A stretch of DNA of 64,000 bases from Cycas panzhihuaensis (lineage: Eukaryota; Plantae; Cycadophyta): the NCBI GenBank assembly GCA_023213395.1, contig CM041465.1, positions 37,579,741-37,643,740 on the forward strand. Direction: 5' to 3'. Of the stretch, positions 1 through 64,000 are shown piece after piece. The notes beneath the pieces are model-generated. The model ran no database searches. It was given only the letters and a program-made list of their open reading frames with translations, and was not told where the DNA came from. The position numbers and the translations under genes are program-made. Positions within the stretch are counted from its first letter, which is position 1; every line of letters begins with the position of its first letter.

Positions 1-116
1 AAAGTGTTAATGTTGTAAATGAATAATAACTCATAATAACGTGCACATACCATAATATTACCGTAACAATTTACTATGAGACTCCCAAACCCAACGGACC
101 TGGCTCTAATACCAAA

Positions 117-483
117 TATTATAAATGAGGTGTAGAGCGAGAGGATTACATGTGAATAACCATTATTCCAAAGTGTAAAAATTTCTAAAATAAGACTAAC
201 AGTGTTAAAAAACACTAGGGAGGTATTCCCACCCTATATATGGATTAATTTGGAGAGGCAGCAAGTGCCTCTATCCAATAATATTTAAAATTCAAAAAAA
301 TATTAAAATATTAAACAATTAATTAAATACTTACCTTTGGTAGCTATGTCAGCTCCATTGACAACTATTAGTAGCTACTCGATGATATTAGGTGGCTCAA
401 GGTAACCTAGGGAGGCCCAAGGTAGCATTGAGGGGCCCTAGGTGCACATTAGTTTTAATTAATTGGGCATTATCCTAATAACA
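117..483 (-). mobile_element. 5' LTR of Copia element A (element continues off the left edge)
   Basis: Minus-strand PBS TGGTATTAGAGCCAGGT at 98-114 abuts it; minus-strand start TGTTATTAGGATAATG; reverse complement shares GGGAATACCTCC-TAG-TGTTTTTTAACAC with the LTRs at 45931-46279 and 54783-55131. Confidence 0.75.
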
Positions 484-683
484 AATATTTAACATGTAGG
501 CTCATTTAGGTATTTTGTCAAATAATTAGTGTGCATGTATTTTAACTTTAATAGTAATGAAATAATTGATTAAACTAAATTAATTTGCTATTATCACCTA
601 CCTTTTGAGCATCCTTATTAATGTCATATCTTCTTATAGTTGTAATTTTCTTGCATCTTCAATTTATATTGTTGTTAGCTAAC

Positions 684-917
684 TGTTATGAACCTCCTTA
701 AGCGCAAAGCTTTAATTAATTGATTAAATAGTAGGTGCTATTGAACAGGCACAACCCTCCATGAAAGGGCCTAATGTGCATATAAAATGGGGCACCAATT
801 GTAATTTGGACAACACATTTTATCTAATCAATCATTTCTTGGTTTATTAACCATAATTGCTCCAGCGTTCTGGCGTGCTCTCTTGTTGTATTCAAGTTAC
901 GAACTGGGTTCGTAACA
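684..917 (+). repeat. 5' LTR of the TR-GAG-like element
   Basis: Direct repeat of 4073-4306; TATAAAA near 781; followed by PBS. Confidence 0.95.
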
Positions 918-2221
918 AGTGGTATCAGAGCAGTTTTTGGGCACCTACTCATTGAACTGACCACGTAGGATAGAGAAATCCAAAGCACACTCTTGGCCCA
1001 TACTTAATCATTTGCTGCATATTCACTGCTGTTTATTTCCCATTATTTATCCATTGTGACTTATAACAAGCTGTACAATTACCTTTACTCAGCCGTATAC
1101 GGAATTACAATTGTATATATCCGTGTGCACGCATTTACAGCCACAACTCAGATTCATTATTATCATTGCCAGAATTTATTAGACCTTCATCTGCCATCTC
1201 CGTCTTCCGTGTCCGTCTCTGCATTTGTCTTCCATTCATCCTGCAATCAATATATTGTATACTGCGTCGCCTAATCTCCACGTCGCCTAGTCTCCACGTT
1301 AGCCATCCATAACGCCTCTCTGTTAAACGCCGCGCGCAGCCTATTGTATATATATATTTGCGCGCTGCGTCATCATTTATTAACTCGGCTTGCTCGCTGC
1401 GTCATTATTTATTCTCGGCTTGCTGTGTCATTATTTCTTAACCCTACCGGGCGTTATATATCATGCGTCACACATTATTAGCTCGAATCTGGATCTGCAA
1501 TCCCTTTTCCGTTCCGTCCGTTATCTGGATCTACATTTGAACTCGCGTCCTTGTTCCGTTCCGTCTCTGTTCTCATCTGCTCATTCTTCAAAGTCGCCAA
1601 ACGTATTTATTCGCCGAATTGCCGCTCATTCAAAGTCGCAAAACGTATTTATTAGTACAAGATATTATAAGTTAGAGGTATATTTAAAATATATCTTGTC
1701 ATTGTAAAGATATTAAGTGATATCTTTTTGCTTAAAAACATTAAGTCATATATTTATCAATTATATATTTTAACTTTCCATTGTAAGTTGGATAAGTTAT
1801 ATATTATATTGATTATCATTTAAGTTGTAAACTTAGCATCATTATTATATCGTTTGTATTTTAATCAATTATTTTGTCTATTTTGATTATTAAAACAAGC
1901 TCTCAAAACAGTCTAGGTGCTTTCATTTATCTAATACATCATTGAAGTCACTTGGGTTACAAAATTGTTCTGTAACATTTGTCCCAATTCACCATTTATA
2001 TTTTAAGTATTTACTTAATACTCTCATATAACATAATTAGTTAAAATATATTTTCTCAAAATTTTCGTATCTATCAAAGTTCTTTTTGAAATTTACACAT
2101 ATATAAAGCAAGGCAAATTGCGACAGTAGAAGAAGCATACATTTGCTGTGGTACTCTAAATACGACCGTCAAACAGTAGAATCGTATTTATACGATTATT
2201 AAAGTAATAAACACTGAAGAT

Positions 2222-4090
2222 ATGGCAGATAATACTGTTCAAAAAGAGATCATTGAACCGATCATGCAAGCAGTCCACGAAGCAGTCCAGACATCAAATG
2301 CTCTATTAAATCATACATTACATCAGATATTGGATAAATTAACAATCATAGCTACAAACAGCAAAGAAGACATGATTGTCCCAGATTCAGAGGATGAGGC
2401 AATGAGTCGGCAATCTCATATAAAAATCGAATAGTTAAAAATTCTCGATCTGAGATAACTCCCATTAATACTGAAAATAAAGCTATCAGAAAATACCTTA
2501 ATGAGTATCGCAATTTGACCCCTGAAGAACAGAAGATAGTGGGTTTTCAAGCATATTTCAATTGTTTACACAATATCCAAGCACAGAAAAAGAAAAAATT
2601 AGAAAAAATAACTATACAACATTTTAATATGGAGCAAAAGTCGCATGAGCCAAGAGTATGGATCCAACAAATGGAAAACTATTTTCGTTTAATGGAGATT
2701 GAGTCAGCAGAGCAAGTTTCGTTAGTCTTGCATATGGATGGGATAGCATGCGAATGGTGGCAGTTTCTCGAACGAACCTCTTTTCGAGATCAACTACCAA
2801 CCTGGAAAGAATTCGTGCGTTTATTCATTGAGCGATTTGAAACCGTATCTAATCGCGATTATTACTGTGAGTTACGAAAATTAAAGCAAACGGGTTCTGT
2901 GGAAGAATACAGTGCAGCGTTTACAAGGTTAAGCTATGTGTTAGAAGATATTTCGACTAATCGACTTATCCAGTTATATATAGATGGTTTGATAACTGAG
3001 ATCCAAGCTGACGTTAAAATTCAAGAACCAAAGGACCTTAATAAGGCAATACAGTTAGCCAAAATACATGAAGATAAACATAATACCTTACACAAAACGG
3101 GCACAGATCGCTATATTCCTCCCCCTAGTCGACATGATCATCTACCAAGTGTTCAACATAGACACGTATCAGTCGTTCCAAATCGACCCGCTAAACCAAT
3201 CATTCAAAAAACAAAAACAGAGCAAGACGAGTTAAGAAGAAAAAATCTATGCTTCAGATGCGAGGAGAAGTGGGAACCCAGGCATCGATGTCAAAAGAAC
3301 CAGTTATATACAATCCGACTTACGCGGATGACAATATTGATGAAGAAGAACAAGGATCAGAAAATAATCAAGAAAATTATAACGTAGAACATCAAGAGAG
3401 CTACAGTAATTCCGAGGTCGACCATCCACAAATGTCACTATCATTCATGAACAGTTTTAATCAATCAAATACCCTTAAGCTACAAGGATCTATCAAAAAT
3501 CAAGCTGTAACAATCTTGATAGATTCAGGGAGCACGCATAATTTTATTGATCGAAACTATGCACAACAATTAAGGTTATTTCCATTAAGAACTCCTCGTT
3601 TCAGTCCTTTGTTGGAGGAAGACAGGTAATTTCTGGACAAGGTGTAATGAAGAACCTTAACCTCACGCTAAATGAAGTCAGTATTATAGAAGATTTCTAT
3701 GTCGTCGATGTTGGAGATGTAGATATGGTACTGGGCAGTCAATGGCTCAGTACACTTGGAACATTTGAAATGAATATTAATGAACAATTTATACGATTTA
3801 AAAAAAACGGAAGAATTATCTCGTTATCAGGAAAACGATTGAATAAAATTAAAACCCTACCACACAAGGATCAAAGTGAAGAAGTCAAGAAACAACCACC
3901 AGCATTTCACAAACACAGTCAAGGTTTTCAATCAGAAGAATTTCTCAATAAATACCTGCAATATCCGTCTAATCGCCTAATGGATTCTGCTACAATGAAG
4001 GATAGCGTACGTTTAAAGGACTGCAATCGTTCGACTATGTTTCGTGGGCGAAACATCTCAAGAGGGAGGACTTGTTATGAACCTCCTTAA
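2222..4090 (+). pseudogene. gag-pro: Gag (retrotransposon gag domain, CFRC..W...HRC knuckle) plus aspartic protease (ILIDSGSTHNFI...DMVLGSQWL), broken by three -1 frameshifts
   Basis: ORFs 2222-2434, 2515-3387, 3249-3629, 3647-4090 each lie one frame back from the previous; motifs WIQQMENYF, LKQTGSVEEYS, DSGSTHNF. Confidence 0.9.
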
Positions 4091-4306
4091 GCGCAAAGCT
4101 TTAATTAATTGATTAAATAGTAGGTGCTATTGAACAGGCACAACCCTCCATGAAAGGGCCTAATGTGCATATAAAATGGGGCACCAATTGTAATTTGGAC
4201 AACACATTTTATCTAATCAATCATTTCTTGGTTTATTAACCATAATTGCTCCAGCGTTCTGGCGTGCTCTCTTGTTGTATTCAAGTTACGAACTGGGTTC
4301 GTAACA
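4073..4306 (+). repeat. 3' LTR of the TR-GAG-like element
   Basis: Direct repeat of 684-917; preceded by PPT. Confidence 0.95.
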
Positions 4307-7300
4307 CTAACTAAGTTTCCCTTAAGTAGTCATTGATAAAATGCATAAAGTACTTAGCTTTTCCAAATGATAGAACTTGCATTAGTTCATATAAATTAGT
4401 ATGAACCACTTAAAATAGAACCTCTACTCTCCATTTACTTAATTCAAACACATCTATGTGATATTTACCAAGCACATATCTATAACTTAGGAGAAGGCAT
4501 AGTGGCATACATAGCCTGACAAGGGGCCTAGGGTAAGGCATCCAAGTTGAATAAGAAGACCAACCACTTTTTTCTTGAGAACACTCATATATCTATATGG
4601 ATATAAGTATAGGGATATAGGAGAGACCTAGACTAGGAAGGAAATGCTGTGTGTAGATGATAGGAGAAAAGGTGGGGGGGAAAGAAAGGACTAAGTTAAA
4701 CTATCATTTATATAACATGCACAAGAAACAAAATAAGTAAAAGCATAAGAAAATAATATATTAAAGAATAAAATGAAATCTAATTAGCTAACAACAAGTA
4801 AAAACCTCTCCTCAGAAGGAGTAAGCAACACTTAATAAAAAGGCTCCTAAAATCCAAGAGTGTCACCAAGGCACATGTACCCACATTGAAGATGAACTCT
4901 ATGAGCCTATCTTAGGTGCTATATCTCCCCAAAGTGATTGACCTATATCCTAAAACACCTTATAAATGATCCTACATGACGAGACTTGATGTATAAATAG
5001 GGAGGATTAACTAGAGCAGAGACTTGAAGGAATTGGGATTATGAGATTGATTAATTTATGGATAACTTAGTGGAGATACGTCCTTCCTCTAACAATCCAC
5101 TTATAAATTTGGAATGTTTAAAAGGTTATTACATTTGATTCTAAAAAGCCCCAAGCTCTAAGAGGTGAAAAGAGATGAAAAAAACTACTCTCAATAGGAC
5201 TAAGGGTACTTATTTAGTTCTCCCAACTATATGGAGTTAGGATAATTGCCCACCACCAACCTACTCAAAACATAACAAAGGTATAACTAACCTCATGTGC
5301 AAGGTGACCCCTCTCCCCTAATGATAAAACCTAGGTGAAGAAAAGTCACCCCTCCTTTTAGTAATGAAAGACCCTGTCTTAATAAGATATAAAGGGAAAA
5401 CAAACAACAAATGCCTAATATGCAACTCTATGCTATTTTATTTTAACATACACAACCTAGTTTAAATACAAGACCTTAGGCCCCACATGTTTTAGGACTT
5501 ATAATAAGTATAAGTCCTTCACTCCACATGGTATACCTAATCAAGCATGACCTTAAAAGTAAAACCTTCCTTTCCTTCTTTTCCTTTTGTATTCTAATTA
5601 AACCCTAAAATGAGGGATAATGTGAGAGTAGGCAAGTATATAAGCATATACACACAAGAAAACTAAACAGTTTTTCTTTTTCCTCTTTAAAAGCAAATAA
5701 AAAAATGAAGGATAAACAAAAGTATTTTCAGTTTTTCCCTTTTCCAAAGTAGGATAAAATAGTAAAAAGAGGATGAGGATGTACAACTATGATGCACTCC
5801 AAAGCTTTGGTGGCTTAACTTTTGTTTTTCTTTCTTTAATTCTTATCTTTAAATATTCAAAGCAAAATAAACTTAAGGCATAAAATCAAGTAAATTCTAT
5901 GTAGAATCTAGCAATAATTCTATTTGTTAGATCATATTATGATTAAAAAAAATTGTAATAAAACTTGAAGTTGCTTGAATATGAGTTAAAATAACACTTG
6001 GAAATACTAACCCTTTTAACTATTTTGAGAGAAAGTTTGATAGAGTTCCCCATGCCCTATAAGCACTTCTAATCATGGGAGGAGAATAGAGAAACTCTAA
6101 GTGAATACTCCTTCACTACTTACATGAAATAAAGGTCATTGTGCATATCTTCTAGCCACAAAGTTAGTTTTAGAAGCAAAAGTATATATATATATATAAA
6201 TCAATAGAAATACATTGAAAGTAAATACTAATAAATCTATTTCTAAGCAATCTCAATAGTAATGTAAGCCTAAAAAATAGTAAGATTGCCACCACATGAG
6301 AGTTAAATAATATTAATAGGCCCTTTAAAACCTCTTTGAACACTTCTAATGGCTAGAAAGAAAAGAAAGAAAGCATTGGGTAGGAGAAAATCAAGTGATA
6401 AAAGTGATAGATTCATAAAAATAGAGTTGGAGAAGAGAAGGAATGAAGACCACAAGGTGAAGGATGTTCCTCAATCAGTAAATGGTAGTTGGTCGATGGC
6501 TTTAAGATATAAAAGTGATGGCTCTCCTTGGCACATGAATGTCTCTAACACAAGACTCACTCTCAAATATCAATTAAAATAGATGCTTGTGGAGGATTTC
6601 TAGTAGTATTATGATAACACTTCATTGCAAAATCCTCATCCCTTTCTAATGGAATATGGGGGTATAAATAGTTGAAATAAGATGCTTTTATGGTGGATTT
6701 GGGGCCTATGGTTTTAGTAAAACCTACTGACTAATGGCCTATAAGTTTAGAGTAAATAGGAAAAAGAAAAAGAAAAAAAGTACACAAATATAAAAAAAGA
6801 CGCCACCTGTGTTTCTATAATGATGCAAATTTGTATCGTTTTTAGTTTTAGAATGATATAAGTTTCACTATTATGAATTTTATAATGACATTTTTTACAT
6901 AATTATAAAATTTACAATGGGGCACTCCACATAGTTGTAAAATTTACAACAATGTGAAATGTTCCATTTTAAAAATTAAAATGGGATGAAGGTTCAAAAA
7001 GGGTGAACAAACATAGCAACAACAATGAAAAATAGAAAAAATAAGCCAACATCACAAACATAAAAGTGGCTAAGATGATCAACAAAGAGGGAAAATGATC
7101 ATAGAAGTGCTTTCATATTAGAAGGTGATTTTCCAATATGTAAGGCTTAAGAAGATAATTTTATTATGCCACTGACCAAAGTTAGAATCATCATAGGTTG
7201 AGTTACTCACTCACCCATCACCTGAATAATAGGAAAACATTAATAATATATATATATATAAAAGATAAGAATTAAATTGAAATAAAGTAATAAATATGTA

Positions 7301-8159
7301 ACTAGCTTTCTTGTATTATGATAGATGTTGTATTCTTGGATTTTAGGAAATATTTTCTCCCGTTGCACCAAAATCTCTTTATATAAGCACTATAAAATGG
7401 TGAATGCTAAAATTGATATCAAACTAGTTATTTGTATACTTGTTAAAGTGGTTAGGAAGTGTAGTCATGGAGGGTAGCTTAGAAGCCACACCTCCAATGA
7501 GAAGCTCAGCTATAGGGTGTTTCCATAATTTATCTTCCTTAGCAAGCATTTAGAGAATATTTCACTTAGTTTAACCTTATTGGCAAGGACATTGGAGTTT
7601 TTGCCTTTAGTTTTACTTCATCAATGAGGGTATCAAAGGTTAGATCACCATAGTTGATTCTTATTAATGGCTATTTTTTAGAGTAATTTGATATATGAAA
7701 AGGGATGGCTTAGAAGCCAAGTCCTTTCTAAGGGATCAAAAGCCAAAAAGTGGTTACCATAGTTTAACCTCTTTAGTGATTTATTTTAGAGACAAGAGTT
7801 GTTTGAGGTCATCTCTAGTATGCTTACCATTGCAAATCCTAAAAAGAATACAAATATGTATGAAAATCTCAAGAAACTTTATTAAATCATAAGAACTTAT
7901 AATCACATGCCTCTTTAAGGGGCAACCTCTTGTGAGCTGAGATCTCTTATAATATTTTTTGATGCCCTTCTTTATTATAAACATTATTTATATACTAAGA
8001 TGTTACTCATATTATCCTACTACTAGTGCATGTGGGATTATAAAATGGGAATTTCCCTTATAATAGAATATGTGTTGTCATTATATTACTACTATTAATA
8101 ACTACCATCCTATACTAATAAAGGGTTAAGACATGAGGGTCTTAATATGTCTCCCTCCT

Positions 8160-11100
8160 TCAAAACCTTTACACTTAAAGTTTGAATTATGGATAGTCTT
8201 ATCAAATTTGATGAAGTGGTTCCCAGATGGCATCCTCAAGTTGTAAGCCTTTCCAATAGATTAATACCTTTGTGATGGTACAATGTCAAAGTTAGCATAT
8301 CTAGTGATCTAGAATGGTATTGGGAGCAAGAAGTAGAGATCCATCATCTCTGAACTTCGATAACTATGTTTGTATTATTACATTATTCCCTAAGACTTTC
8401 TTTAAGTAAGATATATAGAATATAGGGTGGATTTTTTATGAAGGTGGAAGTGCCAATTTATAAGTTGTAGTCCTCATGTGTTACTCTAATTTGTAAGGTT
8501 TATAGAATCATGGAGCTAATTTTTGAGAGCCTTTCACCTTCAAGGAGGTCCACTGATATGGTTGAAGTCTTAAAAGGACTATGCCACCAACATAGAATTT
8601 ATGTTCCATCCTATGTTGATCAACTTATTGTTTCATTCTATGTTAAGTTGTGCGAAAGTTCTCATTAAGAGTTTTGAGAATGTTAGCACTATTCTTAAGG
8701 GTAAAGTCTATTGCTTATACTCATTCACCCCCTAAGATGTAAGAAGATACTATATAAGGTGGTTGCCCATAGACAACCTCATAAGGTGTCATTCTTATGG
8801 CTATGTAAAAGATGCCATTATACCACCATTCAACTAGTGGAAATCAATGCACCTACTAAGATGGATAGGTTGATGTAAAACACCAATGGTATATCTCAAG
8901 GCATTTGTTGATAACCTCTGTGTGGCCATCTGTTTATGGGTAGTAAACTAATCTCATCTTTAAGGTGATCCCTTGTATCTTGAAGAACTCTTGCTAAAAC
9001 TTACTAGTGAAGGTGGGATCATGATCATTGATGATAGAAGTAGGTATACCATATAAGTGAAAGATCTAATCACTAAATACTTGTGTCATTATTGCTACTT
9101 TATAAGGATGAGTCAATGCTAAGAAGTGAGCATGTTTGGAGAGTCAATCCATAATGACTAAGATGACTAAGTTTCCTCCTCACTGGTTCAATCCTTTAAT
9201 GAAAACCATGGAAATATCAACCCAAGGTTGGGTAGGTAAGGGCAAGGGCAATGGTTGGAGTAGCCCTAGTATGACTTCTATTTCACCTTTTTGTCGTTGA
9301 CAAATGTCATATTTAGCTACAAACTTTTGGATATTGCCCTTCATACTTGTTTAGTAGAAATTTTGAACAACCCTTTTATAAGTGTTCAGAAACCTTAAAT
9401 ATCCAGTTATAGGTGAAGCATGTAACTTTATTAAAATTTGTACTTTAGAAGTAGAATTTGGGATGATGACAATTCAACTCTTATAATGAAGATACTATCC
9501 ATCCCATGTGTAACTAGGTTTATGATTTGCTTCCAAGTGCAATTATTGAATAAGATTTTGAATTGAGCTATCCCTCTGATACTTCTTATGGATCTCCTAT
9601 AGCCATTCAAGGATGGGATATAACATCGATTGGAGGGTGACTTAGTCTTTGAATCACCTTAAGAGAGCATCTGTCACCACATTCTCCTTATCTTTCTTGT
9701 AGATAATTTTATAATCATATCCAATAACTTGGTGGCCCACTTTTGTTACTCAAGTGTCGAGATGCATTGCTCTAAGAGGTATTTCAGGCTCACGTGATTT
9801 GTTTTAATAATAAAGTGGCATCCAATAAGATAAGACTGATAATGGTTTATGACATGGAGGATGTTGAGTATTTCCTTCTCATATATAGAGTGTGCAAGAT
9901 TTTTACTAGATAAGATACAACTTATGAAGGCCAAGGGTTGTCCCTCTTATATGAGAATTGTACGAATTCTTATACCTAAAGCATCACTCTTAATAATAAA
10001 TGATTTTGAAAAGTTTGGTATGGCCAAAACTAGAGTGGTACACATGGCTTATTTGAGGAGAGTAAAGGCCTCCTATGCTACTAGAGTCCATTATAACTCT
10101 TATTTTCTTTATCAAGATTGTGAGGGGTGCTATAATTTTTTGTAGCCATGAACAAGCCTCTTGTAGTAACCTGTGATTCCTATGAACCCTCTAAGGCTTT
10201 GCAATATTTTGGGAAGTAACCAATTCACCATGTCTTCTATTTTTCTTAGATTAACCTTGACACCATCAATGGACACAATGTACCCTAAATATTTCACTTC
10301 AGTTTTCCCAAAGGCATATTTAGACTATTTGGCAAAAAGGAGATTGTATTAGAGGACTTAAAATTTTGGAGGTGTTCCTTCCATGAGTGGCTATAAACTA
10401 AAATGTCATCAAAGAAGAATAATAAAAACTTATAAAGATACAATTAGAGAATCTAGTTCATCAGACTTTGGAATATGGATGGAGTATTTGTGAGGCCAAA
10501 TGGCATGACTAAGAATTTGTAGTATCCTTCATGTGTGTGAAAGATTATCTTTAGAATGTCTTCCTCTCAAAGATAAAATTATTGATACCTTGATTTAAGG
10601 TCCTACCTAGAAAAGAGACTGGCTCCCTGTAACTCATATAACAACTCTTTAATAATCAGAATGGGAAACATGCCTTATGTTAAGGGCCTTGAAATCCATA
10701 CACATTCTCTATGAGCTATCTTTCTTCTATACCAAGAGCATGGGAGAGTAATTAGGACTTGAGCTCAATTGGATGACCCTTGTAGCATTTTATCCACCAA
10801 TTTCTCAATCTCAATGTTTTGGAGGTAAGGATATCGGTATGGCCTAATGTTTGGTGGCTAACTTCCTAAAAGTAATTGAATGGTATGGTCATATGGTCAA
10901 TGAGGAGAAAGTCCATTTGGTTTGTCAAATAGATGCTTATATTTGATTAATTATTCCTAAAGATCCTATGTTATACCAGGTTTAGTATTACTAGCTACTA
11001 TTAAGGAGCAAACTTGGGTCATCATTCTATAAGATCCTTTTTTTATCAACTTCTCCATATGATAGGAATTAATAACTTATGCGATACCTACTTAGAATCT

Positions 11101-11990
11101 CCTTAATATATATTAACATGTATCTATAGTGAATTACATCTATAATTGTTGAAAATCCCATAGAATTAGATCGAAGGTATGTAACCGTTGTACGCCCAAC
11201 ACTACATCACATTCCCTTAAAGAGAGTGCATACATATTTATCTTTAGAGAATAATCCCCCATGCTAATTTTAACATTGTGACATTTTCCTTTGCAAGCTA
11301 GTTCCCCTTTATTTGTGATTATTACTTTAAAATTATTGCATGGGTATATAAAATAATCTAATAGCTTAGCAACCTTAGTCTCTAAAAAGTTATGTGTACT
11401 CCCCAAGTCTATGAGGATCATAACTATTTGTCCTTTTAAATAACCTTTGATTTTCATAGTTTGATGGATATGAAAGCTAGCCAATGCATGTAGTGAAATT
11501 TCAAGTGTTAGTTCCTCCTAGAGATCCATATCTTTATGAGTTAATTCTTTCTACTAGACCTTAACAAATTCTTAATATGCAGGTTTGTTAGGAAGGCCAA
11601 CATCCAAAATGTATAGTCATTATTCTTTACACTGATGATTAAGACCAAGTTTCTCATCATAGTTATAGATGAGCCCTTTTTCCCTATATTTGTACATCTC
11701 TTCTAGGGTAAGTTATTTGACTTACCATGGTTTGGAAGGTGTTATAGTTGGTGGTTTTACTAATGGTGGATTTTGAAATGATAAACGATTTTATCGCCTA
11801 TATGCCATGAACTGATCTTTTGCTAGTTTGCCAACCCTATTGCTTTTGACATGGTCTATGGATTGAACATGTTGACTTCTCTACTTGTAAGTCTTTCTTT
11901 AAGCCATTGATAAAGCAACTTATAAAAAAATCCTCTGTCAAGCTAGTAGTTTGATTTGTAAGTTTTTTGAACTCGATTTGGTATGTTTAA
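8160..11990 (-). pseudogene. pol: Element B gag C-terminus, protease, RT, RNase H, integrase and chromodomain remnants (gag N-terminus at about 19394-19890)
   Basis: ILIDLGSTHNF (11140-11484); VMPFGLTN and FFDDILV RT motifs near 10400-10510; SIYEKEIL RNase H (9746-9934); DISMVFIKGL and DGHTEVIN integrase; VLIYWKGL..EDAIWE near 8220-8270; many stops. Confidence 0.85.
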
Positions 11991-12474
11991 ACTTGTGAGA
12001 ATAGGCACATGTACACAGTCATAACTTCATAGGAACAGAAAAGATATAAGAGAAGAGACAATGCATATGTACACAGAGTTGACGGCTGGAAAACCCTTTT
12101 TGGGGAAGAAAAACCACCACCTAAAAGCTAAATTGTATTAAGAAGAAATCTTATACAATACCATGATTAAAACCACCCATGAAAGACAAAACCAACCTTG
12201 TAATAGGTTTCTAGATAACCTCCTAGAATCCAGGGATCAACTCCTTAAATCTAGGAGAAAATATAAATAACAAGAAAGGTTTGTTAAAATGTGAGGTTGT
12301 GCATTTCAACGACCTTCCATATAATATTAAACTTTAACATATAAACATTTAACTTTAGAATCAATTAAATTAGAAATTACACATATGACTTAAATAATAA
12401 CATAAAAGTAATATTAATACTTCTAACATCCCCCTTTAATGATAACTTTTATGCTATAGAAAAAGAAGGTCTTC

Positions 12475-15400
12475 ATCACATTGATCCCTCTTTGATTGAG
12501 ACTTCTTTTATCTTTAACAGATCTAAAAGATTTAAAAACTTTACTTCAGTTAAAGACTTTGTAAGTATATCAGTAACCTATAGATCTGTTGGACAATAAG
12601 ACAGGGAAACAATATTATCAGTAACAAGATTACGAATAAAATACTGATGTAATTCTATATGTTTAGTCCTAGAATGTGAAACTAGATTTGTAGCAATAGT
12701 AATTGTACCTTGATTATCAACTTTAAGTTTAATGAAAGAGTTTAGAGATAGACCAATTTTATTTAGTAGAGATTTGAGCCAAAGTGCTTCTTTGCTAGCT
12801 TCAACAAATGCGTGATATTCATCTTCAGTCGTTGATAAAGCTAATGCCTGCATTTTCTTACTAGACCAAGTAATAGGTGAGGAATCTATAAAAAATACAT
12901 AGATTTTCGATCATTTATATCACCTGCCCAATCTGAATCAGTATATCTAGTTAAAGTTAAAGGTTTATTGCAAAAATTATAAGTTAAACCATAAAAAATA
13001 GTATGCTTTAGATATCGTAAGATACATTTAGTAGCTTTCCAATAAGATTCATGTGGTTGTTGCATATAACATGAGAATAAAGCGACATCATAGGAAATGT
13101 TAGGGCGGGTATGAGTTAAACAAATAAGACTACCAATTAGTTGTCTATATAATGTAGGGTCACATAAAGGTGATGAACAATCAGTAGATAGTTTGACTCC
13201 TGATTGTAATGGATTAGATATAGATTTAGCATTTTCCATGTTAAACCATTGAATTAAGTCTAAGATATATTTAGGTTGTAATATTATGATTATTGAGTCA
13301 TATTAATATATTTGTAATCTAATAAAATAATGTACGATGCCTAAATCAGTCATTTCGAATTTATTCATTAAAGTAGATTTTAAATGATGAATATTATTAG
13401 TTGATGATCCAGTAATTATGATATCATCAACATACAAGATTAAAATAGTAATATTTTCATTTTCATGTTTAAAATATAGATTTGGATCACTAATGCATCT
13501 AGTGTATCCAATTTGAATTAAATAATCGTCAACTTTAGTATACAAAGCTCGAGGAGCTTGTTTTAATCCATAAATGGATTTCTTTAGCTTACATACGATA
13601 TTAGGATTTTTAATAAATCTAGGTGGCTAGGATATGTAGATCTCTTCTTTGAGATCACCATTCAGAAATGCACTCTTTACATCCATTTGATGGATTTTCC
13701 AACTAAACTTGTCTGCTAAAGTAATAATTATTTTAATTGTGTTTATCTTTGCAATAGGGGCAAAGGTTTTGTTATAATCTATGCCATCAATTTGTGAAAA
13801 TCCTTTTGTAATGAGGCAAGCTTTATATTTTTCAACAGTGCCTATTGAGTTATATTTTGTTCTATAAACCCATTTGCAGTTAACTACATTTTTCCTAGGT
13901 GGGAGTGGTACGAGATCCCAAGTTGAATTCTTGATTAAAGCATTAGATTCGTTTGCATATCGTCCTGCCATACAAGATTGTTGCTAGCTTGTTTAAATGT
14001 TCTGGGATCATTATTATCCATTATTTTTGCTATTAAGACAAAGTTAACATGTAATTTTTGGGCACGCATTCGTCTGGTATCTAAAGGATTACCTACATCA
14101 GATCTAACATCAACAAATATTTTCGTTGCCCAGACAGGTTATTTGTTAGTAACTATTTCTAAAGTTATAGGTTGATTTGTAGAACTAGTTTGAGAGGAGG
14201 AATCTATGTCATTAGATTCGAATAGAGTCCAATTTTGGACTTGAGTTGATAAGGATTCTATAATTTACGGATCAACTTGTTTGTTAGAGGGGTCAAACAA
14301 ATAAGTATTGGTTAACAAATTTTCAATGGGAAGTTCTACATAAGTAGATGTTGAAGAAGATCCTTCTTCATTAAATATTACGTCATGCAAAATTAAAATT
14401 TGATGTGTGACTAGATCCAGGAGTCTATAAGCTTTACTTTCTTCGCTGTATCCAATGAAGATGTATTTTTGACTCTTAGGATCTAGTTTCTTACGTTTTT
14501 CTTTACGGATATATCCACACGCAATACTTCCAAAGATTTGTAAATGATTGACTGATGGTTTTCTTCCAAACCATTTTTGTTCTGGAGTAACATTCTGTAA
14601 ACATCTACTTGGTAAACGATTTAAAAGATAGTTGGAGCAGTTAATTGCTTCTGCCCATAACTTTAGGTCAAGATTCTTTACATGTAACATGCAATGAGTC
14701 ATCTCAACAAGAGTATGGTTCTTACGTTTAGTAACACTATTTTGTTGAGGAGTATATGCAATAAAATGTTGGAATTGAATTCTATGCAATTTACAGAAAG
14801 AAGTGAATTTACCACTTAAATATTTCTTTGCATTATGAGATCGAAAATTTTTGATTTTTGAATTTGATTGATTTTCAACTAGTATTTTGTATTCAACGAA
14901 AATGTCAAACACTTGACTACGTGTTTTGAGCATGTAAACCCAATATTTTCTTAAATAATCATCAATAAATGTAATAAAATAACAAAAGACAGAGTATGAT
15001 GTTACATGAAAAGGTCCACATATGTCAGAGTGAACAAGTTCAAGTGGAACTGTCGCTCTGAATTGTGTTTTATGTGGGAATGGGTCCATGTGTTGCTTAC
15101 TTATCACACAGGCTTTGCAAACACCATAAACAATGTTTAAGGGTAGAAGACCATGAACTATTTCATGCTTTTTTAGATATTACAGTTTGCCATAACTTGT
15201 TTGGCCAAATCATGCATGCCAAAGTTTGTTGACTAACTCAGATTTGGTGATAAAAGTACTGAAGGGTTTTGTTTTGTTATTTTGTAGACTTGTTAGACTA
15301 TAAAGACATGTGTTATGATCAACAGGTCCTGAGGTAATACATCTAAATTTGTTTAATGGTTCCTTAATGATAAATTTATCTTTCCAGAATTCGACGACAA

Positions 15401-16676
15401 GGTCTTTCTAGCAGATTTGATAAACAGAAAGTAGGTTTGGTAATATACCAAGTACGTAGAAAATGTCATTTATTGATCCATCCTTTAAGGTAACATCACC
15501 TGATCCTTTAACTTTAAGTTAGGTACCACTTCCAAAAGAAATCTCATCTTCAGAGTTCGATTCAGATTGATAAGTGGTTAAATTTTTCTGGTATCCAGTC
15601 ATGTGATGGGATGCACCAAAGTCAAGGATCCACTTTAGTGGTTGATTAGTTGGGGCAATAAATGTAGAAGTTGTTGTTGTTAGAGAACAATTAAGAGTTT
15701 GTCAATTTTAAGGTCGTGATTGAGGTTAATTTTATAATCCCTTGGAAGCTTTCCATGCCTCCAAAACTATTTTACTTCTACAGACATCAATAGTGTGACA
15801 TCTTTTATGACAATAGGCACAACTAGTGTTCTGAGAAGGATTTACATTGTTCCAATTAGGAAATGACTGATTAGGAGTATTCTAATGTTTAGATGGACAA
15901 GAATATTTAGAATTGTTTTGAAAATTAAATTAAGGACCTCTATGAGGTTTCTGAAATTTTGGATTAGAATTGTTCTATTATTTATTTTTATTTTATGGCT
16001 TTGTTTTGGAAAACAAAGCCTGGGAAGGATCTTTTAATATGCCTGTTTGGATCAACATTATTTGATGTTTAACTAGTTGGTTTGTTAACTGATTGAATAT
16101 GATCGGAGGATTGCCAGCTTGTTGTTTGGCAATTTTAAAAAAATTAAAGCGTTTTAGAAATTTGTTTATTGTAAGATGGATGATTATATCATCATCTTTA
16201 GCATGCGTGATTATTTTTTCAATATCATCTTCTTTACTTTTGGATTTAATACAATTACCTAGGTCTTTATTTATTAATTAAATTTTACATAAAAAATCCT
16301 CAACATTGGTAAAATCATCATAAGTAAGGTCATACAGTTGTTGTTCTAAAACAACCAGTTGATTTGTATCGACCTTATCATATTTTTCTTGCAGAGTTGT
16401 CTAGACAGTGGCTAGATCATATGTTTTAGAAAACTTCCAACTGATTTCTGGTGAAAGTGAGTTTAATATAGTGCCAAATGCTGAATCTGAGTTCATCAGA
16501 TATACCATATAACTTTCTGTAGCTTCATCTTTTGGTTTTTTAAATTCACATGTCACATATCACCATATTTTTTGCTATTTAAGCTAATGGGATATGTGAT
16601 TCCTCCAATCAGCATAGTTTGAGCTAGTTAAAACTAGAATCAGAATGCAAGTGGTTGTTCCTAGCATTAATGCCAT
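12475..16676 (-). pseudogene. gag-pol: Copia C gag-pol (PR, INT, RT, RNase H) with stops and frameshifts
   Basis: LELVHSDICGP and FITFIDDY (INT); QMDVKSAFLNG and LYVDDI (RT); YTDSDWAG and RTKHIE (RH); ATG at 16676. Confidence 0.92.
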
Positions 16677-17918
16677 ATTAGAAATTATAAAAAGTGAATA
16701 GAAGTCAGAGGATTTTGAAAAATTTTGATAAATAAGTGTAGGTAAAAAAGTCACATAAAAGATTTACCAAACATCAGAGTAATCCTGTTAACATTCCACA
16801 AACATGTTTAAGAAACTGAAAAAACATAGTTATATGTTCAGATACCCTTCCTCTAAAAAATAAATAAATAAATATTCCCCTTTTATGAAAATGTTAATAA
16901 TCCCCTTTATTATTAAAGAAATATATTTGAAAAATAAGTTACTTATTCAGTTATTGAAAATAATAATAAAGGTGTTAAGCAGTCTAATTACCCTTTAATT
17001 ATCCGTATAATGACAAAAATAAAATTTTAAATAAGGTTTTAAATGGTTATCCTTTCGAAAATAGAAAAACGTCACTCACTAAAGATGACTTTTTAAAGTA
17101 TGTACTAGAAAAGTTTTTACTAAATGAAATGAGGCTCAATTAAAAGCTATTAGGATATCTATCATGGTATAGTTTAAATGTGAACTAGAAAAAGAATTAT
17201 AGTAAGTAGTAGGTCCAAAACCCTAATAGGTTAATAAGACATAGTTAGCCTCACTCTTTAATAAGATCATATCAATGAGAGAGGTGACGAATTAAAGGCC
17301 ATAAATTCAAAAAAGGAGAGAGAAAGAATAACATGACTCTTTCAAAAGATTAAGTGAAAAATGAATACATATCTTTGAGAGAGGGGTTTTAAGATTAGGA
17401 TGTAATAAGGAGAGTTACTATTAACATTAGATTGTTGTAATGGGGGGAGTTAATGTTAAGTTATAAATCAAGGCCATTAATGTTAGGGACAAATAGAAAT
17501 GAACTATTTGCATAAACTAGGTATAGTATAATCTTCAAGATGTGTATTGTAAAGGGAGGTTAATGTAATAAGCAATATAAAAAAAAGTAAATGTAATAAA
17601 TATATTACATTATAGTAAGGGGAGTTTAATGTTGATTTTACGTACTAAAGGTTAATTAAAGGGGGGAAGATATTGAATTTTATTTGTAAATGAAAGTTTA
17701 TTAAGGTAAAAAGGGTGTTTGTTAATTAACGTTTAATAATAAAAAAATAACTTAAGTTTAATTAAACATTTATATATATATATACTATTATATATATATA
17801 AAAAAAAAGGAATAAAAAAAAAAGAAATGGAAAATTTGGAGTTCACAGACCTAACAGAAAATTACATTATACTAAAGTGAATCAAAATTGAATTGAATTG
17901 AGGTCTGAGGGGGGGAAT

Positions 17919-17937
17919 TAGGGTAGAAACCCTACCT
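17919..17937 (+). promoter_or_regulatory. Telobox-like motif TAGGGTAGAAACCCTACCT heading the antisense cassette of Copia C
   Basis: AAACCCTA at 17927-17934, downstream of a TA-rich tract (about 17770-17810); homologous to 62301-62321 in element K. Confidence 0.45.
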
Positions 17938-18414
17938 AGTTTTCATTCCCATGGCGGCGCTTCAATTTTCGTTGCAGGTCTAGACCCTACTTCTCGAACC
18001 TCCAACTCTATACTATGCTCAGACGCAAGAGTATAACGATGGTGGCTATGCTTGGACTACTCATAGTTTTGTACCGTGCTACATTCAAGTTGATGATCCT
18101 CTACAAGTCGAGCATTCATCGTTAACGTAGGCCTCCAAATCCCTCCTCTTTCGACCTCTGACATTACTGTTCACATTTTCACCAAGGCTATCTCCTCCCT
18201 CGGGGTTAGCTGGCAGCTAGCTATCCAAGTCTGGACGTTGTAACTTGTCTGGTTTGTGGCGGCTCTCCTCCAAATGTGTCTAGATCATGCAAGGTGTCTA
18301 ATGGCGACTCTCCTGCAAATGTGTGGTTTCTCCAATGATTGCTCTCAACGGCTCCTCTAAATGTGTCTCCCTCAGGTTTTCCTTGGTTGCAGGTCTAGAT
18401 TCTCCAATGGTTGT

Positions 18415-18946
18415 CTTTCTCAACCCTTAATCTCAGATGCATTCATAGGGATATCATGAACCGGCTTCTCTAGTTCCACCTTTTCATTTGGACTGACCTC
18501 AAATCTTGGTACCTTCTCTACAAGAGTACCCTTTGGTACCATAGCGATGTCATTTGGTGTTGCAGGAGCATCATTTGGCTCTTTATTTAGTTCTAGTTCC
18601 TTTAATAGCACATGATCCTTGTTTGGGGCAAAGCCAAGCAATGATGGGGCATCTCCATCCAGTACGAGCAATGGTGGTGCTTCTCTTATATATGGAGTTT
18701 TAGAGATTGACAACAGTACAGTTAGTGGAAGTGGGTTTCCAACTCTGCATGAAGTGCCATTGGAGACAGGTGAAGAGAGGGAAAAATTAGTGTCCATAGG
18801 TAATTATAGATTGATCCATAATGACAATTTATATCCAGATATAAAGATGACAAGTATGGTCAAAAGAGGTATTACTTTTGCCAGCGTGAACAGTGGTGGT
18901 GATGTTAAGGAAGGCCTTGCAATATTTGTATTGAAGTTTAAAGATA
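18415..18946 (+). pseudogene. NUP50: Captured fragment of nucleoporin NUP50 (FG-rich segment plus RanBP1-type domain with internal deletion), antisense inside Copia C
   Basis: One frame from 18421: QPLISDAFIGIS*TGFSSSTFSFG...SLFGAKPS...[17 protein letters not shown]|[32 protein letters not shown]...LKFKDS; matches recalled plant NUP50 motifs (NAFTGLASTGFS.SSFSFG, ETGEENEK, GNYRL.LNASLYP.MK...MDKKGITFACVNS, LKFKD). Confidence 0.88.
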
Positions 18947-21780
18947 GCTCTGATACCACGTAAGAATAGGCACATGTACATAGTCATAACATCATAGGAA
19001 TAAAAAAGATATAAGAGAAGAGATAATGCACATGCACACAGAGTTGACGGGTGGAAAACCCCTTCTGGGGAAGAAAAACCACCACTTAAAAGCTAAATTG
19101 TATTAAGAAGAAATGCTATACAATACCATGATTAAAACCACCTATGAAAGACAAAACCATCCTTGTAATAGGCTTCTAGATAGCCTCCTAGAATCCAGGG
19201 ATCAACTCCTTGAATCTAGGAGAAAATATAAATAATAAGAAAGGTTCGTTGAAATGTGCAGTTGTGCATTTCAACGACCTTCCACATAATATTAAACTTT
19301 AAAGTATAAACATTTAATTTTAGAATCACTTAAATTAGAAATTACACATGTGACTCAAATAATAACATAAAAGTAACATTAATACTTCTAACAAAACCAA
19401 ATGTACTTATCTAAGTTTTGCCAATGCTCCTATAAAGTCTTTGTAAGTAGTTGGCCTAAATCTTACTAGTGGTTGGGTATAAAAGTCATTCCAAGTAGGT
19501 GTTCCTATAGTTTATTCTAGCCATTGATACCATTGGATGGCCTCGTGTTCCAAGTGGAAGGAGACAAACATGACCTTTAGGTATCTAGTAGTTGATTTAT
19601 TTGGAAGTATTGTTTAGCCCTATAAATTCAACTAGTTGGATCCTTGCCATCAAACCTTGGGAAATCAATTTTAGTTGTATAGGATAAAATGCCTAGTGTT
19701 TGACTTGTAGTTTCCATGGCCCCTCTTTAGGAATTGGACTATTAGCTTTGGGCATTTGTCGATCCTTCATGTTATATCATTTATTTTGACTATATGAATG
19801 CTAATAGTTTGGTATCCATCCTCGTTAACATATTGTGTAGGTCATGAATGTCCTTGGTCATAGTATCAATCATGCCCATTTTTTCTCATTTTTTTGAAAT
19901 TTAATTTAATTTAATTTTTCTAAATTTAGTTTACCAAAGGGTGGAGAATGACAAATAAAAATGATTTTAGTAAGAGGCTTTGGTCAATCGAGCTATACAA
20001 ATAGGAGATATTAGATATTTCTTAGGCTACACAAATATGTGCAGGTTCTTATAAGGGAATTTGGTCGGTTATGCTAAAAATTTAACAAACTAATAAAAGA
20101 GGGTCTTGTATCCACAATGATAAGATCTTGCTATAGCCAAAATTTAGAGGTGATTTGAGTAATGATTGAGGAGTTATGGTGAATAGAAGGAAAATCACTA
20201 ATGTGAAAAAATTGACAAATCAATTTAGAATTTGGCTAAGGGCCCTTTAGAGAAAAGTGTTTAAAATGAAAATTTAGATAATTTGATAAAGTTTAGGGAA
20301 AAGAAAGCATCTAAAATAATAATATAGCTCCCAGAGTGATTTTTTTTTACACTTTTTCTATTGTTAAGTTTGATTCAGACTAGAAGTCAAAATCCCTCCT
20401 AGATATAGAGATTTGGTTTTGAAATTTCTATATACTAAAAACCCTTTGTTGTTGAATAGATCTACTCTAACATGCCCAAAATCTCTATTTTGTTTCATCT
20501 TGAAACCCTTTCTACCATGTATAATTGTCTCTACTCTATTCTATATGAATATATGTTCTATTATAATTCTATAGAAGCCAAAGTAGGATGGAGAAAAAGA
20601 GTTCCTAATCTTGGTATAAGGAGTGTCTGGTATATAGACCCTCTAATACACTAGTCCTAATCATAAATAGTATCAATTGTGAAGGCTAATGGTATACCCT
20701 ATAGCTATACTACCTTGTCTCTAGGGTATGTGGAGAGTAAGTTCCTAGGGCTAATCACTTACCAATACACTAAAGATGATAGATGTCAAAGGCTTCCTAT
20801 CTAATGTTGGTTCAGAAATACCTATAAGGGTTTTTCGATATATGTAAGGTACATGAAAGCTCAGCACTCTATCAAATGCAATTTAAAGTTTGAAACATAT
20901 TCCTTCATATGAAAGCACACTAGGCTAAGAATAATAGCTTATTGGGATTGTTATAGACCCCCAATATAGTGTCTTTAGCCTAGTAAAAAGGGTAGGTGCT
21001 AAGCATAATTATCTTCTCTTGAAAACTATAAAGTTGACATGAAGAAGGAGAAGGATGGAATCTCTATTTATAGCTTGTAGTAACTTGCCACTTTTACTAC
21101 TTTTTAATCACCAACATCCTAAGTATATGAGGTGAAATCTTATGGTAGGTAAAAGTGGCCCTAAAAAGTGCTCTGATACCACTTGGTATGATCCTGCCAC
21201 TACAAATCCTGAAAAGAAAATATGCATAGAAATCTCAAGAAACTTTATTAAATTACAAGAACTTAAAATCCTAGGTCTTTTCGAGGGGGAAACCTCTTGT
21301 CAATAGAGGTCTCTAATAGCATTCTTCAATACCCTCCTTATTACGAACATTCTTTATATATTAAGATGCTACTCTTGTTATCCTACAACTAGTGCATGTG
21401 GGATTACAAAACGAGCATTGCCCTTATAATGGAATATGTGTTATCATTATATTACTAATACTAACAACTACCATCCCATACTAATAAAGGGTTAGAACAT
21501 GAGGACCTTAACAATCTCAAAGCTAGTGGTTATTTCAGCTCATTTTGAAGTTGGATCTTTTAGTTTTATACTTTTTTCATATTTTTAAAATAGTATTTAT
21601 ACAATGGTTTAGACTCATATTGGAGTTGCTATAGTTTAGGCTCATTGTAGAGTAATATTAATTTAAGATTATTTTAGAGTAGTGTTGTATAAATGGAGAC
21701 TAGGCTAAAATCCTAATCTCATCAATGGGCTAAAGAGCCTTGAGGAGGAGAACCATATTTCTAAAGGTAGCATTCTATGA

Positions 21781-22551
21781 TATGTGCAACTAGTTGGTTG
21801 ACTTTGGTGTTTTATTTTTGTAGAATATGGTGGATTATAACTAATAAAAAGTGGGCTAATAAAGACTTAACTATGTTGTCAAGGGCAAGTAATTGAGGGA
21901 AAAGAATTTTATAAACTTATATAAGTTAGTAGACGACTAGCTAAGAACAAAAAAGTAATAAAATAGAGTTATTATAAACTTGGATTATATTAGTTAAGGC
22001 TTCAATGATTGGACTCTATTGAGTTATGTTATTGGTCACCATTGGTATGTACATTCTAGCATTTATCAAAATATGGTTTATTTAATCATGAATAATCCAA
22101 GAAATAATAGAAAGTTTAGTATATCTATGGCTTCCCCCATTAATATGGATGATTAATGCCATGAAAATGCATTAGTGGCATAGAGGTGACATGATGGATA
22201 TAGGAGAGGTACAAAAATTAAATAATAAGGAAAGGCTTCAAGTTTTTGATCTCAACTCTAACTACTAATTAGATTAGAAGTGGGCCCCATTAGTTGCTCT
22301 TGATTAATTTTACTACAAGTTTTTTGGGTTGTTTATTTTTATCCATCTAGTGTCAAATAGGTTTTAATAACAATTGAGGCCATGATGGACCTAAGTAACT
22401 GGATCTAAAGGTCTTGAATAACCCATATAATTAGACCTAAATTATGTGTTTTAGGTGGAGACAAAGCAACAACATGATTTACTTTAGATGCAAAGAAGGT
22501 AGAGTAAGCATAAAAAAGATTTTTTATTGTTATTGTTGTTTTACTTTTATG

Positions 22552-22583
<32 letters not shown>

Positions 22584-23390
22584 ATGTGTGCGTGTGTATG
22601 TGTGTAGTACTCTACTTTATGTGCAACTAGTTGGTTGACTTCAGTGCTCTATTTTTGTAGAACATGGTGGATTATAACTAATAAAAATTAGACTAATAGA
22701 GACTTAACTATGTTGGAAAGGGTAGGTAATTAGGGGAAATGGACTTGGTAAACTTGTGTAGGTTAGTAGACGGCTAGTTAAGAGTCAAAACGTAGTAAAA
22801 TAGGGTTATTACAAACTTGGAGTATATTAGTTAAGGTTTCAATGATTGCAGTTTATTCAGTTATGTTATTGGTCACTATATATACATTCTAGCACTTATC
22901 AAAATATGTCTACTTAGTCGCGAATAATCTAAGTGATAGCAGAAAGTCTAGTGTTTCCATGGATTTCCCTATTAATATGGATGATTAATTCCATAAGAAT
23001 GTATTAGTAGCTTAGAGGTAACTTGATGGATATAGAAGAGGTACAAAAATTAAATGATAAGGAAGGGATTTAGGTTTATGATCTCAACTTTGACTACTAA
23101 TTAGATTGGAAGTAGGCCCCATTAGTGGCTCTTGATTAATTTTACTACAATTTTTTTGGGTTATTTATTTTTATCCCTCTAGTGTTGAATAGATTTTAAT
23201 TATAATTAAGGGTATGATGGACCTAAGTAAGTAGATTTGAAGGTCTTGAATGATGCACACAATTAGACCCAAATTATATCTTGTAGGTGGAGACAAAGCC
23301 ATAATATGATTTACCTCATATGCTAAGAAGGTAGAGTAATCATGAAAAAGAATTGTTATTGTTATTGTTATTTTACTTTTATGACTTTTC
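21781..23390. repeat. Diverged tandem duplication, unit about 837 bp, each copy ending in a microsatellite
   Basis: TATGTGCAACTAGTTGGTTGAC starts at 21781 and 22618; colinear to TTTTACTTTTATGA; (TA)(TG)n at 22553-22604. Confidence 0.9.
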
Positions 23391-23394
23391 TTGT

Positions 23395-23552
23395 ATCTCT
23401 CTCTCTCTCTCTATATGTATATATACATATATACATACATATATATATATACATATATACATACATATACATACACACACACACACATACACACACACAC
23501 ACACACACATAGATAGATAGATAGAGAGAGAGAGAGATGTATATGTATATAT

Positions 23553-23640
<88 letters not shown>
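23395..23640. repeat. Compound microsatellite (CT)n/(TA)n/(CA)n/(GA)n
   Basis: Directly visible. Confidence 0.98.
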
Positions 23641-23642
<2 letters not shown>

Positions 23643-24207
23643 ATATGATTAAATTAAGAAGGGGTTTTAAATAGGGCCCCAACTATATTACATAATCCAC
23701 CAATCGACCATCAGAATTTGCCGTGACAAGCCCTTGGCCTAGCTGTCCTTTATCCTACCATCCTAATAATCTCTGCCACGACAAGCCCAATGGCTAGCTC
23801 TAAAACCCTAACTGGGAAAATGCTTCCCTATCCTCCTTAACCAAGTCTATAATCTCTTATGGTACTTCCTTATCCCAAGCCCCATCTCTTTTATGATATA
23901 CCCCCTAGTTGGCCAATTTGTCAGCTACCCTATTTCCTTCTCTGTAAGTGTGACATACCTAGAAATTTTCTTTACCTTTTATGATCTCTTGAATGTCTCT
24001 AATCATAGCTACAAATTTCCAATCTAGTTTTGACTCTCCTATGACCATCTTTATCATATTTAGTGAGCCCCCTCTAGTAGCACCCTTTGAAACCATATCC
24101 ACCGCTCTCTGCATAACAACTATCTCTACTCTATGGTTCGTTTGGCATCCGTAGTATATGACAAAGGCCCATACAATTTCCCCTTTGGAATTTCTATGAA
24201 TACTCTA

Positions 24208-24254
<47 letters not shown>

Positions 24255-24420
24255 ATTTAGCGAGTCCCCCTCTAGTATCATCCTTTGATAATCTCCCTTT
24301 AAAACCATATCCACCACCCTTTGCATAGTAGTCAACTTCGCTCTATGGTTTGTTTGGCATATATAGTAGTTGGCAAAGGCCCACATAATTTTCCCTTTAG
24401 AATTTCTGTAAATACTCTAT
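23641..24420 (-). mobile_element. 5'-truncated plant L1-type LINE: RNase H-like domain plus 3' tail, 5' part duplicated
   Basis: Minus-strand translation gives ILEGDSLN, HTYREGNRVADKLAN, TNHRA/VE; segments about 24062-24207 and 24258-24420 are duplicates separated by (CA)n. Confidence 0.8.
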
Positions 24421-24486
24421 ACATACATACATATATACATACATACATGCATACACACATACATTTATGTGTGTGTGTGTGTGTAT

Positions 24487-27300
24487 TATTGGAGAGTGTC
24501 ACACCATATCATAGATCAAATGAGGGTCATGGTGAACTAAGCACCATTGGACCTACTTTCTAGGTGACATACTTCATCCAGTTCCACATTCGCTTTTGAG
24601 GATGAGTTGGCTATATTTATTGTGCAATGTTCATTGGGATATGGTAGGTGCAATTATTGTTTTAAGTTTGACAAAGTGTAGTAGTGATCAGCCATGCATA
24701 AAAAATCACATCAACTATAATAACAACATGAATTTTAATGAATTAGGGTTATGGGGAGACCTAAAGGTAAATCTTTGATGGTTATACGACATGATATATT
24801 TAGATTGTTCATATAGGTTGTTGGGATAATACCGATATTAGGGTAATACCCAAATCCATTTTATTGCTATATATCAGATATATTTGATGAAGGTAACGCA
24901 TGGTTGGTAGTTGGCTTTGATATATATGCCAACTCCCTCATAATCCCACTTATATTTCTATGGGGTCATTGACCCTAGGGTTCATCAACACCACACCATT
25001 CTTAGATTAGTTTGTTCTTCTTTAGTGTTTGTTTCTATTTCTCATTATTAACATCTTCCATTTACTACTAATATTTAGTATCAAAGCCTACTTGGGTAAT
25101 TTCTTAGTTGATTTATCTCTATTATTATTTGTTTATCTAGTTATATGAATCATAAGCCTAAAATATCTAAGTTCTATTGTTTTATAGTTCATATATTTAT
25201 TCCTCGAGTTTATATCAGCCATGTCTATGATTGTGTGTACTTTTCCCATGAAGTTAAGACTTGATTTTGATATATATATTATTTGATATATGAGTCCTTA
25301 ATCTTCTTGATCTAACAATGTGTTTATGCATGTGGTTTGGGAGCATATTTATGCCTAAGGTATGCATGTTTGTGTTTATGATTTACATTATATCTAGTTA
25401 TCCTTGTACTTTTATCTATATTATATCTATTCATCTGAGGGTTTTGAATTGGATTTCCTTTCTATAACAGTAGATGGGCATCTATTGTGTCTAAGTTAGA
25501 GTTGTATAATGTGCTTATAAAAGAGTAATATTCTAGTCTGGGTATAGATGATATACAACCTCATCTGCTTGTTGGATTGTATGATATATCACTTCATTTA
25601 CATTGGACAATTCCCTAGGCATCTCATTGTGGCATAATGAGCGATAACCAAAGCATCTCCTACCTAGCTACATACTAAGTTGAAAAGCCAATAGTTATCA
25701 TTCAATGATAGGTTATCATATGTGTAGTGTAACTATCCCCATGTAAGTGCATATTCCCATTTCTAAAGCTCAATCATAACCAACAAAAGTACATCCCATT
25801 CTATCTCTATCTACCTTTTGTTGTAGTAGTGTGTTAAGTGCATGATAGAGGTAGCCTGATTTCCTCTTATTTGAATATTAAAGCCAAGTTCTTGAGGTTC
25901 TAGTTATATGTACATAACCCAATTCCTGAGGTTTCAGTCATATGTGTATACTAGCTTCAATCCTAGAAATTCATCGAGCTTTATGTGGCCACACCATTCT
26001 TTACTCTTTGAGTCCACATAATGTATTTGCCCTTAGTATTATTGCAAACTATTGCATTGACTATCCTTTTGTCCCTTGTGTTAGTTGAAGTTCAACCCAC
26101 TCTTATTTAATGATTATACCAAAGGCAACTAGACCAAAGCCAAAGACACACAAGAGAACTTGGTAAAATAAACCTTTTTTTCAATGTATCTTATAATTTA
26201 AAAAATTTAAGTCAGTTCTATTTTTGTAAAGTCCACTTTATTACTAAGTTGTAGGTCACATTAAGAGAAAAGTGACTAGACATTTATTTTTAAATAGGCT
26301 TAATAATATTTAAAGGGGTTAATTCTACTTTTAAGTACTTGCACCTGCTTGGACAAGTATAACTTTTACACTTAGGGTCCATTCTTAAAATTATTAGTTC
26401 TATTATTTTTTATATTTTTGCCTAGTTAAAACAAGTGTTCACACTCATACATTGGCTTTACTTCTAATGGTCCATTTTATGTCTTAAGGTTGATGAAATA
26501 TTCTTATAGTGATTTATGTATTAAGGAGCTTTTATTAAAAAATTTTACTTACTTGTGTTCTTTAGACTCTAACTTTGTTATAAAATATTAGATTTTAGTC
26601 TCATCAGACACATTATAATTTTGACTCATTTATATTCAAAATGAGTGGTAATTTAGCCTCATTTGACTTTGTTTGATGTACTTTCTTAAGGCTTAATTTT
26701 TATGAATGTTTTGTGGGCTTCCTATGAGATGACCCCTTAAGTAAAACATTGAACAAGTATCTCATTGCAACTCAAATTTAATAGAAAAATCTACCATTTG
26801 GAGGTGGTTGATTTTGAATAGGAACATATGCATATCTTAGAGTTGAAATGGCATGATTTGTATTGTATTTGAATAGTATTTATCCATGTTTTCTATTTCT
26901 TTTTGCTCTCATCTTAACTTTATATTTTCAATAACCTCTAGTCCTTACTTTCAAGTATATTTATATTCCAAGTATATTTTATTCTTTAAGGCATCTTTTT
27001 TATTATATATTTAAGTGTAAATAATGTGATAGAACCGAAATGTTATGGAACAAATTATCTAAATTAGAGTAAATAAATGAATCTTATATTTATTTCTAAA
27101 GATATATGGAACTTTATTATAAATGGTTATAATGTATTAGGTTAAAATATCATGGTGGATGAAGTGAAGGACTTCAAGGAGAATGAAAAGAAGGATAGTG
27201 AAGTGATTATGTTTATCTTTTGTATGTTGGAGGACCCCATTTTTTCATGAGTTAATGAGGCAATGACTTTAAAGCATGCTTAGGATATGTTGAAGAACAT
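24487..27300 (+). mobile_element. 5' part of an old Copia element D (LTR about 24487-25073, PBS, long leader, gag start)
   Basis: PBS-like TAGTATCAAAGCC 25076-25088; gag-like KDFKENEKKDSEVIMFIFCMLEDPIFS at about 27165-27250 resembles gag of elements H and I; no partner LTR seen. Confidence 0.5.
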
Positions 27301-27399
27301 AACTTATACACTTTTTTATCAAGTACTTTGATGTTGCTCATCCTTTTGAAATGGGGTTAAAATCCCTCTTTTTAATAAAACAAAGGATGATCTGTCCTC

Positions 27400-30300
27400 T
27401 CATGATTTTATTCTCTATTTTTATGACCTCTTGCATTCTTGCTAATTCCCTTTAGTTGATGGTCTACTATTTGACTTGTTTACTAACTCTCTCAAATCTC
27501 AAGCCCATCTTAAGGTCATTAAAATTAGTCTAATCATGTATGAGAGTTCCATTGATAGATGTTTGACCCTTGAATCCTTTAAGATTCAAGAGATAAGAAT
27601 GTAAATATACCCTCTCACCCTGCTAGAAAAAATATTGCTCATGATTTTAACCCTATTTGAGGTGAGGAAAATTATAACCAACTCATGTTTGCTCTTTGTT
27701 CCCTTAAGTAATCCATCATAACTAAGCTCTTTAATTCTATGCCTAAACCTTCTAAATATTATAGGGTCATTCATCTTACTAATCAAAAGCTCAAGCAAGA
27801 AGTTAAGCCTCCTCCACCTCCTAATAAGAAGGGATCTTGGTACACATATCACCAAACTGATGCCCATGATAGATTTGAGTGCAACAAGCTCAAGTAGAAC
27901 CATCAAAATAAAGATTTGTTTATTCATGACAACCTATTTCCTAACCACTAAGACAAATATAAAGGAAAGGGTCTTACTAAGGACAATGGCCTATCTACTA
28001 GTTTTGAATCTAAGAATAAAGAGGCTTCTACTCCTACTAAACCTACCGAGGGTAAGAGAAATAATAATCATAACCTAAGATCCCCTCCCAAAGATAGCTA
28101 AGACACTTAGGCTAGTACCATCAACATGATAAAGGTTGATCTTCATGAAGTTAAAACCCAAAAATCAAAAAAATATAAAGTTGGCTCCTTATTTAAGTCA
28201 ACTAAAGAGATTCTTGAGATTTCTTTTTGTCCCATTGATATTGATTTTCATTATTCTCTTTTTTAAATCATTAAGATGAAGGTTTTTTCTATTGTAGAGG
28301 AGATTAAGTTTGTATCCATGGGTATCTTTATGTTCAAATTGTTTAAGAATTATCCTAACAAGACATAACTTTTACTTAATGCCCTTAGCATTGAATAACC
28401 TGATTTAAGTGAACCTCTTATTACTTTTAATCCTTCTCAACTCAATGAGCACCATGATTGATGTAATATTTTCCCATTTATCATTTATATTATAATTGAG
28501 TAATGGACCATAAAGAGGTGCATTATTAATGAAGGTGCTGCCACCAACATCATCCCTCTCTATCTCCTGGAGCCCCTTAGCATGTCTAGCTTTAAACTTA
28601 TAAATTAGGTATGCTAAAGTTTTAATAAAACCCAAGACATTCCAATGTGCAAGGTCTCACTTCTTCTCACTCTTTTGGGTAAAACTATCGTTATGGATTT
28701 TAACATCCTTGATTTGGACTTAGAGTACATGTTATTCGGTCATCCTTAGATTGACCAGATGAGGTATGCTTATTCTTCTCTCTTTGATAAACTCTAATTT
28801 ATTCATAAGGAAGAGGTCCAAGCAATCTTCTACCATTACAAACCTCAACAATGACAAATCTCCATAGTCAATGCCCTTCTTAAGGAGGATAAGATTGAAC
28901 CTTCTTTTATTTCATTTTGTTTTGGTTAGTACTTCTAAACTCATGGCCATAATACTAGTAAGGGAATTAAAATCAAAGATGTTTATATAGTTAGTTTGGC
29001 TATTCATAACTTCATCTTATTTGATAATAATAAATCCATCCTTGAGAATCTTGTTAGATCATCCTCTAGCCTCCCCCTTAATCACCATAAACTTAGCTTC
29101 TCCTAGTATATTAATCTCGACTCTCCTTTATCTTCTAAAGCATAAGAGGCTCCTATGATAGCTCGTTCTATTGATCCTACCCTTTCTTGCTTCAAGGAGG
29201 CTAGAACCTTATTCATTGGTAATACCATTGATATTAACCTTGTATTTACTAATGAACCCCATATTATCAAAGTTGGGGTTGATTGCTCCTTATAAGAAAT
29301 CCAAATAATTAAGAATCTTTGTATTAAGTTCTCTTTTACTTTTATACGAGACTATTTTGACATGAAAGGACTCCACCTCAATGTGGTTGTCCATCATCTT
29401 ACCACTCTTCTAGTAGCCAAACCTAAGTACTAATGTTAAAGAGCCATTCACCCTTAACTTTTAAACGCTATTAAGATGGAAGTTAAGAAGCTCTTAAAGG
29501 TTGGATTTATCAAGTCTATAAACTACCCTAAGAGGGTTTCTAACATCATTCCATTCACTAAGAAAAGTAGTTCTATCTAGATCTGCATCAATTTTAGAGA
29601 TATTAATAATGTGTAATCAAAAGATAATTTTTTCTTACCCTTTATTGACTAAATCCTTGATTAATCTACTAGATTTGGGGTCATGTCTCTCATGGACTCC
29701 TTTTCAAGCTATACCCATATCCTCATTACACCTAAAGACTATTAATAAATTACTTTCACTACCCTATAAGGGACTTTTACTTATAAAGTCATGCACTTTT
29801 GCCTTAAGAATGTCAACGCTACTTATCAAAGGGTAATGCATTATATGTTTCATAATCTGATAGTTCATGATGTTGGTATTTATCTTAATGATACGATGAG
29901 ACTCTATAAAAGTCACCAAGACCACATTTATGACCATTAAGTCATATGTGAGAGGTGTAGAAAATACAACTTATGCTTGGACCGTCTTAAATATGTCTTT
30001 GTTGATACTTTAGGCCAAATCCTTAGAAACATCATCTTCAAGGAGGGCATTTATACTGATCTTAACAAAATCAAAATGATTATTGAGATGCCAACACCTT
30101 CCACTTAGAGGTAGGTAAATTTTTTATAAGGGCACTTAGATTTTCTACGTAGTTTTATGACTAACTTTATGTTGAATGCTAAGCCTCTTACCACCCTTCT
30201 CAAGAAGGGCATTGCCCTTTGCTAGACTCTTAAAGTTTATAAATCTCTTAATAAGATTAAAGGTGGCCTTATATCTACCCTTATTTTAGTTCCTCCTCAT

Positions 30301-31400
30301 TTTAATAGATCTTTTATCCTAGATACTTTAGTTATCAAAGAATCCCTTGGGGTTATATTGGCCTAAGAGGATAACTTTAGTTGTGAATATCTTATCTATT
30401 TTTTTAGCAAAACTATGGTTGGTGTTTAAACCAACTATTCCTTTACTAAGAAGGAGTATCTTGTCTTAGTATTTGTGATTAAGAAGTTGCATTATTACCT
30501 CTTATGCAATATTATTAAGGTCATCCCCTATTCTGACCACATCCATCTCCTTCTTACTAAAATAGATCTTATTGGGTATATGGAAAAATGGGCTTTCCTA
30601 TTGTAAGGATTTGATTTTGAAATTATTAACTATATATTCTAAAAAGGGATGATTATCACTAAATAACTAGTAATCTTCCCTTTTCCTAGTGAGTCCAACC
30701 AATAAATGGATGATTCCCTCCTTGATAAGTTGGTCCTTCACATGGATACTATTAATGATTACTCAAGGTGGTATACAAATATCATCCACTTCCTCCAAGT
30801 CCAATCATATCACATAGGTGTAAATTATAAGGATAGGAAGAGAATTAGGGCAATGGCATATCATTATTCCATCCTTGGACACACTCTTTAAAAACATTAT
30901 TTTGATGGTATTATGCTTAGGTATCTCACCCCACCCCAAACCTAGACCATCATAAATGAGTGTTATAATGGAAATTTATGGTAGGTATTTTGGTGGCTAA
31001 GCCAAAACTTAATGAATCCTATGAATGGGCTATAATTAACCTACTCTATTTTTGAATACCCATTTATATATTTGAAAGTATGATGAATTCCAAGCTTATG
31101 CCAATCACATTCACTAACCCTCCATATTTATGAGGGGTATTATTTTGCCCTAGACTTTTTCATAGTGGAGTTTAGATCTGATTAGTCAAATTTTCCCTCC
31201 TTCCTCTTATGGCCATACGTTTATCATTATTAGCATGGAGTATCTCACTGAGTAGAGTGAAGTAGCTCCATTCACCTCTACTACATAAAAGGTTATCGCA
31301 ACCTTTATTTTTCACCACATCATCTATCTTATTGAGATTCTTAATCTTATTATCACTGACAATGGGACTTTCTTTCACAACAAAGGTGTTGATGAGTTGT
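27400..31400 (+). pseudogene. pol: Degenerate Gypsy Tat/Ogre-like gag-pol fragment (RT, RNase H, integrase)
   Basis: EVKKLLKVGFIKSINYPKRVSNIIP (about 29480), KVMHFCLKNVNATYQRVM, IYFFSKTM..TNYSFTKKEYLVLVF RNase H, IITDNGTSF integrase (about 31350); no LTRs found. Confidence 0.75.
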
Positions 31401-33357
31401 AGTAGATCTCATTTCCATTATTGGAATTGAATAAGGTAAGTAATAATTAGATCTATAAAAAATATATTTATTGATTTGAATTGAAAATATGATAAATGTA
31501 CATTATTTCATAGCTATATAAATATCTATGATATGCCCTTTTAATAAGTCACAACCTTAGGTTATGTCTATTAAATAAGTAGTTTATAAGAATTATTATT
31601 ATGATTAGTTGTAAGGTTTACAACAAAGTCCTTCCCATTTTGAAATGCTTTACCCTTAACACATGGGAAGGTTAGGGAATTTTTGGAGGATGTCTTCACT
31701 TTCCTAGGTGATATCATTATGTGAAAGTGACTTCCATTTAATAAAATACTCCTTTATTATTTATTATCATAATTGTTTGATATGAGTATCTAGAATTCCT
31801 TCTGGACTTAAGACAAGTTGGCCTTCTTCATCAAGTACAAGTAATTATGGTTTTGTTATGACCTTAAAGTCAATTTTAGGTTTGAGTCTAGAAATTTAAA
31901 ACATATGATAAATTTGAGCATCAAGCATATCCAAAACATAAGTGATAGAACAAATTCACTACAAAATTTAAAATGGTCTATAGAAATAAGGAGCAAGATT
32001 TTATTTTTTTTAAATTTTCAGTGAAGATTATTTATAATGTTATAGGTAAATAAAAACCCAATCACTAATGTTGAATTCTCTTGCAGAATGATGGGTATCA
32101 TCTTGTTGCTTCATATGACTTTGAGCTAGTTGTAGGTTATCTTTAAGAGCTTAAAGAAGATATAATATTTGTTATTATGTTTGTTTGATTATTAGTGCTT
32201 TTGTTATTTTCTAGAGAAAGGTATTGATGTTTGGAGGTGGGTAACCATAAAGTATTAGGAAGGGGCACATCTTGATTGTCAAATTATATAAAGCATTATA
32301 CTAATACTTGACCAAGTATACCCATTAGGATTGTTTATTTCTTATAAAGTAATATAAATAACATTGGTTTGGCCATCTATTTATGGATAGTTAGTTGTAC
32401 TCATATACAACTAGGTGCCTACTAATTGAAGTAATTTAGACTAGAATTTACTTATAAATTTTAGGTCTTAATTGCTGACAAGTATTTGAGAAAACCCATG
32501 GAAGTGATGGATTGTCTTCATGAATAAGTTATAAACTTGAACTACAAATACTATATTATGTAGTGGAATAAAATATGCATATTTTATTAGGTGATTTATG
32601 ATAACTAAAATAGAATATTTTCATGCAAATTTAGGTAGTCCTATAATAAAATCCATATTGATATTTGTCCATTTATAGCTTAGAATTAGTAATGGATGAA
32701 GCCAAGAAGCTTTATTATCTCCACATTATTAGAAAATGTCACAAGACATATGAAGTGATATATCTTATACAAACATAAGTTTAATTAAAACCTAAATGCC
32801 TAGAGGATGGTACCACATGTCCTTCCTAGAGGATGCTCTTTTTTAGGCTAAAGATTAAGGTAGGTAGATTTAATCTTTGTACAATAATGTGTTTCCATGG
32901 AGTAACCAATTTGGTGGAGATTTTCCTTGATGACATTCATGAACCCTAGCTTTAATTACTAGGTCACTATTATATTCAAAATGTAGTTCATTGACCCATA
33001 TAATAAGTGTTGTGGAAATTACATGGTATAACTCCTATTCATATTTCCTAGATAAACTATTAGTGACCATATTATCTTTCACCTTATTATATCTAATGTT
33101 AAAATCAAAATCTTAAATTTTTGTGAGCCATTTTTGTTATAATTCTAATAAGGTAGGTTGTTCTAAGAGATACTTGATATTATAATAATCTATTTATACT
33201 ATGAATTTATTATGAAAAAGATATTATTGTTATTTTGCTAAGGCATGGAGAATAGCTAGCATTTATTTATTATAAGTAAAGTAGGTTTACTCTTAAAGAT
33301 TATGTGTTTTGCTTTCAAATGCTATAAGTCATTTGTCTCGCTTTAAGACTATACCAA

Positions 33358-33890
33358 TGTTAAAACATGGTATAAGGAAAATATATTCTCATACCAACTA
33401 TAAGATAAGATAACCAATTATAGGTCCAAGATTTATAACAATACATTACTATGCCATGTCAAGCATTAACATACTAATGAAACCATCATATCAAATCATA
33501 AGGATATGTATATAAACATTATACAATACAAGATATAATCCATAATAAGCATAATCAACATTCATAATCATCACCATGAGATACCAAAAATAAATGTTGA
33601 AAACACAAACTAAGGAAAAACCACATAAGAAGTTTGGAGGGTAGCTATACTCTATTAATCATATAATAAAGTCACCCCTTTCACTCTCAAGTTTCTTAAG
33701 TATATGCATATATATTCATAGGACAAGCCACCTCATGATGAGCCTATCACATTTCAAAGCCTTTTCATCTTCTAATGGGAGGTTACTATTAATAATTATG
33801 TCTTTGTCACTTTAACTGATCTTTATATGTGAGAGAACATTAAATATTAACCATATGTAAATAAAACTACATGATCAATAATCTCCCCCT
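33358..33890 (-). repeat. Putative 3' LTR plus PPT of a Copia element unrelated to the LTR of F
   Basis: TGTTAAAAC start at 33358, minus-strand PPT AGGGGGAGA 33882-33890, GGAAAAACCAC motif typical of these LTRs. Confidence 0.45.
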
Positions 33891-33989
33891 TAATGTTTAA
33901 TGTTTATAATCTATAAATCTCTAAGTCCTAACTTTATATCTATGTTTGAACCTACACCACCAATAAGTTAAAAAAATTGTACTTGCTTC

Positions 33990-36811
33990 CTGTAAGTGCA
34001 ACCTATCATTATAAGGAAAGGGCCTCCTTACTGTGAAACAAGGCCACCTTATTGGAAATAGGCCTTATTATAGAATAAGACCTACTTATTATGAAAAAAG
34101 GGTCTCCTTAAGGAGGGTATGGTCCTCCTTGTTGATAGATTTATCTTTGTTGTTGGTAGCTTGGCCCACCTTATTAATAATTGGGTGATTCTCGTTGATA
34201 GAATGAGGTTATTGGTTGATAATATGGGGTAGCTTATTGGAAGCTAGGCCCATAAAATTAGCTCCCTTGATTTTGAAAGATTTATAGATCTGCCTATTAT
34301 CTCCTATATTTAATAGTAAGATGACCAGTTTCCCATAATATAAGCAAGTGACATTGGGTCTACCCTATTGATTCTTTTGTGTTTGAGACCGCGGTGTTTG
34401 TTGGGTCTACTCAGGCTACTAACTTTGAGTCGAGAAAGTGCTAACTTGATGTTGTTTTTGCTAAGTTAATAGCTAATTTGGCTCTTGAGAGATGCCTAGA
34501 GAGTCTAATTATTGAGTAAGGCTTTGGAATTGACTAGGTTGCTAAGGTGGTTATTATACACTCTTGCCTCTTTTTAAATTTTAAGCTACAAATATAAGGG
34601 CCAATTCAAAAGTAGATATAACCCTAAGTCAATTAAGAATGTTATCTTCTCTTGGTAGGAGCCCCCCAAAGATGATAGAGTCTATTTTTGAATAGTGTCC
34701 ACCTGCATTAGACTTATACCTAACAATAGATCTAGTAGTCAGAACTTAACCAACTAAGTCACTCACCCCTTCTAGGTCTAACCTCATTTCCCATCTTTAA
34801 TGGAAAGTTTACCACCTTAGCCTACCACTTAATACACTTGATATCCAATAGTTTTCTTAGTAAATTAGAGAAAGTCCAATGGCATGTACGGAGTGGTAAC
34901 TTTGGGGGTCCTAACCATTCCCCTTGCAAGATTGGTATAGATGTGGTTAATTATGGATTTATCTTGGTTAATATTTCAATGTTGATTTTTTAAGATGATT
35001 TGTTACAAATAAGAGCTTCTTTAAAAAAAAAAAACTAAAAAATAAGATGAAAAATGTAATAAGTTAAAGGAAAATGAAAGGTTTAGAATGGTCTTTGAGT
35101 AGGCTTGTACCAAGAAGAGCCACTTTAATCTCCAAGGAAAACACCTATAAAAAACCAACCATAAAAACTTTGTTAGCCTAAAAAATAGATTAAGATAGTT
35201 GAACAATGATCAATAACAACATAAAACAACAAAAGAACTTCTAAAAATAGAGTTTGCCATTTAAATGATGAGAAAAAGGCATAAGGAAGCTCAAACATAA
35301 AGATTATATTTGATAGCTTGTAACTTCTAGAAAATAGACTCAAAGTAGGCTCAAACTAATTTTAAATTATAGCCCTCTAAGTCCTCTTTCTAGTGGTTTA
35401 GACGATTCAAAAAGCAAACACCTAGTTAAAAAGATACTACAAAAATAGTAACAAATACCTTTTTTTATAAAAAACTTATGAAATATGGGCTTAAACCCCT
35501 TTGAAAAATATCCCTTGGTCATTGAACTAATGTATGTGACCACCCATTACACTAATTAAGGGGTTAATAGACTTGAAACTTTATCAAATATGAAATAATA
35601 TTTTTGTTTTTACAAAAATTATATAAATTAATTAATTATACTTTGAAGTTTTCCCTTTAAATAAAAAATATGGTTATATGATGACAAATAACACCCATTT
35701 GAGGAGGTTAAAGGGCCAAAACTATACTAAAGATCAAATATGATTTAATTTAATCAAAATTTAGTGAAATTAAGATCATAAAATTAAAAATAATTAATGT
35801 AGAGAAAGCCATGGAACTGTGTGGACTTTGTACACCCAGGGCAACATGCGCAACGAAATAAAGGCCAAATCTTATATGTTTTGAATGGATTTCATTTTGG
35901 ATCATATTGAGGAGGGACACAAAGGTTAGAAATTCACTTTTAGACATAGTTTACCTTCGAATAAGTCCAAAATTAGTGAAAATGAGCTATGGGAATCTTG
36001 GAGATACTGGGAGTAATTTTGGTAAATTCTTAATGTAAATCTCCATAAAACTACTTCATATGGCTACTTACAGACTAAGAACATGGACAACACAACATCA
36101 TGGATATAGATAAAGCGCTAACAGACAAATTTAGCTCAACCTAGGGTTGAAATGACATGAAACAAAGTTGTTTTCTTTTTTTTGTCTAAAAAGCAAGACT
36201 GTGAGCTTGTGGCACTACAACTGGACTGAATATCTATAAGATGAGGTTGATAGGAGCTAGAAATGGCCTATAATTACTTCAAAATGGCTGTATACACCAA
36301 GAAACTAAGAGAATAATGGAGAAAATATGAGAATAGTGTGTCATTATATGGAAATGACCCTCCATTCTTCACTAGTTTCTCAAAAAACTATAGATCATAG
36401 CACATGCAAGCTTTGATACCATGTTAAAACTCATCCAAGATCTAAAATCTATGTGCATCTATCACAAAATAAAGTTAAGCTATTGAAATAGAGAAATAAA
36501 TATTCAAATAAAAGTAGAACTAAGATGAATCAAAGTTCATGGGTGAATTAGTCACCACATAAGGCTATAAACTAATAGAGCTTCTGCATAGACTAAAATT
36601 CAATGCATAAATGAATTGGGCAGGGCTTAATTTATAAGAATCCCTCTAAAGTTTACATGAATATTATTGGTTGACTTAATAGAATATACAATAGACTCAA
36701 TATAATTACATAAAATGATTAAATTACAACAAGGGTTACCTATAGTACATAATAATAACCTAATGTACATGAATTACATAGAAATGAAGGTGTCATTACA
36801 ATGTTTTAACA
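33990..36811 (-). mobile_element. Truncated Copia F (same family as G): 5' LTR 36422-36811, PBS 36410-36421, leader, internally deleted gag
   Basis: Reverse complement of LTR and internal region match 37498-37888 and 39000-41100; the sequence jumps from the leader block to mid-gag at about 34690. Confidence 0.8.
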
Positions 36812-37497
36812 CAAGGAGAATCAAAGGCTAGCATGAGTCTTGAATTGTAGAACTAGTTGAAGGTGAGATGGAAAGACAGAAGTGGAGGGAAATGGCCTAG
36901 AAGAAGCGATGAAAAGAAATTATTAAATAATTACAGAACTAATAAGCTAAAGTAGAATATTTAGTGGACAAGGGAATTCTGGAAGATTGTCTATATCTTA
37001 TGGAGTGTGAACCATAAGACATCATAAATTGGAAAACTACATTTCTAACATAAATGACATGGAAATTAGTGATAGAGTTAGAAAGTAGGACTAAGTGGTC
37101 GTTACTAGATGTGCATCATATAATCTAGTTAGAACAATGACTTCATGAGACTAAATCATAACTACAGTCCTTGAAAACATTTATATTATAGTGGGAGGAT
37201 GATGTGGATGAAGTCATACCTCAATTGGAAAAATTCAAGGAGAGTTTTGATCAATATATTATAAAGGACCTCTACCTCGTATTCCATTGACTTAGGGCTT
37301 GGATTTTAAAAATTGACGAAGAAACTAAATGAAACATGGATTTTTGGTAGCAGATGAAAGCATACCATGCAAAATTATAGACTGCTCAAAAGATGAAAGA
37401 TGAATTGATACATAAGATTGACTATTTACATTTGGGTGAAATGCCAACACTACCTTAGTTGGATGCACTTTGGGATATTAGACTCTTATGTGATTTT

Positions 37498-40400
37498 TGT
37501 TAAAATTAATAATGTCACCTTCATTACCATGTAATTTATATGTATATATGCATAATGGTGTACTTTAGGCATGACCTCATTTGTGATTTAATCATATTTT
37601 ATAAATGTGTCAAGTCTGTTACTTATGTTGATATATCAACCAATTAGATCCTTGTAAATATGGGTAGATTGCCTATATATTGGGCATTTCCCCTATTATT
37701 TATATATTGTATTATTGTTAATGTGGAAGATCTACTAGATTGGAGCTTCATGGAGTGACAAATTTGCCCATGAACTTTTGTACATATCAATTCTATTCTT
37801 GTGTGATTGAGTATTTCATTATGTGATTAGTTTTGCTTTGTATTTTGATAGATGCATGCAGTATTTAGATCTTGGAAGAGTTTTCACATGGTATTAGAGC
37901 CATTACATACTCTATTTGGCATTATTTTGAGAAACAAGTGAGAAACAAAGGCCCATTCACTCATAATAGCATCCCATTTCCTTATTTTCTTAAGGTTTCT
38001 CTCAATATTATGTGGCCTCCAGTCAATCTAAAGCCACTACTAGTGTTTGAGAGATTATAGTAGTGTGTATTTATTAAGTTTCAAGTCCATTGCATGCGAC
38101 ATAACTCTTAGTTCCTCTTTTGGTTGAAACAACTCTATTTTAGCCTCTTTTTCAACCCTAACATGTTCATGTAGGCCATATTTTACATCCAAACAAAATT
38201 CTATTAATTCTAGTAGTCCTTTAAATCTACTTAGGCCTTATTGCAGATAGTTTCATGGAGGATTCTAGGTTTGTTTGCTCATTTATAGCCCCAAGCATCT
38301 GTTTAACCTCCACAAGCTTCAACAATTTCATTTGATATTATTACTTTCCAATGAAGCTTTGAATCTACTTGAGAAGGGGTGCCATTATCTATAAATTTAA
38401 GTCCCATTGGTTTTGGAGCATTCCTAAAGCATTTTCAAGCTCAAAGAGCTAGCCAAACTCCACGTACAATTGAGTGGCTGCCATGGAAGTCACATGACTT
38501 CTAATCTTTAACTTTTTTTTTTTTTTTTAAATTTTCACTTTGTAAGGTTATGAAATATCAAGTTAGAGTTAATTTCGTAACTTAAATCCACACTTTAGCT
38601 GCTTAGATTAATCATATTTAAGCTCATATAACCCTATTTTTAGATAAAAAGGGGTAGATCTAAAAAATATTTAATTATCTTTTAAAATTTTTATATTTTC
38701 AAAAATCTTAGGATACATTTCATAGTGATTTGAAGTTTCTAGCCCCCTTAGCTCTCTAGTGGGTAGTCACATGTAATAGTTTAGTAACCAATAGCCAACT
38801 TTAAAAGGGGCTTAAGTCCAATCTTCACTTTTCTTAGCTCATAAAGAGTACCTATTATAGTTTCTATTATAACTCTCCAACCGGGAGTCATAATTAGGTG
38901 TTGTTTAAACCATTAGAAAGGTAACTTGGAGGGATATAATTTTAAGTTAGTTTAAGCTCAAATTGAGTTTGATTTATAGGTGTTGGAGCCTACTAAATTC
39001 AGAGTATTTTTTAGCATTCTTAAGCTTTCTTTCATCACTTGAAGGCTTAAACTCAATTTTTTATAAGACTATTTACTACTTTATGCTATTGTTGATCACT
39101 AGTTAATTATTCTAATATATTTTTTGGGCTAATAAAGTGTTTTTTATTGCTTTTCTATAGGTGTTATCCTTAGAGATTAAAGTGGACATTTTTAATGTAA
39201 GCTCTCTCAAAGAACTCTCTAAACTTTTTTATTTCCTTTTAAGTTTTACATTTCCTTTCTTTTTTTCAGGTTTCATTATTAAAAAGAACCCTTGTTTATA
39301 AGCAACTCATCTTAAAATCAATATTTAACTTGAAATATTAATCAAGAATATCCCAAATTAATAAGACAACTATATTAGCCTTGAAATTAGAATGGTTAGG
39401 ACCCCTGAAGTTACCACTCCATACATACCTTTGGTATTTTTCTAATTTGTTAAGGAAACCATTAGTTATAAGGTGTATAAAGTGGCAAACTATCCTTTGG
39501 TGATTGGAGCCTAGGCTAGACCCAGAGGGGGTGAGTACCTTAGTTGTTAAGTTCTTACTATTAGATCTATTTCTAGATATAATTTTGGTATAGGTGGATC
39601 CATAAATTAGGGGGGTCTTTAACCTTTATAGTAGTCTATATACTGAGGTATATAAAGCCTTAAAATCACATATCAGTATTTAGGATCCTTGGTTTACCAC
39701 TTGCGGGCAGACACCATTAAACATGATAGTAACTAAGAACTTTCTTAGAGACCCTTAAACTTAGAACTCTAGATTAGTAGCCCCTATCTAGATTAGTACA
39801 TGGGTAATTAAAACTTAAAACTCAGAACCAAAAGACACTTAGAAATAGCATCATAAATAATATTATTAAACATAATCAAACTTGGTGATATTAAGAACTT
39901 TATCCCTTGGAAGAAATAAGTAAAAAACCTATTTAATATGAATGATTTTTAGGCCTATGTAAATGGTAACATACCCTTACCTAGACTAACATAAGTGCAT
40001 AATGACTCTAGCATTATAATTCCACCAAATCCTATTATCTTAGCTAACTTTAAAGCTAAGGACAACATAACCTTATTATTCCTCCACTTGGTAATAGAAG
40101 ACCAAGTGGACTAGAATATAGAAACAGCCAAAACCTCTCATGAAGCATGGATGATCCTTTGTGCTCTATATGAGAGAAAAAATGAGTCAAGATCCTTGAC
40201 TCTCAAATTATGTCTTTTAGCCATCCCATTTGTAGGCAATATTATAGCCCATATAATCAAAGTAAAGACCATTAAAAATCAAGTAATAATCCTAGGAGAG
40301 CCTCATTTAGACCATAATCTTATATCTAATATCCTTAATATTCTCTCCATAGAATAGAATAGATTTATATCTAAACTCCATGATAACTACAGAAAAATAG

Positions 40401-43400
40401 AGTTTATCATCTTTGAGGGGCTCTTACTAATAGAAGAGAACATTCTCAATTGACTAGAGGTAACATCTACCTCTAACTCATCCCCTAAATTTGAAGCCCA
40501 AAACTCATAAGAGGGCAAGACTATACAATAGCCAACTTAATAGCCCATTCAACTTTAAAGACTTGCTTAACAATTAGACTCCTTAGACATCTCTCAAGAG
40601 CTAAATCAGTCACCAACTCTACATTAACCACATTAAGTTGGTACTTCCTCTAATCAAAGCTAATTGTCTCAATAGTCCTAGCAACCACCATAGCCTCAGA
40701 TAAAATAGTATGAAAAAAATAGACCCAATGTCACCTACTTATACTATAGAAACATTAGTTACCTTGCTATTGAATGTAGGAGATATTAGGCTGATCTCCA
40801 AATTTTAAAAAATCAAGGGAGCTAACTTTATGGGCCTAGTTTCTAACAAGTAACCCCATATTATCAATAAGTAGCCCCATTTTATTCACAGGGAGCACCA
40901 AACTTTCAATAAGGTAGATAAAGCTATCAATAACAAGCATAAAGTTATTAATAAGGAGGACCATGCCCTCCACAAGGACCCCCTTATCCACAATAAAGAA
41001 GCCCTATTCTATAAGAAGGAGCCCCTTACTTCCAATAAGAAGCCCCTATTCCACAATAATGAGGCCATTTCTATCCATAAGGAGGGCCATCATTTTAATA
41101 ACCAAGTCAATTCTATTAACAAAATTAGACCCCAAGACCCAATCAAAGTCAAAGATAGTAGAACAAGTAGTAGTTCCCACCCAAGAATTAAAGGAACCCC
41201 AATACTCAACAAGGAGCCATGTGTTAGATACCCATAATACCTCCTCATAAAACCTATTCTTCATAGCATTGTCATCCTAGCATAGTAACAACTTTTGCCT
41301 TCTCGACTTAGGTGCCACTCACCATATGACTAGCTCAAAAATGATGTTGGAAGAGACCTATCTAATAAGCACACAAATAGTCACATTTGTTGACAACTTG
41401 ACATATGATGTGACCAAAATTAGAAGGGGTCCAATAATATTAAAAGATTATAAGATTTGGTATCATGTCAATAATGTATTTTAAGTTCTAGGCATGAAAA
41501 TGAATTTGCTTTAAGTCAGCCAAATAGACAAGTAAAACTTAGATTTTCTCCTCAGTTAGGGCATCTGCACCATCATAGATCATGTAACTAGACAAATTAT
41601 AGCAACATGTCATGAAGAAAATATGGATTATACAAGATTGATAGTGTCCTTTTAGTGACCAACCCATCATCAGAACCCTACTCAATGGCCCAAAATATAC
41701 ATCTTGATAAGGGGAAATATATCATGATGGAAGAATCCCCTTCTATCCAAGAATGAAGTGAATGCTCCTACTCAAATGGGTAATCTACCTCTAACAGTGT
41801 GAAAGACTAGTTATGGTATCAATGCCTAGGTCACTTAAATATGTAGAGTTTGAACCTCATTTCAAGGCTTAATATGGTACATAGCTTACCCAAGATCAAG
41901 AGATATAACAACATTTGTGAGTCATATCTTGTGGGAAACTAATATGGAGAAAAGTTCCTATCTAAAAATGTATGGAAAGCCTCCCAACTATTGGAGTTAG
42001 TCTACTTAGACATTTGTGGGCCTATGTTAATCTAATCACTCAATGCTAGCCTATATTTCATGATATTCATAGATGATTATTCTAGGAAAGTATGGGTTTA
42101 CTTACTATGAAATAAATACCAAGCCGTAAATAAATTCAAGGAGTTCAAAGATGAGGTAGAAAATAAGAGTGGCATGACCATCAAGACACTCAGATTTGAC
42201 AATGGTGGGGAATATACTTCTAATAAATTCATAAATTTTTGTAAGGAACATGACATCAAACATTAATTTTTAGAACCTCACATACCATAATAAAATGGTG
42301 TAGTTGAAAGCATAAACTAGACATTGGTAAATAAAGGAAAAGCCATGTTAAGTGCCACTAACCTTGCCACTAGATTTTGGGCTGATACAATTATGATTGT
42401 TATATATCTAACCAACAGAAGTCCTATTGTAGTAGTTAGGAATATCACTCTTGAGGAAGCCTAGTCAAGTCTTAAACCAACTATTACACACTTAAAAATA
42501 TTTAGATACATGGCATATAAACTTGTTCTAAAGGAGAATAGAAAGAAGCTTGATGATAAAAGCCTTAAGTACATCTTCCTTGTCTATGTACCTAATTACA
42601 AAGCCTATAAGATATTCAATATAGTTGGGAACCAAGTATACACAACTTGAGATATTATCTTTCTAGAAGATATAGATGACCTAAATTTTCCTTAAATTTA
42701 GTTTGTAGTTATAGATGAAGTTAGTATGCCTCAAGTCCCTCTTGGATAAATTTTAGAGCCACCAGTACCAACATCCCCCTACATACTAGGTCCATTAATT
42801 CTAGTAGTCTCTACTTCTATAATAGAAGCAAACACAACTATGCAACCTATTTTAGTTGATGACCTTCAGGTGGAAGCTACTAGTATTTAACCACCTCTCG
42901 AGTAGGTTCAATAATTATTAAAGAATGCTCCTCCTCCTCCTATAGTTGATAAAAGGCCATCAAAGATGAGGCACTCTACTAATTTTTCTCTAATGTCACA
43001 TGTCTTGGAAACTTCTAAACCATCTACATTTGAGGAGGTAGTTAAAGACCAAACATGGAAAGTAGCCATGGATGAAGAGATGAACTCTATCCTTAAAAAT
43101 GAAACTTAGGAGTTAACATATGTGCCACCTGGAAAGAAGCCAGTTGACTGGAGAAGGCTTTATAAAGTAAGATTTCATGTTAATAGCCCTATTGAGTGTC
43201 ATAAAGCTCACCCGGTATTGAAGAGCACCTTCCTAAATGGAAAGCTCACAAAATAAGTTCTCTTATGACAACCCCTCGATGACTTCATTGACTGAATCCA
43301 CCGACCAACTAAGGACTAGGTTGTAGACATCTTTACCAAAGCACTTAGCAAACCTAAGTTTGAACAGTTTTGCTATGACCTCGGCATCAAATGTAATGAA

Positions 43401-43590
43401 GTTGTCATTAAGGGAGAGTGTTAAAACTAATAATGTTACCTTTATTACCATGCAATTTACATGTATATATGTATAATGTTATACTTTAAGTATGAGCTCA
43501 TTTATAATTTAATCATATTTTATAAATATGCCAGGTCCACTGCTTATGATGATATGTTAGTGAATTAGATCCTTATAAATATGGGTAGAT
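37498..43590 (+). mobile_element. Copia G; 3' LTR interrupted by element H; most of RT/RNase H deleted
   Basis: 5' LTR 37498-37888; PBS TGGTATTAGAGCC 37889-37901; PPT 43410-43418; 3' LTR from 43419 matches the 5' LTR up to ATGGGTAGAT at 43590. Confidence 0.88.
39800..43400 (+). pseudogene. gag-pol: Copia G gag-pol remnant
   Basis: DLGATHHM (PR), FIDDYSRKVWVYLL and FDNGGEY (INT); RT start (STFLNGKL) joined almost directly to RNase H end (VVDIFTKAL) at about 43200-43350. Confidence 0.85.
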
Positions 43591-45338
43591 TATTAGCATA
43601 TAATGTTCATTTTATTAAAGGTATACATAAAGGCATTAGAAATCTATGGGGCCACCTATAGTCATCTACAAACCAACTTAGGAAAGAGGTATGTATTATT
43701 TTATTATTTTAATTCTAAAAAAGTGTCAGTCAATGGTGGGCTTGCCCCAATGTCCTAATTATATATTTGAGGTAAAATATTCACTGGTGTTCTTTAACAC
43801 CGCTGACTATTAGAAATTTGTTAAATATTTTTGGTAATATGGCATAATTATGTTCTGCTTTATCCCTAGTTATACTTCATTTGGTATTAGAGCACCTTGG
43901 TCTTGACTATATTTGATTTCAAAACTTAGATTTATCTTAGAACGATGCATGACAAGTAATTACATTGAATATTTATTCATTTTATAAAGTTTTATCAATA
44001 GTTTTGCATAGTTTTATTAAATATTTAGCTATTTTTGGTTTGTATGCTCTATATAATCTATATTCTTTTAGATTTGTATAACAATAATAGGTGTATTCAA
44101 CCCAACATTCATTTGGAGCAATTCTATTGATGTTTTGTATAATATTTTAATTATTTTTTCACTATTTTTTTGAGGTTTTTTCACAAACTTAAACTTCTAC
44201 ATGTTGGTATGCTCTCATCTTTGAATAAAACTAACTCAAGTGACTACTTGTTAGACTTCTCTCTAAGTCCTCTTCTCACCAGAATAGACGGTTCATAAAA
44301 TCATCGTTCCTGTAGTGAGTTATAGCTCCTAGAAGCTCATCCTATCTTACTGTCTACTAAAACCCCAAGTGCACCAACTTCAAAATCATTTGCTCTATCT
44401 ATGTTCTTCATTGGATCCCTCTAGAGAAGAGATGCAAACCTACCAGTGTCCACATAAGGCTATTCTCAAGCTACTTTACCTCCTCTTCAGATTGTATGGC
44501 CTCCATGTCATTGTACACCCTCTCGGCCTCCATACACTTAAAACTCACTTTTTTTTTTCTATTTTTCCTCATTATTCTACTCTAGATCAGTGTGCCCTTG
44601 AGTGTAGACCCACCAGGATCAATCAGATCAAATCTTGGAGTCCTCTTTTAATCGATTAATTGATTCATTTGTTCTCATTTACACGTAGACCCACATACTA
44701 CGTGATTGATTTTTTTTTTTATAATTTAATCATTTTATTTTATTAAAATATTATAAAGTTTAAAAATTTTAATTTGATTTGATATTTATTAGGTTACAAC
44801 CCCTTTAGATCTTAGCCAGTGATTTTTTGAGCTCCTATATAACCATGGTTTTCATTATAAAGGGTAAATTTTAAAGTTCAATAAGTTATTTTTAACTATT
44901 TTGGATTTTAAGGGATCAAGATATATTTTATGAATTTTGGAGTCTACTAGCCCACTTCATAGTCTAGTGGTTAGTCATAAGCATTAATCAGGTGACTAGG
45001 GCCTTCCAATGAAAAGGGCTTAAGACTCCCCCTCTTTAGTTTTTCATCATAACTAGTAGACTTTACTGTTTTTCTTATATATTTTGATCTAGGAGTTCAT
45101 TTTTCAAACGATTAGATTTGTTGGAAAGCTAACTCACCGATCTACATCCTGTAACTAGTTTTATATTAATGTAAAACTATTTTGTAGGTGTTTCAGGATA
45201 CTAAGTCAACTCTCTTATTTGATCCCAATTTGAGATTCTTTGATTATTTTTGAGTTATTTATCAACTTTATTCAAGTATGTTTATGTCATATTGAGATAC
45301 TAATATATTTTTGGTAGATTTCACTTTATTTTTTAAGG

Positions 45339-45340
<2 letters not shown>

Positions 45341-45393
<53 letters not shown>
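45341..45393. repeat. (TA)n microsatellite in the leader of H
   Basis: Directly visible. Confidence 0.98.
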
Positions 45394-45396
<3 letters not shown>

Positions 45397-46666
45397 TAGA
45401 ATATTATAAAGTTTTACCTCTTGAAGAAGAAGGCAATATTTGGATGTCATTTTACATACAAAGAGCATTCTAACCCTTAACTTATATCTGTTAAGCCTTC
45501 TATTTCATTTCTAACTTATTCAATTTCATTTTAAGGCTCATATTTAGATCATTTAAAGGTCCTTTTATCTTATTATTAAAGTTCATTTTAAGCTCTTTAT
45601 TACAATTCAAAAGCTCACATAGAGTGCATTTTATTACAGTTTAAAGACTCATTTAAAGTCTCTTTTATTTCCTTTTCATCTCATTTTATTTTAAAGATCA
45701 TTTATATCATTTAAAAGGTTAATTTATCTTATATTTATTTTATTTAAAAAGGTTTATTTCATTTCATTTTTTAAGTTGCTTTTATTTACTATTAAAAAGG
45801 AATCTTAATTGTTAAATAAGACTACATCTAAAATTAATTTATATGTTAAAGAGAGAATTTTTGAAAGAACATCCTTTTTCTAGCCTTATAAGGGAAACAA
45901 TTAGGACCCTTAAAGTTACCACCCCACACATGTTGGGAATAATCCTAATGTGGTTAAAGCACCTGAGTGCTTAGGGCCCCTCAAAACCACCTTTGAGGGC
46001 CCCTGCAGAACCTTGGGTCACTCAACAACTGCCTGGACCTAACACCACTTTCTTGAGGTATGTATTTCATTTATTATTGTTAATTTTTTTAATATTTTTT
46101 GAATTTACATTGGTTAATATGTAGCTAGGGCGATGGCGCTTGATGCCTCCCTGAAATTCATTATTTAAAGGATGGGAATACCTCCTAGGTGTTTTTTAAC
46201 ACTGCCATCCAAAGGAAATCACCATTATACTCGAAATGTTGTCTCTTTGAAGTCCTGCTCTGCTCCTCCAGCTCCATCATTTGGTATTAGAGCAGGTTAG
46301 TATTGATATTTTGCTCATATTTGATTTAGCTTCTCATATATTCAGCGAAATACCTACATATGACTACTGGTTGAGATCCTGGCAAGCACACCTGCTCATT
46401 GGAGAAAACGGTTGAAAGATTCATCCATCGTGCAAGAAGTTGTCACACCTTGAAGCCGGTACTGCAAACCAGATTACCAGGTTCTTCGAGAGTTTTTTCT
46501 CAAATATACACATATATTTCATTTATTTAAGGTATTTCGATGAATATACTTAAAAATCTAGTTATTTTCGTAGATATATTTTATGTAATTGGGTTTAACA
46601 TAAATCTTTGTTGAAAGCTCTTCTACATTCTTCCATTCACCACTGTTTCCTTGATGAATATCATTC

Positions 46667-46815
46667 TGCATCACTCTGAGGCCAGTGGATTCCATTAACT
46701 ATCTTCATGTTGATCATCGTAAAATAGAATTCGTCGGAGTTCCTTTTCCTCTTTCTTGTAGAAATCTTGAGCTTGAAGCACATAGTTCTTGTGTTTTTTC
46801 TAATAACCCTAGCCT
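46667..46815 (-). pseudogene. UTP11: Captured fragment of U3 snoRNA-associated protein 11, antisense inside Copia I
   Basis: Minus strand reads RLGLLEK(+1 nt)HKNYVLQAQDFYKKEE|RNSDEFYFTMINMKIVNGIHWPQSDA; recalled UTP11 signature is FGLLEKHKDYV.RA..YHKKEE..(about 10 aa)..RNPDEFYFKMIN.KTVDG.H. Confidence 0.85.
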
Positions 46816-47732
46816 ATTCCTTGTAGCCGGTAAGGCATGTTTCGTTTAATTGATTTGTTTTTCTTAAGTGTCATTTGTTTAGTTACGGTCTTCCATCTTT
46901 GCTTCCTTTGCATCCTGAAGAACTCTTTTAAGCTTTGTTGTGCATTGCACTTGTGTCTATATAGCTCATAACAGACAGGTTAAAAGGAATCGTGTCCATA
47001 AGTTGAACATTTAAGAGCTGCATTCTTTCTTGAATTTGCATCCTAGACCCACAGTTTAGAAGGTAGACCATCACTTCTCTGCCTCTAGTATGCCAAAGGT
47101 TTGCCTCTCGCCTTGTGTATAGAGAGAACATTTGTCTTTGATAATTCTTCAGTGGACTCACCTCTGTATATCTTTCCAAATTTACTCTCACCATTCCTCA
47201 TACCCTTGGGATTTACATAGAGGAAGGGCCCTCTCACTGTTCCTCATACCCATGGCATTTACATAGAGGAAGGGCGCGACAGGATCACTAGCAAATCGTC
47301 ATTCTAATAGAAACACAAACAAATCTCGCAAATAGCTTGACTTGGCATATACAATATCATACTAACAGTAATGGATATCACTCCAAAGTTATCTACGTCA
47401 AACCTTGAAACTAAGCAACAATGGCTGGGAAAACCCTGCAAGATTTGCTTAAGCACAATGAATCGGACGTGACAAAAGGAAACCTGAAAACAACTGGTAC
47501 GTTAATCAATCGAGGGCAACCACAGAAGTCCTCTCTAGAAAATACTTCCAAGTTACCATTGTATCTGCATAACAGCCAGACCGTCATTCCAATAGAATAC
47601 AAGCTCGCTTGTTTTTCGATACGCGTTCTGTGTATATTCATTGGCGTTCCATTTTTTCGCTGTGCGGCCTGGCCTATTTTTTTGTATTTTATTTTTTTAA
47701 ATATTATATATATATATATGTATATATATATA

Positions 47733-47765
<33 letters not shown>

Positions 47766-49961
47766 TACTTCAGGCGCTGTTTGACCCATTTTAATAAATA
47801 AAATCTAGAATTTGTACCGATGAATTCGTCTGGCTACGTCTTACTAATTAGCACCTATTTTCTTTTATTTTATTCTATTTCATTTTATTTTTCTAGCATA
47901 TAAATATATGTATTTATGCGCTTTGATAAAAGCAACTTGGTTGGCTCATCGTAAATTAGTTTCATTTTTTTTCGATCAAGTTTTTTAATTTGTTTTTCAG
48001 CTGTTTGTCGCAGCTGGGCGATTTTGCCTTGTATCAATTTATTTTTATGTTTATAAAGTTTATAAAAAATTAAAGAAAATTGTATATTTTTTGAAATCTG
48101 ACCACTTAAAGGATATAGCCCCCTTTTGATAGTAGCCTGTGGTCATAAGATCATTTCTATGTGACTGTTAGCCATTGAAAATAGGCTAACAAAAAACATA
48201 AAACCTTTTTTCTTTTTCTTTTTTTATTTTTAATTTTTACATAAGGTTATTGGCATTTTTTTTTACCATAACTCTTCATTGGCTCATCAGTTTTAGACGA
48301 AACCAATTTCATTAGATCAAAAGTTTTCTGTAGATCAATTTTGACTGGTCATATGACCAATTTGTGCTGATTTAACCTCATTTTAGTGGATTTAAAGTCA
48401 ATCAGTCATTTTTTCAGCCTTTTTTAAACTTTTTATAAAATCATTTTTTGAATTGATTGTATTTTATTACCAAGAAACTATTTTCTACTTGGATTTATTC
48501 TAAATTGATCTGTTCTCAACAAACTTCATTACCCACCTTTTATTTTATTTTTTAGAATTCATTTTGACCACTATTTTAATCGCCGAAAGTGCCATTTTAG
48601 TGGTTTTTAGCATTTTTCTTAATATTTTACCATAAAGGTACCTATTACTATTTTCACTATAACTTTCCTGTTTGACATCCAAATTTTGTTCTGTCAGTTT
48701 TGTTGGGAATCTGACTCAATTCTCTTCAATTTGATATAATTTTTTATACATTTTAATGTGTTTTTACTGAATTTCAAATCAATCAAAGTTGAGGTACTTA
48801 ATTACCTCAAAACTATTATTTTTGCACATTTTTTATACATATTTCTCAAAAATTTTCAACTAAAAGTATATTGAGTAGTCTTTTAAATAATATTTAATCA
48901 TTTTTTAGCATTTTATAAAGTTTTATTAGCAATTTTGAGCTCCCTGCTCCTGTTAGGCCTCAAAAGGAGGTCTGTACCTTTGAATGGTTTAAATCTTGAC
49001 TTATTGGAACCTGTTTTTAAAATGGTTAGTTCCATTGGATTCAGATTTTATTAATCTACATATTGGTACAATTTCAAGTTATTTTGACATGGTTTAGTAT
49101 AGTTTTCAAGTTGTCAAACTTAAGCATATAAGTACATCTTAATAGGCTTGCCCTCCAAACTTTTTAAAGAAAATTTTATTTTATTTCTCATTGGTTGTTC
49201 ATAATATATATTCAAGGTTTCTACTTGACCTTCATATAAGCATTTTTAAGATGTTTAGTAACATAAATTGTTCATAAAACAACTAAAAGTATACATACAT
49301 ATATTTCATTTTTCAGTTGTATATATCTTCCTCAAGGCAAAGTTTTTTTTATACTAAAAAAAAAAGTCATTTTTTCTTTTCATTGAAGATTTATGTTTAC
49401 TCATTTGAGAAATTAAAGGTTGAGAACTCTTTATATTTCATTATCAAAAGTTTATTTCAGCTTTGTATAAGTGAAAAGGATCTTTGTTATATCCATCTTT
49501 TAAAGTTTACTCTAAATGCATAATTATTGAAAGTTTTCTTATTTATTATTATATTTCAAAAGTTTATTTGAAATTTTATCTCATAAGTGTGTCATTTATT
49601 TGAAAAACATACATTTATTAAACGTTTTTTATTTTTTTTTCATTATTATTGAAAAATATCATTTTTTTCTTGCACTTATAAAAATTACATTTAATTTATT
49701 CTATTTTCAAAGGCATATTTCATCCATTTGAAGAGTATTATATTGTTTTTGAAAAAAAATAAGATTTTATTTCTTTCAAAAGTTTATTATTTATTTTATC
49801 TTACTTAGAGCATAATATTTTAGTTTTTAGTTTTTCTTTATTATATCAAAGGAACCTTTTTTTTTCTAAGCAAGACCACATTACTAATTAGTTTAATTTT
49901 CACATTAAACAAGATAATTCTAAATTGAACCACCCTATTTTTCTAACCTTGCAAGGGGAAC

Positions 49962-50362
49962 GGTTAGGACCCTTGAAGTTACCACCCCACACATGCTAAT
50001 CAGCCTACTCATATTAGATGAGGACAGCCATTAGTTATTAGGTGTATTTAGTAGCAGGCTGAGGTGTAGAACCTATTCATTTCATGGCATTTGGAGACCA
50101 AAGCTATATCTGGAGAAGGTGAGTGCCTTAGTTTGAGAACCTTCACCGCTAGATCTGTCGCTAGGCATAAGTCTGATATAGGTGGACTGACAATTCAGGG
50201 GGGGTGTGAAAGCCTTCTTAGCAGCCCACGTACTGAGGTATATAGAGCCTAGTGCTCACGTACCAGTATATTGGGTCCTTATTTTACCATTTGTGGGCAG
50301 GTGCCACTAGACAGAATAGCAACCGAAGGTTGCCCCAGGAGAAACTTAAACTTAGAGCCTAG
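49962..50362 (+). other. Conserved non-coding leader block upstream of gag (also 39394-39768, 45900-45930 plus 55137-55500, and partly 34695-34930 on minus)
   Basis: Shared motifs GGTTAGGACCC.TGAAGTTACCAC.CC, GGTGAGT.CCTTAGTT, TAGATCT, TAGGTGGA, TACTGAGGTATATA, AAACTTAGA amid unalignable AT-rich flanks. Confidence 0.8.
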
Positions 50363-50529
50363 TAGCCTATATAGGTCCTAGTTTACTTATTCAAAACCTT
50401 GGGAAAACTTTGGAATATATTTAGAAATAAATTTTACATTTACACTTTTTTAATATTTTTAAATACTTTTTTTAATATTCACATTTAACCTTTTGATATT
50501 TCATTTTATCAATACAACTTCAATTCAAA

Positions 50530-53500
50530 ATGATATCTTGTTTTGGGAACATAATTATTGTAAAATTTGATGGAAATAATTTCCTTAACTGGAGTAGGAG
50601 GATGAGGCCCATCCTTATAGCAAACGATATGTGGGATATAGTGAGAACCGATTACAATGAATTAGGACCAAATCCAACTAATGCTGAAAAAGTTACATAC
50701 AAAGAAAATGTCAAAAAGGATAATAAAGCATTAGCCCTTATCTTTTGTACATTAGAAAATCATTTAGTTCCACGAGTCAGTGAATCTATTAAGTCCAAAG
50801 AGGCTTGGGACACTTTACAACTTATATATGAAGGAGCGGCCTCCTCTAAATTACAAAACTTGAGAAGTAAATTCAAAAATTTACGTATGATGTCTCACGA
50901 ATCAGTAATTGAATTCATGAGCAAAGTCCAAGATATCGTTAACCAAATGAGGTCACTTGGGGATACCCTAACCGAACAAAGGGTGGTTGAAAGAATCCTT
51001 AGATGTGTAGGAGCTGTAAGACATTTTGAAATGGTAGCTACTAGTATTAGCATATCAAAAGATCTAAGTACCCTCAAAGTAGAACAACTTAGTGTTATAC
51101 TCATGTCTATTGAAGAGCAACAAAATGCAAATGAAACTTTAGAACATGCCTTTGTTATAAATGCCCACATTTAATCTAACTCTCAAGCAGGAACCTCAAA
51201 ACAAAAAGAATCTCCTCTAAGGGGAAAAGATGGAAATCCTAGAAATGAAACTAGAAAAGATCCTCCATGATATCAAGCCCCTCATTAAAATAGACGAGGA
51301 GGATCCCAACAACATGAAAACCCTCCAAGAAATCCTAACACTCTAAGAAATCCCAACAAAAAAAGATAAGTTGAGAATCATCCTTGTTGTCCACATTATC
51401 ATGGGAATTCACAACCTTCAAGATTAACTTAGAACTATCATGATAACCAACCAAGAAACAATCCTCCTCAATTATATGAGAAAAGGGGGAGATCTTTCAA
51501 TATTGATCGTTCTCAACCAAGGAGTCAAAGCCTCAGTTATAAAAGAAGAGATCAATTATATTATACTTATTGTCATGAAAATGGTCACACTGAAGATAAA
51601 TATTTTTTAAAATAAGGACCACCCCTTAGAGGACATGCTTCAAATTCATCAGAATAAAAAATTAATAATAAGTTATTTCCATCTAGTTTTTCTGCTAAGG
51701 AAGAAGATGATGATAGCTAGTATATTGATTCAGGTTGCTCAACTCACAGGACCCATACAGAACATTTATTTCAAAATTTGGATAAAAATAGAAAATGGTC
51801 AATTATATTTAGAGACAATACTTCTCACGAATCAATTGGGAAAGGTAACATTGCCTTGCTGACTAATATTGGTGAATATAGATACTTGAATGATGTCCTA
51901 TACGTCTATGCTTTAAGGAAAAACTTGATATCGGTAGGATAGATGATGGGATAAGATTATAAGGTGGTTTTTTACAATAGCAAATGTGTCATCAAAGACA
52001 AAAGAAAAAATAAAGCTATTGTTGCTAGAGGTATAATGGCTAAAGATCATTTATTTAAGCTTACCCTCACCTCTTCAGATACCTATGCCCTTAGAACCTC
52101 AACTACTATGGATAGTGATTTATGGCATCAACATTTTGGTCATCTTAACTACAACAGTTTAGCTCTTATAAAAATATTAGATATGGTTAATGGTTTAACA
52201 CCTATTGATGTTAATAAAAATTTGTATGAGGGATGTCTTCTAGGCAAATAACATAGAGAAAGCTTTCCAGATTTTAACCATCGAGCGTCTGCCCCCTTTC
52301 AACTAGTATACACAGATATTTATAGACTAATGACTACTCCTTCCTTGGAAGGTGCCAAGTATTTTCTCACATTTATTGATGACTTTACAAGAAAGACATG
52401 GGTATTCTTTCTAAAATATAAATCCGATGCTTTCAACCACTTTATTGACTTCAAAACCTTCATTGAGTGACAAAGTGGATATCATATCCTTTCTCTAAAA
52501 TCAGATAATGGGGGAGCATTTACCTCTAATGCTTTCAAGGATTATTGTATCCGTCATGGGATTAGGATACAACTTACCAACCCCTACACCCCACAATAAA
52601 ATGGTGTAGCGAAAAGAAAAAATAGAACTATCATAGAAATGGCATGATGTATGCTTAAAGATAAAAACTTAGGCCATGAATTTTGGGCTGAAGCAGTTCA
52701 TACAGCCATCTACTTACTTAATAGATGTTCCATCAAAGCACTTAGGTGGAAAACTCCAGAAGAAGCATGGACTAGTTATAAACTAAGTATATATCATCTT
52801 AGGGTATTTGGATATTTAGCCTATGCCCATATTCTTGACCAAAGAAGAACTAAATTGGATGACCATAGTGTCAAAAGTATCTTTATTGGATATAGTGAAT
52901 CATCAAAATCCTATAAAGTTTATGATCTGAAATTAAGAAAAGTTATAGTAAGTAGGGACATCAAATTTTAAGAAGACAACTACTACCAAAATAATCAAGA
53001 ACAATAGAAGGACATTGGCATTAAATTTGACACATTAAAAAAATCCAAATATGTGTCTCTTATGTAGAGAAATATTCAGGAACCCACTAGGGAATAAACA
53101 TCATCTCAACCTCTATCACAACATCTACCCAAATGGGTTCAATGCAACCATGACTTAGGAAATATATTAGATAACACTAGAAGATCTACACACTCACAAA
53201 GGGTCAACTTTGCCCTAATGAGCAATCTACTCAAAATTCATGAGCCTCAAACCTTTGATGAGGCTAAACAACATGAATGTTGGTAGAAGGCCATGAAAGA
53301 GAAATATAAGTTCATCATTAAGAATGATACTTAGGAACTTGTAGATTTACCACCAAAGAAGAAAGCTATTGGCACCAAATGGGTCTATAAGACCAAGTTA
53401 TACTATGATGGCTCCATTGATAAATATAAAGCTCGTTTAGTTACTAAAGGATATGCCTAAAGAGAAGGCATAAATTATACAGAAACATTTTCCCTAGTCG

Positions 53501-54770
53501 TTAGGATGGAATCTGTTCATATGATAATAAGTTTAGCCACCCAAATGAGTTAGAAAGTTTATTAAATAGATGTAAAAAGTGCTTTCTTAAATGGTTATGT
53601 CAAAGAAGATATCTATGTCACTCAACCCCTCAGTTTTGAAGTCATGGGGGAAGAAGACAAAGTGTACAAGTTAAAGAAGGCACTATATGGTCTAAAACAA
53701 GCACCCAGGGCTTGGTATTCCCATATAGACAAGTATCTTAAAGATCAAGGGTTTGGAAAATCTCAAGCAGATCCAAATCTATACACCCAAATTAAGGGAA
53801 ATTTGATATTGATTATAGGACCCTATGTAGACTATTTAATTTATACTATAAATGACTCCCATCTTTTACATCAATTTAAAGATGCTATGTGTAAGGAATT
53901 TGAGATGACAGACTTAGGCCTTATGCATTACTTCTTAGGATTGAAAGTTTGGCAGGATAAACAAGGAATATTTATTTCTCAACGTAAATATATATTAGAT
54001 CTTCTATAAAGATTCAAAATAATAAATTGAAAACCATTGACAATACTAGCAGAAATTGAAATCAAACTTTCTAAGATAGATGACTCGACTTCGGTTGATC
54101 CCACTCTTTATAGACAACTCATTGGTAGCCTCATATATTTAACTTCTACTTAACTTGATATAACATATTCAGTCAGTGTTGTGTCTAGATTCATATAGGA
54201 TCCAAAGACATCTCATTAGCAAGCTGCTAAAAGAATCCTTAGATACCTTAAAGGGACTCTAGATTTTGGGTTATACTATAAAGCTATATCCAAATTGTAG
54301 TTAACTGGTTACACAGATTCATATTAGGCCGGCGATATCGATGATAGAAAATCTACCACAGGTTATGTCTTTAGTATGGGATCAGCAGCAGTAACTTGGA
54401 GTACAAAGAAACAAAACACCATTTCCTTATCCACGATCGAAGCAAAGTATAAATCCACAGTTTCAGGAGCTTGTGAATCAATTTGGTTAAGAAGACTTTT
54501 ATAGGATTTTCAGATTAAACAACAAGGTCCTACTAGAATTTGGTGTGATAATCAAAGCACTATTCAAATGGCCAAAAATTTAGTATTCCATTACAGAACA
54601 AAACATATTGAAACTCAACACCACTTCATTCAGTAACTTGTATAAGCAGACGAGATAGAGTTGACTTATTGCAGTACAGAAAATTAAACAGCAGATATTT
54701 TTATGAAGGCTTTGGGAAAAATTAAATTTGAGAAATTCAGAGACAATTTGGGAGTCGTACACGTTGGACT
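50530..54770 (+). pseudogene. gag-pol: Copia I gag-pol with many stops
   Basis: FDGNNFLNWSRRM gag ORF 50530-51174; IDSGCSTH; LWHQHFGHLN; FWAEAVHTAIYLLNR; KLKKALYGLKQAPRAW; EFEMTDLG; ADIFMKAL. Confidence 0.93.
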
Positions 54771-55577
54771 TATGGGGGAGAATATTGGGAATAATCCCAA
54801 TGTGGTTAAATCACCTAAGTGCTTAGGGACCCTCAAAGCCACCTTTGAGGGCCCTTAAGGAACCTTGAGCCACTCAATAGCCGCCTGGACCTAACACCAC
54901 TTTTTTGACGTACGTATTTTATTTATTATTGTTAATTTTTTTAATATATTTTGAATTTACATTGGTTAATGTGCAGCTAGGGTGATGGCACTCGATGCCT
55001 CCCCGAAATTCATTATTTAAGGGATGGGAATACCTTCCAGGTGTTTTTTAATACCACCATCTAAAGGAAATCACCATTATACTCAAAATGCTGTCTCTTT
55101 GAAGTCCTGCTCTACTCCTCCAACTCCATCAACACACCCTTGGCCTACTCATATTAGATGAAGAATATCATTGGCTATTAAGTATAATAAGTGGTAGGCT
55201 AAGGTGGAGTAAACCTATATTTTTGGAGCTTGGAGATCAGGCTAGACCCAGGCGGGTGAGTGCCTTAGTTTAAAAAGTCATCACCATTAGATCTATCACT
55301 AGGTATAAATTTAGCGTAGGTGGATCAACAAGTTAGGGGAGTCTTATAACTTCTTAGGAGCCTATGTACAAAGGTATATATAGCTTAGTACTCACATACC
55401 GATATATTAGGTCCCTAATTTGCCACTTATGGGCAAGCATCACTAGACAGAATAATAACTAAAGACTTCCTTAGAGACCCATAAACTTAGAGCCTAGTAA
55501 TCTTTTAGGTAGTAGGACACACTATTTTTAAAACTATACCTTGGGAAACACTTGAATAGGCTTTATTTTGAAACACA

Positions 55578-57949
55578 ATGGTTACAAATTTTGGTAACAT
55601 GATCATTTCCAAGCTTCATAGATTACATTTTTTGAATTAGAGTAGGAGGATGAGACCCATCCTTATAGCTAAAGATATGTAGGATATTATGAAGATAAGG
55701 TATACAAAACTTGGTCAGAATGATACTAAAATAGAAAAGCAAGCATTTAAGAAATGCATAAAAATAGACAATGAAATTTTGGCATTAATTTTTTATACCT
55801 TAGAGGACCATATCTTTCTAAAGAGTTAATGAGGCATCAAAGTTTAAAGAAGTATGGGACAAATTATAGTTTATCTATGAAGGAGTAGCCTCATCAAAAC
55901 TCCAAACATTAAGGAGTAGATTTAAAAATTTAAGGATATTTCCCAATAAATCCATCAATGAATTTATAACAAAAGTATAATATCTTGTAAATCAAATTAG
56001 ATCCCTTATAGAAACCCTTACCAAATAAAGGGTTGTAGAAAGGATACTCAGGTGTGTTGGTGAAGTTAAAAGGTTTAAGATGGTAGCCACAAGTATAGAA
56101 GTCTCTAAGGATCTAAGCACATTGAAGATTGAATAATTGAGTGCCACGTTAATGGTTGTTGAAGAAAAGAAAATCATAAATGAATCCTTAGAATATGCCT
56201 TTATAACAAAGGCTAGGATCAAATCTAATGCACAAGTAAAAAGATCAAGGACAAGGAACCAATACCCAAGGGGAGGAGATAGGAATCCTAGATAAGAGAC
56301 ATACTAAGAGCATTAACCTAGATACCAAGCTCTCATTAAAGGAATCAAGGAGCTAATCAAAGATATCCAAGTCAATAAAGATATCAAAGTCAAGAAAGGC
56401 ATCAAGAAGCAAGCTAATGTTATCAAAATTGCCAAGGTCATAACAATTTTCAAAGGCCCAATTTCGATTATCCAAGAAATAGACAAAGAGATAATTAAAT
56501 CCTATACTTAGAAAGAGGTAGGACACTCTCTATAGATAAAGGACACCTTAGAAGTAAGAGTCTAAGTCAAAGAAGAAGGGATCCAATCCATTGTACATAT
56601 TTCCACAAAGTTGTCCATAATGAAGATAGATGCTTTATTAAAAATGACCCTCCAACAAGAGGTAGTGTTAATACATTCATTGAAAATAAAAAGAATGATC
56701 ATCTATTTTTATCAAGCTTTGTTGCCCATGAAGAAGAAGATTGTTGGTATATAGACTTTAGTTACTCCACACATATGACTTATAAAGAAGAGATATTTCA
56801 AACTATTGATAAGTCTAGGAAGGGCACGATCATGTTTGATGATGATACATCATATGAATCTAGTGGAAGAGGTAAAGTTATCATCACAACCAATTTAAGA
56901 GAAAATAAATATCTTGATGACCACATTCCATCACTTAAGAAAAATCTTCTATCTATGGGATAGATGATGGAATAGGACTATAAGGTTATATTTGAAAATG
57001 GTGAATGTACTATCAAGGACAAAAGAAAGAACGAGGTTATTATTACTAAAGGAAAGATGATTAGCGATAGACTCTTCAAGTTAATCATAATCCTTTCATA
57101 TAACTATGCATTGAAAATAATAATTAAGATAAATAGTGACATGTGGTATAAAAGGTTTGACCACCTAAACTGTGGAAGCTTAGCCCTTATGAAAAGAATG
57201 TATATGGTTGAAGGACCATCATAAATTGAAGCTAACAAATACATTTATGAGGGGTGCCTCTTAGGCAAGTAACATAGAGAAAATTTTCCTAATAGAAGTT
57301 ATAAAGTAAAGAGGCCACTTTAATTAATCTACACAGATCTTTATGGTCTAATAGAAGTCCCATCTCTAACTAGTACAAAGCATTTCCTCACCTTCATTGA
57401 TGATTATACAAGAAAAATATGGATCTATTTTCTAAAATTCAAGTCATATGTATTTCAATGTTTTGTAGACTTCAAAGCCTTTGTGGAGAAGCAAAGTGGA
57501 CATACGATACTTTCCCTAAGATAAGATAATGGAGGAGAGTTTATTTCTAATGAATTTAATACCTAGTGTACATACCATGGCATTAGGAGGCAATACACAA
57601 ACCCCTATACTTCACAATAAAGTGGGGTTATTGAATTCAAAAATTACACTATAGTTGAAATGGATAGGTACATGCTTAAAGACAAGAAATTAGGACACAG
57701 ATTTTGGGTAAAAGTTGTCCATACTATAGTTTACCTCCTAAATAGGTATACCACTAAGGCCCTTAGGTGGATGATACCAAAAGAAGTGTGGATAGGTTAC
57801 AAGCCTAGCATTCATCACTTGAGAATCTTTGGATGCCTAGCCTTTTCCCACATTTTAGAATAAAAAAAGAGCAAACTTGATGATAAGATCACTAAGTGTA
57901 TATTTATTGGGTATGGTGATGTGTCAAAGCCATATAAGGTGTATGACCC
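55578..57949 (+). pseudogene. gag-pol: Copia H gag-protease-integrase remnant, paralogous to I
   Basis: Colinear with 50530-52930; WYIDFSYSTHM, FIDDYTRK, DNGGEF, FWVKVVHTIVYLLNR. Confidence 0.88.
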
Positions 57950-60806
57950 TATTAATGTGGTAGTTAATTACTAATCTACTTAGTTAATATTAATGTGGTT
58001 TAATTAAGTGAAAGGGTGCGAGGCCAAAAGGTATGACTTATTCAGAGGGTTACAACCCTAATCGAATGACACCTCTTAGGAGAATATAAATGCCTTGAGG
58101 CCTTGTGTATTCATCATCTAAGATCATTATATCAATCCATTGTGCAATAATCTAAGAGATCCATCAAGGATCCTTTTGTGGTGGGTTTTTTCCTGAAAGG
58201 GTTTTCCCATGTAAATTCTATGTACTGTATATCTATTTTCTCTATGTATATTTGTTTGCTTACTGTGTATGGTAAAAGATTCTATATTTGGGAACATTTG
58301 TATATGTTTTCATGTTCCTGAGCATGGTATCAGAGCTATAGGTTCCTACACAACCGAAGTCAGATGTTGACCAGAGTAGTGTGATTGTTGGTTGCTAGGT
58401 AATGCCATCTAACCCAAGACAAGTTTTAAGGGTCTACCAACCCCAACAACATGCAGAAGTAGTCACAATATATTAGTGGTGGTTAAAGCAGTGAAGATCA
58501 TTATTCGACAAAGAAGTGTAAGGGTTATTGGAGTCAAATTTAGACGTGAAGACCATGATTGTGGTTGGAGTTAGCTCGTTGGGGGCCATCCAAAGCTGGT
58601 TGAAGATCTATTATAGAGATTGATGCTTGCAGAGCATGTACTGATGGTGATTTGGCAACTTTAAGGATAGCTAAGAGTATGTACATGTAAGTTCATTATA
58701 TTCCTCATCAAAATACCATAAAAATTGATAAAAAGGGTATTGTTTTTGGTATTACTTGCTATCAGACCTTTATGTAAGCACTAGTGGAGGTGATTGAAGC
58801 CCGTATTGGTAGTTTTCTATCTAAATATAAGTGTTGGGTTGAAGTTTACAGTAGTAGAAGGCAATTTTTATTGAATTTTCTTCATATTTATGAGGATTTT
58901 GGAGACTAGTGTGCATATATTGAGCTTAGAATAGCCATATTAAGGTTGGCCAGGTACTTATTAACATACTTGGGTGAGTTTGAGTAGTTGTTGGGTTGTG
59001 TTTGTGATGTTCTGGCTCTCTTAAGTGTTGGTTTGGTGGGATTCAAGTTGGTTGGGCACTATTTAAGGTGATTGGGTGCTAATTATGTTGGTTGGGTATA
59101 TAAAAATTGTGGCTAGGTGTCTATCTTCATTGGTTGGGCTATCCAGTGTATGGTTGGGTTGTGTATGGGTCTCTAACCATTTGTACTAAGTCAATTAAAG
59201 GTTTGGTTTCTACATGCAGTCTGTGTATACTTAATGACAACTGCACCTTCATATTTCTCCACGTGAAGAGCAGGAGATATCATAAGGTGTGTGTTAGATA
59301 TATTTGACCTTAGTAACCTTAAGAATTATTTTACCACATGTTTTTAATGAGATTTAAGCATGTGTAATAAGTTTCTAAGGGGACGTGATACCAAAATATC
59401 ACACTTTTTAGGAATATGCCTTTTGGCATATTCCTCTTATAATTGAACTTTATAAAACAACCCTTTACCATTGATATTACATGTGATATTGTATAGTGAA
59501 GATATTTGGAGTGTTTTTGGTCCGTTTTGAGCATGGATCGAGGGGATATTTTATGTTTTTGACTTGGTGACCATACACTATAGATGTGTGGAGCCATCTT
59601 TTATTTTGGAGCATATGTTTTTCAGCCTTTGTTAGTGTTGGTGATGCTATTTAATGGCTATTTAAGGTCATTTGCTGATGGTTGAGAAGATATAAGTGGT
59701 CAATAGTTCACTTAATATGGGTATAGTTAGTGTTGGGTGCCTTTGGAAGTGTGCTTGGGAGGCAGAGGAGGACACAAGGGTACAATTTTTTCCTACATAC
59801 ATTCATTTTGGTGTTGTTTAACCCATATTCAATCTCGTTTTTTGAGATGGAGTGCATTATGCCTAAAGTAATCTTTAATGGTAACAATTTCAGCGAGTGG
59901 AAGGCCAATATGGAACTTATTCTAATGGTGAATCACCAAGGCAAAAGTATACTCAACTCCATTAGACCATAAGGAGCGTATTCATCTCAAAGAGAAGCAA
60001 TTTATAGTTGTGGGACTATTAAAACTGTCACTGTCACTGGACTAGAGAGCGTTGGTTCACAATTTTGACGAACTGGCAGAGATATAGAAAAAACTATGTG
60101 ATACATTTAAAAAGAAGCAGATGAATAAACATTTGGCACTGATGTTGGAATTACTTAACTTGCATGTGGAGGATGAGAATAATATCAACTCCTACCTTAA
60201 CAAGATTATCGACTTGAAGAATAAGCTAGAGAAACTAAAGCTGAACTTGATTGATGATGCATTGTTATTCGTAATAATAATGTTGAAATTGTCGACTGCC
60301 TTCACCACATTCTAGACTATTTATAGTAAAAGATTCTATAGTTGGGAACATTTGTGTATGATTTCATACTCCCAAATATGGTATTAGAGTAGAGACATTT
60401 AATGGGCTTAAAAACCTAATTCTAGTAGAGGATGCCAAGCTCAAGCATCACAATATACTTGGAGGTTCTAGTTTAAGTTAGGACCTAACCATGAAAACTC
60501 AGAGGAAAAAGGCCTCTAAGGAGGAGAAGATCACATGGAGGTTAGGAGAAAGTTATCAAGACAAAAAGAAGTTCAATGGGAAATGAAATTACTGTAAGAA
60601 GGATGGTCACCACAAGAAGAACTATTGGTTCAAGCATCATGACAAGCGCAAAGTCAACCAAGATGACAAAAGGAAGAACATTGTTGCTCATTGAATCTAA
60701 GCAAAATCCTTATCAACCAAATTCAATCAGAGAGATTATTGGGTGCTTGAATCTAGTATGCAGAAGTATATTTCTTACTAGAGGCAAAACTTTGATATAA
60801 TGACTT
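57950..60806 (+). mobile_element. Copia J (distinct family) inserted in H; interrupted in the protease by K
   Basis: LTR about 57950-58324; PBS TGGTATCAGAGC 58325-58336; gag from 59847 (IFNGNNFSEWKANMELIL); knuckle YCKKDGHHKKN; DYWVLES protease remnant. Confidence 0.75.
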
Positions 60807-61512
60807 TGTTAGGAATGTTAATGTTACCTTTTTATGTCACATGTCAAAAATATAAACTTGAGTTACTAAGGTCAGTTTGATATAATTTATGTTTAATTAT
60901 TGTTTATTTTGTAAGTTCATTGAAATGAGCAATTACCCATTTTAGCGAACCTCTTACTCCTTTAAAAGCTCCTCCTAGAATCTAGGACGTTGTCTGGTTG
61001 TCAAAAGTTTGTCTTAAGGATGGTCTGAAGGTATTGTCTGGTATGGAGGTATGTCAGTCTGGTCAGGTTTTTGTCTTATGTGTATATATTCTCAGCCAAT
61101 AGATCAACTTTCAGAGGTGGTTTTTCTTCCCCAAAAGGGGTTTTCCACCTACAATAATGTGTATCTGTGCAATGTCTATTTGTGAATTGTTTGTGCTTTA
61201 CATTTGATTAAGATGTTACATATGATACCTTTTTCGTTACATAGTATCAGAGCCTTCCATTGCCTCTTCTAGTTTACATCCAAGATGTAAGTGGATTGTA
61301 GAGCACTATAACCATCAATGTCTTAAACATCAACAGTCTTGGCTTGACTTTGTTTCTGATAGATATCATTAATATAAATCATGTAGGAACCTCCCATTTC
61401 TAACCATAGCTCACTGGCAATAGCATACAAAGAAGATCACTATTATTGACAGATAACAAAATGACGTCCCAAGTTCAAATTATAGAATGTAATTCAAATC
61501 CTTTGGTGTAAG

Positions 61513-61911
61513 TTACATCGTATCTATCGTGTAACCTTTGCAAATAATCTCTATGCATCGAGAAACAGGCTGTCCTGCAGCTTGCCATCCATTAAAGCCT
61601 CTCTCAAGAATAAGAATTTTCTGAATATTTGATGTTCCAATAGAATTATTTTCTGACAAATTTTCTACAAGCATGCAAGCACAGGATGGTTCGGGAACCT
61701 TGCTCAAGGCATACTGAAAGACAAAGGTATCTTTGCCCTTCATATTTTGAAGAAGCTTTGGGATTTGATCCTCAAACGTATCACTAACATAGTGAAAGGA
61801 ACCTGCTATGTGCCCATCATAGCTCCTCTCTTCATCCCTTACATCAATAATAATCACGCTAGGAGATTGTTGAAGGTTGAGGAGTTCTGCAGCTATAATA
61901 TAACATACTTC
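61513..61911 (-). pseudogene. CDC25: Intronless, catalytically dead copy of plant CDC25-like/arsenate reductase (rhodanese fold), antisense inside Copia K
   Basis: EVCYIIAAELLNLQQSPSVIIIDVRDEERSYDGHIAGS...KDTFVFQYALSKVPEPSCA...ILERGFNGW...CKG; the HC(X5)R motif HCALSQVRG reads QYALSKVPE; no in-frame ATG at the expected start, TGA at 61912-61914. Confidence 0.92.
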
Positions 61912-62300
61912 TCAGGTTTAAACCCAGGTATTCAAACTGCAAGATGCAAATGAACGAAAGAAGAAACACGATCTAAAACTCAAAGACTCCAATGAAGGAG
62001 AACCGCTGGCAAAACCTTAGGAGATGAAATAAAAAAGCAATTGTTGGAAGATAGATAACAAAGTGTCGCTACTGGACTGGTCTGCTTTAAAGACAATGCC
62101 CTAAATATCAAGAGAATGCAAAAAGAGCGTCTCGCCTATGTCGTTACTACCTCGAATACAAAGACAAACAAAGACGAAGAGCTAGTCATCGCCTCGAATG
62201 CAAAGATGAACAAAGACACAGAGCTACTGCCATAGCCGTCTCGACCTGAAGATTGATCCAACACCATCGCTGCCGCCTCGACCTGAATACACAAATAAAC

Positions 62301-62321
62301 AGGTAGGGTTTCCTAACCCTA
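62301..62321 (-). promoter_or_regulatory. Telobox-like motif TAGGGTTAGGAAACCCTACCT heading the antisense cassette of Copia K
   Basis: Homologous in sequence and position to 17919-17937 in C. Confidence 0.45.
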
Positions 62322-63150
62322 AAAGGACATAAAATAAAATTAAATATGATATAACATTTTTTGTTATTCAATTAATCTAATTAAATGTTTTACCCCCCCC
62401 CCCCTAACATTTAATCAAACGATTTAGCATAACATGAAAGAGGTGTAGTTCGCCCCCCTGCCTCCCCCCTTTTTTATATTTTAATAATTAATTTAAGATG
62501 TTTAATCAAACTTACTTAACCTTAAGATAAGTTATCAATTTCATCCTAATAATCAATTAAATCAAAGTGAGAACACTTCTCCACTTTTGATTCAATTTTA
62601 CACCTCTCCTTTTCTTAATTATTTATTTTCTTTTAAACCCTATAATTTAAATGCTAATATATAGTCATAAACCCCCTACTTATCCATCATTTAATAAATC
62701 CATAGTAAAACTTTAGGATTTCTTAAATTAACTTGATTTCTTGCATCCAATTCCCTACATCACTTTTAATTAAATCATTTATCAAGTTGATACCTTTTCA
62801 AAAAATTAATCTATATTAATAATAAGGGGAATATTTATCTCTAATTTTCTTTTTCTTTAGGAGAGGGTATCTAAACAAATTATCTCAAATAATAATAATG
62901 ATCTTAAACACCTTTATTCATGTCTCTGTCACAAATATTAGATTAAACATCTTCATTAATTATCAATGAAAAATTAAAGGATACATTTAATATTTAGTGG
63001 TTATCAATGAGTTTTGTAACTTATTTAATTTATTAATTCACCTACAGTCAAACTTATCAAAACCTCTTTTAAGAGGATCTCAAATCATCTACAGTTAAAC
63101 TTATCAAAACCTCTTTCAATAGGATCTCTAATCATCATTTTATATCTATA

Positions 63151-64000
63151 ATGGCACTCATGCTAAGTTCAATCCCCTGTATACCAATTCCAGTTTTAAA
63201 TGGCTCAAATTATGCTGACTAGAAAAATCAAATATCCCATCAGCTTAAATAATAAAAGATATGGCGATATGTTACAAGTGAATTTGCAAAACCAAAAGAT
63301 GAAAAATTAGAAAGTTATATGGTCTATCTGATGAATTGTGATGGAGCCCTAGGCACTATCCTATCGTCTCTTTCACCTGACATCAGTCGGTAATTCTCTG
63401 ATACAGATGATCTTGCCACCGTTTGGAAAACTCTTAAGGAAAAGTACAACAAGGTCGACTCACAACAATTAGATGTCCTAGAATAACAATTATATAACCT
63501 CAAGTATGATGAATTTTTTAAAGTCGAAGATTTCTTATCTAAAATTTAACTTATCAACAAATAACTAAGAAATTATATTAAATCTATAGTAAAAGTAGGT
63601 GATAAAGAAGAAAAAGTCATACATGCTAAAGATGATGATACACTTATTCATTTAGTAATAAATAAACTTCTAAAGCATTTTAATCTCTTCAATAATGCTA
63701 GAGAGCAAGCTGGTAATCCACTAGTAACATTTAATCAGTTGACAAATCAACTGATAGAACACCAAACAATGTTGATTCAAACTAGAAAATTAAAGGATCC
63801 TTCTCATGCTTTCTTTTCAAAATCAAAACTACAAAATAAAACTTAATATCAAAATATTTATAATAGTAATTCTAAGTTTCAGAAACCTCACATAAGTCCA
63901 CCAACTACTTCTCAAAATAATACTAAGTATTCTAGACCACCTAGATACTAGAATACCTCTAAATAATTCGTTCTAAATCAGAACATTGTAAATCCTTCAC
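63151..64000 (+). pseudogene. gag: Copia K gag with stops
   Basis: Colinear with the reverse complement of about 15830-16676 (IWRYVTSEF, VWKTLKEKYNKVD, HAKDDD). Confidence 0.88.

Follow-up and report, generated by a model that had tools for sequence, protein, structure and literature searches.

Antisense host-gene fragments in the 5′ leaders of three decayed Ty1/copia elements of Cycas panzhihuaensis

Introduction

LTR retrotransposons are known to capture genes, and the way in which host RNA enters these elements has mostly been guessed. The usual picture is template switching during minus-strand synthesis, which yields sense inserts. LTR elements take up spliced mRNAs (PMC5664825, PMC5131818, PMC3726574). 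In LTR gene transduction or retroduplication (maize Bs1; rice, sorghum and pepper; LTR-mediated retroposition in animals), as at the locus described here, pieces of cellular mRNA lie between LTRs without poly(A) and with microhomology joints, and have multiplied with the element (PMC7264820, PMC3726574, PMC5664825, PMC5131818). The captured piece is usually in the sense of gag-pol (PMC7264820). Those four studies contain no analysis of capture position relative to the primer binding site (PBS), or of orientation.

For gymnosperms, a Platycladus TE-capture study puts the number of captured coding fragments at about 400,000 per genome, with some TEs carrying several (PMC13477047); it concerns the same host group and the same general phenomenon as our locus, and discusses epigenetic conflict with donor genes. 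Two further systems are related in part. The aORFs of Grande (gene23), RIRE2 and Retand also run against the direction of gag-pol within an LTR element, and some have a promoter of their own. In aberrant plus-strand strong-stop events, where the primer tRNA is copied beyond the PBS, something other than the minus strand serves as template for extending a 3′ end, as in the mechanism proposed below.

Here we describe 64,000 nt of Cycas panzhihuaensis (GCA_023213395.1, CM041465.1:37,579,741-37,643,740, forward strand; hereafter the window), in which three decayed Ty1/copia elements, C, I and K, each carry, in the PBS-to-gag leader, a host-gene fragment in antisense orientation: NUP50 in C, CDC25/ACR2 in K and a short piece of UTP11 in I.

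Results

Detectable host domains are confined to three leaders

The elements have copia organization. A tRNA-iMet PBS adjoins the 5′ LTR and a purine tract precedes the 3′ LTR; copia gag and RVT_2 are present with integrase upstream of RT (Pfam Retrotran_gag_2, rve, SH3_retrovirus and RVT_2; order by tblastn). An LTR pair with target duplication was found in C and I, and K shows the 5′ LTR only. In each element the host fragment lies within a GC-richer leader block of ~1.0–1.4 kb, the edge of which in the GC profile falls +1.0–1.1 kb from the PBS in C and K and +1.4 kb in I.

A first-pass annotation, made from the letters of the window, had proposed antisense host fragments between PBS and gag in all three elements, and homology searches bore this out (E 7e-34 for NUP50, 4e-42 for CDC25, 3e-6 for UTP11). 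Captures in both orientations, which it had named as contrary evidence, did not appear at the scope of the window: among 181 ORF pieces from the leaders, non-TE Pfam matches came from antisense pieces only, and 281 ORF pieces from the remainder matched TE families only. By this Pfam survey, detectable host domains within the 64 kb are found in the three leaders and in no other place. All three fragments are antisense, a sample (n = 3, p = 0.125) that is not significant by itself.

Inspection of the flanks in C, I and K revealed neither poly(A) beside a host fragment, as the annotation had claimed, nor a target-site duplication around one, so that the signs of later insertion that would have spoken against it were not seen. 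A LINE-mediated processed pseudogene does not fit, since the host-sense 3′ ends meet the PBS in C and probably in K, and in I they run into AT-rich sequence that holds no run of A. The same lack of poly(A) and target duplications counts against a broader and, in our view, unlikely alternative, namely acquisition at the DNA level, with cDNA or genomic filler joined by end-joining or microhomology repair, or LINE-inserted processed pseudogenes, and with selection keeping those leader inserts whose orientation adds no AUG, splice or polyadenylation signals. All TE classes often capture in gymnosperms (PMC13477047), as this alternative would have it; however, the detectable host domains of the 64 kb are confined to three leaders, and both place and orientation would be left to selection alone.

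Element C carries a NUP50 fragment that probably overlaps the PBS

The features of C are as follows.

18959–19393, minus strand: 5′ LTR, 434–435 nt, TG..CA-type ends
18947–18958, minus strand: PBS, TGGTATCAGAGC, adjoining the LTR, a 12/12 match for the 3′ end of tRNA-iMet
18436–18951, plus strand: NUP50 fragment, FG region and C-terminal RanBD, antisense to C (tblastn E 7e-34)
17938–18435, unstranded: part of the variable block (the "head" of the first-pass annotation), 45–50% GC
17917–17937, unstranded: telobox-like palindromic motif that bounds the block distally, TTAGGGT-AGAA-ACCCTA then CCT, at the GC drop
12429–16667, minus strand: decayed gag-pol (Pfam rve, SH3_retrovirus, RVT_2; tblastn; frames)
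~15834–16667, minus strand: gag
14268–15179, minus strand: integrase
12889–13983, minus strand: RT
12581–12910, minus strand: RNase H
12429–12437, minus strand: PPT
11995–12428, minus strand: 3′ LTR, flanking 5-nt duplication GGTTT/AGTTT (4/5 match)

The LTRs (18959–19393 and 11995–12428) are 92.6% identical. By tblastn (E 7e-34) the NUP50 fragment aligns to residues 242–440 of P0036 (472 aa; Pfam domains NUP50 and Ran_BP1), and phmmer gave 78 matches, the best at 4e-27. The fragment holds one stop, no frameshift and a 40-codon in-frame gap within the RanBD. The head contains three loose 42–45-nt repeats at 18257–18370, and 17938–18435 gave no Pfam match.

The NUP50 frame enters the PBS complement (18947–18958) by 5 nt, where GCTCT reads Ser-Ser, and the closest NUP50 homologues read KF[KR]DSS at this position; the chance of such a Ser-Ser match is roughly a few percent, which is not negligible. 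The fragment thus likely adjoins the PBS with a 5-nt overlap. Judged from sequence, this junction would fit strong-stop priming via microhomology at the exact end of the 12-nt PBS copy. Microhomology of this kind is equally typical of end-joining, as acquisition at the DNA level would require, but random breaks would not be expected to give an exact abutment to the last PBS base.

Element K carries an amplified CDC25/ACR2 fragment

Element K extends past the end of the window.

60807–61241, plus strand: 5′ LTR, 435 nt
61242–61253, plus strand: PBS, TAGTATCAGAGC, 1 mismatch
61254–61530, minus strand: stretch from the CDC25 stop codon to the PBS, either 3′UTR-like or another fragment, lacking poly(A)
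61531–61911, minus strand: CDC25/ACR2 (rhodanese) retrocopy-like fragment, antisense to K
61912–62300, unstranded: head of the variable block, with loose 42-nt repeats at 62150–62301
62301–62322, unstranded: telobox-like palindromic motif that bounds the block distally
63160–63999 (start ~63160), plus strand: decayed gag, 62.5% aa identity to C gag

The CDC25 fragment matches Arabidopsis CDC25 (PDB 1T3K, E 4e-42, residues 27–149) and Pfam Rhodanese (6e-10), and is 73–79% identical to gymnosperm proteins. Its 127 codons are open and collinear without a gap, and they read on where the Ginkgo model Gb_07788 ends. The active-site loop HCxxxxxR is altered, with HC changed to QY and R to P. No Pfam match was found in 61254–61530, which diverged skim contigs also span; the block probably starts at the PBS.

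In contigs from four skim-sequencing runs of three related organisms, the payload is covered by several diverged sequences at 88–96% identity. The occurrence of diverged CDC25-block contigs in three related organisms indicates that the block is multicopy, and contigs across the boundary between CDC25 and the head (61743–62039 and 61837–62003) point to an amplified block, since the donor gene would not bridge it. Hence the K payload multiplied along with its element, and the possibility of single-copy payloads never amplified, raised earlier as a reason for doubt, does not apply to K. Summed skim-contig depth, which is not a copy number, was 4–64 over 61401–62400 versus ~1500–3400 in the LTR and 2000–23000 in gag; the leader of the neighbouring element J has no comparably long, deep trough (minimum 146–315 at 59001–59400). 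By contig depth, the payload-bearing variant is a small minority of the K family.

Element I carries UTP11 at a distance from the PBS

The third element is flanked by a perfect target duplication.

45931–46279, plus strand: 5′ LTR, with target duplication ACACA at 45926–45930 and 55132–55136
46282–46293, plus strand: PBS, TGGTATTAGAGC, then ~50–85 nt common to the sister element H
46367–47675, unstranded: variable GC-richer block with UTP11 as its sole identified content; a (TA)n tract (47690–47766) lies at its end
~46676–46830, minus strand: UTP11 N-terminal fragment, ~residues 25–85, antisense to I, one frameshift and stops
50497–54681, plus strand: gag-pol (gag, PR, INT, RT, RH; Pfam Retrotran_gag_2, RVT_2; tblastn)
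54782–55131, plus strand: 3′ LTR, preceded by a purine tract

The LTRs (45931–46279 and 54782–55131) are 89% identical. UTP11 was recognized by Pfam PF03998 (27.7 bits against a cut-off of 25 bits, E 3e-6), and two collinear pieces have PDB matches to UTP11 exclusively; the piece at 46676–46830 corresponds to residues 56–81 of human UTP11 and the adjacent one to 27–44 of yeast Utp11.

In I, 50–85 nt separate the PBS from the start of the block, and ~380 nt separate it from UTP11. Since the block starts away from the PBS, strong-stop mis-priming fails for I and one must suppose a plus-strand switch at a later point; this start also fits acquisition at the DNA level. The proposed junction at the PBS therefore stands for C, is plausible for K and is lost for I, where sequence shared by H and I follows the PBS. 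For the same reason a dedicated slot with a PBS-fixed proximal junction in all members was rejected, and the claim of a fixed-position slot found no support, as the block in the I/H lineage does not begin at the PBS.

Variable blocks and a shared telobox motif in C and K

C and K had been taken for one family. Their gags are 74% identical in nucleotides and 62.5% in protein, and their LTRs are alike in two short patches only; on these sequences C and K are best regarded as related but separate families. Nor could a homologous leader be upheld, as nothing is alignable past a ~22-nt palindromic telobox, and outside this motif the two align no better than shuffled sequence. The shared motif itself was confirmed: across the window the 11-mer AAACCCTACCT has just two exact occurrences, equivalently placed at 1010 nt from the PBS in C and 1048 nt from it in K, and the palindromic telobox (~20–22 nt) has the same orientation and an equivalent distance from the PBS in both. 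It is absent from I. Of the suggested variable slot with conserved flanks, the first part holds, as the block differs between related elements with conserved LTR and gag, but the distal flank amounts to the 22-nt motif, which I lacks.

Teloboxes are promoter elements in plants. The motif could accordingly belong to a purpose-built, reloadable antisense cassette, in which a promoter-like telobox module transcribes the PBS-proximal payload, and antisense or double-stranded RNA silences host genes or shields the element. We consider this improbable. It would account for the same 20/22-nt palindrome at the distal block edge, 1010 and 1048 nt from the two PBSs, and agrees with the promoter role of teloboxes, with the CDC25 frame of K that is open over 127 codons, and with the epigenetic conflict over captured fragments described in maize (10.1101/777037). 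However, the payloads are decaying (CDC25 has lost its active site, and NUP50 and UTP11 contain stops), the heads of C and K are not conserved, I lacks the telobox, the payload-bearing K variant is a small family minority by contig depth, and Platycladus TEs gained no methylation advantage from capture (PMC13477047). The data imply neither a purpose-built slot nor a function. A conserved antisense aORF was also rejected: the block lies 5′ of gag, differs among C, K and I, and has clear host homologues.

The heads bear on exon trapping, in which antisense read-out initiated in the leader leaves via the 5′ LTR and splices onto neighbouring host exons, the chimera then templating the plus strand and re-entering by its 5′ homology. 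Both of these coding fragments do lack the 5′ end of their gene (NUP50 starts at ~residue 240, CDC25 at ~residue 27), and both heads contain CAGGTC-like repeat units that resemble exon junctions. Yet C and K show no homology between their heads, and hence have no 5′ exon in common, and the scheme needs more steps than the evidence supports; we regard it as very improbable.

Discussion

On balance we lean, with modest confidence, towards the reading that the fragments are passenger pieces of host mRNA, built into the 5′ leader by Ty1/copia reverse transcription, co-amplified with the elements and now decaying. An antisense insert from a spliced sense mRNA needs copying onto the plus strand, so capture most likely took place in plus-strand synthesis; the observed orientation is what the first-pass annotation expected from such copying. 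The initiator tRNA bears an Ar(p)/Gr(p) modification at position 64 (PMC7694415). RT would halt at this bulky ribosyl group, 12 nt from the tRNA 3′ end, and the plus-strand strong-stop DNA of C would thus finish with 12 nt copied from the primer tRNA. The terminal 5 nt of this DNA (AGAGC) probably paired with GCUCU of a co-packaged NUP50 mRNA and were extended, after which RT would have returned to minus-strand DNA farther along the leader; repeated template switches could produce mosaic blocks. Inserts may be tolerated in the leader because it is non-coding. The evidence for the mechanism in the window is thin: strong-stop priming on host mRNA, as first suggested, agrees with C, where the junction fits the end of the 12-nt PBS copy, but this is one informative junction and I does not fit.

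More speculatively, some gymnosperm copia lineages might habitually mis-prime strong-stop DNA on co-packaged mRNAs, and thereby maintain a renewable, mostly antisense leader archive, bounded distally by a conserved palindromic telobox. Given that element RNA carries antisense host stretches, such an archive could contribute to cross-talk with essential host genes through small RNAs. This extension is possible but doubtful. As a set, antisense inserts from the last PBS base would point to the second strand transfer. If true, part of the captured-exon load of gymnosperms would be explained, and the question arises whether element transcripts with antisense host sequence affect donor genes. The value of the locus lies in a question that can be tested genome-wide rather than in a settled result.

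In the literature searched, we found no published description of strong-stop extension on a cellular mRNA; the template proposed for C differs in this respect from that of the aberrant strong-stop events. The Platycladus study differs in approach, using exon BLASTN against all TEs, and orientation, PBS proximity, junction structure and the word "antisense" are absent from the portion of its text that was searched (PMC13477047). The Grande gene23, RIRE2 and Retand aORFs occupy the interval from pol to the 3′ LTR, are conserved among copies and have no host homologue (PMC7264820), whereas the block of C, I and K lies 5′ of gag, varies between copies and is plainly host-derived. Compared with LTR gene transduction, the fragments in C, I and K are all antisense and sit in the leader behind or near the PBS. 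Capture by LTR elements being known, what is new here is an unusual variant of it, host fragments that are antisense and leader-sited.

Host gene fragments in copia leaders

Over its 64 kb, the window is AT-rich (32.5% GC) and consists of nested LTR retrotransposons, without any intact gene. Three of these, the Ty1/copia elements C, K and I, carry fragments of the host genes NUP50, CDC25/ACR2 and UTP11, respectively. As the first-pass annotation had claimed, all three payloads lie in the leader, between the tRNA-iMet primer binding site (PBS) and gag, all three are antisense to their own element, and no run of A follows the host-sense 3′ end of any of them.

Features of the three elements and their payloads
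18959-19393 and 11995-12428, minus strand: LTRs of C, 92.6% identical
18947-18958, minus strand: PBS of C, 12 nt, perfect to tRNA-iMet
C, other copia features: PPT; gag-INT-RT-RH in copia order
18436-18951, plus strand: NUP50 fragment, residues 242-440 of a 472-aa protein, E 7e-34, one frame
60807-61241, plus strand: 435-nt LTR of K (PBS 61242-61253; gag from about 63160; K extends past the window end)
61531-61911, minus strand: CDC25/ACR2 fragment, ungapped to residues 27-149 of Arabidopsis CDC25 (1T3K), E 4e-42
45931-55131, plus strand: element I, LTRs 89% identical, perfect target duplication ACACA
46282-46293, plus strand: PBS of I (gag at 50497)
about 46676-46830, antisense to I: UTP11 fragment, short, two adjoining pieces in different frames

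The reference protein for the NUP50 fragment bears the Pfam domains NUP50 and Ran_BP1. A single stop interrupts the fragment, which also has a clean gap of 40 codons within the RanBD; it gave no Pfam or PDB match and was recognised by a full HMMER search. The CDC25/ACR2 frame is open with an altered catalytic loop, and its closest matches (a Ginkgo model, 79%; JGI transcripts, 73%; Cryptomeria, 70%) are from gymnosperms, as is the host. The UTP11 pieces match positions ~27-44 and ~56-81 of UTP11, and one of them exceeds the Pfam cut-off (27.7 bits versus 25). Chance similarity is ruled out by the E-values, LINE-type retrocopies by the absence of poly(A), and conserved aORFs by their different place and by the host homologues of the fragments. 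For an 89-aa antisense ORF in I, a protein atlas returned only low-recognition noise.

Placement and orientation

We extracted all stop-to-stop ORF pieces of 30 aa or longer from the opening part of nine leaders and compared both orientations with Pfam. Rhodanese and Utp11 were found among the 84 antisense pieces, and the 97 sense pieces gave no Pfam match. The ORF pieces from the leaders of the other elements (F, G, H, J, D and A) contained no Pfam host domains. Elsewhere in the window, 281 pieces of 45 aa or longer matched retrotransposon families only. The absence of host domains elsewhere is weak evidence because Pfam is insensitive to decayed pieces. Together with the HMMER result for NUP50, all three host-derived stretches found in the 64 kb are thus in copia leaders and antisense. 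Their placement in leaders is clearly non-random; orientation by itself, at three of three, falls short of significance.

No tRNA genes and no captured small RNAs were detectable in the window, where Rfam searches with gathering and E-value thresholds yielded microsatellite artefacts only. Spurious matches to miRNA families came from long GA/TG/TA microsatellites (23371-23653) downstream of a tandem duplication of ~837 bp (21781-23384, 84.6% identical). Two adjoining, mutually similar ORFs of ~80-96 aa at 23962-24416 on the minus strand (repeat 24083-24253/24295-24463, 78%) resemble, by eye, RNase H-like domains.

Copia C sits nested inside the older element D. Copia I was inserted within the leader of its sister element H, which is thereby split (43419-43880/43882-45931 plus 55137-57947). 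The first 173 nt of the H LTR region (43419-43591) match the LTR of G (84%), and toward the LTR end, near 43700-43880, the alignment is with the LTR of I. Two readings would account for 43419-43880: a recombinant LTR, or a G 3′ LTR that is truncated and adjoins H. F (34016-36814, minus strand) and G (37495-41071, plus strand) are related copia elements, ~70% identical and homologous immediately after the PBS, which stand head to head with their 5′ LTRs separated by 680 nt. Furthermore, a 3.6-kb non-autonomous Ty3-type LTR element at 684-4306, with 234-nt LTRs that are 100% identical, a perfect 5-nt target duplication (CTAAC) and a tRNA-iMet PBS, encodes only gag (Retrotrans_gag/Ty3_capsid) and an aspartic-protease-like ORF; it is a very recent insertion which needs mobilisation in trans.

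Amplification of the K payload

Parts of the window were recovered from sequencing runs of several related organisms, and no RNA run contained it. Logan contigs from four low-coverage DNA runs of three organisms were mapped to 58001-64000 at 88% identity or more. Contig depths are not copy numbers and are used qualitatively here: summed depth was in the thousands at the K LTR and gag versus 4-64 across the payload and the head, the part of the variable block beyond the host fragment and away from the PBS. Over the leader of the neighbouring copia element J, depth remained largely in the thousands and fell briefly once, to 146-315 at 59001-59400; a trough of the length or depth seen in K is absent there. 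Each K payload site is covered by several distinct contigs that are 4-11% diverged from the window, and some of the contigs (61743-62039, 61837-62003) span the boundary between CDC25 and the head. The chimeric arrangement is therefore present in several copies in related genomes, which bears out the expected amplification of the payload with its element. Judged qualitatively from contig depth, it is confined to a small part of the family.

The variable block and its flanks

Starting at the PBS, each leader contains a GC-richer block (32-50% GC) of ~1.0-1.1 kb in C and K and ~1.4 kb in I, beyond which GC content falls to 17-31% and the sequence includes (TA)n or other tracts of low complexity. 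The host fragments occupy just part of this block; the remainder is exon-like in composition. TRF detected no tandem arrays in the heads. Loose 42-45-nt tandem repeats, for which short seeds were needed, occur in the part of the block outside the host fragments, at 18257-18370 (C), 62150-62301 (K) and 47195-47275 (I), and their units differ among the three elements. At 4.2 kb, the leader of I is unusually long, which is accounted for by ~2 kb of AT-rich sequence (47767-49760) without a counterpart in H; this sequence could represent additional decayed cargo or a nested insert.

C and K, taken for one family in the first-pass annotation, turned out to be related only: their gag genes are 74% identical in nucleotides and 62.5% in protein, and their LTRs are alike in two patches. 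One 41-nt patch (61109-61149/19050-19090, 93% identical) was found in a very large number of contigs from each of the four skim runs. On either side of the patch these contigs diverge, and it is therefore a short LTR core, conserved across many copia families. The heads of C and K, likewise supposed to be homologous, are unalignable (local score 18 versus a shuffle mean of 19.7 once a short motif is removed). Of the proposed distal flank, C and K share this motif, which is identical at 20 of 22 nt:

17917-17937 (C) and 62301-62322 (K): palindromic telobox-like motif, TTAGGGT..ACCCTA, 6-7-bp stem, 4-nt loop

In both elements it points the same way and lies at the distal edge where the GC-rich block stops, the distance to the PBS being 1010 nt in C and 1048 nt in K; I lacks it. 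The palindrome is a possible RT pause or re-entry site or a candidate promoter element, the promoter role being speculation.

Junctions and mechanism of capture

Anchoring of the payload at the PBS applies to C and possibly to K, and fails for I. In C, NUP50 homology extends to 18951, 5 nt inside the PBS complement, whose overlapping bases read Ser-Ser in the NUP50 frame; the best NUP50 homologues have KF[KR]DSS at this site and most others [AS]S. The simplest reading is a 5-nt overlap (GCTCT) of donor mRNA and PBS. In K, 277 nt that look like a 3′UTR separate the CDC25 stop codon from the PBS. In I, H shares the ~50-85 nt following the PBS, which places the start of the variable block farther on, with a distance of ~380 nt between PBS and UTP11.

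Under the usual capture model, in which templates are switched on the minus strand, inserts are in sense orientation. A spliced sense mRNA can yield an antisense insert only via copying onto the plus strand of the element, whose natural free 3′ end is strong-stop DNA terminating in a copy of the primer tRNA. Position 64 of the initiator tRNA, which lies 12 nt from the end of the molecule, bears a bulky ribosyl modification (PMC7694415), and we infer that an RT stop there would produce the 12-nt PBS. Priming of the strong-stop 3′ end on NUP50 mRNA is consistent with the C junction, which falls exactly after 12 nt and has the 5-nt overlap. The strong-stop priming put forward in the first-pass annotation thus suits C, but I would require a later plus-strand switch. 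DNA-level end-joining followed by selection is a possible alternative. Strong-stop priming on host mRNA is, on the evidence of the one junction in C, probably the best single mechanism, a view we hold with rather modest confidence. The payloads are decayed, and nothing in this analysis shows a function for them.

Comparison with known systems

It is well established that LTR elements capture spliced host mRNAs (PMC3726574, PMC5664825, PMC5131818), and capture of host fragments is massive in gymnosperms (PMC13477047). In the literature, mostly outside subscription journals, we found no account of PBS-proximal, antisense-biased capture and no description of strong-stop DNA priming on mRNA. Genes transduced by LTR elements are usually in sense orientation (PMC7264820), whereas the fragments in C, K and I are antisense in all three cases.
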